This document shows, piece after piece, positions 1 to 64,000 of a stretch of DNA of 64,000 nucleotides (the stretch's first letter is position 1; each line of letters starts with the position of its first letter). This stretch comes from Moniliella sp. 'wahieum' (taxonomy: Eukaryota), in assembly GCA_003971905.1 (NCBI GenBank), contig RSEE01000008.1, positions 434,001 through 498,000 on the forward strand, in the 5' to 3' direction. The notes beneath the pieces were generated by a model. The model was given only the letters and a program-made list of their open reading frames with translations. It searched no databases and had not been told where the DNA came from. The translations under genes were made by a program, and so were the position numbers.

Positions 1-735
1 TGGATGGTGGAAGCATGGGGTCGCCGCAACACGCTCTTCTATGGCGCGCTTGGATGCTCCCTGTGGCTGTTCGTCTTTGCCATCGCGGGTGTCGCTGGTA
101 ACGAGAGCGGTGTGATGGGTCAGCCCCACCTCTCCAAGGGAGTGGGTGATCTGATGACCGTTGCTGGCTGCTTCTTTGTCTTCTGCCTTGCTTGCACATG
201 GTCTCCTGCCGTGTGGGTCTGGTGCGGCGAGAACTTTGGCGCGCGCACTCGTTCCAAGCAAGCCGCCCTTTCGACAGCCACCAATTGGGCCTGGAACTTT
301 GCTTTGGCATTCTTCACGCAGCCCATTACGGGCAATATTGGCTATGGTACGCATATTTCTCCTGATGTTTGTTGGGCTCTGGTTGTATCGATCCCGCGCT
401 GACCTCTTGCATTCGCAGCCTACGGTTTCATCTTTGCTTCCTGGAACATTGTCAACGCTCTCCTCGTCTTCTTCTTCGTCCGGGAGACTCAGGGGCTTAC
501 TCTTGAGCAAGTCGACTTGATGTACCACGACCCGAGCTGCAAGCCCTGGAACAGCCGCACGTGGTGCCCTCCTGGCTTCACTTCGCGCCGTGCTTTGGTT
601 AAGGGCGAGGTTGCCACTCTCGTGACTGCCGCGGACATGGAGAAGATTGGCGAGGAGAAAGTGGAGGATGAAAAGATGGCCGAATCGTCTCTTGGCGATA
701 AGACGCCGGAACCTTCTACTCCGGAAACGTACTAA
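1..735 (+). CDS. MFS sugar porter (hexose transporter), 3' part; 5' end outside the window
   Basis: Motifs WGRR, W..GENFGARTRSK, ATNWAWNF. Removing intron 347-418 (GTACGC..GCTGAC..CAG) joins to YGFIF...VRETQGLTLEQVDLMY (PETKG-like motif). Stop at 733-735. Confidence 0.92.
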
Positions 736-3700
736 AGCCCCATCTTCACCCTCCTCAGATACCACTTTTCCCCCTCGAGGGATGTCTATTACACCCTCCT
801 TTCACGTTACCCTGATCCGTCTGCTCTGGCTTCACGACCTCACGTACTTCATCCCCTCTTCCACCCCGGAGAAAAAATTGACATTCTGCACCCTCCCCTC
901 TCTTGACTGCGCTGTGATAGAGATGATAGCTTCCCTATAGGCTGACCCCCCTGGCACCAATCCCGCTTCTATTTTGTTCGAGTATGGTTCATGCACCTCC
1001 ATGCTTCCAGTGTGTCGCGCTGCCATCGGGAGCATCGGTGATACACCAGCTGCGCTTCTGCTGCAGGTGCTGAATTAAGGGGGTCATTTTGCTGGGGGGC
1101 GAAAGGCGGCCTAAAACCCGGATCAAATGGGCACAGTCCGCATCCCCTGCTGTTCGGGGAGGACTCACCTACTGTATGTTTTGGCCGGATCCGAATGGCC
1201 ATCGGTTGAGCAGACCAACCACGTAACCACGTGAAGTCCAGTATAGTAGACCGCCTCGAGGTTCACAGCTCGGGAAGAAACGAAGATGGGTTACGCGGTC
1301 CTGGATCATGATCCGGCAGAGGGGAACGATGCCTTCCACTGCTTGGTGCTCTGGATTGTTGACGGGGGGGCACCCATGCGTACCCAGTACTCGTTTGGCC
1401 ATCGGAAATATCTATAGTAGTGGGAACGGATATTTCGGTGGAGCGGTTGAACCACAAGAAACAAGTGCATACCCGTTGGTGTGATCACGTTGGACGGGCG
1501 CTTGATCGTGACCTCATCCTTGCTGCTCACCGGGGCGAACGTTGCGTCTCCGTCAGCCACAGAAAGGATCGCGCGTTGGTCAACAGGTGAATCGCACATA
1601 ATATGAACGTTTTGTTGTCCGATATGAAGGCAGCTATGATTATAGGCAAGAGGAAAGAGCCATGGCGGAGTGAGAGGTCCGAAATGGAGTTCAGTGAGTC
1701 GGAGAAGAATTTGCTTATTTTCAAGTCAAGGAGAACACAGGAGCGGGGCACTGTGGTGGCAACGTCAATACACAACACCACGGCGTAGTCATGACCACAT
1801 CGCTCGGCCTGTGCACATTCTGTTCAATCAGCATCCCTGCTCTGGACCAACGTAGCATGAAGTTCAACCTGCCTGCCAACATGCATGCGCGCTGGCACCA
1901 GTGCAACTGAGCTCACCATCCCCTTTTGAGCACCAGGCAAAATTTCGACACATTCCCTTTCTCGTCCGGAAGGGAGGCCTCAAGGAAAAAGAGACTGGCA
2001 TCCTGTGTGGTGTCCGAGACGAATAAGAAAAGCATTTTGACCTCATGTGGCAGGAATTCTCAGGATCAGGCTGCCACGTATTAGGTTGTTGGTACAATGC
2101 CCATTCGTTGGGAACGTGACCACTGCCGCAATCCCTCGTTCCTATGGTATGAATAGCTGAATCAAAAAGAGACCATCACAAGTCTCGTCTCCACCAACTA
2201 TACGACATCGAAATGGACGCGACCAACGGAAGACAATGGTACTACTTAGCCCCGGAAGGCGAAAAGGAGGGACCCGGATACGATTCAAGGCCAGTATCGA
2301 GGGCAGTAGATGTCTTGTTTTGCACATCCAGAGAAGGACCAACGTTGGGGCCACTGCAGTGGATGCGTCGATACGTTCCCCATAGTCCTCGCGGAGCCAG
2401 ACAATAACGAGATGGGACCCAACCCGTGCGGATGGGGGGGAAAGCCACAGGAAAGTGCTAAAAGTGACTGCATAACCAGAATTAATTAATAAACTCTGGC
2501 GTGGAATATCCCGAGTCGACAAAGGGATTCATCGAGATGCGGTATACCCCTCCCTTTGTTGTGTCTTCCAGAAGGTCGGTAAAGATAATGCTGTTGTCGG
2601 CCAAGACGATACTGGCTGTGCCATCATGTTTGGGTGCATTGTGCAACAAGCGTTAGCACAACACTACCGTAATAAGTCACCCCCTGGCTGTCAGGATCAA
2701 CTTGACAAGAGGACGGGGAGATGCCGGTAAAGCACACAGTCTTGTTGGGCACCTCCAAGTAGACAAGAGCAATAATGTGGCCTGTTTTGGAGGGATGGGA
2801 CGCACCACTAGAGCATGGGTAGAAGGAAGGGAGGTCACAATAGCCGTTCAGCACTTGCTAAATTGCATCGATTCCTGTGCGAGAAGATCGTAAGAAATGG
2901 GACTGTCCCATCATGCGCCACATATGGGTCTGTCCTCCACCTCAGCTTCATGGCGGCAGAGACAGCTTCTGTGCCGGTGATGACGACGACCGTCGTTGGA
3001 CTCATCAACTTGCTTTTCTGGAGCTCCAGTAATGAATGAGTATGCCTTGTTTGAAGTATATTGAAGGTTAACATCACTAATATATACCTCCCGCGTGCGG
3101 ATGCCCTTTTGCACCCTATATACTACTTGTTACACCCCAAGTGCACTTGGCGAGCTTTTTGCCACCTAGAATGACTTCGTCCTCAAGTAAGGCTAGGGAG
3201 GAGCATGTTGAGCTGTAAGGTGGATCGTACGTTCGGCCAAAGTCCTTTCGGTCCCTCCCCAGAGGGGGTTTTCTGCTTCTACTGCCAGTCTTCATTGGTT
3301 TCCGCACGCACAGGCCCATCAGTGGCATCTGACTGTTTGGTGTCCTTGTAGGCAGTGTCGTTGGTTGGCTTATAGGCCACCATGGCCGTTACGATGTAGT
3401 GAGAATGCGTCACCCTCTCGAAGAGAGTGCTGCTATCAAAACTCATCAGAGGAGGGGCCGGGCAGCGAGATGAGAATTAATCGGCATTAAGAACACAGGC
3501 ATTCTAGCCCACAACACCTCAAAGTCGTCAGTTGATCAAGCTGAAGAATGAGCAGCCTGTCATATGCCAAGACTCCCTTTTCATATGCTCATTTTTGCCT
3601 CTTGCCCTTCTCTTCATGTCTCCTGATATTGTTCTGAAGATGATGCAAAGCGACGGGCACAATTTGACCACATACGACGTCGCAGTGGAAAACTCGTTTT

Positions 3701-4609
3701 GAGGCCTCATAAGTCATTTCCAGAGGACTGTTAAAGGCCAGAGAGTAGGCAATTGGTAGTGCATTGCATTGCGCATGAGCTACAGAGGCTAGATAATATA
3801 TCCCTGCCCTCCAACACTGGGATGAGGGAATATTGGTAGAAATGAACCCAGAGGTTCCGGGCTTGGGCTACCGGCGCCACTACACCAGTGTGGTGCGACA
3901 GAGACACTCCCCTGTCCCCCCTGTACGTTTGCTAGGGCATCGCATTACGAGAGGTTGCGGTGGGAGGTAAGAAGACAGGAAAAGCAACGCGAATATTGTG
4001 AACGTTGATGAATCAGCCTGCTGCAGAGCCGCACCGGCCACACGGGCGTCGCATGTCGGATGCGCGTCACATGTCACCGAGGAATACCGAGCACTGACGC
4101 GTGACGCGCGGTGCATGATGCCCCCCCTTTCCTCCGATGTGTATCACGTGGTTGCTAGCTTTAAGGAGCGTGGTGCGTACTGCGTTGGGCTAGTCTGTGG
4201 GCGCCGGCTTGGGGGCAGCCTGGCGGAGCGTCACGCGTCACGCGTCACGCCGGAATGCAGAGCCGTTTTCTGAAGAGAATCAGTTTTCCATAGTAGCCCT
4301 GCCAGCTGCCGTTCCAATTGCCTGATGCGGTCGAGTGCCTCGTGGCACAACAGAGCTGTGCAGAGCGACGACGCATGAGGCGGGCAGGAGGCCTGCGGCC
4401 AGTGGTTAATGATTAATGGCGCCAACGAGGGCCGAGGCGAGTAGAGCGGCTCACTCAACGCCAGCCGGCCCCCTTTCCCCCTCTCCTAGCCGCCCTCCCC
4501 GCATCGTAGCTGGTGTCCGACTGCCGGCTCTCCACGCGCCGCGCCGCTCCCTGCTCTCCCGGCATCGCTCGCCCCATCTGTCTGCTTCGCCCGTCCCCGC
4601 CCTCGCCCC

Positions 4610-5401
4610 ATGCCGACGCCCGTGCCAAGGGGCGGCGATCCCCTGGCGCGCTCCCCTCAGGAGGAAGGCCTGCTGCACTCTTCGCCCCTGCGCCACCAGC
4701 TGGCTCACCGCCGCTTCAGGGATGCAAATGATGGTGAGGAGGAGGAAGAGGAGAGGGGGGTTCCCTTATCGTCCCCCCGGGCTTCCACTTCCTCGTCTGC
4801 CTCCACCTCGTCCGCCTCCACCTTTTCCCCGTCCCCCCACTTCACTCGCACCACCCACGCCGAGGCAGAGGAAGAGCAAGTGGAGAGAGGGGAGGAGAAC
4901 GACGAAGACGAGGAAGAGGAGGAGGCGCACGTGCGTGCTACGCTAGCCAAGTGGTCCGAAGCGGAGCGAAGGCGACGAGTACGTCTGACGCATGCTACAG
5001 CGCGCAACCCATCGGAAGGCACCGATGCGCTTCAACGCGACCCGTTCACCGACCCACCTCTGCCGGCGCCTCCCCACCCTATTATACTCCCCGGACGTGC
5101 TGCCCGTCTCCCATCTGCCCCCGTAACGCCCTCACCTGGCTCATCCCGCCCAAAAGGCAAGGACAGAGACCCTTTCGACGACCGTTACGCTCTCGCCCCG
5201 CAGAACGAACCGTACCGCATTGGCAGCTATGGTGGAAGCCAGGCAGATCCCTACACCACCCTCTCCCATACCCCCAGCGACTCTCGTCTTCCCCTCGCCC
5301 AGGGCGAAGAGGAACGGCCAAGGTGGTGGACGGATCTGTTGTGTTGCACATGTGGGGGAGAGGACGCCCCTCAAGCAGGCCATACCAACCCCTTAGAATG
5401 A
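4610..5401 (+). CDS. Hypothetical low-complexity protein with a C-terminal WWTDLLCCTCG...QAGHTNPLE motif
   Basis: Intact 263-aa ATG-started ORF after a pyrimidine-rich leader, with acidic tracts. The C-terminal motif resembles one I recall from basidiomycete hypothetical proteins (unverified). Confidence 0.7.
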   Translation: MPTPVPRGGDPLARSPQEEGLLHSSPLRHQLAHRRFRDANDGEEEEEERGVPLSSPRASTSSSASTSSASTFSPSPHFTRTTHAEAEEEQVERGEENDEDEEEEEAHVRATLAKWSEAERRRRVRLTHATARNPSEGTDALQRDPFTDPPLPAPPHPIILPGRAARLPSAPVTPSPGSSRPKGKDRDPFDDRYALAPQNEPYRIGSYGGSQADPYTTLSHTPSDSRLPLAQGEEERPRWWTDLLCCTCGGEDAPQAGHTNPLE

Positions 5402-5669
5402 CCTATTTTGGCCTTCCTATTTGCTTCAAAAACGTGCACGTTTGGGCCTCTGCTCTATAAAAAGTAGGGCAATCTACGAGAGAGGAGGGATAACTAGTTA
5501 TCAGTCGTTTGGGGTTAGGCTCGACCACGAGAGAGGGAGGACTACACGAAAAAGGACTAGGAAAGTAACGGAAAGACACCGGCGCGGATGTCACGCCAAA
5601 GTAGGAGCCGGAGTTCGACCACGAATGACTTACTGACGCCGCTGGCGGGTGGCAGACCGGAGTGTACGC

Positions 5670-7391
5670 TCAGACGTGCGCGTACTCGGGCCTGGGGTCG
5701 CCAGAAGGCTCGTCAAACTCTAAAGAGGACCCAGACTCTGAAGAGAACTCAAACTCATCATATTCCCCTGCCTGGGAAGGCGGGCCTGCCTGAGCAGAGG
5801 AGCCTGCCTGAGCAGAGGGGCCTGCCTGAGCAGAGGGGCCTGCCTGAGCAGAGGGGCCTGCCTGGGCAGAGGGGTGTTCCCGGGCATAACGGCGCGCCTG
5901 GCCGCGACCAGATAAGGATGTATGGCCCGCACGTGCGGGGCGGGGGACAATGGAGGCACGCCGACCACGACCAGTAACGCCTGGGGGCTCAATAGGAGTC
6001 GCTCCAACGGGGCCTGAATGGCCAGGAAGGTCGCGAGGAGGAGGAGGAAGAGGAGCAGGAGGACGGTGAAACACGAGCGGAGGCGCCACAGGTGCTGTGG
6101 CTGGTACACGAGGCACCTGATCTTGTCTTAACTCAGGCTCGCGGTCTGGCGGTATCGCTTGGGCCGCTTGTTGGAGTGCGGAGGGTGCACAGGAGGCGCT
6201 GCTCCAGGAACCACCGGGGCATCAACCATACGCGGGGGCTCTGCACCCTCAATGCGAGGGGGTGCAGGAGGCGCCAACTGACGATTGTTGTTGTCCCGGG
6301 GGGGGGGATGTAAATAATCCATGGCCGATACCCGTTCAAAACAATATAACGGTCAAGGAACGTGGTCCTCGGCAAAGGTGGAGCCGGGGGGGGGGGGAGG
6401 AGTCTCTCGTCGAGGGGGCCGAGCCCTGGGACCCCCACCATGTAACATTTGTCGGGCAGGGCGCTTACGACGGGTCCGTCTGAAGCGAATGCGAAACTTG
6501 AGCCCTTGATTAACAAAGGAGTTAGAGAGGACGGTTGATTCGGCCATTCCGGGGAAATTTTGGAATTGTATACATGGAAAGGGCCGGAGTACTCCGAAGC
6601 GCAAAAGGAGGTGCGGGTGCCGACGATCTCATAGAGAACGAATTTGAGGCGGTACCAGCCTTCGAGGCGGACTGAGATGTCGGGAAAGACAAAGAAAGCC
6701 TGGCTCCCTCCATCCAGGTCCCGTAGGGTGTACATGCTCGATACACAACTTCCGGTTGTGTACCTTCGGTGAAGGTCGGGAATGACGTGGAGTTCGCGAT
6801 CCTCGCCTGGAGCAACGAGCATGGCATATAGAAAGTAGTGGGGATTGTCCATATACCATGCGTGATCCTCCCATCCAAGGCCCACAGGCGTCTCGCATAG
6901 TTGACCACGTTCCATGAAAGAGTCCACATCCAACAATGCCGAGTGAATTTCGTTATCGGTGTCAACATCGGCGGGGACGTTGGTAACAGGGCGCGGGTGC
7001 GCAACAACGCGCAGCTGCACAATGGGGACAGGGTCGAGCGGGCGACGTTCAGTCCGTGGTCCCTGACCGGACATGCGCGATCGTACAGGATTTTGACGGA
7101 CGACGAGTTGGTACTCGAGCTGATTCCGACCAGTGACGACCTGCGGTGCCGCCGCATAGGTGTAACCAGTCGCAGTTGTGCCAGGCGGGGGCCGAGGGGC
7201 GGGAGCCCGAGCGGCAGCTTCACCCCTCACTTCACCCCCCGCTTCGCGGCCCGCGTCGCCGCCCGTTTCTGCGGCAGGCTCATCACGGTTCGGACACCAA
7301 CTTCAGGCTCTGCTCCTGGCTCTGTTCCTGGCTCTGCTCCTGGCCCTGCTCCAGCCGCGGCGTCTTCGGTTCCGCGTCGAGGCTCGGTCAT
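5670..7391 (-). CDS. Velvet-domain regulatory protein (frameshifted in this assembly)
   Basis: Velvet motifs YQLVVRQNPVRSRMSG..ERRPLDPVPIVQL, FFVFPDISVRLEGWYRLKFVLYEI and, after a 1-bp shift at ~6558, FPGMAESTVLSNSFVNQGLKFRIR. Probable ATG at 7391 (MTEPRRG). The Pro-rich C-terminus is spread over ORFs 6128-6322 and 5670-6116, so the 3' end is less certain. Confidence 0.9.
5782..5874. repeat. 18-bp tandem repeat, ~5 copies (GGGCCTGCCTGAGCAGAG), probably encoding (AQAGPS)n in the velvet C-terminus
   Basis: Directly visible tandem copies. Confidence 0.9.
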
Positions 7392-8094
7392 GATGGTGGT
7401 GAGAGGGAGAGGTATACTTCATTGCATAGAGGCCAGCAATACGAGCGATAGCCTCGGTGAGAAGCAGAGGCGAGCCTGCTCGCTTAGCACAAAAGAGATT
7501 CGCACAGCAGGGCAGGGGACGATCAGATCGTTCATAGGCGAGACTAGCGTCGGCAAAGCCCAAAGCAGATAGGCGGGGCAGAAGGAAAAAGACCAGTGTA
7601 GGTACAGCCGACACGAAATAGACACGCAAGCGCAGAACTCGTGGGGTCTGGCCAGGCCCTTGGCTTCGCAGCTTCAATCGCAATAAGCATTTTGGGGGCA
7701 GGACAACCGACCCAGAGGTGCGGTCGATCGGCTGTACTGCCGCCATTGACGACTCGCTTACGGGTCAGCGAAATGCATGGGCGGCAGTCTGTAATGCTCT
7801 GGGGGTGGCCGGGGGGACCGCGTCGGCCTCGTGTCTCCAGTCGGAGGATGAATGTCACCGTGAGATGGCAAGTGTGACCGTCGGACGCACGGACGAGTCG
7901 TAAATTAAATCCCCTGCGCCACTTGTCGAAATTACGGACGTCGACGATTGATGCGGCTGAAAGAGAGAGAGGCGGAAACAAGCGGCGGAATGGGAGCAGC
8001 CGTGTTAAAGTGGACGTCGAAGGGGGATGTGCAGTATGAGGTCACAGGAACTGCGGGCTTCCGCCATCCACCCCTCCATCCCCCGAATCGAGAC

Positions 8095-10807
8095 ATGGCC
8101 CGACCACCACCACCCTCCTTTGGCTCTACCGCTCGGACGCCAACCCCAACACTTCTCCTCCCTCCAAGTCCCGCTCCCATTCCCATTCCCATTCTCATCC
8201 TCGCTCTTCATTCCCATTCTCACCCTCGCTCCCATTCTCATTCCCATCCTCATTCGCATTCTCACTCGCATTCATCTCATCGCTCTGACCCCCCCTTACA
8301 GCGGGAAAAGGGCAAGGAGAAGGAGAAAGACAGAGAGAAGGAGCGTGTATTCTACATTGACCGCCATGCTGGAAAAGACAGCAAAGTCGTCCGCTACACC
8401 CGCTTTGGAGGTGGCAAGGTCCTCGGCCTCGATCCCTCCTCCACCTATCGCGTGAGGGTCAAGTTACTTTTCACGGTGCCAGGGGAGGCATTGGTCCACT
8501 TCCCAAACCCAAAAGGTTACGAGCGAGCTCTACCTGGGACACAGGGGAGTTGTACCCCTTCATTCACCACGAGAGGGGAGAGTGTTGGACTTCCTTTCCG
8601 ACTCTTCGGCCGCTGAGGAGGAGAGGGAAGAAGCGGATCAGGTGCACCAACAGCAGCAACGCCGACATCACCAACAACATGGGCCTGCGCAGGTGCGGGT
8701 GGATGAGCCTACCAACCGCATTGTACAGGCCACCCAAGAGTTGACAGGCATTCATCAGATCCCCATGCCTGGCTCGACCTGGCCCGCGCCCAGGTCCAAC
8801 TTGGCTCGTCCCGAGCTACAATCGAGGCACAGATATCCGTTTTAGAACGTGGTATCAAGGCTGTGGCTGTTGGTGAGGTGGAAATTCCCCTGGCTCTGGT
8901 AACACTGTGTGCTCATCACATGAAGACCTACGGATGGGACTCAGTTCTTCCCCTCCCGCCTAATCCTGCTCCAACGGTGTACACCCAGGCTTCATCACAA
9001 GGCAAGATCGCATTATGGGAAGCGTATCATCCTCCATGCCTTCTCTTTCCTCTTGGACGTTGGAGACGTCGCTAGAGAAGCACTGCTTGGCTCTGGACGC
9101 ATTGAAGGAAGAGGGAGAACTGGCCTTGGTTCCATCCAGATCCGCATTGCTAACGTGCTGCGGCAAGCGGGACATTATGAGACCGGTTTTGCCTTGCTGC
9201 AGGCTCAAATGGGGCTTGCCACCCAGCCAGGCAATTGGGCCGACTGGGGATGGCGAAAGCAGCCGCGTTGGGGCGAATCTACCGCTCCTACTGGCGATTC
9301 CCCGATGGAGCCCCCATCTTCTTCTGCGTTGGTACCAAACTGCTTCTGAGGACCTTATCCTTGCTCCCTTAAAACCCGATCTTGATCGTTGGCTTCAGCG
9401 AGAATGGCGAACCACTTGCCGACCCGAGGCGGGAACGATGACCACCTCGTCCTATGGGAGGAAATAGAGCCCTATCTCATTCCCCTGCGGACGTGGGAGG
9501 CAATCAACAAGGTGCGCATGGCCTTGTTTCAGTATATGCTTTGTCCCCTCGTTCCGGGGCTGGAACCGGAGATTGCTGTGCTGCCTTCAGAGGAAGCGTT
9601 GCTTCACCCTATGGCACTAAACAAGTTCTGGCAGGGGGATGTGCACCAGCCATTTTTCACCCCTCTACTCCCTGCTCTGGGCCCCGAAGGCTTTCCCCCC
9701 TCTCTTGGGGAGGGCGAGTGCGGGTTCACTCATTTGCCTCCTCCATGGGTTGCGTGGGCCCAAACTAACTTACCCTCGGTCGAGGGCTTGCTGTCCGCAT
9801 CAGTACCCACGTTTACCACTCAGCAGGCACGGAGCGAAGTGTCACTGCTGATGTCGCTTGTTGGATGCACCGCCGACGATCTGTCCCGGAAAGGGAAACG
9901 TTTGCTGCGCAATGAAGGTGGTTTGCATGCTTGGACTGCCTATGCCCTTGCGGCATGTAGGGTGAGTCAACTTCGTCCGATCATCGCGTGTCTTGCACAT
10001 TTGGATGCAGGCCATCCCTACTATGGACCCAGCTTGCCCTTCATGTGTCACCCGTATTTATCCCCCGCTTGCTCAACCAAGCCCATCGTGCCGATTGGGC
10101 AAGGGGGGAAGATCTGGACTGGGTTTTGCACCCGCCTGGGCCGGATTCGCAAGAAGAACAAGATGCCCCAGCTACGCTTCCGGAGCTACCAAGCCCCCTG
10201 TTGAAAACATTGGGGGAATGCTGTCGCACCTCCTCGAGACCGGGAGAGTATTCTGACTCGATTCCCACCTCGAAAAAAGGGGAGGCCGCACGCCTCCAAC
10301 TGCGTCGTGGGTATACCGCCTTCCTACGGAGTACGCACTCCCTCCTCTGCGGCGCGCGCATTCTTCTTACAAGGGAGGTGGCTTCCCTTCATCGCCGCAA
10401 CGGAGAGGAGTGGGGCGCCTGGATGGGCAAGTGGAGAAGCTGGTACGCTCACTCGTGGCTGCTCCGGAGCTTCCTTTCTGTCCGGAAGAAGAGGACGGAC
10501 AAGTACGTTCCCATCTGCTCCGGGTCTACTACAATTACCACCTGCGCTGGGACGTGTCTGCCGCGCTGGAAGAGGCCGTGCAGGCCTGTCCCACGCCCCG
10601 CTCCTCTGGGCTGTCTACCTGCACGGCCGGGCGCGAGCGCTCCAAGGACCAACACTCGGGCCTGGTGCACCGTGCCCTGCATGCCTGCCCTGGATCGAAG
10701 GCCATCTGGCTCTTGGCGCTTGCTCTCGACCCGTCGCCAGGAATGCTCGCTCGCACAGGAAACGTGGACTGCGCCTGCTGCACCCCGATACCTGCCCCCT
10801 CCCGTAA
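8095..10807 (+). CDS. NRDE2: NRDE-2/Nrl1 family protein (heavily frameshifted)
   Basis: Ordered blocks across several frames: FYIDR...YTRFGGGKVLGL, LRQAGHYETGFALLQAQ, PRWGE, DDHLVLWEEIEPYL, HRALHACPGSKAIWLLAL, KRGLRL. N-terminal His/Ser repeat at ~8208-8280. Confidence 0.8.
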
Positions 10808-11193
10808 GACATGGGACTGCGTCATCCTGCTGAAGACCCCGGTGGGGGCGATGCTTCCCCAGACGGAGTACCGTAGACACGCGTGTTGTAGGCCGCCGGA
10901 GCCGGCAGCGTGGCGGGGAAGGCGGATTTCACTCGGGCCGCGTGGCCATGCTCAAGCGATGCGTCACCGATTGGGGGGCGGGAGACAACCGCCTCACTCG
11001 GCAGGCCCAATTGAAGCTAGATTGCATAGCCCAGTCACATGGTCACCCGCTGCGCTGCGCTGCGGAACATTGCACCGACTAGGGTTGGCCCCGTTGCGCG
11101 TAGTATCGATGGTAGATAGCAGGCGGGGGGTGGCACGTGCGTGGCCATTGGAGGGAGCTGCCCTCCCCCTCCTCTCTTCCTCTTCCCGTCACC

Positions 11194-13030
11194 ATGTCGA
11201 GCTACGGTGCTGTGCCTGCCCAAGAGGGCCTCCCTCTTCCTGCTGAGGCAGCCGTCCGCACTCCGCGCTCCACCAAGCTCGCCCGTCTCGCTCTTCTTGC
11301 TGTTGGCCTTGCCGCGGCGGGCTTCTTTGCCCTCCGGCACTCCGCCAGCCCTGCGCCTCCGGCCACACCAGAGGGACGACGCTGCCGCTTTTGTGCGTAT
11401 CTCGATTGATATACATGGCGTAGCTGACCGAAGTGCAGGCCAGCCTCCCGCGTGGCCAAGTGGCCTGGGCACAGTGCCCCGCAGGATTGGAGCAGTTTGA
11501 CTGCGGCCGTCTGCAAGCGCCGTGGATTACACCAACGAGGCCGACGTGCGCAAACACCTCGGTGGCAGTGTGCGCTTCCCAGCAGGTGGGGGAAAGACGG
11601 TCGTGAGATGTGTTGGGATCGTTATTGCTCAACCTGGCGGCCCCGGCGGATCGGGGATTGCATTTGCGACGAACCGCAAGCCGCAGAACGGGAACCGGAC
11701 TACGGCCGAGGTGTTGACACCCTCTTTGAAGGGAGATATGACATTGTCTCCTTTGATCCGCGTGGGATTGGTCGCACCTGGCGGGCGTGCAGTGCCTCGA
11801 TGCGCCCGATACTTTGTTTGTCTACGACTTCCAATCAATGGCCAATGGGGGGTGCTGGGTGCCCATCATGCAACTAAGGCTGAGTTTGGCACCGACCTGG
11901 CCCAGCTTTCTCTCTTCTCCTCCCTCTGCTCGGCCAACTCGACACGCGAGGAGCAGATGAAGTACGTCAGCGCCTTTGTCGCGCGCGACATGAAGCTGCT
12001 GTACGAAGGACTGAACGATACGGCCCTGCACTACTGGGGCTTAGCTACGGTACCGTCCTCGGGTCAGTGTTTGCGGATATGTTCCCTGAGCACGTTGGCC
12101 GCGGGCCATTGATGGTGTAGTGGACGTACCTGCCTACCACGAGGGTGCATGGAGCAACAATCTCTCGACATTGAGGACGAGTTCCGGCTCCTGTTTGATG
12201 AGTGGTAAGGCAGGTCCTGAGGCCTGCCCTCTGGCCAAGTTGGTTCCCAAGCACGCCAAGGGCAGTGATCTCCACATTAGCGTATCCAACTGGTGGAAAC
12301 GCTCAAGGCTCATCCCATCCCCGCATTGGAAGTATCTCCGCCGCAACTCTCACCTTCTCCTCGGTAGTGGGCCAATTTTCACTTCGCTCTATGCCCCTGT
12401 GCAATGGCCAGGACTGGTGAAGCGTCTTGCCGATGCGATGGAGGGGAACGTCACTGCTCTCGCTTCGGCGGGGCTGTGACGCTGGAGCTGGAAGATAAGG
12501 TGTCGATTGGCGCGGATGGGGCCCCACACGCTGCGATTGCCTGTGGGGACGTGCTAGACCCCCCTGGGGAGGACTGGAGTATTTCGCAGTACCGCACCCA
12601 CCTTGAAGTGCTCCTCACTGACAGCCCTACTTTTGGCTACCTCTGGGCGGGAATGGCGCCCAAGTGCTTGGGTGCCTGGCGACTGCGCGCCAAAGAACGC
12701 CACTTTGGTCACTTTGATTCCCCTACCGCCTTCCCTGTCTTGGCACTGGGCAATGACTACGACCCGGTTACCCCTGGCCGCTTTGCTGACCTGATGGCGT
12801 CCAAGTTCCCCTCGGCTGTCTCGGTCGGCGGAGGGGTACGGCCATTGCACCATCTCCCAGCCCTCAGAGTGCATTGAAAACATTCTACGAGACTACTTTA
12901 TCCGGGGCAAGGTTCCGCAGCAAGACACTTATTGCAAGGTTAATAAGGATGCCCCGTCTTCCCCCTTCCGGGTGTCAAGGCTCTGGCCACCCCATTGGAC
13001 GGAGGGTGTGGGGGAGAGTCTCCATGAGAT
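11194..13030 (+). CDS. Alpha/beta hydrolase, TAP-like (tripeptidyl aminopeptidase-like), with an N-terminal TM anchor; frameshifted
   Basis: Motifs CGRLQAPVDY, N(P)GGPGGSG, YDIVSFDPRGIG, VARDM, YWGLSYGTVLG (nucleophile), DGVVD, IACGD, GNDYDPVTP, GHCT..PSEC. The 3' end is approximate. Confidence 0.88.
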
Positions 13031-13496
13031 CCTCCGTCATGTCATGTGAGTGGCATGCTATGACTTTATTCTTTCTTGTCCCCTTCCGCTGCTCGTCCCC
13101 GTTTTTGTTCGAGCAACACTACTTCTCTCTCTCCCACGTGGGTTCCATCTTCCCACCTGGGCAAAGTTTCACCCAAATCATCCGTCAACGTTCAACAGTC
13201 AACCGCTGTGTCTCTTCAGAGGGAGAGCAATCTGAGTTTATAGGGAAAGCAATTTGAGCTTAATAGATCAATTGAGACGACGGCACTCGCTTCCCTGGTT
13301 GATGCCAGGGATTAGAGGGGACGGAAGCAAGGCAAAGCTTGCACGGGGCGGCCAGCAGGAGCCCATGTCCATGGTGGAATTATAAGGGAAAAAGAGGGGA
13401 GAAAGGGAAGGAAAAGGAAAGGAAAGGATTGGGAGGGAAACGCGCAAGGAACAACCACTTAAATTAAGTGCAGGTACTTAGTAAACAGAGGACACT

Positions 13497-15523
13497 TCAC
13501 GAGTGGTGCAGCTCCACCAAAGCAAAGATCTTGCTCTCTGCGTCAGCAAGGCCCTGGGCAAAGTGGGAGTTGTAGACTTCCCACGTATCTTGCTCCAGTG
13601 TCCCCTGAGCCACGTGAGCAGCAAAGGAGTCTGCAATATATTGCCCGTGGAAGCCCATCCGCGATACGGAAGACGCCTGCGATGCAAAGATCTTGGCGCT
13701 GTAGTACCCGTCACTGTAACCTGTGTTTCCCGCATGCTGCTCGGGAGAAAGCCCTCGCACCAACAACGCTGCCCGTGCTGCCGCACTGCCACCCCTCTTG
13801 GAAGGGGAATAGGGTAGCACAGGATCGGCAAGGGACTTGACCCCATTGGTGATCTTGCTTAACACTTGCGTCATGTTCTCCCCTGTTGACTGTGCCAATT
13901 TGCGCCCTCCCTTTGACGAGCCGGAGCCGGAAGCAGAGCTTGATCCGGACCCGGACCTGGAGGAGGCCGAATTGGTCCAAGCTCTGAGGGGGCTGGTCAT
14001 CAGCTTGGTGTTGATAGTAGCCATAAAGCACCAGCCAGCATTCTGCTCGCACGATTCCAACCGCCAAGACCAGAAGGACCATCCGCCAGCGTTCTTCTGA
14101 TAAACGCTGGACTGGGCATTGCAGAAGCCTTGTTGGGAGTTGTGGGCATCACGTGCGCCAGACAGACTGCTGGAGGCCAGAGCACAGCTCCATTCGCCCA
14201 CAATCAGGTTGTGTGCGCGCGGTACTACTATTGCTGGACAAATATTGAGCCACCGCCTTCGATGTGAGATGTGTGCCCACGGGCAGAGGTGCTCTTGTCG
14301 GAGGAAGAATAGACGTAGTACATGTGGTTGTCCTGCACCACAAAGTCGGTCCGGCCATGAACAAAGGCGGAGCCCTCGGAGAGGCTGAAGCCGTCGTGGA
14401 AGAAGATGGGAAGCATTTTGGCCTGAGGGTTGTTGGCCTTGCGCATCGCGTTCATGGCTGTGGTGAGCCATGGGTAAAGCTGCTTGCGGTACCCACCATT
14501 AGGCTCGTTGAGTGTCTCAATCCCGATCACATTGGTCACATTGGCATACTGCTCCGTCAGGTGCACAAGCAGATCCGTCGTACGTGCCATGTTACTCTGG
14601 GTGAAGAATCCAATCTTGCCGTCTGACACCCCTGAGTGCGCCTGGCCATTTGGTTGCCATACGCGCCATGCAGGTCGATCAGCACGCCAATGTCGTACTC
14701 AGCGGCCCATTGGATCGCCCGGGTGAGATAGCGCAATTCATTGGCATACACCGACAGCCATGCTTGGAACGGGGTGTTATTGAGCCACTGTGATGTTCCC
14801 ATGCTCCAGTAACCAATGGGGATGCGCACCGTGTTGACGCCCATCGAGGCCATCTTGGCAAAATCTGCCTTGGTAACCCACGTGTCCCAGTGCTTCTCCA
14901 TTCGAGCCTTCGCACTCGACAAGCCTGTGCTTGATACCCCGTACCCGGTAACACATCGTGCTCGGCTGCCGCGGCTTGGTTCGCACAGGTAAACATCGAG
15001 GGCGCCATCCAGTTCTCGAGGACAAACCTGGTCGGTGTTAGCTTTCACTGTGAAAGGTGCAGCAAACGGGGTCACGTACCAGCTGCCTAGGTTGACCGAG
15101 ATTTGCTTGCGATAGCGCATAATGTTGGCGCTTGTAGAATCAAAAGGAGAAAAGTCGTTGGCCTGAGGCAGAGAAGAGGAGGGGGTGTAGTCATCCAGCA
15201 CATGGCATCCGCCCGGGCCGACAGTGGAGGCAAAGTTATTGCCCGACGAGGCAGCCCAGTTCGTCGGGACATACAGAGTTGACGGAGTACCCCATTCGCT
15301 CTTCTGGCTCTGGTGGGGGAGGTTGATCTGTTTGTATGTCCCATTCGACGAGCCGGCGACTTGGAAGCTGTTGCCTCCGTGTGGCCAGTGGGCAGGGCAA
15401 CGTTGGTCGAGCTGGCGTTGGTAGGAAGGATGGGGGTAGGTTTGTAAGTGGCGAGGGCGAGGGAAAGACTGCTCAACAGTCCTTGCAGGGGCCCAGCCTG
15501 TTCTGCGCGAGAGAAGAACGCAT
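13497..15523 (-). CDS. Glycoside hydrolase family 5, exo-beta-1,3-glucanase-like; frameshifted
   Basis: VNLGSW|FVLENWM restored by intron 15028-15079. Also HWDTWVT, GVNTVRIPIGYW, LIDLHGA, IETLNEP (acid/base Glu), DNHMYY and IVGEWS (nucleophile Glu). The start at 15523 is tentative. Confidence 0.9.
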
Positions 15524-16053
15524 ATCGTTCGGCCAGCGAGCTCAGCGTCCAGCGTCCAGCGCTGATGGATGTCTACCAGAGACAAGAGGAGGCGAGGATC
15601 AGCCTGCGCCGAGTGAAGAGTGAGGCGGCGGTGAAAGGTTGGAGGGGGGGGGGGAAGAGAGTAGGATGGAGGACGCGAGGGAAGAGACGTCTTCAGGGCG
15701 AGGAAAGCTCTTCTCCGCGACCCACCCTTTCCGATTAAGACGATAGTAGTGGTTGGTGCTGACGAGGTGGCAGCGAGGTGTGTGGGATATGGAGAGCGAT
15801 GTTGAGTGGCGAAGGCACTGTGATGAGCGAAGCGCGAGGTAGCCGATCGATGATGACGCAGGTTTCCAAGTCCGATGCGCTGGGAGCAGATGCGGCCTGT
15901 TTTGCAGAACAAAGTAGTGAAGCTGGAAGATGTGTGCTGGCTGGTCTTGGCCTACCTTGGCTGTCTAGCAGGCTGCCCCCTTGGCTCGGTTCATTGTGCA
16001 GAGCAGAGGTTAGAATATGCTGAGTACTTCAAATGTGTTCCTGCTGGAGATGG

Positions 16054-17243
16054 TGCATGATGCATGATGCATGAGCATGAGCGCTGCGCAGGTGGCGAGA
16101 GGATGCTCAGCACGGGAGCAGTAGAAATTAGGTGTGACCGCGTGACCGGTGAGCTCGCCGGTGATGGGTTCTGTGTTGTCACATGTCACATGTCACATGT
16201 CACAGACCGCCACCCAAAGCACAGCCGAGTCGTCATGATGATGACCTACTTGCCATGTGGGTGATCTTGACGTCGATCCTGTAATGTCGCAGTCGCAGGA
16301 CCAGTCGAGTGAGTCTCTCTCTCTCAGTGCACACAGGCTCCGTCCTGGTTCTGTGTCGTCTACAGGCCACCATTTCTGTACTACCCCAGCCCCGGAACCG
16401 CGAGGACTGAGACTGGCTGCAGGCCTTGTGCCAACGCTGTGGCGGGGCGAACAAACTCCATAAGATCAAGATCGCACATGTGCATGAACGTTTGAACGGT
16501 GAACGTCGAACGTTGAACGTAGTACGACCGTGCGGGCGCCAGTGGCCCGCGTGGTCCTTTAGCTTGATAATCTTATCCAGGCTTAGGCTGGTTACCACAG
16601 TCACTAATAGCTTTACTGGATGCTAGTTACCTTATCGACTACAGGGTTATTAGTCACATATGCGCCGCTGCTGCCACGCCAGAGACCACGCCCCATGTCA
16701 CCCCTGCGCTGCAAGCCATGCCGCCCCAATATTGCCCCTATAGCAAACTAAGGTCCCACAAGCCCTAAGATCCTAGGACCTAAAACCTTAAGGTTTAAGA
16801 CTAAAGCGAAGCTTCAACTTCCTTCAGGTCTTACTTCAAGCTTCAAGCCTCACAGGCCCCAGATCTCGGAGGGCCCCAAGGCAGGCCCAAGCGACGGACG
16901 GCAGTAGTGAAGACGGGACAAGAGGTGTGCTTGCGGCCGAGTTTCCGTGACGCGTGACGCGTGACAAGCGAGATGTGGCACGCGACACTGCGCGCACACT
17001 GCTGAGATTGTTGAACGATAATCGATAATCGATAATCGATGATCTCGAGTTTATATATATCGAAACCATGAAAGTGGTGCGGCATGGTGTGGCTGGTGGG
17101 GTTGGCTTGAGTAAGTAGAAGACAGTTAAACATCAGTGCATTGTGCAGAGGCTCAGCGCTCAGTCTGAGCGCTGAACGCTGAACTCCGCAGCCTGGCTAA
17201 TTTGATTAGCACCTCAGCTAAGGGCGCCGAGCCTCAGCTGAGC
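16054..17243. repeat. Cluster of different 7-bp-period short tandem arrays
   Basis: (TGCATGA)3 16054-16074; (TGTCACA)4 16177-16204; TGAACGT-type 16485-16520; CTTCAAG-type ~16835-16851; (CGTGACG)3 16946-16966; (CGATAAT)3-4 17016-17043; GCTCAGC/GCTGAAC 17151-17184. Confidence 0.85.
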
Positions 17244-17518
17244 CCAGGTTATTAGCGGTTGAGAGCAACTCTGAAGCGCAGCGAAACAGGTGGATTGGAA
17301 CTGATAGTAGTACGTACAAAGTTTATTGGGTATCATCTGCTACACCGTTGCCCCGCCTGGTCCCTGCGCGGTCGAAGGAGATTCTATCGCTTGAAAGGTA
17401 TATTTCAAATATTTCAATTTGGAACCGAAGACCGTGGCGTTGCGAGTCGATACCACATTAAATAGAGAGTTCCTCGTCTGAGGAAAACACTCGGGAACTC
17501 AACGTTCGACGATAATTG

Positions 17519-18400
17519 TGTTGGTAGTGGTGACGTGGATATGATTGCTTTTCGAGGTCCCCTGAAGCACGTCTAACCCTTACGCCCGCTGCTTCCTTTG
17601 TGCTTCTCCCTGTCAGCTTTCTCTCTCTTTAATACGAGAGTAGACGACACCGCTTCCACTACATCTTTAGTGTGTATAAGACCAGAGGAACTGGGTGATG
17701 AATCTCTGGAAATGTATTAGGACAATGCAATCGCGGTGATGTTGTAACATGTAACAGGAGATGGAGGTGAGCGTCATACGCCGGGGCAGCAGGCCCCTTG
17801 GTAAGGATGTCACGAGCGCTGAGGTGGATTGTGGCGATAGCATACTCGGTACGCTGGAGCCAGTCGCGGGTCTCCCATTTGTCGGCTTTGCGGGACAGTT
17901 GTTTGTTGCCTCGGATGCGACAGGGGCGATCGATGGCAGAGTGGATGTCCGGAGACACGGGATCCGAGAGGGTGGGTGTGGCGGTAGGTGCGGGCGCGGG
18001 CGCGGGGGTTGTGGTTGATGAATGATTGAGGTGCGGCAAAAGAGCCTGGATGGTGGCCGCGACAATAGCTTGAGCGTCGGCGGCGGAGGGGGGGGGGGAA
18101 GTGACCACGGGGGGGAAGCCGATCCTGGGGCACCTTGGTTGGTGGGCGCGGGGAGCAAGGGAGAGTCGTCGGCGTCGTCCATCTCGGGGTGGGTCGCGTG
18201 GGACGCAATAGCACGTGTGCGGCGGCTGGACATGGTGTAAGGAAGGTGAATGGTGGAGAGATGTGTCCAGCGGGAGTGGGGTGGGTGATTGGGCTGAAAG
18301 CCGGAAGGCTGAGTGAGATCAAATCTAATAGGAGATGGAGATGGGGGAAAGGATGAGGATCATCTTCATCGAGTGGAAAGAGAGCGAGGTATATATGCCG
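17519..18400 (-). mobile_element. Probable degenerate LTR-retroelement remnant: gag-like ORF truncated by an LTR-like segment
   Basis: Frameshifted ORF from ATG 18233 (Pro-rich N-terminus, then LSRKADKWETRDWLQRTEYAIATIHL) runs into a ~230-bp segment, 17519-17749, bounded by TGTTG...TAACA. No target-site duplication or pol domain was found. Confidence 0.4.
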
Positions 18401-20616
18401 CGGAGAAGAAGAGAACATGCGAGCTAAGTCACATGAAGGAAAAGAGGGAGCACAAACAGCACAGGGTCTAGAACAAATCAAAGGGGGCCAGACAATTTGG
18501 TGACAAAAGGTGATCATGTGAGTCTGATTCCGACATGGTGGTTAAGTCTAAGCCTTATGCCACACCTAAAGGAGATAGGGGTTCAAACAAGCCTGAGTAT
18601 ACACGTGGAGGCTTCGGAGGTCAAACAAGGGGAAAAGGGTGATAAAAGGCACCTTGGCCTATGTACAGGATCACGGGCCGCAACATAGTATGTAACCATG
18701 TCATTGACAGAGAGCTTAAGACTGGGACGGATAAACGATGTGCCTAAACCGACCCCTTCACCCCGCGTGTGTTGCTTGTCGGCGCAAAACTCATTTGAGA
18801 ACCAGGGAAATCGCCAGGAGAACAACAGGACCCTCTGGTGCCGGTCATCCGTTCCCATACCCGAGGTAGCGCGTGTGGATACGAATGAACGTGATAGACA
18901 TCTGAGGGTGGTTCATCTCCATTATAACTGTGAGTATAGTTAATTTCTTCCAGTTTCCAAGCACCTTGCCCGCTGTCTTGGTGGCATAGTATCATCGTGT
19001 CGTCAAAAATCAAAGGGAAAACGGTTATTGGGTGCTTCTCCGGTAATACTTATTGGCGTTCCTGTCGCATTTTGCCTTTTCTAGGAGCCGAAGCAGCTCC
19101 TTCTCCCGGCGTTCCAAAAGCGTCAAGGTCCTCTCATGTACCACCCTCCAGTACGCGGCCTGCGCCTCCTGCGTTCCCAAGTCGGTGGTCTACCTCCATT
19201 CCTGATCCTTCGATTGCTCCAGGTCCCATCAAGCTGTAGGCCCAGTGGCTCCCTAGTTCTATATACTTTGTGCACCTGTTCGTGCTCGTCATCGATGTGA
19301 CAATGTCATCCTTTACTTGTAGTCGGTGTAAACTGAGTACTGAGTTGAGTACTGATTGCTGTCACTTGGACTCGGCGCAAACAGCGTCGGCATCTATTCA
19401 ACGACGGTTCAAAAACGTCTGATCAGCGATTCACACAGCGCTGCGTCTCAGCTTCAACATCGTCAATATACTAACCGAACCGTTCCCCAACAGCGCGACG
19501 TCTTTTATGGCCGCATTTCTTCGTCTGGGACTGATCCAACATCCAATAATCAATCAATTGATCACCCAATGTAAAGTACCAAAGTGTGTCAACGTAGCGC
19601 CTAAAGATGTCAAGGCCTATGAACGTGTTATGAACCCACAGGCCAGTCGCGTTGTTTACCGTGTGTTCTTCCTCTCTGGTATACAAGGCGCTATTGCATG
19701 CAGCATAAAGGAATCCCAAAGCGGTATCCAAAGCAATTTCCCCTCAAGTCACAGATGGAGTGCACACATGGTTGAAGGCGGGCTCCCTCACTCAATTTCT
19801 TGCGGGCTCCAAGCTTGTATTGGGCTCGTGGGCAGGCCATGTTGTGTCACAACTCTAACATCAGTTCTCACTTTTGCACTTGTAAAGAACAGCTCGTAGG
19901 GGGCGGTGCTGGAGATCAATCTGGACGTTCCTGTTCGAGTTTGAGCTCCAGGCACTTATACCTGCGGGTATCAAAGAAAGAGAAAAAATGGATACAGCTG
20001 ATGAGAGAACTCACTGTTGTGCTCAACCACGTTGCCAATACATCCGCCTCCTTGAGAGGCTGTTGAATATCTCCTATCGATGCATAATCTCATCTGCTGT
20101 ATTTCCTTATAGTATGTTGTTGCTTCTTCTTACACTCCCGCGTGCGGTGCAATCTAGACCAGTCGTGTGGCAAGCTGCATCTTCGCACACAACCGAAGGG
20201 AGCCGCTGATGGCTCATGCGCGCTCATGATTACCATGCCAAAAAAAGGTAATCGGATTTCCTTCCTGTGGGAGGGGAGGTCCTCTCATTCACTAGAATCC
20301 GTCGAAGGTTGTCCACAGAAAAGCCACGTCCTCTGCGGAATCCTCATATCCCACCACGCAAGGTCCTGGAGGCCTCGAGCCCTCTTCTCGGTCCGTTGAG
20401 TACTTGACTGGGTACCGCGTGTCGAACGTCCAACGTCGAGTGGTGAAGTATAGTGCAAACATTGCCAATTCCGCGAGTTGCGAGTAGCAACGTTGCGATT
20501 CGAGCATGGTGTTCGGTGCAAGGCTAGCAAATGCGTGGGCAAGCAATTTCATAATTGTAACCCCCGGATTTTTTCAGCCCGGAGAAACGGCGGCGAAGAA
20601 CCCGAAGGAAGCAGGC

Positions 20617-20652
20617 ACGACGTCAGTGGGCGGGGTGGCGTCATCGCGTCAT
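20617..20652. promoter_or_regulatory. Three clustered CRE/CYS-3-like bZIP sites upstream of the MetR-like gene
   Basis: ACGACGTCAG (20617-20626), GTGGCGTCAT (20635-20644) and ATCGCGTCAT (20643-20652), each 1-2 mismatches from ATGRYRYCAT. Confidence 0.45.
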
Positions 20653-21030
20653 CGCCTCCATAACTGGGTAAGAAAGACTGGTACTGATAAATGACTGCGA
20701 TCAATAAAAAACTCCGTCGGACTCCTCTCACGCAAAGGGGCAGTGTCGCGTCGGTCACCAGAGCCACCAGTGACGCTTTCGGGTACCCCAAGCCGCTGCA
20801 ACCGCCGCAGGCAGGCGGCATGCGGGCAGTTTTGCCGCCTGGCTTTTCACCCTGGTCAATCCAAACGGAGTGCAATGCGGGGGCTGTGGTCCCACTGCGC
20901 GACACCCTCGGTGCATTCGCACGCTTCCCCCTGTCTGCTTCCACCACCATCTCCAGCCTCCTTCCAACCCCTGACGACCCCACCACCACCATCGCCCTCA
21001 TCGTGCCCAGTGTCATTCAGCCGGTTGACG

Positions 21031-22417
21031 ATGGCCTACCGTGAGACCGGCCCTTCGTTCCTCTGGGGCCTCAATCAATTCATCTCCCCCGAATCCAGTT
21101 CGAACGGAGCTCCCAGCTCAGCTTCAGCGCAAGCTCCCGATGCTTTTCCACCGATGGACTCATCCTTGACCGTCTCGCCTGATGACCAGTTTGCCGACCA
21201 ATTGGCTCTCTGGACCACTGCTTCCTTCTCGTTTGACGGGCCTACAGGACACGCACTCATCGCTGACGACGAAAAGACTGCCCCAATGACGAGTTCAGTC
21301 GTGAGAACGATGAGCGGCAACTCGATCGTGAACGGGTTCGCGCCTTTGAATCCCACCAAGAGCAAGAGCATCCAGCGCAAGCAACTCCCTCCAATGGTGC
21401 TCATACCCCTTCCCCCCAGGCAGACAACCCTTTGTTGCAGATGTTGGCGTTGAGTTCGATGACTTCGAGTCCAGCGCTTTCGTCACCAGTTTCTGCTCCA
21501 GCGCCTCCTCAACCACAAGTCCATCCCCAACAACAGCAACCGCAACCGCAACCGCAACCGCAACTCCTCTCGCTTCTTGGCTCCCTCAACCCTTTATTGC
21601 TTCTGCAGTTGAATCAACTCCTTTCTTCTGCAGGCACTCTGGGTTTGTCTAATGCTCTCCCAGCGGCTTTGGCGCAGTTGAACGGTTTGACCTCAGGTCA
21701 GGTGGGTGCGCACCCTTCGAATCCTGCAGCGCTGCATGCCCTTGCACCGCTTCTGCAGTCGTTGACGAACCAAGCCCCGTCTTTTGCTCCGGCTCCGACC
21801 GCACCCGCAACGAGCAACCCTCTTTCGCAACTTTTTGCACAATTAGGCCAGGCTCTACCCCCCTCGCTACCTCAGCCGCAACCCCAGGCGGCCAGTCAAC
21901 CTGTGGAACAACCTGTCTCTCAACGAGCGCCCTCCACCCTGGGTCCGGTTCATCAAGATTCTCTTCCTCGTCCTGCGCCCCTCCTTCCAAGGCAGCCACA
22001 TCCCCATCTCCAAGCCCCTCCAGCACCCTAGATCGGCCGCCCTCCACCGTGGAGCCCAAGGCGCGCCCTGCAAAGAAGCGTCGCACGGAGACAAAGGAAG
22101 AGAAGGAACTACGTGCCGACCTTGATCACGCCAACATCCCTCCACTTGTTCTCGTTGACACGGGAAATCCCGAAGCGGATGCGGAGGCCAATCGCCTGGC
22201 CATTGAGGAAGACAAGCGGAGGCGCAACACTGCAGCCAGCGCCCGGTTCCGCTTTAAGAAGAAGCAGCGCGAGGCTGCGATGGAAGCGAGCCACAACGAG
22301 CTGCGTGAGCGCGTCGAGGCTCTGGAAAAGGAGAACAAGACACTGCACGCAGAGAATGACTGGTTGCGCTCCTTCTTCTCAGCTGGCTCAGAGGGACGTG
22401 TTCCTACCCTCCCCTAG
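21031..22417 (+). CDS. bZIP transcription factor, MetR/CYS-3/Zip1-like sulfur regulator; frameshifted
   Basis: Basic region EEDKRRRNTAASARFRFKKKQRE plus zipper ending ENDWLR. N-terminal DQLALWTTASFSFD motif and a Q/P-rich middle region. Confidence 0.88.
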
Positions 22418-22677
22418 CGACATGCGTCAATGCACGAGCCCACCTCCCTTTCGGGCACTAAGTGAGACGCTTAAAACTGGTCCTCCAACGGGATTGCTCC
22501 TCAAGCTTCCAAGTACCAACTGCTCTACTTCCTTGACCAGAGGAAAAAAAAAAAAAAGCACACACGACCTACCCAATGACCAATGCCCTCAGTCTCTTAT
22601 ATTGTTATCCTCCAACGGAGACAACTGTATCCATACCCACCTTCCAACAGGCGGGCTTTGTACTTGACCCACATGTG

Positions 22678-23817
22678 TTAATCGATGCCTTTTGCTTTCG
22701 CCAGCACATAATTGCTCCATCTTAGTTGAGTCCGGCAATCAGCTTCTTTACACTCCGGGGAGGATCGTACAGCTTGGTAAAGGGCAACGCGTCGGTGGGC
22801 TGCAACCAGTTTTTCTCGTCGTACTTGTCCTCACCCTCGATCATGTGGAAAGTGTAAATGTATCGTGCTACGTGGGATCAGCACTCGATTCTGACAAAAC
22901 ATACTGGCAAGGGGGAATATCGTACAGATCGGGCTCAAGTTCTTTTCGCTCTTGTGCAGCACGCTTCCATGGATCAATACGAGTGTACCGGCCTTGACCT
23001 CTTCAAGCTTGGCATGTTCCGCATCCCATTCAGCCTCTTCCTTAGTGGAAATTGTTTCAAAGGTGGTACCAGAGTGCGTGTCACCTGGGTTGGCACGGAC
23101 AAACCGTTTGTTCACTCCTCGTGCCGGTCCGAGTCCCAGTTCCTCCAGTACTTGGGCGCTATCCTTCGGGCGTGGCACATTGGGGTCCAATGTGGTCCCC
23201 TTTGCCCAACGATGTGAACCAGGGAGGAAAGAGAGCGTCCCGTTCTTCGCTGTGCAGTCTTCAAGCGCGAACCAAAAGCCAATAGCAGACGGCGGGTCGG
23301 TGAAGAGGAAAGTCGAGTCATTGTGCACGGGCACTGTCCCTCCAATCGAAGGCTGCTTGGCAATAATCATGCTCTGCAACACGCGAGGGTCGGTATGCAC
23401 GCCCAACGAGCGAGCGACGGCCTGCAACTCATTGGAAAAACTGAACCGGGCGAAGATGGGGTCCAGGGCATGAAGCGCATGCCCACATTTGTTTACGGCC
23501 AGCTCGGGGGCACGGTTGAGCTTTCCGTTCTGATCCAGAGCATCCTCCTCCAAAAAGTACCGCACCTTGTCTCCCGACTCGAGAAAGTACTTGTCCCCCA
23601 CATGTTTCTCGCTTTCCTTGCCGTCTGCACCGCCGGTGCTGAACTTGGTCATCGGGTGGCCCGCCGGGTCAAACGCAACCACTACCTCTTTGGCGTGGGC
23701 GAGGATCGGAGCCGGGTCAAAGAAGTTGGGGACGGCCAGGTACCCGTCCTTGTGGAACTGCTCCACTTGGGCACGGGTGAGGGAGCCAGCGTTGGGCGTG
23801 TCTGCAAAGACCGACAT
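22678..23817 (-). CDS. Phytanoyl-CoA dioxygenase family protein (PhyH/PHYHD1-like Fe(II)/2OG dioxygenase)
   Basis: FHKDGYL, FFLEE-like, NKCGHALHALDP, QSMII.KQP.IGG.VPVHNDSTFL (HxD) and LIHGSVLHKS. Intron 22868-22925 restores SRYIYTFHMIEG...NWLQP. The exact stop is uncertain. Confidence 0.93.
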
Positions 23818-24089
23818 GGAGATGATGGAGCGTCGATTGGATACTGAGGCGTGGGACGGGGCGGGGGGGGTAGTGACTGGCTGGAAGCATCCGTGCTCTC
23901 GATAACACGGTCCACATGATCCGACATGAGAGGGAGGGGGTTGCACCGACTAGGGTTGACTGCTCGATAATCGATAAGCACGAAAAGCACCACATGCGTT
24001 AGCTAAGCAGCGCTCTGCCGTAGGAAATGGGCATATGCATCACGCATCGAGCTCGATGATCAGCCATTAGTCGGCGTACTTTAACCTGC

Positions 24090-24554
24090 ACGCGTAACCC
24101 TCCCTACCCTGGCCCGCCGCAGCCAGTGGTCCGTGCTGGGGGGCGGTACTTTTTGCTATGATAGTCGCTGCTTTTTACCTGCTTTTCAACGCCCAGGCTG
24201 AGACCGAGCGCTAAGCCCCAGCGCCGATCGATCTTCAAGCTCCAGCCAGCGCTGCCCTTTGTCCAGCAAATGCGCTCGCGCCACTCCTTGCCCTACTGCG
24301 TTTGGTGCGTTTGGTGCACCCCAAATCGACCACGGTCTCGGCTACCGGTTCCCCTGTTTCGCCGCCATATGCGGTCATCAAAAATCGACCTTTTTTGTTG
24401 CTCACACTTACACGTATATTACACGCGTGTCCCACACGTTTTTTGTATACATCAAGCCACTTGGCGTACTTGAGTTTTGCGCGCAGAACACACACAAATG
24501 GATTCAGTGTGTGGTGATATTGTTGGCCTTTCTCTGGGCTATATATGCGCGAAA
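24090..24554. promoter_or_regulatory. MCB/SCB-like elements upstream of the cyclin gene
   Basis: ACGCGT at 24090-24095 and 24423-24428, and CGCGAAA at 24548-24554, in a relatively AT-rich intergenic stretch. Confidence 0.3.
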
Positions 24555-25177
24555 GCGCACTAGTGGTGTGGTGGTGGTTTAAATGCTATATGATGAGAAT
24601 ACAACAGTGTGGGGGAGAGACCATTCTTCTAAAAAGTACGGCAATAGCTCTTCCCCGACGTGTGCACGCTGTTTTTTGAAGGGGGGCTGTGGGGGTCTAT
24701 AGCATCAGTACATCAGCATGGTCGCGTGAGATGTATATACACAACGGGGGCAGGGGGGGCGGGCAGACTGCCTGCGTAACGCAGGGGCCAAACTGTTCTG
24801 GCTGCATTCCCGTCCATATTGGGAAGGGTGGAGGCGTGCTGAGAATCATTCATCAACGTTCAGCCAATAAGAAATGGCCGCAAATATTGCAGGCCCAATC
24901 GAGAGAGATGATCGATGAGAGACACACGGAATCCGGAGTTGGCCGCGTCGCGGTGGCGTGTGCTGTGGTGCCCGCCGCGTCGCTGCAGGCTCGGGGGCTG
25001 TCACCTACTGGGCGGGTGGTGTGGGTGGTGGTGGAGGCACAGGGCGGTTCGCGGGACGTGTGCCCGGCTGGCTGAGCACGGGGCGAGTGTCGAGCCGCCT
25101 CCCCGATTGCTTAAATTCTGGCCTGCCTGGCGCTGGCCACGGCTCGGCTGCTGCCACCATCGGGAGGCTGGGGTGCG

Positions 25178-26617
25178 ATGCGGTCACTTGCGCCGATGCC
25201 GCTGCTGGGCCTGCCACTCGGCCGGGCCGATGGCCCCCATGGCCCAGGCGCTGTGCTGGGCGTCGCGCGCGGGCTCGCCAATGCGGCGGCTGCACTGCCG
25301 CTCCGCGCTTCGTCGGCCAATGCAGACACCGAGGACACCGACCCGACCCAGGCGCAGGCGCAGGTCGTGGGCACCAAGCGTTCGCTTGCCGCTCGCTCCA
25401 TCCGCCCCTCCAAGCGCGCTCGGCACTCTGCCCCTGCCCCTGCCCCTGCCTCCACTGCCCCACCCTGCCCCTCTGTGGCCAAGCCAACGCAAGCTCCCTG
25501 GCTCGCCAAGGACGCCGGATGGACCGATTTGGATTGGGAGGACAGGGGGGACCCAATGATGGAATCCGAGTATGTCAATGACATCTTTGTCTACTTGCGT
25601 AGACTCGAGGTACGTGCACCGTCTGTGGGTTGGACTTGTGAGGCTGTGATACCGTGCTTGAGGGCCAGTGACTGACGAAGGCCTGTCCAGCTCCAGACCT
25701 TGCCCAACCCCTACTACATTAACCAGCAGGTGGATATGACATGGACGCACCGCTGCCAGGCCATAAACTGGCTTATTCGTGTTCACCACAAATTCCGTCT
25801 CGTGCCCGAGACACTTTTCTTGGCTGTTAACGTGGTGGACCGCATGCTCAGCGTCCGCTCTGTGTCCCTTAGTCGCCTCCAGCTGCTTACTACCGCTGCC
25901 CTCTTCCTTGCGGCCAAGTACGAGGAGGTGATCTGCCCCTCGGTCGAAAACTTTGCATACATAGCCACCGTCTCTGAACACGACGTTCTTAACGCTGAGA
26001 GCTATATCCTTCGCACCCTCAAATTTGACCTTTCCTACCCCAATCCCATGAACTTCCTTCGTCGCATTTCCAAAGCAGACGAGTACGATCTCCAAACCCG
26101 CACCATTGCCAAATACTTGTTCGTACCTCTGCCTCTCTCCTCTCCTCTCTTCGTCCACAGCCAGGCATCTTCGCTAACACGATGTAGGCTTGAGATTAGC
26201 ACACTGGACATACGTCTGCTGGGCCATCCTCCTTCACTCCTTGCTGCTGCTGCGTTCTGGTTGGCCAGAGAAGTGGTGGAGAGCAGCCCGACGTGGCACC
26301 CCAACATGGTGCACTACTCGGGTTACTCTGAGCCCGAGCTGCTCAGCACGGCCAACATCTTGTTGGACTTCATCTTGCGTCCGACGGAGCGCGTACAGCG
26401 CGCTTTGTTTACCAAGTACGCCTCCGAGGCCTTTCTAAAAGTCTCTATCTCTGTGTGCAAGTGGGGCAAGAACAGATTTCCTCGCGAACGAGCGCAGTAT
26501 GAACATTTGGCCTCTCGAAGCCCTAACAAAAGTCTTATTTTCCGTCGCACTCTCATCCTCGATCTCTTTCATACTTACTGCATCCCTCGCCCTTCTGCAG
26601 GGGAGATGAAACTCTGA
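25178..26617 (+). CDS. B-type cyclin (Cdc13/Clb-like, divergent)
   Basis: WTDLDWEDRGDPMMESEYVNDIF, then a cyclin box W LIRVHHKFRLVPETLFLAVNVVDRML, LQL, AAKYEE, AESYIL..L.FDLSYPNPMNFLRRISKAD. Introns 25610-25690 and 26119-26187. The start is uncertain. Confidence 0.93.
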
Positions 26618-27049
26618 TTGGTGGCCTTTTTCTTCCTCTCCCTCCCTCTCTCCCTGACTCGCCTCACTTCCAACCTCACAGCGACCACCGTGTGGTGCTC
26701 TGCCCTAACCCAATGAAGCGGTAGGGGCTCAAAGAGGTACCCAGAGCAGGTTCTGTGGGAGCAAATATGTACCGTACCGCATTTGGTTTCTCTTCGACAC
26801 CCAAGCTTTCAGCCTGCGTTTCAGCTGGTCGGTTCCCCGGAGCTTGGGGTTCTCTTCATGCCTTCTTCCTTTGAGTTTCGGCCTCCCTCACTAGCCCCTT
26901 TGCACTGGCACTGCCCATTGCTTTGTCATTAAAACAATTGCTCTGAACCCGCATGCCCCAACTCCCCTCTTCACTTGCAAGTCCCCTCTACTAAATAAAA
27001 CGTGGAATGTCGTGTCTACTTTGGGTGTGATATGAAGAGAGGAGATAGC

Positions 27050-29770
27050 TTAGCGCGGCGCCCACGGATCCACTTTGAGTGGTGGGAACACTCCGCCCAG
27101 TGGGACGCCCAAGGGCGAAAGGCCAGGTGACAGGCCCGAAAGGTCAGAGAAACTGTTTCTCAACTCGGGTAGACTGGGGTTGAGGGGGTACCGAGGTGCG
27201 GGAGAGCAAGTCCTCCCCCCAACCCGCCCGGCACCCCATTGCTCCCCAAACCGGCAGTGACCAACGCATTGTGGCCCGAAGAGAGGGGCGGGGTTAGGTT
27301 GTGGCCTAGGCCGGGCGGCGGGCCTGAGCGGGACAAAGGGAGCTTCCGGCACCGCCTCAAACGCGGCGCGGGTAGAGTCCCACCCCCAATCATGCTCCAC
27401 TTGGCGCCCAATCGGACCAGGAGGTAACAGCGAAGATGCGGGCGGGTGAGTGGAGTAGCGGACAGGTGTCCCGGGAGGACCCCATGGCGACCCCCCCATA
27501 CTCCTTCTCGGAGGCTCTACTGGCTCATCTGCTGTGGAGAGAAGCGCGCTCGAACCTAGGACCTGTTCTGGCTCCGTTTTGGGGGCAGATCGGGTTGGGT
27601 GAATGGGACCAACAGGACCGGGCGGTTGTGTGCGGCGGCGCGCCACAGGGTCGAGGTCAAAGTCGAATAGATCAGGGTAGGCGAGATGCGAGGGGGCCGA
27701 TGGAATGGAGGAAAAAGATGTGCTACGTGACACAAACGCGGGTGAAGGTGTGCCGATGGGGGGCAAACTGGGCGCCAAGGGTGCAGAGGGCGGAGAGATG
27801 GGCGAAGGCATCGCACTTAGACCCATCAGGGCCGCGGGCGAGTCAAGCAGCGGGTTTGGTGGTCCCACACTCCCCAGGGAGGGGGGGTAGGGCACACCCC
27901 GCCCTTGGCTCGGCACGTCTTTGCGAGCAGCCATGGCTTTCTCCATCTCCTCCCGCAACTCCCTCTCCTCTTTTTCCTTCTCTTCCTTTTCCCGGGCCCG
28001 CTCTTCCTTGAGGCGCTCCTTCTTCTCTCGCAAAGCCTCACGTTGTCGCCGAGCCTCCTCCTCCTTCTCCTTCCGGGCCCTCTCGCGTTCCGCATCCCGC
28101 GCTCGATCCTCTTCCACTCGACGGCGCCGCTCCTCCTCCTTTCGTGCCCGTTCGGCCTCTCGAGCCTTCCGCTCAGCTTCCCGTCGCTCCCGAAGTTCCT
28201 GCTGCTTCTTCATCTCAGCCTCGCGGCGCTTGGCCTTTGCCTCCGCTTCAGCCTCTTGGCGTTGACGTTCCGCTGCTTCGCGCTGCTGCTGCTCCGCTTC
28301 CCGCTTCTCCCGCTGCAATCTGGGTCACCGCGCATGGTTAGTACACTGCTCTGGAAGCTGAAGTAGAGGAGTACACACCGTTTTTTGTCTTTCTTCTTTT
28401 GAAGCTCCCGCTCTCGCTTCGCTGCTTTGTCCCTTGTCTCCGCCTTGGACGCTTCCAATTCTTTAAGCAGTTCCCGTTGGCGTCTTGGGCCACATGCTCC
28501 TTGAGTGCCTGGTGTACCCGCTGTTCAAATAGCCGGGCCGCGACCACTTGGAATATCCGCTCTCCTTCCTCCACCTTGTGTTCCGTATCCTCTTCTTCTC
28601 CCGCGAAGATTGGCCATGTGTTCCAGCATCTCTAGGACTTGTGGCCATCGCTTTTGAGAAGGTCTCCGCAACCGTAGCACGCCTACAAGAGGAAGGGAGG
28701 AGATTAGTCTCATTTCACGCAAAACAGCACGGGAGGAGCAAGGGAGCGCACCTCGTACAGTCACTGGGGATCCGAACCAGTCCAACTTCCCCGGCGACTT
28801 GGTGGGTTCCTCCTCCTCTTCGTCTTCGAATTCGTCGTCCTCGAATTCGTCTTCGTCATACTCATCCTCCCGCTCCCGCCGGAGCGGGTCTGGGCCTACC
28901 ACTGCCCCGGTCGAGTCCAGGACGACTGCTCCCGGAAAGACATCTTTGCGATCCAGAGCCCGCTCCAGCTCGTCGTAATACGCTTGGTACAGCCTGTCTA
29001 CTTCCTGTTCGAGCGCCGTCCGTTTGCGCGCACAAATCCGACAGGTGCAGCCGGCCTTTTGGCCCTCCTTGACCCGCCGCGCTACAAAGTCCTTCTCGAT
29101 CATCACCAAGTCTTTCCGTTCTGCCTTGTCCAATCCGACCCAAAAGGCCTTGATCTTTTCCCGCTCTTGCTGGCTCTGCACGGCCCACGCCCGTGCCCGC
29201 GCCAACACTTCTGGTGGCCGCACGGCTTGGATCGGAATTTCTCGCCGGACCGGCCGTTTGCCCGTTTTCGGCTTAGGCGGATTGAGCATGGGCTGCTTCC
29301 CCGGCACGGGACGAGGGCTTGGGCGTGGCGGGCGCGGTGGCCGGGCGCAGACATGGGCGCAGACATGGGCACGACGGGCGCCGGAGGGAGGGGGGACGAG
29401 AGCGGCGAAAGGGGCGGCGCCACGGGCAGGCTGGCCGGCGAATCGGTCGGCACAGAGCAGCGCCGGGCGGGGTGGGCGGGGCGGCGATGCGGGGGGGCGA
29501 GAGAGGCGGTGCGTCAGGGGCGGCGAGACCGACGCCCTGTGGGAAGGCACCAGGAGGGAGGCGTGGGTCGGCGGGATGCGCAGCAGGCGCCAGCGCGTGG
29601 CTCGGGTGGCCCGCCGACGACGCGTCCTGGTCCGGGGTGAAGAGGGGCATGGGCAAGGTGCTGCGGATGAGGGAGCGTATGTGCGGCGAGAAGGGCATCC
29701 AGTAGTCCCCGTCGGACTGCGCCGCGTCGGGGGTACTGGACATGGTAGTGGTGGGGGCGGGCGGAGCCAT
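27050..29770 (-). CDS. NST1: Stress response protein NST1 (salt-tolerance regulator); frameshifted
   Basis: EREKIKAFW..L...ERKDLV.IEK...CTCRICARKRTALEQEV..LY.AYYDELE and EEGERIFQVVAARLFEQRV, followed by a long E/K/R coiled coil. Introns 28683-28751 and 28320-28378. The start is tentative. Confidence 0.88.
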
Positions 29771-29799
29771 GGGAGGTGGGGGCTGGGCGGAAGGTAGGG

Positions 29800-30490
29800 T
29801 TGGTTTGCCACCCCAAAGAATAATTCCATTCCGCCCCCTTCGGGTGAGTGACGGGCGGCGTGCCGCGCCGCGGCCAGTGCGCCGGCCGATCCTCTCTGTC
29901 TGCTCCTGGAAACGAGCGCGACGAGCCGGGGACAATTCCAAGGTATCTGAATGGCCGTAGCGGTCAAGGTCGTCGAGCAGGGCTTCCTTGTTGCGTGACG
30001 GGTCGGGAAGACCCACTTTTTGGGCGGCCTCTCGTACCGCTTCCGTGGTGTTGCGATTGAAGAGTGAGGGAATGACGGAGCGCTGAGCATCAGTGGACCT
30101 CCCAGACAGGCATATTGGTTGCCATACTATAGTTACAGGCGGGTAGGGAGGGGAAGGTTGGAAAAGGAAAAGAAGGGATGCAGAGAGGAGAGGTATAAGG
30201 GAAAAGTGCGCCAGCAATCGTTGATACGACCAGATTCCGATGCCAAGCGAAACAACAATCAAGAGCAAGAGGTCCGAAGACCGATAGGGATTGAATATTG
30301 ATTGCTGGTGAACGAAAGCAGACAGCAGCGGATAGGGTGGAGGAGGAAGTGCGTGGGAATGAGAAGAGAGGAAAGACGAAGGATGCGATGACAGCCGTGG
30401 CTTCTAGTAGAAGGAGCGCCAGCTTCCAGATCTTCGCCCAGGCGGAATCAGCGCGCGCTAGCTGCTGGGTGGGAGCCGCTGGGAACACCA
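29800..30490 (-). CDS. Hypothetical small membrane protein (frameshifted; boundaries approximate)
   Basis: Hydrophobic segments (IWKLALLLLEATAVIASFVFPLF; IVVSLGIGIWSY..FSLIPLLSASLLFLF), an intron-like segment ending CTGATGCTCAG at ~30083, then a charged tail. Confidence 0.4.
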
Positions 30491-30958
30491 TAATGAGGCT
30501 ATGCTCTTGACAGACCACACTTGTGTCCCAATACGGCCAGGGTCCCGGTTGTTGGTCAAGAAGTCGAGCTTCATCAGCTTCACCAGCTCCAAAAAAGGGG
30601 TTGGGATGATCATCTCGATCACCGATCATCCGTCCATCGATCATCCGTTCATCCACCTCTGAGCCACCCTACTATCATTAGTCTCCGCAGATGGGCGCCT
30701 ACTGACATGGTTACTGGTTACCTCCGCGTCGGGGTGCTCTCTGGTCCAGCGTACCGGCCCCAGCCGCGCCCCGGTTCTGCCGCCAATGACGACGAATACC
30801 AGGCCCACTCGTGTCCAAGGGCGCGGGCAACCAACTGCGTCCTAAACGCACCACCTGCTGACGTAATGGCAGGCCCCCCTCCAGGTGTAGGTGCTGTTAC
30901 AGTGTGTGGGTCCCACCTCCGCATTGGATCCTACCAGCTTCCATTCATTGCTTCGAGT

Positions 30959-33363
30959 ATGCTCGCCATGCTCGCTGCCCTCGACGAAACGGAGGATGTG
31001 GCGGGCTGGCTCAACACCTGCTCTCCGTTGATTCGATGGGCACCGACACGTCTGTGCCAACGCTTGAACGCAAGGTTCAGCGCCAGCTCGGCGCCGTGGG
31101 CGATCTCCTCCTCGATGCCCAGACGCAGACCGACGCTGCCCTGCGGCGCCTTCGTACCGCCGTTCCTCAAATCCAGTACGACATCCGTCTCTTCCAGGAC
31201 ACCACCGCTCGCCTTTCCGCTCAAGCCGCACCACTTACCGCGCCTGTTGCCTCTGGGGGGGGTGCTGGACCGCCTTCACCGCCTCGCCTTGCTTGAGGAG
31301 CGGGTCAGTGCTTCCCGCGATATCCTCCGCGATGCCGAATCTTGGTCGAGTCTCGAGGGTGACCTGGACACGTATCTCTCCCAAGGGAATTTCGAGGATG
31401 CCGCTCTGCGCCTGGCTGAGGCTACTGGCTCGCTCGGTGTTTGCGCAGACCAGTGCGTATGCCCAAAGGGAGCAGCTTGTTGCCCAGCTTAAGCAACGCT
31501 TGGTCCACGCCCTCCATCCAGCTGTAGATCGTGCTGTTGCCCACGCCGACGTGGCCGCCGCATCCGAAACGTTGCGTACCCTCGCTCTTGTGGGGGAGGA
31601 GGAGTTCCAGCGGCTCTGGCTCGAAGCCCGCGTCGCGCCCCTGCAGGCTGAGTGGGAGAGCGCGGCCCAGGACCCATTGCCGTCAGCCTTGGCGCGGCTG
31701 TGCAATTCCTGTCTAGCCCGTGTAGAGGAGGAGCGGGTGTACGCAGACACCCTCTTTTCTACATATGCACGCACCCACCTGGCCCAGTTCATTGTCACCC
31801 TCTGGGACACCTTGCGGCCTTCGGTCTCCAGCCGCCTCGCTCACCTCGTGGAAGACGAGAGAGCCCTCCCGTTACTTTTGCAGTGCTGGCACACAACCCA
31901 GAATGTCATTCGAAGCATCGGTACGGTGCTCGCCCGTACTGAGAACAAGGACAAGGATCCGGGTCAGGGTGGAGGGGAAGACTGGGATTCAGTCCTCTAC
32001 ACTCCTTTCCTTCTGTACCAGGGCCGTTTCTCCCTGCTTGCTCGCCTCTATATTGAGGCCATGTGGTCTGCGCCAGCGGAGCTGGACCCTACTACGCTCC
32101 AACAAGCAGGGGAGACGGCTCTCAACCTTGTCTCGAACGTGCAGAAAGACAATACGGCGTTTACACTTGGCTTTGCGACCCATGCTCTGCTCGAGGCTAG
32201 CGACAGCTTCCTTGGCGCGTGTCTGGACACGCTTGAGGCCCAGCTGAAGCGCGTCTACTTTTTTGTCGTCGTCGATCCCTCATCATCCGATGGCTTGGTG
32301 CGCACCGCCGCTCGCACGCTTGCTGCCACCAAAGCCCTCTTTACCCGTCTCCTCGCGCTCGAGGAAGAATTTGCCTCCTCCACCAAAAGACCCAAGCCTA
32401 CTTTCAACAGCCCGAGGGGGAGGCAGCCCCTGATGGAGACGGAACCCCAGCCCTGCTGAGCCAGCTGCGCTCGACTGGGTTAGCCACGCCTGCGCTTGAG
32501 ACCACCTTGGAGACGCTCCGCCAGATCCAGACGTTTGGTGCCAATCCGCGCCTGTACCTCCTGCGGAATGAAAGCGTGACGGCTCCACCCCCCTCCTTCC
32601 TGTTGCGCGGGCCAGCCTGCTCCACTTGGTGCAAAGTGCACAGAGCGTACTTCTCAAGGCGGTTCAGGAACCACTGGCGACGCCGCTCTTGGTCTATGCC
32701 AGCCTACCCGTCTGGACCAGCACCGAACCGCAGCAGACCGACGGCGTGGCCATCCCTACCTTTAGTCTCAGCCCCACAGAGACCGTTGCCGGCCTGGGCG
32801 AAGCATTGTTGGACTTGCCACGGGCGTTGGAGGTGTACACCCAGGACGCGGCGGTGGGCTTTGGGATCCACGCGCTTCCGCTGCTGGATCTGCTATCGAA
32901 TGAGCCTGCTGCCTCCTCCTCGCCGTCGCTTGCGCGACCCGCACGGCCCGAGCGGCACGAGCGGCGCATGAGTTTGCTTCCCGATGCACCGCCGCCGCTT
33001 TCCTCTGGGGAGGTCCTGTCGCTTTACCTCCTCTCCATCTTACGCACCTTTCTCTCCCGCCTTACGGGCGAAATCTTACCGGGCCTGCCGCGTCTGTCCC
33101 ACTACGGCGCACGCCAACTGAGCACCGACCTGGAATACCTCGAGTCGATCCTGGCCGTGTTGAACTACGTTGAGCCGACGCAGGCGCTTGCTTCGTGGCG
33201 CCGCCTCGTCTCGCTCGACTGGGAGACGGCCAAGACGCTCGTTTCGGACCCGAGCAAGCTGGAGCCCACGCTGCGCGACAGCTTGTTGCCCTTGCGCTCC
33301 ACGGCCGCATTTACGGCGGTGGCGCGGCTCCGGGGACTGGGGCGCATTGGTTCGCTGCCGTGA
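30959..33363 (+). CDS. COG7: Conserved oligomeric Golgi complex subunit 7; frameshifted
   Basis: DVAGWLN, VPQIQYD, LDRLHRL...SRDILRDAESWSSLE, IPTFSLSPTETV..LGEALLDLPRALEVY and GARQLSTDLEYLESILAVLN. Confidence 0.85.
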
Positions 33364-34112
33364 CGGGAGGTGGTGTAGGCGGGGCCTGCGCAGCTCGCGC
33401 CCCCCACACCTAGGCTATCTCGGGGCCACCCGTTGCATGTAAGCTACTGGCCAACGGCTCGTGTTAGACACGACTCAGTGTACTCAATGTGCATGCAGGC
33501 GTCTCTGTACTTGGTTCGCAGGGACAAAGCTTACGAGGAGCAAGCAGCACATCCCCTCCTCCCCGCACCCAGGCAACAGCCCTGGGGGGCGCAGCCGGGG
33601 GGAGTTAAGTAGGGGATCCATACTCCTATTGGCTCCGCACATCCCATGCGCTCGAGCAGGTTGCGAGGTGACCGGTGACACTTGAAACTTACAAGGGAGA
33701 CAGTGTGGGGGGAATATATTTGCCACCTGCAAGATGCCTATAGTAGGACCCGTCTAGTAGCAGCTGCAAGCGAGACTGCGGTTGTAAGCGTGGTGCCTTT
33801 GGGCGCCTGGCTGCCCTGCCACAATGAAACGTCTGGCTCACGTTTGCATTTCGCCACCAATGGTGCTGCTCATCCACTCATCGCTTCGGTCACGCGTACG
33901 CCCACGCGGCCACGACAGCCCCCACACGCACAGCACATGCATCAGTCTGCAAAAGCACAAAAACGGTCCAAGTCCGATCGAGCCTCCGGACCATCAGCGA
34001 CCGTAGCATACCGGAGCGGAGTGACAGCGGCCCTCCTCCCTCCCACGCGGGGCTTATATCCCCCCGTAGCACACACACCCTGCGCATGCCCCGCCCTCCT
34101 CCCCCCATCAGC

Positions 34113-34997
34113 ATGTCCGCCACCGTTCGCACCGAGTACTGTCTAGCTACCCAAAAGGATATCCCTGGCCTGGGCCGGATCTGGTCCGAGGGTCCGTCGC
34201 TGTCATCACTTGCTTTGGAGCAGGCCAAGGACACGAAAACTGACATCAGCTTGACCACAGACTTAATTCCACGGTGCCGGCGCTGATGTCGCCATTGGGC
34301 GTCAACACGTTGGAGGAGCGTTGTGCATTTTGGACGAGCCAGATCCAACGATTCCATGTGGCCAGCACGGATCCGACCCAGCGCGCACTCCGCGGTCACT
34401 TCCCCACCTCCCTGTGGTGCGCCAAGCAAATCGCCCCGGATGGCACGGCAAAGGTGGTGGGCATGATGGCGGTTGAGATCGTTCCGCGCGCAGAAGATAA
34501 AGCATCCCACAAACAGCTCCACCACGCCAACTCGCTTCTCCCCTCTCCGGGCACACCTCCCAATGGGTTCAATCAACGTGCATTGGACGATATCTTTTCC
34601 TGCAGTGAGGCTTGGACCCAGGAACAGTTCCCCACCCATAGCGTGCTGAGTACGTACGCCCCCGAAAAAAATCTGGATTTGAGATCTGATGACAAGGACG
34701 GTGCCTGGGTTTGTACAGTTGTGGTCCTGTTCGCTGTGGACAAGCAGACGCAGAACAAGGGTGTGGGCGCGGCGTTGCTGGCCAAGGCCAAGGAAATGGC
34801 AGCAACCATGTCCCCGCAAGCAGAGGATGTGCCATCTGGGTTGACCCCCTGGCCATGCAGGGATCCCCCTCGCCTTGCATGCGGTGCAATCGGCGGTAGG
34901 GTTCTATGAGAAGCAGGCTCTCCGCTCGGTCAATCCGATTGACCTTGGCAGCTGCAACCAACAGTTCATAGGAATGGTATGGCAGGCTCCTGCCTAG
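34113..34997 (+). CDS. GNAT-family N-acetyltransferase; frameshifted
   Basis: Acetyl-CoA motif A LFAVDKQTQNKGVGAALL and a C-terminal FYEKQ motif B in the adjacent frame ending at TAG 34995-34997. N-terminus LATQKDIPGL. Confidence 0.75.
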
Positions 34998-35966
34998 CAT
35001 TCCGATCCTGAATCGTTCTGGATAATCTCGACGGTGACGGCCAAGGGTGGATGCTGGGGAGGGAATGACACTGCATGCCAGCTGCTGTTCGCCCCCTTTT
35101 GGTTTTGTCCCACCTACCTTTCTTTAGCGTGAACCCCCCCGCCCACGTGCCATTTGATGGCATGCGGCTTCTCTTGTTTCCTTCACGTTTCGCGGTCATG
35201 AAACCCATGACACGCATTACCAACTGAGTGCGGCTGGGAAAACAGTATGATGAGACCTGGGAGAGAGGGATGTAATCGCACCAAGTGGTGGCGGTTGTGG
35301 TGGCCTAAACCAACGAACAACGCTGACATGGTACAGAGGAACATCAATAACCTTCAAGCAGCTAGTCGCCACCAAGGGCTAGGCTGCGGAACAAGAAAAA
35401 CAGAGACGAGAAAACAACGCAACTCCTGCGGGCCTGAAGAGGGACCGAGGGGGGACGTTTTGGCCAAAATACAACGAGCCACCCGGTGGCTCAACGCATA
35501 AGTAGAGATGGCAACTTGGAGCCTGGGTAGTCCTTAGGTTCTCTCCCAAAGCACTGCTCTCATTCCCTTTGCATTCTCGTGCATCACGTAGGAGATACGG
35601 AGAGTACCTGAGTACTGAGTACCTTCCCGACGCGTTTGGTCATGAGGGAGAGCGACAAAGCGAGACCGAGGTTTGAAGATGGACAGAGAACATGGGATTT
35701 GCATGGGATCCCACGGCGGAGAAGGGAGACGGGAGACGGGACACAGGACGTTGGTTGGCCACATGAAAAGGAGAGCAAGGCCAAGCCACGAGAGCCACGA
35801 GCACACCAGCGACCGGATGATCATCCCCCCGCACACCTACCAGAGCTGGCTGCCAAGTGCCAAGTGGCAAGGGCCACGTGACTCGTTCCCATATTTGCAG
35901 ACAGCCAAGCCGCTCCTGTCGCACCTGTCGCACCAGCTCGCACCTGGGATGTCGGAGGATGCCGGG

Positions 35967-36067
35967 CACCGATCACCGATCACCGGTCACTAGTCACTAG
36001 TCACTAGTCACTAGCTTCACTAGTCCCCGATCATCAATCATCGATCACCGATCATGAATCATCAATC
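35967..36067. repeat. 7-bp lattice with invariant TCA and variable 4-mer spacers
   Basis: TCA at 35973, 35980, 35987, 35994, 36001 and 36008, then after a 2-bp slip at 36017, (TCC 36024), 36031, 36038, 36045, 36052 and 36059. Confidence 0.9.
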
Positions 36068-36976
36068 GGCGACCTCCTGCTGATCACCGATTACACACCC
36101 ATGATAGTCCTTGGCCTGACTAATGATTGGGGCGGGGAGAGTCGCCGACGGGAGCCCCCGCCGCGCAGCCGCAGGCAGCGGTCTGGAGGAGTTAGAGCTG
36201 CCAGGTGCGATTGACGGAGCCGACAGTGGTCGGGTGCTGGAATCCACTCACTGACTGGTTAGTCGCTACTTGAAGCGTGACGCGTGACGCGTGAAGCTAA
36301 AGTGCACAACCCGCCGGACCGCGACAGCTCGCCCACACATTTGGCGCTTTGAAATTTGAAGCTTGAAGCTGCGCTGAGCTCTGCCTCCTGTTAGGCTGGC
36401 ACAGTGCGTCCACGGCGCTCCTTCGCCGGTGGCCGGTGGACGTTGAAGGCATTGGACATTATTTCCAGTTGACAGGGTAGGCCAGGGCCCGCAGGGGGAC
36501 AGCGGACTCAATCTGGACCGAGTTTTTGTTTACCGTGCCGATCTCGATCATCGATCACTAGACATTGTCGCTAGCAGCTTGAGGTGACGCATGGGACAGC
36601 CATTGTGTTGTACGCACCAGCGGGCAGCTGGGCAGACGAGGCTCACGCTCTGGCACAGTCTCCCCGTGGCGCCCGATGGCCGGGCGGGAGCAGGGGGGCA
36701 GCCAGGGGCACCGGCTGCAGGCGGGGCCTTGCAGAGGCGGAGCATGGCGTCCTGCTCCTGGGCACTGGACCGGCCCTCGCCTCGCGCGCCCAGTGACATT
36801 GGTCGCAGATCGCACAGCCTAGCGCAGTCCTATAGTCCTAGGCCCGCGGCGTGCTTTGTGCGTTTCCACCGAGTGCTTTTGCCACTTGGCTTCCTTTGGT
36901 TGCGTCCCTGTCATTCCGTCCCTCTCCTTTCCTTTCCTTCCCACCCCCAACCCCCATCCCTCCCACGGCCGCCGCC

Positions 36977-39900
36977 ATGGCCCACTCCTTGTCCACGCCC
37001 GTGCCGGCGTCCATGGCCACCGCCATGGCTGCCTCCGCCCCAGCCCTTGTCCATCCCCGCCCTCCGCCCCACCCCAGCCGGCCCCAGACCCCACCCCGGC
37101 GTCTGCATCCCCGCCTGCATCTGTCCCTGATCCCGCGTCCGTGTCGGCACGCGCATTCGAGCAACCCCTCCACCCCTCTCCCCCCACCGCCACCGCCGCC
37201 TCTCGCCCTCATCGTGCCACCGCACAGCCCGTGCTCGTCTCGCCTCCGACCGCATCCGCATCGCCCCTCCCGCATTCGCCCCGCAACTTGATTGCCGCCG
37301 CCGTCGCTTCCCTCGGTGCCCAAGGCATCGATCCTCGCACTGCCACTGCCTTGATCCAAAGCGGCATCCCCATCACCAGCTCTGCTGCCATGCAATACTT
37401 TGGAGCGGCCCCCACCCGCCCCCAGGTTCTGTTTGGCAACTACCTTCTTCTCCAGACCCTGGGCGAGGGCGAGTTCGGCAAGGTCAAGCTGGGTGTCCAC
37501 AAGACTTTCGGGGAAGAGGTCGCGGTCAAACTGATTCGCCGTGATCGCGTACCAAGCATTGCAGCCAGTCGCTCTCTCAACTCGGAGCACGGCTCCCAGC
37601 GTCCGTCCAAGATCGATCGTGAGATCCAGGTGCTACGCTCTGTCCGACACCCCAACATTGTCCGTCTCTATGAGGTCGTCGAGTCGGACCGCTACATAGG
37701 CATTGTCCTTGAGTATGCCTCGGGTACGTATTTCCCCCTTGTGGGTTCCTGTTGCGGTCGAGGTGAATGCGATGGCTGACGTGTGTGCCAGGCGGCGAGC
37801 TCTTCGATCACATTCTCGCCCACAAGTACCTCCGTGAGAAGGATGCCTGTCGTATGTTTGCTCAGCTTCTCAGCGGTGTTCACTACCTGCATCAAAAGCG
37901 CATCGTGCACCGCGATCTAAAGCTTGAAAACTTGCTTCTCGACCGCAATCGCAACGTCATCATCACCGACTTTGGGTTTGCCAACAACTTTGGCGATCAG
38001 GTTGACGATCTGATGAACACTTCTTGTGGCTCCCCCTGCTATGCTGCCCCCGAGCTCGTCGTGCAAGATGGGATGTACAACGGCGAAGCTGCTGACATTT
38101 GGTCGTGTGGCGTAATTCTGTATGCGATGCTTGCCGGTTATCTTCCCTTTGACGACGACCCCGCCAACCCTGATTCGAACAACATCAACCAGCTCTACCA
38201 CTACATTCTTTCCACCCCTCTTACCTTTCCGGACTACATTGCCCGTCTCCCCCGCGATCTGCTCCGTCGCATGCTTGTCCCCGATCCTTTGCGTCGGGCA
38301 GATATGAAGGACGTGATGAACCACCCTTGGCTCGCAGACTACCGCGACCTCTTTGCGTTTAGCCTTGAGGATCTGGAACGTGCCGCGTCGGAACAGCAGG
38401 CACGCAAACGGCAACTCTACCGGCACCAGATGATCCTCCAACAACAACTTCAAGCTCAGACTCAGCTCCCTCGGCGCTCCCTCTCCAATGGCCAGGCAAG
38501 CCAGCCCCCCGCGGCACGCAGCAAAGCAACTGGGGACATCCAAGACCCGGACATGAGCAATCGCCACACTGTTCGCCCTCACGTTGAGGCACCCATGGCG
38601 CCAGCTGACTTCGCATCCAAGGACAGAGGCGCTTCTGCTCGCTTTAACCGTCACACCGTCCAAGCAGAGTACATCAAGACGCCTGCCGATCCCGCACCGC
38701 TTCCTTCGTTCCCGTCTCTTCCCCAGGCATCTGCTATCCCTGAGACTTCCAACCAGCCTGCAACTTCCGCGCCGGCCTTGTTGGAGCCCGAAACCAAGGA
38801 TGTGGCCATGAACCCTGAGATGGGGACCGCGCCCGCCAAGCCCCGCCCTGCCCCGCAGGTGGCTGACTTTAGCCCTATTTCCGTGTCCGACCTGCCACTG
38901 CCGAACCCGGCCGAGGTGATGGAAAACCGGTCGGTTCACTTTTCGCCTCTTTCGTCGCCGCGCTCTTTACCCCAACAGACAAGTCACCCCTCGCTTCCCC
39001 CGGACGGACACGACCTCACGCCCAAGGCCACTGCGGCGCCCGTTGCCGGGCCCGAGGCTCCCAAGCAGACTGGGCCGCACCGTCCATCCGCATCGGGGTC
39101 CACTAGCCTCTCTACCTCGGCCCTTCTTGCCCACGAGGAGGCGCCCCAGTCCCCCCCTATGGTCGCGCCCGAAACACAGAAGAGTACCCCGCGTGTGCGG
39201 CCAGCCACTGCCCAGCCTAGTAGCAGCCCTGTTGCGCCCCGGCGGGAACGTTCGAGCTCATTGGACGCGAAGGCGAGCCATGCTGCTGCGCCGGTCACTG
39301 GACCCGGGCAGGCCAAACCGCAGATCTCGTTGCGTGCCTCCAAAAAGGACTCGGGCCGAGGAAGCCGGCGCGACTCGGTCTTTACTCGCTTCCTTTCTCC
39401 TCGAGCCTCCCCGCAGCCTAGTGGGCTTGCCCCGCCCGAAGCGCAAGCGCAAGCGCAAGCACAAGTACCGCCGTCCCAACGGCGCAGGAAGACCCTTTCC
39501 ATCCTCCCCAGTCGCAAGGCGGAGAAGGAGCGTCGGGCGGCGGTCGTGTCCGCGCAACCTATGTCTACTAACATGGCCACTTCCTCGTCCACCCCTCCCT
39601 CTACCTCGGCCCCCGACACGCCTGCCCCGATTGGATCCAAGGATTCCACCTCGGGCACGAAGCGGGTCATGGACTGGTTCCGCACCCGCTCGCTCCGGCC
39701 CGAGGTGCCTTCGGAGCCGACGGAATCGGGTTCGGACAACAAGTGGTCTGGTGCGCAGGAGGAGCGCACTGGATGGGCGCAACCGTCGAGTCGGGCGACA
39801 AGTGGGACGCACTCGGAGGTCAGTCGGGACACGGGTCTTACTGCACCCGACGATGCGCCAGGGGAGAAGCCGTTGGTGCCCAAGGTGGCACCGGCTGCGG

Positions 39901-40445
39901 AGCTGACCAAGCCCAGCAAACCATTTAGCGATGCCATGTTGCGCTACCACCATGGCGCGGTGGACCAGCGTGCGCTGTCTACGCTCGCGCCGCAGGAGAT
40001 GCTGGTGCGGGTGCGGGCGGCGCTGGCGAGCATGGGCATCGATTTCGGCCTGTCGACCGAGGAGGAATTCAAGTTGGACTGCCTTCGGCCTCGTCGGGGC
40101 GGGCGGGGCGGGCTGGGTGCATGGGGGACTACGTTGCGCACCAGTGTCTTTCCTCCGAGCCAAGCCGATTTGGAACGCGCGTCGCGTGCGTCGCGGGCGA
40201 ACGGACGGGTCATGCCATCTGCCACGCTGGGCAAGAAGGAGGAGCGGCCTGGCCCGGTCTATGGCCAGGCCAGCGTCGACAATGGCCAAGAAGTTCGCTT
40301 CTCGGTCGAGATTACCCGGCTGCAAAACTTGCCTGGCTTGTATTCGTTGGACATTCGCCGGATGCGGGGCAATGCGTGGGCATACAAGTTCTGCTACACT
40401 GCCCTGTTGCATCGCTGCGATCTGAGCCCCACCCCGACCCCGTAA
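36977..40445 (+). CDS. Ser/Thr protein kinase, CAMKL Kin4/Ppk1/KfsA-like, with a C-terminal KA1-like domain
   Basis: [31 protein letters not shown] and [14 protein letters not shown]. Intron 37724-37791. C-terminal [28 protein letters not shown]. One frameshift near the N-terminus. Confidence 0.95.
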
Positions 40446-41288
40446 AAGAGGAAAGCAAACGGCCTCTTATCCTCCCCCTCTCTCCATCGCACTTTTCTTT
40501 TGATTTGGGACATATCACGAGAGCACCTTCCCTTGCGCTCTTCCTACGACTCTCTTACCCGCCCTTGCTCTTTTTTTCTCCATCGTTGCGTGCAACTTTT
40601 TTGGTTTTGGCGGCTCTGTGAACATCGCCATTCCGTATGATTTCCCCCCCCTTGATTTGTTTTTACCCAACCCAGGGCCCGATCGGGGCCCTTTCTCACC
40701 GCTTGCTCCGTATTCCCACGCCTATGGATTCCCCACCCCGTATCTCTCTGCCGTTGATCCCTGTCTTCCCGTCTTCGGGCCCGTACCTTGCTTTTTGTCC
40801 TTGAGATGATCCTCGTCCCTGGTCTTCGTTCGCACCGCGCTCCCCCACACCGCCTTGTCGGGCGTCCTATATCCCTGTTTCTCACCTCTTCACGTTCTCG
40901 TGGTTTCACAGATGTCTACGGAAAAAATGTCGGTAGCGCTCCCGCTCAGGTCCGAATTGCCGCCATAACAGTAGAAATCTATCCATCGCTCTCGGAACGG
41001 AATAGAATGGGATGCCGAGTACAGGAGAGCGGTATAGGTTGAAGGCGTTGAAGCTTGAAGGAATGATTTTGGAGATGGTGTGGCCTACACCACCCGTCCC
41101 CCTTGCATATATGCAGCAACAGCACTCTGCCTCGGAGAGAGAGAGAACCAGAGAACCAGAGCGCACATATATAAGCTGCCGGCGTACAACCACTAAGAGA
41201 AAGCGCCCAGATATCTCGTCTCCGCCATCATCCTCCCCATCTATCCTCTCCGCCACATTACGGTTACAAGATGATCAGCAGCCTTGCC

Positions 41289-41563
41289 ATGTTGAGGGAG
41301 TACACGGGCCGTGCCACGCTCCGTGCGCCGGTGGCCACTGCTGTGGCTCGGACTGTCACCCCGTCGTCAGCAGGTCTGCGCCTCCGGCCCCTTCCCCCCG
41401 CTCAGGCAACGGCCCAGACCCCGACGCCGACCCATGCCCCGCCGCCGCCCGCGACCAACACACGCCCAATGCCAAACTCTCTACTCCTTTTGATGTGGGA
41501 TCAGTCAAGAGCTTTACGGCTCGCAAGGTCGTTACTTTTTCCACACTTGAGGAAGAGGCGTGA
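41289..41563 (+). CDS. Possible small hypothetical protein
   Basis: TATATAA at ~41168 and a CT-rich leader before ATG 41289. R/A/T-rich N-terminus resembling a mitochondrial presequence. Needs a frameshift near 41475 to reach the stop at 41563. Confidence 0.3.
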
Positions 41564-42628
41564 GTGGCACAGATGTGCCCCACCCAGGTCCTCCTTTGGG
41601 TGCTCTTCGGCCTTTTGATGGCTCATTGCCTCATGGGGGCGGGAGTTTGAGAGAGGGGGGGGTGCACTTTCCGCGCACTATTATACAAGACATACATTGG
41701 CTCTCCTCCTTACTGCGTCCGCGTCCTTATTACACACCCTCAAAAGCGTGTAGTGTTATGGTGCGCTCGATAAATGGGTTTTTGGTTTCCACCACCCCTT
41801 TGCTGCTCTTCTTCTTCGTGTCTCTTTTGCCACTATGGATCCCTTTTTTGTCCATCACACTTACTATCACCTTGATCTTGTGAAAAGCCTTGTTCATCGA
41901 CTTCATCTGTGAAAAGCCTTCATCGACTTCATCAGGTTCATCTTCACCCCCCACTCCCACCCTTTCTCCCCCCGGGCAAAGGAATCCGCATAGCGAACGC
42001 TCCTGCTTGAGATCTGTTGGAGGTCTGGTATGCGGTAGCGCGGATGCTGAAGGAGGAGTGGAATGGAGGATGTGGTTCTGAGGAGAGGTGCAGGAGGCGA
42101 TGAGAAGGATATAGGGCCTTACATAGCCGAGAGTACCGCGGAGCTGAGGGAGCATCCGGGCGGATAAGAGGGGGGATGCCTATCGCGCAGGAAGGCGTCA
42201 TTGGGGCATCGCCCCAACAGCGGATGCAATGGATCGCTTGATCGCTTGATATTGATATTGAGCGGGCGCCAAGGGAAAACTTATTGATCGCAATCGTCGG
42301 CAAGTCGATAGGTGATATAGGCTGTGACCATGTGACATGGGACCATGAGACATGTGACCATGTGACATATGATCTGGATAGCCTGCAGGGGACCAGGGTT
42401 GTCGTCCGTGCACCGTCGTGCACCCCCAATCCCCACACTGGTCCTAGGCCTCCTCCCACCGGCGTTGCCTGTCAGTACTCAGTGCGTGTGCCTAACATCT
42501 GACCGCTGAGGCCCGAACCGGCCAGGGCTACCATCGGCAGCGTATATATTGGCGGTCCAGGCAGTGCAGCCTCCGTTCTCGCCATCCCCCGTCCTCTCCA
42601 TCCCCCCTCCGCCTCCTCCGTCCCTACG

Positions 42629-44538
42629 ATGCTCGCGTCTCAGCTCGTCGTGCTCGCCTGTGCGGCCCTGGTTTCTGCGTCGCCCCTGCACAACCCCCAG
42701 ATCGAACTCGATGCGCTGGGCAACATGGTCTGGGACCTGGACGCCATCCCGACGTTGGCTCCTCTGCCTCTCAGTCCGGGTTCGCCACCGCCTCCCAGTC
42801 TTGGCCGGCCGACTTTTCCCGCCCGGCTCAGCAGGCAGAAGAGTTCGCTGAGATGATGGCTCGGATTGGGCAGATGCACGCTCCCACGATGCAGTCCGCC
42901 TCGGCCAAGAAGAACTGGCTCACGATGGCCTCGAAGCTGGGCCAGGCCCAGCGTGTCGCTTCGGGGTTCATTGTCCAGGGCCAGACGCAGGTGGGAAATG
43001 TAGTGTACAACCAAATCCTCCACCCGCTCTTCCCAGACTACGCTTTGCGCATCACGACCGACTCGAACGGCATCAACAACCTTCCCGACGCGACCAAGGA
43101 GGCCGTGCTGCACGCAAGGGGCAGTGGCGCCTTTTGTGACCCCAACGTCAAGTCCGTCTCGGGCTACCTTGATGTATCGGAGAGTCGTCATCTCTGGTTT
43201 ATTTTTTTCGAGTCGCGTGGAAAGCCTGGATCGGACCCGCTGGTGGTACGTCTACTTAGGTCTGCGTTGTTGTACAGATGAGAGAACATCAAGCTAACTC
43301 TCATACTCCTCCCACAGCTATGGCTAAACGGGGGTCCTGGCTGTTCCAGTTCGACCGGACTGTTATTTGAATTGGGCCCTTGCCGGATTGCTAACGAGAC
43401 AGGGGTGGAGGACAACCCCCACTCCTGGACCAATGTGGCCAACATGATCTTCCTCGACCAACCCGCAACGAGTGTGGGCTATTCGTACAGTGACGAGCCG
43501 GGTGTGATCAACAATACTCCCGAGGCGGCGGTGGACGTGTACGCGTTCCTCCAGCTCTTCTTTGCTAAGTTCCCTCACTACGCCACGCTGGACTTTAGTA
43601 TCGCCGCCGAGTCGTACGGCGGGATCTACGCCCCCCACTTTAGCAACTACATTTGGAAAAAGAACCAAGAGTTAGATGCGGCCACTTCGGTGACTACGAC
43701 TACGCCCCAGCCGCTGCTGATCAAGCTCGAGAGCGTAATCATTGGTAACGGGTTGACGGCACCGGCGATTCAGTTTCCTGCGGCCGTGAACTTTGCCTGT
43801 GGAGCGGAAAACAAGTACCACATGTTTGATCCCGACAGCCAGACCTGTTCGGACTTGGCCTCCAAGGCGGACCTTTGCGCCACGCTGATCCAAGAGTGCT
43901 CCAAGTACGACTCGCCGTTGATTTGCACGCCAGCGGCGCTGGTCTGTTGGGCCGGGATCTACTGGCCGCTGCAGCAGACAGGACTGAACCTGTACGATGT
44001 CCGGCGCTCGTGCGACCGCTCACCCGAAAAGGATGGCCCACTGTGTTACAAGGAATTGGAGTACGTGCAATCCTACCTCAACCTCCCGGGCGTCAAGGCA
44101 TCGCTCGGCGTGCCGGACTCGGTCGAGTTCCAGAGCTGCAACATGAAGGTCAATGGCGCGTTCCTCCTGCACGGGGACAATATGCACGATGCGTCGGAAC
44201 TGCTGCTGCCATTGGTGGAGGATGGGGTGCGGGTGTTGATCTATGCCGGCGTGACCGACGCGATGTGCCCGGCAATTGGGATCGAGTGGTGGGTAGCAAA
44301 CTTTCCCTCGGTGCTGCAGGAAGAGTATGCGCGCAACGACGAGAAGGAGTGGCAAGTGGGAGGAAAGTCAGTGGGCACGGTACGCGCTGCAAGCCACAAG
44401 AGGGGGCCCAAGTCGTTTGGCGATTTGGCCTATGTCAATGTATGGGACGCAGGTCACATGGTCCCGTTTGATGCGCCCCAAGCCGCGCTGGACCTCTTCT
44501 CCCACTGGCTCCGTAACAAGCCGCTTTCCACTGCCTGA
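42629..44538 (+). CDS. Serine carboxypeptidase S10 (carboxypeptidase Y-like), with signal peptide and propeptide
   Basis: Signal MLASQLVVLACAALVSA, then SGYLDV..RHLWFIFFESR. Intron 43246-43317 gives LWLNGGPGCSS. Also FLDQP, AESYGG (Ser), D in YAGVTDAMC, and AGHMVP (His). Confidence 0.95.
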
Positions 44539-44772
44539 GCGCGGCCGACGGGGTGCAGCGGTTCGGCCTGCACATGCTCACGCAGCCTGTGCGAGGGCGT
44601 TGAGGTGCGCAATGCCGATGGTGGCAGTGCGTGGGGACACGGATGGATGCGAGGCTGGAGGTGGTGGTTGGTCTGGCGATGATCGATGAAGCTCTCACTG
44701 AGCCGAGAATCCATGTATTCCGCGGTGATTCTGTACCCCCTCCGTGGTATTCCGTAGCTTGGATTCCGTGGC

Positions 44773-44946
44773 ATACCGTGTTCATACCGTGTTACCGTGC
44801 CCATACCGTGTTCATACCGTGCTGGTACCGTGTTCATACCGTGCTCGCACCGTGTTCATACCGTGCTGGTACCGTGCTGGTACCGTACCTATACCGTGTC
44901 CATACCGGGCCAATACCGTGCCTATATACCGTGTTCATACCGTGTT
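44773..44946. repeat. ~11-bp minisatellite (ATACCGTGTTC/GTACCGTGCTG), ~16 units
   Basis: Directly visible, with more degenerate TCCG units leading into it from ~44718. Confidence 0.92.
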
Positions 44947-45598
44947 GACTTCAAGGCGAAGGAATTGATTAAGACGCTGAGCTTGTACAAAGGCAACGGA
45001 GCTACCGACGGTGGCACCGTCTTCAAGCGCGTTGAGGTCAAGGCCAACAAAACTCATCATGGTTATCGGACGGATCGCTGGGAAGTGCAGGGGGTACCGG
45101 CTCTACTCAATCCCGAGTTCGAAAAAGCCGTCCCGCGCAACCCGGTGCCAACTACTTGGCAGATGCCGATGACGGTGATGGTGGAGGGATACAAGTACTA
45201 CTGGCACATGGTCAGTGAGAGCTAACAGGCGGTGGTGTCGCTAGATCATAGTGTGGAGTCCATCTAATCCACGGCACTGCAACAAGTAACAGAGAAAAAG
45301 GAGTAGCCCAATCTGTGGCTGTTTCCACTACTAACATGATTCATGTTCTCTGGATATACTCGGGACCATCGAAAATAGTGTAAAAGAGCCCTGCATAGTA
45401 CAAGTGAGCCAAATAGGTTCAACTCATCAACCACATCAAGATGCATTGTATTATTATCGTGGTTCTCAAAAGCTAATGACCGTGCATGCCTCAGTGCGGA
45501 CTGGTATATACAGAGTAACTACAATCCCAGTGTGGCGTCCTTCTTTTCTCGTCCAACCTCGACAACCAAGCAAAGAGGCGGAGAGGAGAAATACTTGT

Positions 45599-47643
45599 TC
45601 AATGGACAAATCGGAAGTCCAGACGCTCGTTGCCCTTGTCCTCTGTGGTCTTGATGTAGTGCGCCTTGTCGGTGGCCGACATGCGGCCCCAGACCTTGTC
45701 CCTCTTCTTGTTGAGCAAGACGTAGAAGAGCTTCGTGCCGCCATAGAGGAAGAAGTTGATGGTGCAGACTGCCAACAAGCCGGCATTGGCGTGCCGGTAG
45801 CCATCTTTCTCATCCGAGGGGCGGTACACTTGACTCCCGATGATGGAGGTGATCTGGACAGAGATGTTGTACATGCTGGTGGCCACCGTGCGTGTGGCTA
45901 CATCACCAGAATTGGCGCTGACCCAGGACGCTTGGATCGCATGCACATACGGTGCCGACAGCGCAGTGGTCACCACCGCATAGTACTTCCACGCGTATTG
46001 TTTGTGCCCACTGGTCGTTCCCGATGGCATCGCCAAAAGCGCCACCAGGCACGGCCACGCCCACATATCCTCTGTCATGCACAGCAGGGTTCTTTGATTG
46101 AACTGTTCCGCCAGGATGCGCGACCGTCAAGCCAGTAAAGACCTGGACAAGGTTGTTGACGCTAGACAAGGTCTGGGTGACAACCGTCGAGAAGCCCAAC
46201 TTCTTCAGGTTGATGGTCAAATACGCGTTGATGGGTGAGGTGGGCAGGCCAAAACTGACCCCGATCACATACATGGGCCACATGCGGTAGTTGCTGACGG
46301 CGCGCCACAAGCTCTTGCGGTCCAAGCCTTGTCGGTTGTGCATCGATGACTTTTGCGGCTCATCGCGCAGGATGCGCGCAACGGCAATCTTAGCTTGCCG
46401 CTCGTTCAGGAACCCGTACGACTTGCCCGGACGAGCAGTTTGAGAGGGGGATGCAGGCATCACGTAAAACGCCACAAACGAGACCAAGATGGTCAGAAGC
46501 CCCCCGAGCAAAAAGACCCAGTAAGGTGCCGGGTAGCCAGGCACCGACTTGATTTGCAAAAAACCCAAATTGATGTAGTTGGCCAAGAATAAAGTAAAGT
46601 TGAGAACACACCAAAAGAGACCAAGCGGGTAGTGAGTTCCGAGCCACGGTAAAAGAAACTGAGCAGCAGCACTTGAAAAGCGAGAGAATCACAGGTTAGG
46701 GCGATGCAGACATGGTTATTGTCAACGGGGGCAGGTTTAGAGACGTACAAATGTCAGGGATGAAGGAACCTTGGCACAATCCCAACGCGGCACGCAAAAC
46801 AAAGAAACTCTTGCGACCTTTGATGAAGAACTGGCAGGCCGTTACTACGCCCAGGCAAACATTTGGAAGGGGATAAAACGATCGGGGCCGACACGCTTCG
46901 ACAAGAGCTGTCCGGGCAACTCGGCGCTCAGGAAAGCAAGGTAAAAGATGGTTTGGCCGTTGTTGAAGTCTTTGTAGTTGAGATTGCTGTGTTGGAGAAA
47001 TCCAGCCGAATTGGCACTGGAAATGTTGGAACGGTCTGAAGAAGCGGCGAGTTAGGCGACTGGTTTGGTAACAACAAGGGATGGTGCACTTACCGAGATT
47101 GAGTAGGGCAAAAAAGAGAGCACACCATGCAAAGACGTTCAAATCAATCTTGCGAATCACTTGGGCCTCTTCCCTCCAGGTCCAGCGAAGGCTTGGGTCC
47201 CAGTTCTTCTTGTTCTCCCAACTGTCAGGGGTTCGTACACAGAGCATAGCTCCGGAATGTCAAACACACTCGGTGGGTGGCAGTGCTGTCCAAGTCCCGG
47301 GGTGCCGGGCGGTTTTTGCGAGGTCGGAGATAGTCCAAGATCTTGCTCGCTACAGGCGGGTCTGGGGACAAGGTGGGATCGATTTTGAGAAGCTCTTGCG
47401 CCTCTGCTTCGGTCAGACCACCCACCCGTGTCGTTGTCACCACCTCGTTAACTCCCTCTGAGGAGGGAGAGGGAGAAGCGCCGTCGGAATAGGCATCGTG
47501 CCTTTGGTCGAGATGGCATCCTTGTTAATGATGCTCTCCTGGTCGAAGTCCTCCCTTTGCGTCTGCCCTAGCTGAGGCATGATGTCCTCCGACTCGGCTG
47601 GGTTGACGTCGCGGACGTCGATGGTGGCCTTACCCCCAGACAT
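45599..47643 (-). CDS. MFS anion:cation symporter (allantoate permease family), Soa1/AstA-like; frameshifted
   Basis: WDPSLRWTWREEAQVIRKID, LDRSNIS, ELPGQLLSKRVGPDRFIP, QGSFIPDI..LSFFY..ELTTRL, ILRDEPQKSSMHNRQ and C-terminal GNERLDFRFVH. Introns 47036-47093 and 46672-46748. Confidence 0.88.
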
Positions 47644-49609
47644 GATGAAGTATGAGGAGTAACCTTAAGTGTGGAGGTGGGTTGAGTGCGAGAAAAGGGG
47701 GTGTGGAAGCGTTGGAAGAGATGGAAAAGGAGCTTGATCCGCCGTAGGTTATATACAGCAGAATTTACAGGAGAGAGCAGGGGTATCCTTTTGCGTCAAG
47801 CTCGCCATTGAACCGTGTGGCGAGCGCTACGGTCGCGACTTGTCCTGCGTCCTCAGTGTGACCGTTTTCAGATGCGGCTGAGCTCGGTGCCTGGATGGTG
47901 TAGGAGATAGAGTTGCGGACCTAACTCGTTGCCTCTACCTGGCACCAACACCCATATTGGTGTCAGCTAGCGTGCAGTCCCGGACATTTTTGGGGCTTTT
48001 CCTCCAGAAGTCGCTTTGTATCATACGGCTGCTGTGCTCATGGTGCTCCCCACAGCGCCCTGGGGCAGGCAGCAAGAGCGCCTCAGGGGGTAACCAAAAA
48101 CACGTAAGGGAAAACTGAACAACCTAGGCAAGAGATGACTGACATTACCGCTTAACCACTGTTCCACTGTTGCATGTTACACTGTTATCGACAGCAACAG
48201 GACCACACACGCACGCCATCTGTACACGATGCATGGAATACAGCGGTAGCTCCGGTAACTGTGTGATGCTTGGCCAATTTTATCTCGTTCCCACAGCAGG
48301 ACTTGTTCCGGACGCACGCAGTCATCGTATTTCCGCCTCATGGGCCCTTGGGCTGGCCCGTCGGAAGGCTTCACTTGACTGATGCCCCACCACTGTCGGG
48401 TCATCGATCTCACCGGTCTCCCTGCTCAGGATGACGATCTTTGCGACCTCCCCCAGCGGGAGAGCACGCTAGCGAGCAGGTGCAATCATTAATCAACGCG
48501 CTCACGGTGAGCACTACGCCAGACTGCGCTCGTAGGGGCGTGTCCTTGGTGCCGGTGCCGGTGATCGCACAATCGGTGCGCATGATGCATTACAACGTTG
48601 GGCGCTTAATGTTTAACCGCGGTGTCGGTCACCGGTTTCCATCAGGCAGTTGCTCAGTACTGCGCGCCCGATGCGCCGCTCTTGCTTGTGGTGGCGAATG
48701 CTGCTGGCCACCTTGCTTGTGGGCGCGAGCAGGGGCCCAATGTGCCCCCTGAAGCCGGGAAGCGTCAGCGTCAGCCTCAGCGCAGGACGCCATGTGAGGG
48801 GTGCGTGCTTCCTCCAGACGATTCAACGCACAGCAGAGACGACGCCGCAGACAAGGGAGCACGACATCGCGTCTGGGTTCTGGGCAATGCGTACGCTGCT
48901 TTTTCAACATTTCATCCACCTCTCCGTCTCCCGGCCGCACCAGTGCCACCTGCCCTGCCGCCCCACCCGAGCGGAGTTGCTCAAACAGCATACCCGAATT
49001 AAACGCCTCCGCCGGCGCCACCGCCTTGCCCAAGACGCAATTTCCTCCAGGTGAACGTTGAAGACGTTGAAGCAGCAAGAATGGCCAATGTCCGGATGGC
49101 CGCAATCCCTCTCACGGACGCGTGAGTGGCACGAGACGCATGACGCGGCGCTAGTTGAAGTTGTGGCGTACTCTGTGCGCGTTTTACGGCCGGCTAGAAT
49201 ACAGAGCAGCCTGAGGGACGCCATATATTTTCGGTCTGCCACCCGGAACTTATCACTCTCCAATCTCATCGATCCCCATCTCTGCGGGACTCTGGTAACC
49301 GGTAACCGGTAACCATCCTTCTGTTCTGGGTGACGAGGAGCAACATCAAGCATCCCAGTTCATCAATATGAATGTGTGGAGTAGGAGGGTAAAGGTGGAA
49401 TAAAAAGTTAGGTTGGTGTGAAAACGAGAAACATACATATGGGACGAGGCTGGCTCCAGTCCAGTTCTCCATCTCAACTTCATCGAGATGAACTTGATCG
49501 ACTTGATCGATCATCGGCACCACCGCCAGACCTGATAAATATCAAGCATGGGCCCTTGACAAGCGCGCGCATGCAGCATGGGCCTTCCACAAGGAGGGGT
49601 CACCGGTCA

Positions 49610-52600
49610 TTAGCGATCCACAATTTGGAACGAAATGGTGGCAAAGGTAATATCTTCGTTGGTTGCGTGTCGAAGGGTGTAGCGTAGCGGCATTTCCTAA
49701 AAACATTAAAGGTCAGCAATCGCACGCTTCACCCCAACCGAACAAGAGGCACGCACCGTGAACCAACGCTGGATGTTGAGCCGCACAGGGCCAATGTGAA
49801 GGTCAAATGTGTTCATATCAACATGTTGGTAAAGAAAGTGGTGCAATAAACAATGTCTGGATCGAATGTGTCAGTGACCGCTCTTCCCCTCTCCCCCTCT
49901 CCCTCTCTCCCAGCTGTGCCTGTCTAAGGAACGTACCAGGGTCAAAAACCAAGTTCTCTCGATGGTTGGCATCGGAAAAATACTTGCGCCGGTGAGCCGT
50001 AGTCATGGATTTGGACAGCTTGATAAACGCATTGTCCTCCATCACATCCGTGCCAGGCTGGGCAAAACGCACGGGCCCAGCACGCCATCCAACCGCGATA
50101 TGTAGGGCGCAGTCCCTGCGGACAGGGAAGTAGCCTGGCTTGTCGCTCGGGGTAGCGTTGGGGTCGTCCCCGTCGTTTGGTCCACTACTGGAGCTGGCCG
50201 GGCGGAGGGAGCTGGCGGTCGTGCCAGTCAGAGGGCGCTCGAGCGATGCAGCTGCAGCTTCAGATGCTGCTGCTGCTTCAAGTACATCGAGGTCCCGGTA
50301 CTTGGGGGCAGGGGTGTTGCTGTTGCGTCCAGCAACGGCAAGCGTGTCGGCTGTGGTAAAGTCAGTGGGGCGGAGCCCATCGCCAGCGGTTTCGGCTTGC
50401 ATTTCGGCCACCAGCTCCTGCGGAGCGGGCTCAAGGATGGATACCGTATCGTCTTGCGTTTCGTCAGAAGGGACAGACAGCTCGAGCGGCCGCTCCGCAT
50501 TGCTGATGGGACTGATCGTGGATCCAGAGTGCGAGGGGGGATGGGGGGTAAGTGACTTGGTTGGGTCGGGTACTGAGGGCACTGCAGGTGCCAGTGCGTT
50601 CGCCCCCACTGCCCCCATAGCAATTGCCGAATCCCCGGTCTGAGCCCGATCTTTGGTCCCGAGCAGCACCACCTCTGAAGCCTCGTCGTCCAAGTCATCC
50701 CCACCGAACGAGAGGGGCACCGTGGTGCCCATATGGGGCTTGGGGCGCACCAACGCCGGCGACTTAACAGACTACACTAACCTTATTTAAAGCCTTCACC
50801 GGGCTAGTTTGGTCGAATCGAGCGCAGCAGCACCTTGTGCCTTTCCCGCCGAGACCGAGGGTTCGCTGGCACCCCCATCCCGAAGCGAGCCTACCTCGCT
50901 GGAAGGGGGGAAGTGATGCATATGTTCATCCCTCGCAAACGAAGTAGTGGGAGCAGCCGTACTGCTGCGCTTGCCTGCACGGCTAAGAGGCCGCAGCGCT
51001 GATAACCCAAACTTGTGATGGTGAGCTGGACTGGCAGGGGTCGCTTGGCCATCCTCAAACGGCATGGAAGAATGTATGGTCGATAGCTCGTCCAGGCTCG
51101 GACGCTTATTGTCATCTCCGAGACTGAGTCGAGTCAGTGCGCTCAATGGCGTACCCACGCGAGAAAGACGAAGAGAGCGGCGTTTCATAATCTTGACCTC
51201 ACCGGGCTGCTCCGGTTTGTCAATCGTATGAAGAGAATGCACCTTGCGATGGTGATGGCCATGATGTTTGCCCGAATGCGGCAGCTTGATGCTCAACTTG
51301 GGGAGGAGGGCGTGGTGGTGGTGCGTGTGTGGCCCTCCCGGGGTTACGATCGATGGTTGGCCCCCTGGACTGCCCACTTGTGGCGCCGACGCGGCATGGT
51401 GCAGCATCCGCCCTTCCGAGGGAACGGAACGACCTGCTTCGCCCAGAGGCGCGGCGGTAGCCGTGGGGAGCGGGGCTACCACTGGACTCAACTCCGTCTC
51501 GTCAGGAATCACGCCCCAGGCGATCAGCGAGCCATCCCGTCCAGCTCCCGGCTGGCCGGGGGGGATTGGGGTCTCGTTGTCAGAGGGAATCGAGTGGAAA
51601 TCATCATCGGACGAATCGCTCTTCTCGCCCGGAACGGTGCCCAGACGCGAGGCACGAGGGGCGGTAGCCTGTTGGGTGCGCTGGCGCAAGGCGTGCAGCG
51701 TTCCCCTGGAGTGACTGCGCGAGGTAGCAAGTCCGGGTGAACTAGATCCGTGCTGTACTTGGACGGAGGTGGTGGAGTGCTTCCGCCGCCTGCGCAATTG
51801 AGAGGATGAGGCATCGTGGTGCCCAGGGCGCCAATCAGGCTTGCATTGATGGCATCCTCGTGAGCAATGGTGCCATGTTGCCGGCCGCCTGCTAGACAGC
51901 CTGGACTCATAGGCCGCGTGAGTGGGGTAGACGGATAAGAGACAGAGCCAGCAGGCGATGGGTCCGCAGCTCCCCCTGTTCGGGGATTGTGGCTGTCGCA
52001 GCGCGAGACAGGTCAAGCGACCGATGCCGGATATGCTGAATGGACTCGGCCGCGTTATGGGCTTCCAAGAACGCGCGCACACGCGGGTCTTGCTTGAACC
52101 CAAGGAAGCGCCAGTACTTGATGGATTTGCGCTGCTCCTTAGGGCGGAAGTGAGCATCCTTCCCAATAGCCCCTTCTTTTTTTGTGCCGCTCGTTCTTCT
52201 TCCAACTTGGCCATCGCCATGGGCGTCTCATCTAGCGTCTCAAGCGGTACAACGTCCGCTGGGTCATCGATCATAAGGGAGCTGCCTGCAGCCCTGGCTG
52301 CATTGGTTGCAGCGGCGTTGGTCGCTGCACTGTTGGCGGGTGTATGGCTGCGCAAAGGCGAGTCCGAGTGGCGGAGGACAACGACTGCATCATGGGCACG
52401 CTCAGGTGAAGGCCAGGCACAGATTGTGTTCATACAGGCACAGTAGGGACTCATGATGAATGGTCGGCCGCTGGGCGGGTGTTCTTCGTAGTACGTCAAG
52501 GGATCAATCATGCGGGCCACACGCATGCCGGCGTTGAAGGGCGCACGGGGAAAGTCGATCCAGCGATCAAAGTCAGTGCCAAAGATAATGTCGGAACCAC

Positions 52601-52834
52601 GCCAGGGGTGGCGGAAGCGACCCTCGATCTGGATGGCGAACTTGCGACTGCGACCCTCAAAGTATTTGCGCCCGGGTTCGCCCTCGCGAGCGCCGGGCGC
52701 ATCGAGGATGCGCACCAGCACGCGGCCGACAAAGTGCTCGGTCTCGATGTCGTGCGGGCGCTGGGCGTCGTTCAGCCGACACGGCTCCAGGTGGAAGCGG
52801 TCGGGACCAACCCAGACTTCGAGGTGGGTGCCAT
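49610..52834 (-). CDS. DUF1769-domain protein with a large low-complexity insertion; frameshifted
   Basis: N-half IETEHFVGRVLVRI..YFEGRSRKFAIQIEGRF..IIFGTDFD..IDP..PFIMSP; C-half RRKYF..D..HRENLVFDP, TTFFTN, MPLRYTLR. Introns 49857-49936 and 49697-49756. Confidence 0.8.
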
Positions 52835-52893
52835 GATGGAGAGGATGGTGGTGAAGGTGTGCGAATAGAAGCAGTGCGTCATATCAGCCGATC

Positions 52894-52996
52894 CAACCAG
52901 CAACCAGCAACCAGCAACCAGCAACCAGCAACCAGCAACCAGCAACCAGCAACCAGCAACCAGCAACCAGCAACCAGCAACCAGCAACCAGCAACC
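52894..52996. repeat. (CAACCAG)14 heptanucleotide microsatellite
   Basis: 14 perfect copies at 52894-52991 plus a partial copy, ~60 bp upstream of the DUF1769 gene start. Confidence 0.97.
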
Positions 52997-53427
52997 TACA
53001 CCCTGCCAACAGCAGCCACCCAGCAGCCAATCCACCCAATCCAGCCTGTGCAGGCCAGTGCTCGATCATCCATTGCGTCGGTATCATCCATGCTGGACGC
53101 CCGATCGCCGATTATGCAACCCGTCATATATTCACTGCCATGGAGCGGCCAGAGGCCAGACGCTTCACTCTTCACTCCAAGCGTTAAGCTTCGCTTCACT
53201 CCCCCCGTGACGTGTGACATGGCACAGGTGACAGGCGACAGTTGGCGCGCACCGTCACGTGCGGCACATTCGACTGGTGACGCGTTCCGGTCGGTCCCCC
53301 GGGTGACATAATCGGTCACGTGCCCAACAACCACCGCAGTCTCGCCCCACGCACGCGAAACCAACACTGCTGCCTTCGCGACGACACTGGCCGCCACCAG
53401 CGACAACCACACCACGTGCGTGCAGCT

Positions 53428-53904
53428 ATGGTATCCTCGCTCGCGCTCGCTTCGCGCCCCCCCGCGCTCGACACGGCTGGCACCGTCGATTCATCTGCTG
53501 GGTCAGACAACCCGTACGCTGGCCACCGCCACTTGACCGAAGAGCAACAGACCCTCCTTTACGAGTACGCCCGCCTGGCTGCCACCCTCCAAAGCGTACG
53601 CCTCTTCCCGTGCTCGCGCACATCCCACGCTTTTCCATCGCACTACTAACACGTTTACCCCAAGGTTTCCTCGCGCGCGACCGCCCTATCGGCGACCAAC
53701 ACCCACAGCGCACTTCTCTCGGAGCTGCGAATTCTGGAACGGAAAATGGGCCTGGTGCTGACGCTGTTCAAGGCCAGTGTCTGGAGTGTCGTCACGGCCG
53801 ATACGGATGCCATGGTTGAGGAGGGCATGGACCAGGATCAGGGGGAGTACGCAGAAGGTGAGGGCCAGTATTACGACGCGGAGCACGGCTACACGTACGA
53901 GTAG
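53428..53904 (+). CDS. DAD3: DASH/Dam1 complex subunit Dad3
   Basis: NPYAGHRHLTEEQQTLLYEYARLA, intron 53596-53664, then LLSELRILERKMGLVLTLFKASVWSV; stop at 53902-53904. Confidence 0.92.
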
Positions 53905-54472
53905 GCGAGCCAATCACTGCTAGCCCATTTGTACCCACCTCAGCCCCACCCCTCACCCGCGTCCCGTAATAGGGTCCTGTATGCCACATCAGGTTCAGAG
54001 TGTAATTGTATTCATGTTTTCCGCCTCCTCCGGTAGCTGCTTCCAAGCATCCTCTTCTCCGTACTGCATGTATCTAGAAGACCTTAGCTTCTAAGGCTAC
54101 CTGGTGCTGACGTGCATGTGAGGGAATATGTTGGATACAGTGTTCCGAGGAGAGGTACAGGAGACTGAGGCATAGCGCCTTATGCAACCGAGGATACCGC
54201 GGGGCACAGGGAGCACCCACATGGATCGGAGGGGTATTTCCTATCACGCCATGTCGCGCAAAAGGGTGCATCATTCCAACATCCTCAACACTTCAAGAGA
54301 CTCAGAGAAACTCATCGTATGTGGGGGTTTGTGTTACATAGTAGGCTCGACGAGAAGGGGGGGAGGGGATCGCAAGGGGGGGTGGGAGGAAGCGAACGGG
54401 AGGTGGACGCAGTCAACGGGGGAAGAGAAGTTGGAAGATGCCTAGGCAAGATTGAATGGCCAACTCCAAGGC

Positions 54473-55045
54473 TTACCAGCCTCCCTGGTTGCCGCCGTAA
54501 CCTTGCTGGCCGTAACCGCCTTGGGGTCCACCGTAACCGCCTTGGTTGCCGCCGTAGCCGCCCTGGTTACCACCGTAGCCGCCCTGGTTGCCACCGTACT
54601 TGTTGTCACCGCCAAATCCGCCCGAAGCGAACGATTCCTCTTCCCTCTTGGCCTTGTGCTCCTCGTAGCGGCCGTGAATGTGCTCGCCAACCTTCTTGCC
54701 TACCTCGGCAAGAATGGCACCGCCAGCAATGGAAACAAAGTTGCCATGCTGCGAGCCGGTCGCCTTGTTGGCAGCAAAGCCAGCAAGGCCGCCGAGGGCC
54801 ATGGTGCCGAGACCGCGGTCACCACCCTCGCCCTGGTTGCCTTGGCCGTCAAACTCGTTGCCGCCGCGGTATTCCTGGTTGGCGCCGCCTTGGTACGATT
54901 GGGACTCTCCGTAGCCCTGGTTGCCCTGGCCGTAGCCTTGGTTTTGGCCGTAGCCTTGGTCTTGGCCGTAGCCCTGGTTTTGGCCGTAGCCTTGGTTTTG
55001 GCCGTAGCCGCCAGCGCCGGGTTCAGGGAAGCCACCGTAGGACAT
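54473..55045 (-). CDS. Gly/Tyr/Gln/Asn-rich repetitive protein with a central glycine-zipper-like segment
   Basis: Intact 190-aa ORF with (GYGQNQ)n and (GGYGGNQ)n repeats flanking GDRGLGTMALGGLAGFAANK. Confidence 0.85.
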   Translation of the reverse strand: MSYGGFPEPGAGGYGQNQGYGQNQGYGQDQGYGQNQGYGQGNQGYGESQSYQGGANQEYRGGNEFDGQGNQGEGGDRGLGTMALGGLAGFAANKATGSQHGNFVSIAGGAILAEVGKKVGEHIHGRYEEHKAKREEESFASGGFGGDNKYGGNQGGYGGNQGGYGGNQGGYGGPQGGYGQQGYGGNQGGW

Positions 55046-55970
55046 TGTGGTTGAGAGGGTTGGAAGGTGAGGTGGGGGATGGAGGTGGGGGGGAGAGATG
55101 GGCAGGAAGCTCGTGGGGGGGAAAACCAGAGTGGAAGGTGGGGAGGCGCCTTTTAAGAAGCGTAGGGCGCTGCTCCAACCCGCGCTGCAGCGACCAGTGA
55201 GCCTGCGCCGATGGAATGGACAGTGGAGATGTCAAGCACAGGGCGGGAGGCAAGTGTGGTGCCGCTGTGTGACACAGTGGTGCTCAACGCACAGGGGCGC
55301 TGTCGGCGTTCCTCCTGCCCACACGGCACTGCGGCCGCCTGTCCAGGCACCTGCGTGGACCGGGCTGTGCACGGCCGTCGGGGTGTGACATGTGACGCAT
55401 CCGAACAGACTGCTGGGCTGCGGAGGGCTGCGGACTGCGTTGCATTTGCTCAGCGGGCGGCCGGCCCGACGCAACCGGACGCATCATGCATTGCATCAGA
55501 TGCGACCAGATGCCGCCGATAAGCGGAACTGGCCCTGTGCTGCGGACCACCGATGTTTGCGCTCGGCTGGCTCATTAGCGCTGCGCCGCGCGCTGCTGCT
55601 GGCTGCTGGCTGCTGGCTGCGTGCAACCTCGGCCCGGACACCACCTGGCACCCGAGCTGCCCCAGGCTGCCCCGTGCTGCCCTCCCTTGGCAGTCCCCAA
55701 ACCGCGTGAAGTTGGCGGGTAGAGCACACTGCCCCTGCGCCCCTGCGTTCCTGGGTCGTCCAGCCCCAGGGTACTCAGTCGGAGTACTCGGTACTCCAGC
55801 GCTCAGCCCCTGGCAGGCGCCGGCTGCGCGGGTCTGCGCAGGCGTCTGCACTGCCACGTACTGCGCTGCGCTGGCCACGTCACCACCTCCGTCGGACATG
55901 CGCAGACCGCCCGCGCTGAGGCTATGCTGGGCGGAAATGCAGTTCCGCCCCTCGCCACGCAGAGTGGATG

Positions 55971-56030
55971 GCGCGTACTGAACGCAACATTTCATTCACG
56001 CGGGACGCGGGACCCCCTCGCGTCGCGTTT
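55971..56030. promoter_or_regulatory. Cluster of MCB-like ACGCG/CGCGT elements upstream of MSH6
   Basis: ACGCG at 55998 and 56005, CGCGT at 55972, 56019 and 56024, 160-220 bp before the ATG. The local GC content is high, so chance matches are possible. Confidence 0.4.
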
Positions 56031-56188
56031 GGTGGTCTGGTGCTTTCGGGGCGGGGGCGGGTGGGCAGCGCAGCGCCGGTGAGGCGTCCGCCCCTGAGGC
56101 CTGCGGGGCGGCTGCTATCGATCTCGTCCTCCCAGTCGCGTCAGCGTCCGCGCGTCCGCCTCCCCGTCTGCGCCGCCACCACCCCGCC

Positions 56189-59100
56189 ATGGCACCGCGA
56201 AGCCAGCAGCAGTCGCTCCTCGGCTTCTTTGGCTCCTCCACCCCCGCCCAGCGCTCCCCCCGTCGCATCCCTCCCGACACCCACTGTCCACGGAGCGCTG
56301 AAGCCCACTCCTGCTGCGCGCACGCCCGCCCCAGCGGCTGCCCCGGTCGCTTCTCCCCCGCTCTCCTCGCCCACTCACCCCCCCGGCCTCTCCTCGTCCA
56401 GCACGGCGGACTCCTCCGACGAACATTCTGTGCGTGTCTGTCTCTCTCTCCCTCGCACGCGCATGTACTGTACTAACCCGGGTGCATGCAGGAACCGAGA
56501 CGCCTGAAGCGTCCCTCTGGTGTCTCAAGCCGTGCATCCAAGCGCTCAAAGATTGTCATCAGCGACGACGAATCTGATGCGGAGTTGCCTGAGCCTGAGC
56601 CTACTCCCTCCGTTCCCGCCCTTCCGTTCCCGTCACCCCTCGTCCGCAAGCGCTACCCTTCAAGGCCCAGCTGTTCGCCCCGCAATCGAAGCCTTCGGTG
56701 CGTCATCCCCCCCTCCCCCCCCCATCATCATCATGCCTGAATGTGTCATGCTGATTGACTTGATAGACGCCTATCGCACGTACCCCGAGCAACAAGGACG
56801 CCGCCGACCAACCCTTCTCTTTCCTCGTTGATGTTCGCGACAAGGAGGGAAACCGCCCCAACGATCCCGAGTACGACCCCGTACGCTCTACATTCCTCCT
56901 TCGGCGTGGAATGAGTTTTCTCCGTTTGAAAAGCAGTTTTGGGGAATCAAGCAGGAACACTACGATACCGTGCTCTTTTTCCAAAAGGGCAAGTTCTATG
57001 AACTGTACGAGGAGGATGCCCTCATTGGCCACCGCGAGTTTGATCTCAAGCTCACCGACCGCGTCAAGATGAAGATGGTCGGCGTACCGGAAAGCTCATT
57101 TGATTTGTTTGCTGCCAAATTCCTTGCCCTCGGCTACAAAGTGGGGCGGGTTGACCAGTGCGAGACGGCGGTTGCGCGGGGCATGCGTGCGCCCAAAGGA
57201 CCCAAAGATGGCGGACTGGTCACCCGAGAACTGCGTCACGTATTGACTACCGGGACGATTGTGGATCCCTCGGCATTGCAAGATGAGCTCAACAGTTACT
57301 GCGTCTCGATCAAAGAACATATCGATTGGCGGGCCGATCCGCAAGCCAATCATCCTTCGCTAGGGATCTGCGCCTTGGACGCCAGCACAGCCCAGTTTGA
57401 GCTCATGCACATCCTCGACGATGCAACGCGACCGCAACTGGAGACCAGGCTCCGCTCGCTTCGGATCAAGGAGCTGTTGTACGAAAAGGGTGCCCTGTCC
57501 GAGCCCACTCTTCAACTAGTCCGGGGTTGTCTGCCAGCCTCGTGTCGCATCACCATGCTTAAGCCCGGAAAAGAGTTTCCTTCGTCGGCACAGGCCAAGG
57601 CCAAGCTGGATCAGCTCTTCCCTGAGAGAGATTACCCCGATGCAGTTGAAGCTCTGCTGGAACAAGATGAGGCTATGGCTTCGCTCGGGGCGATGCTTAA
57701 CTACCTTGAAACGCTCAATCTTGACAAGGATCTTGTGCGGAGCAGAAATTTCGACCTGTACGATCCCTTACGCCGAGGAGAGTGCATGACACTCGACGCG
57801 CAAAGCTTGACCCACCTCAACGTGCTTCAGAATGATCAAGGAGAAGCGACGGGCACACTGCATACGCTGCTCAATCGTTGCGTCACCCCCTTTGGAAAGA
57901 GATTGTTCAAGCAATGGCTCGTCTCTCCCTTGGCCAAGGCGGAGCTGATCAATGATCGGCTCGATGCAGTGGAGGACTTGCTCTCCGATGAACGCTTCCA
58001 TGACGACTTTCATCGCTTTGCCCTCCGCATGCCCGACATTGAGCGTAGCCTGGCCCGGATCTTTGCAGGCAAGGTCACATCCCGCGACTTTCTTGCTGTT
58101 CTCACTGCCTTGGATAAGTTTGATGCTGCGTTTGAAGCATTGCAGGCCGCCGCTCAAGGGCATGCACACGATGCTGTACGCAACCTCTTGGCCGACTCTC
58201 TCCCTCTCCAGGATGTGATCCGCGATGTGCAAGCCAAGTTTAGCGTGGGAAAGGACGGGACATTCGAGCCCCTACCAGGACAGGACGCGGAATATGATGC
58301 AGCGTTCGCTGCGTTGCAGGAGGTGGAGCGGGCGCTCGAGCTTGAGCGTACGGCGATGGCCAAGCAAGTCCTTGTGCCGTTATCGCAAGCCGTGTTTAAG
58401 CACATTGGATCGAAAGACATTTACCAACTTGAATTGCCTCGAACTGTCAAGGTGCCCCCCAACTGGGTCACCATGAGCTCGACTAAAGCAGTGCATCGGC
58501 ACTACAGCCCTACCTTACGGGCTCTGGTGCAAAAACTCAAGAGGCACGTGAAACGCGCCTGGCGGCCTTGAGGGAGTTTTCGATGCGCTTGTTTGATGCC
58601 TTTACGACACACGCCGACTTGTTCCGTCACAATGTTGCGCTCGTAGCCCAGATCGATTGTTTGTTGAGTCTGGCCAAAGCGAGCCAGGCCATGGGTCAGC
58701 CCCTCTGCCGCCCTACCATCATTGATGCCCCGCAAGCCTCGTTTGAGTTTGAGACGCTTCGCCACCCTTGCCTTGCCGAACTTGCCCACGGTGAGTTTAT
58801 TCCCAACAATGTTGCTCTCGGGCGCGAAGGCGGACACGAAGAGTTGATGGTGCTTACGGGTGGCAACATGGCTGGAAAGAGCACAACAGCTCGAACCGCT
58901 GCAACTGCTGTCATTCTGGCCCAGGTGGGATGTCTCCTGCCGGCGAGCAAGGCCCGATTGGCCCCCGTTGACCGCATCGCGTCGCGGATGGGGGCCAATG
59001 ATCAACTCTTCCGCCAAAACTCGACGTTTATGGTCGAGATGCTGGAGACGTCACGAATCGTGGAACAGTGCACGCCGCGTTCCTTGGTAATCCTCGATGA

Positions 59101-59615
59101 GCTGGGACGAGGAACATCAACGTTTGATGGCCAAGGGATTGCCTATGCCGTGCTGCATCACCTGGTCATGCGGACGCGCTGCATTGGTTTCTTCCTTACT
59201 CACTACACCTCCCTCGCTCGGGACTTTGCCTCCTACCCGCGCATTGCCAATCGGCATATGCAGGTCCTCGTAGACCCGGCACGGGACGACGTGACGTTTA
59301 CCTACGAACTGGTCCCGGGCGTGGCTGAATCTTCCTACGGAACCCAAGTCGCTGCCTTGGCGGGCTTGCCACGGGAGGTGACCGACCGCGCTGCCGTGGT
59401 GGCCTCCGAGTTTGAAGCTGCGTCAACGACCGAACAGAGCGCGCGGACTGTCTCTCGCTTTGCCATGGGCGCCCTCTCTGACTTTGCCTACCTGGTTGGA
59501 CTGGGGCAGGGCACAGCCCAAGTGGGCCCCGAGGAAAAGGCGAAGGATCAACGTTGCTGACGAGCTGCTGTTGTCTCAATTGGACGTGCTAAGTGAGACG
59601 GTCACGGCTCAGTAA
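56189..59615 (+). CDS. MSH6: DNA mismatch repair protein MSH6; frameshifted
   Basis: N-terminal PIP box QQSLLGFF, YDP(R)TLYIP, FEKQFW.IK, FFQKGKFYELYE (mismatch-binding Phe-X-Glu), Walker A TGGNMAGKST, STFMVE, LVILDELGRGTST and SYG..VA.LAG. Introns 56430-56491 and 56698-56766. Confidence 0.96.
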
Positions 59616-60101
59616 CCGTTTGCTACCCTTCTGATCTCGTTCTTCCATCCTTCCGTTCTTCCATTCTTTCTTTCCACCACTTCCCGTCCTTTTCATCCTC
59701 TCCATCCTCAACCATTATCCCTGTTCCTTCTTTTCGCCCCCTTGCCTCTCTGCCTGCCGAAAGTCAACAGCCCGGCAAGTGCATACAATTGCTGATGCTC
59801 CCGTAAAATGTATGGCCCGTAGCATTTCAAACACTTCGAAGTATGTTGATCAAATACAGCAAAGGCTGCACGAAACCAAGAAAGGGTGGGAAAAAAATGA
59901 GTAGATTGACAGTAACATAGGTAACCGCATAACTTGGATGCACACGCAGAGACCTGAGATGATGGATTGATGGGGGAGCAGAACCTAGGGAACGCGACAG
60001 GCGTGATGAATTTGGTTAAACGGGTTAAAGCGAGTCATCAACAGCCATCCAGAAGAGTAGAAAAGGGGAAGAGCAAGAAGCGCGAACCACAAAATGAATC
60101 T

Positions 60102-63100
60102 TCAAGGACCCACTGCAGCGAATTTAGCCAGGACATCAATAATGTTGGCTGGAAGGTCCACGTGCCAATGGGCAATCGTTTTCTTGTCGCGGGGCCAACA
60201 GTGACCGTGTAGAGACTGAACGGGTGTCCCGACTCGAGGAAGGGCATCGGGCTAACGGTACCACCAGGGTGCGATGAGGCAGGTGCGCGAGAATAATTTC
60301 GTGCCATCGCCGTCTCCCACGGGTGCGGGACCAAGTCGTCATCTGACGCACCAAAGTCCTCACACAGCGGCATCGTCCTTTTGAATCTTGTTCTCAATCG
60401 CCTCTTCGCGTGGGTCCAGATCGGGGGAGTGGTGCCGTCGACCCACTCCGGATTCAAACGGCCTCGTTCGCGTTTTCGGGTGCTCCAGCGGGCTCTGCCA
60501 GACCCTCCAGCATGGGCGAAGCAGGACTGCGGGGCCGACTGGAGGAGACAGCATTGCCAGCTTTCCCCAGCCCGGTTGACTGCCGTCAGCGCACGGAACA
60601 TGTCCTCATCCGTCTTGTCGTCCCCAGCGCATAGGACAAACTGAGCAGAGGGATGAGCAGCAAGGATGCGCTTGACAATCTCTCCCTTGTTCACCGCGAG
60701 CGGGCGAACCTCAAGGTTTTTCTTGCCGACCATGACCTCAATTGGCAAACTGTTGAAACTCAACATGTTCTCGAGGTGTGCTTGGCATTCCTTGGCTTGG
60801 AACGAGCCAAAGTCGGGGTCGAGCCGCGGTAGTGCCACGTAATAGAACTCTTCTTCTCCTCGATGCGGAGCCCGCAGTGCGCTGAAAAAGGATGTTAGTA
60901 TCAAGTCAAATGCGAACCAAAAAAGGAGAAGCAAAGGAAAACATACCTCAGTGTAGTACTCAAAGATGGCTCGGATGTCTTTTTTCCAGGTCATGTCAAG
61001 GTCCTTGGTAATGTTGATCCATGGCTGGCCCGCGCCGGGCTCCTTGATGAAGGAGCCATGCTCGGCCGAGAACCCAATGTTGTCCAGATGCCCCAAGTGT
61101 TGGCTGAGGAACTTTTGGTCGCGACCCGAGATGATAAAGATCACATTCCGTGGGTCGGCACTGAGCTGGGCCAGCGTTTTAATCAGTCGGTCGGAGGGCA
61201 AGGCCATTTCAGGCACGCGCACAATTGGCGTCAACGTCCCATCGTAGTCCAACATAATCAACCGTTGACCCGATCCACCTGGGTTGGATCCCACCGCCGC
61301 CACCCAATCCGACTGGATGGCCTTCAGGTCCAGCTCGGGGGTGAGGTGAGACGTCTCTTCTCCATGCAGCAGGTGAACCATCTGACGAATCAAAGTAGCT
61401 GCCCAAGTATGCGAGGTGTGCAGAGTGACTTGGTCGTAGGCGTGACGGTGGCGCAGCTCCTTCTCTTCCGGGCCGATGGTGAGACCTTCGTTGATCGCCT
61501 TGGCCACCCCCACGTGTTCCAGGGGTTGACTTGGATCGCAGTGCGCAGCCGACTGGCAGTGCCGGTAAACTCGGAAAGGACGAGGGGAGACTTTTTGCCG
61601 TACTGCTCTTGGCAAATGACATATTCCATCGACGTTGCGTTCATCCCGTCCCGCACCGACGTGACCAAGGCCAAGTCGGCCACACTCAACAGAGCAAAGT
61701 ACTCGTCTCGGTCAACGATCTGGTGGTAGTGGTGAACCGGGGCAAAGGACAAGGAACCAAACTCCGAGTTAATCTGGGACACGAGCTCGCTCACCTCCCG
61801 CTCCAGCGCGGGCGAGTCGTGCACCGCAGGCGCAGTGACTTGGATCAAGACCACTTTGCCTCTCCACTCGGGTACTCGTCCAGCAGCTTCTTGAACGCTT
61901 GCATCTTTTGCGCCACCCCACGTACCACATCCAACTTGTCCCGACCAACAATGATCTTTTTGTCCTTGTACATCCGCTTGAACGCCTCGATCTTTGGCAC
62001 CACACCAGGCGACATGGCTTCACTCGCGATGCGCGCCGCGTCAATCCCTACCGGGTTGTAGCTGATTGAAGTAACTTGACCATTCGTCGACTCAACAGTG
62101 TTGAAAGAGGCATCGAACCCACACACGCGAATGCACGAAGACAAGAAGTGGCGCGAGTAGGAGAAGGCTTGGAAGCAGGCCAAGTCGGCGCCAAGCATTC
62201 CCTCAAGAATCTCAGTCCGCTTGGGCAGGCAACGGAACACTTCACTCGAAGGGAAGGGTGCGTGCATAAAGAACGTAATGTGAGCGTCGGGAACCAGCGT
62301 GCGCAGCATCTTGGGCACCAAGAGAAGGTGATAATCGTGCACAATGACCATGTCTCCGGGCTGGTACTCTTGCGCTACACGCTGGGCAAACGCCTCATTC
62401 GCCTTGTAGTACGTCCCACGTTGAATTGTCCCAAGTCGAGCATTGACCGGGTTGACATCCTCCCACAAAAGGTAGTGCAGGAGAGGCCAAGAACCGTTTT
62501 GCAGTACCCCTCATAGAAACCGTGGGCCACCTTGGAGTCCATCCAGACCGGAACGTACTTGATCCCATGGGCCTCGTCCCCACCAAGCTGTACTTGTTCC
62601 TCAAACTCTTCCCTCCGCTCCTCTTTGGCCGCTGATGTGGCAGTGCGGAAGAGCTTGTGAAACGAGAGGGGGCAACGGACTCAGGCACCGTCTTAGACTT
62701 CAATAACGGGAGGACTGCTTCGGCGTGGGATTTGGTGCAGCGGACTCGGGGCCGTCCGTGCTCTCAGCATTGAAAGAGTCAATGCCCGGGCTTTCCAGAT
62801 CGCTCAGCGCCTTTTCGATCTGTTCCTTCTCCTCGTCGGTTAACTGGGCAGTCTCCGTACGCACGTCACCCAGCGCCTTGGACGCAAAGACAATGTCGCC
62901 GGGCCAACCAATAAAAGTCTGCTTGTGGGTCATGCATAGGCTGCGTACACCACTGTTAATGGCCGTGTGGCCACGGCGAGGAGTGAACACCCACTTCTCC
63001 GAGGTGAACGTGCTGTCCCGTGGCTCGGACGAATACGTCGCTTCAAAGTCTTCTCCCGGAGCGGCAGAAGAAGGCTCCGTGGAGGATAAAGGGCCGGTAG

Positions 63101-64000
63101 AAGAGGGTTCGTCGTGGCTCTTCACTTCATTGCGCAAGCCGGTCGGCGGAGCCAGAGGACCCTGAGCATCGTTCAAGCACCGTTCGGTGAGTGCGGGCTG
63201 GCATGATCAGAGCTTATCGGCGGCGTATCCATCGGGGTGAACCGGTCCTTGAGATCATCCGTCTGCAGGTGCGCGTCGTTGGGATCAGCCGCATCGTGAT
63301 CCATCCAGGCCCGCCGGCCCGCACAGGCCTTGGCTCGCTGTTGGTTTTCCTCAAACAAGGCGTACATGTCTTGCCCTTCGAGGCCATGAAGCGCCATGTG
63401 AGAGGCCTGGTTGTCGACGTCACCTTTCTGGGCAGGTAGACCGTGTCCCTGCGGACATCTTCATGTGCATATCCGTCAGGATCGCTTCACGGCGAGCATC
63501 CGCCGCCCGAGCTACATTCCGGGATCGGGATGCTGCAGCAATGGCAGCCATGTTCTGCCGGGCCTCTTCCTGCTCTTGCTGAAGACGTTCATATTCCACC
63601 TCGGCAGCCGCATGAACCACAAAGGGAATGGAGTGGCTCACGTGAATGATACGGCCGGAGAGCGGGGTGTGGCCCATCTGGTTCGAATAGGCCTGCTCCA
63701 ACTCGGCGAGGGAGGAGCGGATTTGGCTGATAGTTTCGAACTGAGGCCACTCATCCTTTGGGTTGAGGTGAACATCGGCAGCAGCCGCAATGTTTTCGAT
63801 GCTGTTCTTGTGCGGGTGGCTGCCGACGCTCGTTCGGTAGGTACTTCCGGCGGACTGTGGCAGAGCATGAGATCCAAGGGAGAAGGAAAGCTTGATGGAG
63901 TATGCGATCCATGTTGAGGTACATTAACCTCACTTATCGTAGGCGAGGGAGGCGGGGCGAGCGTCTCCAACCCTGACAGCGAGGCAATCGTGGGGGGTAA
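60102..64000 (-). CDS. TPS2: Trehalose-6-phosphate phosphatase (GT20-like domain plus HAD domain); start at or beyond the window edge; frameshifted
   Basis: RIIHVSHSIPF, RRGHTA, FYEGYCK..LWPLLHY, VHDYHLLLVP, GRDKLD, SVRDGMN, LSEFTG, intact HAD DYDGTLTPIV, SAEHG and GDDKTDEDMF. Intron 60882-60946. Confidence 0.93.

Follow-up and report, generated by a model that had tools for sequence, protein, structure and literature searches.

A stretch of 64 kb (hereafter the window, to which all array counts refer) from a smut-related fungus of the Ustilaginomycotina, whose closest named relative is Tilletiaria (protein identity 60%), carries a family of short arrays in which a whole 7-bp unit is duplicated directly beside itself with its central base kept. 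Duplication is almost exclusive to units that are symmetric on both strands about T-(G/C, rarely A)-A; the arrays are small (2 to about 4 copies), decay through point mutation and are confined to places where a 7-bp insertion leaves reading frames intact. These properties point to the output of a specific mutational process, and neither to one copied element nor to the site of one protein. A literature search for a comparable array class found no paper describing one.

Period and symmetry of the heptamer arrays

Every array named in the original prediction of such a family was found again at its position or a few bases off (Table 1). Those at 17151 and 55384 have only 1.6-2 copies, and the spacers at 53208-53236 (CGTG, CATG, CAGG) are not all palindromic. 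The unit has the form y'x'-T-N-A-xy, which amounts to one base added to a palindromic hexamer A....T. As in short tandem repeats, copies of a unit of few bases stand head to tail, both in the TRF output and in exact lag-7 runs. Period 7 is the sole over-represented non-triplet period in the window and takes up 27 of the 125 TRF rows. At lag 7 there are 12 perfect self-matches spanning 12 or more positions, compared to 4 at lag 6, one each at lags 5, 8, 9, 11 and 12, and none in the window at lags 4 and 10. A count of period-7 lattices of three T.A triplets, proposed as a check of the original prediction and made here for the window, gave 21, whereas 100 dinucleotide shuffles averaged 5.3 and never exceeded 12. 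At periods 5, 6, 8, 9 and 10 the counts were 4, 12, 2, 9 and 1 (about 5 in dinucleotide shuffles), and period-7 lattices of A.T, C.G and G.C numbered 6, 45 and 32, compared to 5.0, 34.5 and 36.1 in shuffles. Pairs of T.A triplets with the same middle base occur 95 times at lag 7 (34.9 +/- 6.1 expected, z = 9.9), and the signal is echoed at lags 14 and 21.

Table 1. Heptamer arrays and related lattices in the window.
Position	Array	Remarks
4095..4108	(TGACGCG)x2	symmetric unit CG-TGA-CG
4228..4250	(GCGTCAC)x3.3	unit CG-TCA-CG; predicted hairpin -8.3 kcal/mol, loop TCA
16054..16074	(TGCATGA)x3	unit CA-TGA-TG
16177..16204	(TGTCACA)x4.0	whole units exactly
16485..16520	(TGAACGT), about 5 copies	imperfect, matches 82%
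16834..16848	(CTTCAAG)x2.1	
16946..16965	(CGTGACG)x2.9	unit recurs at 4095, 4228, 36275
17016..17040	(CGATAAT)x3.6	unit GA-TAA-TC
17151..17184	GCTCAGC x1.9, then (CGCTGAA)x2.1	second part near-grammar, one arm paired
17400..17417	(ATATTTCAA)x2	TCA + AATATT; sole period-9 analogue
17743..17756	(TGTAACA)x2.0	
19332..19355	(ACTGAGT)x2	then decayed copies
23964..23977	(TCGATAA)x2	~15 bp past upstream end of PhyH ORF (minus strand)
33667..33679	GGTGACC GGTGAC	partial; 3' of COG7 ORF
35608..35622	(CTGAGTA)x2.1	
35967..36067	single TCA lattice, about 100 bp	spacer varies along length
36275..36294	(GCGTGAC)x2.9	
36348..36370	TGA-AATT, then (TTGAAGC)x2.1	
36544..36557	(TCGATCA)x2	
41048..41060	TTGAAGC TTGAAG	partial; 3' of kinase ORF
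42323..42372	TGTGAC(C)A units	alternating 8/7 bp; 5' of carboxypeptidase gene
44677..44689	CGATGAT CGATGA	partial; 3' of carboxypeptidase ORF
49294..49314	(GGTAACC)x3.0	whole units exactly
53206..53236	TGA lattice	decayed; spacers CGTG, CATG, CAGG; 5' of Duc1 ORF
55384..55396	TGTGACA TGTGAC	partial

The anticipated enrichment of palindromic spacers was borne out, reverse-complement symmetry being present in 16 of the 30 perfect arrays of at least two copies where 11% (3.3) would be expected, with T-N-A at the symmetry centre in all 16. No symmetry enrichment was found at periods 5, 6 and 8-12, the lone case at period 9 being T-C-A plus AATATT. Both arms are paired in 31 of the 53 lag-7 runs of at least 5 that have T.A in the unit, as compared to 4 of 34 for A.T, 1 of 49 for C.G and 3 of 49 for G.C centres. 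Among sites in ORF-poor DNA, 26 of 84 of the type xxTNAxx are tandem, against none of 158 of the A-N-T, C-N-G and G-N-C types. When partial copies are included the loci number 47, with N being G or C in 43, and the palindromic tetramers, first put at eleven of the 16 possible, become 14. The 16 perfect arrays comprise at least 10 different units; only the triplet T-S-A is common to them, although GTSAC is found in 8 of the 16 units and ACGCGT recurs at 4 loci. The sites do not follow a base consensus, the arms using 14 of the 16 palindromic tetramers while complementarity itself is kept. The 14 perfect heptamer arrays that fall outside the grammar are about as numerous as the runs of 7 or more seen at periods 5, 8 and 10 (12, 16 and 13), so the period-7 excess consists wholly of the symmetric T-N-A class. 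As originally argued, independent slippage therefore fails to explain the shared period, centre triplet and self-complementary arms; slippage regardless of unit sequence would not restrict the excess in this way.

The lattice at 35967-36067 contains (CACCGAT)x2.7 and (GTCACTA)x4.1, and its spacers run in the order CCGA, CCGG, CTAG x4, TCAA, TCGA, CCGA, TGAA. T-S-A is strongly conserved in it despite decay, and the spacers vary.

Location of the arrays and direct copying of the unit

Gene positions are those of ORFs and Pfam matches only. Pfam-supported ORFs cover 34% of the window, and the 31 loci whose runs reach 5 or more are all outside them, in agreement with the claim that the arrays avoid coding sequence; ORF-poor DNA (11.9 kb) holds 15 of the 16 perfect arrays. 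A placement mostly 5' of genes, also predicted, holds in part, three partial arrays being located directly 3' of the COG7, kinase and carboxypeptidase ORFs. Ten of the 16 perfect arrays fall within 3.2 kb, forming two clusters, each in a long spacer 5' of genes. Apart from (CGTSACG)n, present at four loci (4095, 4228, 16946 and 36275), the clusters are unrelated, and the arrays are thus not one dispersed element. With the perfect arrays masked, lag-7 autocorrelation in the two array-rich spacers is 0.29 and 0.32, against about 0.26; the similar-sized spacers 2529-4412 and 47459-48609 gave no lag-7 signal.

In decamers made of T-N-A, a palindromic 4-mer and T-N-A, the two middle bases are the same in 50 cases, complementary in 4 and otherwise in 3, with shuffles yielding 2.2; perfect 10-bp palindromes of this shape are, if anything, scarcer than in shuffles (9 versus 17.4). 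Since the same central base is copied, these are direct whole-unit duplications and not fold-back palindromes; nor do they have the exact reverse-complement arms of inverted repeats or cruciforms, the central base being repeated and not complemented. Like target-site duplications, they are direct, of fixed length (7 bp, same N) and carry a symmetric motif. The lengths of the 16 perfect arrays modulo 7 are 0 in 8 and 1 in 4, which fits exact duplication with chance matches in the flanks, and four arrays are exact multiples of 7 in symmetric phase. A non-symmetric (CAACCAG) array reaches 14.7 copies, whereas grammar arrays end at about 4.

Possible origins of the arrays

Staggered breaks that are filled in and end-joined give rise to short tandem duplications. 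Our best guess, which we hold tentatively, is a two-fold-symmetric staggered break of 7 nt, filled in and rejoined in the manner of a target-site duplication without an insert. The first duplication would begin with two nicks, placed with two-fold symmetry at a distance of 7 nt, that leave 5' overhangs centred on T-S-A; the overhangs would be filled in and the ends rejoined, by the chemistry of transposon target-site duplication with no insert retained. Every new copy would recreate the target and could allow stepwise growth by single units, and slippage and point mutation would later diversify the arrays, the 100-bp lattice at 35967-36067 being a possible example. Cutting would call for a dimeric transposase-like or recombinase-like enzyme, although none with the required properties is known to us or turned up in the searches. 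We favour the staggered break because duplication is direct, because the symmetry excess occurs at one fixed step (period 7 only), because array lengths come in whole units, because the T-N-A centre is strict and because coding DNA is avoided both 5' and 3' of genes. Lone xxTNAxx heptamers outside arrays are not enriched (158, about 175-185 expected), which suggests that xxTNAxx is the substrate and not the product, and the abundance of grammar-unit runs (16 intact and 15 of 5-6; shuffle means 0, 0.7 and 0.2) argues for high birth or turnover. In the available text of the sources, DNA transposons make staggered cuts at palindromic target sites (PMC2577343), and the 7-bp duplications of Galileo follow the consensus GTANTAC, with a free centre (PMC4168063).

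The weakest link of the staggered-break reading is that it gives no account of why arms of any sequence must be exactly complementary. Known transposases recognise a consensus and not palindromy in itself; in the available text of PMC2577343, motif match is a better predictor of insertion than palindromicity. The arms are free and yet both paired in more than half of the T.A units (31 of 53), which suggests base pairing, a feature that the model does not use; the arraying of non-symmetric units such as (CACCGAT)x2.7 also counts against it. Searching the window for terminal inverted repeats with a 7-bp duplication returned one match, at chance level, and with 8 or 9 bp none. A lineage-specific, insert-less duplicator that writes 7-bp duplications at any heptamer equal to its own reverse complement around T-S-A is doubtful; candidates would be a domesticated transposase, a recombinase or a base-pairing-guided nuclease cutting both strands only at symmetric sites.

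Base pairing is central to another explanation, to which we give some credence while leaning against it, namely that hairpins, in which T-N-A forms a loop of three bases and each unit contributes one N.N mismatch, favour array expansion during replication slippage. Such hairpins would stabilise slipped intermediates or make a looped-out unit inaccessible to flap removal or loop repair, and very long arrays would be lost because their hairpins are unstable. Complementarity independent of sequence can be read only by base pairing, and for arrays of at least three copies the predicted folds, looped at T-N-A, have energies of -3.1 to -8.3 kcal/mol, compared to -0.6 to -2.6 in shuffles. The contrast in copy number between symmetric arrays and (CAACCAG) agrees with this explanation, as does the switch of spacer from CCGG to CTAG inside one lattice that stays palindromic throughout. 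In yeast, palindromic loops evade mismatch repair. An odd period forces one mismatch per unit, which could make arrays tolerable, and perfect 10-bp palindromes are depleted. However, single units have a predicted fold of 0 kcal/mol, i.e. none, and two copies would by our estimate give a stem of at most 2 bp, yet the rule is kept in 8 of 17 two-copy arrays; without a pre-existing repeat the first duplication is beyond the reach of slippage. T-N-A centres are also predicted to be less stable (-6.9 and -8.3 kcal/mol) than C-N-G and G-N-C designs with the same arms (-10.3 to -15.2 kcal/mol), and these more stable centres are never arrayed (0 of 158, pooled with A-N-T). Better folding would be expected at periods 9 and 11, where a single period-9 case was observed.

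Selection, the other candidate of the original prediction, offers a different and rather unlikely account, in which a protein or chromatin feature recognises flexible T-S-A kinks that recur at 7-bp intervals, equally on both strands, the spacing giving three kinks per two helical turns and the lattice acting as a nucleosome-excluding or general regulatory promoter element. On the DNase-I scale no trinucleotide is more bendable than TCA/TGA, and yeast nucleosomes are tuned by tandem repeats in promoters. Such cis-elements would suit the packing of ten perfect arrays upstream of genes, the lag-7 autocorrelation that survives masking, the retention of T-S-A amid variable spacers in the decayed lattice, and the recurrence of ACGCGT and GTGAC-type cores and of (CGTSACG)n. 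Against them, the use of 14 palindromic tetramers would make the arms unreadable for a sequence-specific factor, it is hard to see what could read exact complementarity and so select for it, comparable spacers lack the lag-7 signal, many arrays are just 14 bp, and the mixture of intact and decayed copies resembles turnover, not conservation. Arrays 3' of three ORFs together with freely varying arms argue against a single sequence-specific promoter factor, a shape or nucleosome effect being still compatible. Transposon excision footprints, consisting either of a 7-bp palindromic duplication left twice or of a PIF/Harbinger-type 3-bp duplication plus 2+2 end bases, would make the same N on both sides, the palindromic 4-mer between T-N-A triplets and the sum 3+4 = 7 all natural; the IS5/PIF/Harbinger group targets T-N-A, and the P superfamily has 7-bp palindromic duplications. 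We nevertheless judge them improbable: a 3+4 footprint predicts mainly lag-7 runs of 3, where the excess over shuffles is about 6 as against 43 at runs of at least 4, at least 14 element families differing in end dinucleotides would be needed, three- and four-copy arrays would demand repeated insertion at one site, and the search of the window for terminal inverted repeats flanked by a 7-bp duplication gave nothing beyond the chance-level match. Fold-back or template-switch synthesis off the opposite strand, a candidate of the original prediction, accords with every array being self-complementary save at N, but it expects a complementary N and true palindromes where 50 same against 4 complementary and 9 palindromes against 17.4 were counted, and is highly improbable. 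So is a sequencing or assembly artefact, considering the 47 loci with many different units in unique surrounding sequence, the avoidance of coding DNA and the graded mutational decay; errors of such form are not known to us from basecallers or polishers.

Relation to known repeats and significance

As far as the available texts describe them, the target sites of Galileo and 1360 (P superfamily) resemble these arrays in having a fixed 7 bp, a free symmetric centre and a direct duplication, which there originates from fill-in of a symmetric staggered cut (PMC2577343, PMC4168063); unlike them, the arrays have no element inserted or in the window, a T-N-A and not an A-N-T centre, arms of any self-complementary pair and up to 4 copies. 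Like microsatellites and promoter tandem repeats, the arrays are short, head-to-tail, non-coding, subject to point-mutation decay and probably variable in length; unlike slippage-grown microsatellites, they show one period only, a strict reverse-complement and T-S-A rule and very short lengths, and the rule holds already at two copies, where slippage has no substrate. With CAG/CTG disease-type repeats they share a hairpin with regularly spaced mismatches, differing in their 7-bp units, arbitrary arms, tiny size and absence of long expansion. The heptamers of ATTCACG type that the original prediction mentions for Ustilago maydis had no match in a literature search, and ATTCACG would fall outside the full rule because its spacer, CGAT, is not palindromic. 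At least 125 metagenome contigs contain (CGTSACG)n, the commonest unit in the window, and S is constant in 248 of the matches and mixed in 22; the 430 kb around these arrays hold 13 other T-N-A symmetric runs, compared to 31 in the 64-kb window, and in viral contigs a non-symmetric control unit (67 loci) exceeds the symmetric one (33 loci). Heptameric repeats are over-represented in many bacterial genomes, e.g. GGGAATC in Xanthomonas and GGGGA(T/C)T in Nostoc, and in the available text of that source (PMC4692102) they share period 7, intergenic location and an unexplained origin with the present arrays; theirs is one unit family, often in inverted array pairs, whereas here one rule governs many unrelated units, at least 10 in 16 perfect arrays.

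Short tandem duplications are usually viewed as sequence-blind slippage or end-joining noise. One rule (7 bases, self-complementary arms, T-S-A centre) covers about half of the heptamer arrays in the window, which implies a dedicated, unrecognised route for making or keeping repeats, and the loci have a density of roughly one per kb of non-coding DNA. Whichever the cause, the rule is readily testable genome-wide and at the bench. If structural, it would provide a clean natural test of mini-hairpin bias on repeat birth; if enzymatic, it would represent a new type of genome-writing activity and might illuminate the long unexplained heptamer excess of bacteria. A duplicator activity, if true, would mean constant birth and erasure of short intergenic arrays and hence rapid change of regulatory sequence.

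The period-7 excess and its sequence rule

The arrays listed in the original prediction, which had proposed period-7 repeats anchored on T-N-A with a palindromic tetramer between successive triplets, are all present in the window. Perfect self-matches over at least 12 positions number 12 at lag 7, compared with 4 at lag 6, one each at lags 5, 8, 9, 11 and 12, and none at lags 4 and 10. The window contains 21 period-7 lattices of at least three T.A triplets, whereas 100 dinucleotide shuffles of it average 5.3 and never exceed 12; the controls, namely other periods and A.T, C.G and G.C lattices, all remain at shuffle level. At the level of single steps, T.A pairs with an equal middle base at lag 7 were counted 95 times (34.9 +/- 6.1 expected). 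The predicted excess of palindromic spacers was likewise borne out, since 16 of the 30 perfect heptamer arrays (at least two copies) are reverse-complement symmetric as compared to 11% expected, and in every one of these 16 the central base is flanked by T and A. The remaining 14 perfect arrays, whose unit is not symmetric, are similar in number to the arrays of neighbouring periods; the entire period-7 excess is therefore due to the symmetric T-N-A class.

The unit can be written y'x'-T-N-A-xy (xxTNAxx for short) or, equivalently, as the palindromic hexamer A-xy-y'x'-T plus one free base. We observed no excess of symmetry at periods 5, 6 and 8-12 in the window, where the single symmetric period-9 array again carries T-C-A, plus AATATT. 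Symmetric T-N-A runs of 4, 5, 6 and at least 7 consecutive positions identical to the base 7 further on (lag-7 runs) number 16, 7, 8 and 16, compared with 2.8, 0.7, 0.2 and 0 in shuffles, the partial arrays (runs below 7) thus obeying the same rule as the perfect ones. The centre of these 47 loci is mostly G (24) or C (19), without strand bias between the two, and otherwise A (4), never T; 14 of the 16 possible palindromic tetramers are represented. Where lag-7 runs reach 5 or more, both arms are paired in 31 of 53 with a T.A unit, as against 4 of 34, 1 of 49 and 3 of 49 for the three other centre types. The idea that T-N-A acts as a stop codon on one strand, so that each of the three frames would meet a stop every 21 bp, was dropped because array orientations are mixed inside a single spacer.

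Direct copying in non-coding DNA

The original prediction had also offered a fold-back or template-switch process, which would give a complementary centre in the next unit. In decamers made of T-N-A, a palindromic tetramer and T-N-A, the two central bases are the same in 50 cases (2.2 expected from shuffles), complementary in only 4 and otherwise different in 3, and we conclude that the arrays are made through direct duplication. Across the whole window, perfect 10-bp palindromes (cNc'-xyy'x'-cN'c') occur at roughly half their frequency in shuffles (9 versus 17.4), which hints at palindrome avoidance. The length of the perfect arrays modulo 7 is 0 in 8 of 16 and 1 in 4 of 16, and four arrays are exact 7-bp multiples in symmetric phase, as would be expected from exact copying of 7-bp units without flanking microhomology. 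Single xxTNAxx heptamers show no enrichment in the window outside arrays, and symmetric heptamers appear to be what the process acts on rather than what it yields. In ORF-poor DNA (11.9 kb, drawn by hand from the ORF list and including a few short ORFs without Pfam match), 26 of 84 xxTNAxx sites are in tandem, compared with 0 of 158 sites with other centres.

The gene map used for locating the arrays consists of ORFs plus Pfam matches, a codon-usage gene model having been set aside because its signal was too weak. This 64-kb window of 58% G+C, the basis of all statements on the fungus, carries typical fungal genes, including velvet, cyclin, NST1, COG7, a KA1 kinase, Duc1, a MutS homologue and trehalose-phosphate synthase/phosphatase; Rfam and tRNA scans found no Rfam family or tRNA in it. 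The nearest proteins to its S10 carboxypeptidase are from Ustilaginomycotina, with 60% identity to Tilletiaria anomala (the top named match) and 83% to a protein on another assembly contig. An intron most simply explains the split of the MutS homologue over two ORFs.

Arrays were predicted to lie outside recognised coding sequence, and indeed all 31 loci with runs of 5 or more fall outside the Pfam-supported ORFs, which span 34% of the window. ORF-poor DNA holds 15 of the 16 perfect arrays, and two hot spacers (see table) hold 10 of them. A predominantly 5' position, also predicted, fits these two spacers; the ORFs of COG7, the kinase and the carboxypeptidase each have one partial array directly downstream, and the class is therefore not confined to promoters. 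When the perfect arrays are masked, the lag-7 signal persists in the hot spacers (0.29 and 0.32 versus about 0.26), and two other spacers show none. The two clusters share no sequence except (CGTSACG)n (S being G or C), found at four loci in the window; no conserved flanking motif was seen around arrays, and the search for a transposon with 7-bp duplications in the window returned matches at chance level only.

Other repeats are also present. The perfect (CAACCAG)n array, which greatly exceeds every other heptamer array of the window in length, is not self-complementary; it shows that period-7 arrays can be long here and still be tolerated. Two of the tandem repeats with units in multiples of three lie within a 343-codon ORF without Pfam match, which probably encodes a repeat protein.

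Coordinates of hot spacers, other repeats and associated ORFs in the window
Feature	Position	Description	Context
Hot spacer	16.0-17.7 kb		upstream of GH5 gene
Hot spacer	35.3-36.8 kb		upstream of kinase
11/22-bp repeat CATACCGTGTT	44772-44946	~16 copies, 73-75% matches	just downstream of carboxypeptidase ORF
(CAACCAG)n	52894-52996	14.7 copies	adjoins upstream end of Duc1 ORF (minus strand)
Tandem repeats, 18-, 21- and 54-bp units	5767-5900; 54510-54598; 54927-55009		last two within ORF 54169-55197
343-codon ORF	54169-55197		
MutS homologue	56832-59557	two overlapping ORFs in different frames	domains I-IV followed by domain V

Candidate origins of the arrays

Any explanation has to account for the fixed 7-bp step, the exact direct copying of whole units and the strict T-S-A centre, together with arms that pair whatever their sequence, the low copy number, the restriction to non-coding DNA and the local hot spots. 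End joining at staggered breaks generates short duplications. The reading that we tentatively prefer is a symmetric staggered break around T-S-A, filled in and rejoined as a target-site-type duplication without an insert. Two nicks, related by two-fold symmetry and separated by 7 nt, would be introduced around T-S-A; fill-in of the overhangs and rejoining of the ends would then leave the duplication with nothing inserted, and the process could be repeated because every copy recreates the target site. Such staggered breaks do not explain why the arms must be complementary to each other instead of matching a base consensus. That requirement is accounted for by hairpin-assisted slippage or repair escape, palindromic loops being known to escape repair in yeast, an explanation that we nevertheless consider doubtful, since neither the T-N-A rule nor the period nor the two-copy arrays agree with it. 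Folding with DNA parameters predicts hairpins of -3.1 to -8.3 kcal/mol for arrays of at least three copies (shuffles, -0.6 to -2.6), in which T-N-A is the loop and each unit contributes one N.N mismatch; a lone unit has no predicted fold, and two copies would by our reckoning form a 2-bp stem at most. Since designed C-N-G or G-N-C arrays are predicted to be more stable than T-N-A arrays, and one or two units hardly fold, neither the T-N-A rule nor the existence of two-copy arrays can be attributed to hairpin stability.

TCA and TGA trinucleotides are highly bendable and promoter tandem repeats in yeast tune nucleosomes; a lattice of flexible T-S-A kinks that is under selection and recognised by a protein or by nucleosomes would fit the clustering and the conserved triplet. 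This is nonetheless unlikely, being a poor fit to the free arms, the 3' positions and the apparent turnover. Three further explanations rank below these. Transposon footprints might be envisaged, T-N-A being the target of PIF/Harbinger transposons, and are improbable given that the window holds no element with a 7-bp duplication. Template switching is very hard to sustain when the central base is repeated and not complemented, and a sequencing or assembly artefact appears just as remote. As for the preferred staggered break, cut-and-paste transposons have palindromic target sites at staggered cuts, according to the available part of PMC2577343. A precedent is Galileo, a P-superfamily transposon with 7-bp duplications of symmetric consensus GTANTAC in the portion consulted of PMC4168063; this superfamily was the only precedent for 7-bp duplications in the literature searched.

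Heptamer arrays outside this fungus

The unit (CGTSACG)n, which is the most frequent one in the window, was present in at least 125 metagenome contigs, and among the metagenome matches listed S is identical in 248 and mixed in 22. The listed contigs carry essentially one unit family and range in G+C from 0.33 to 0.76, for which reasons they look prokaryotic, judging by sequence. The 430 kb surrounding the listed metagenome arrays contain 13 other symmetric T-N-A runs of 5 or more, as compared to 31 in the 64-kb window. One 11.6-kb metagenome contig of 45% G+C (loci L043-L046) contains 13 separate (CGTCACG)n arrays, a single-unit heptamer family.

In viral contigs the symmetric T-S-A unit was found at 33 loci, against 7, 6 and 6 for composition-matched symmetric A-S-T, C-S-G and G-S-C units. 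The non-symmetric T-S-A control CGTSAGC, however, reached 67 loci (L166-L232), above every symmetric unit tested, and a preference for symmetric T-N-A heptamers as a universal rule is therefore not supported. These CGTSAGC arrays are long, up to 82 bp or more.

An over-representation of period 7, as seen here, is described for many bacterial genomes and still called unexplained in the accessible text of PMC4692102, and 'palindromic microsatellites' in Fusarium mitochondria are, from what was available of it, the topic of PMC7218506. In the literature searched, no account of arrays of this kind was found for fungi or any other eukaryotes. We would file the arrays as a variety of short tandem duplications or microsatellites; the peculiarity of this genome is that many unrelated units follow one rule.
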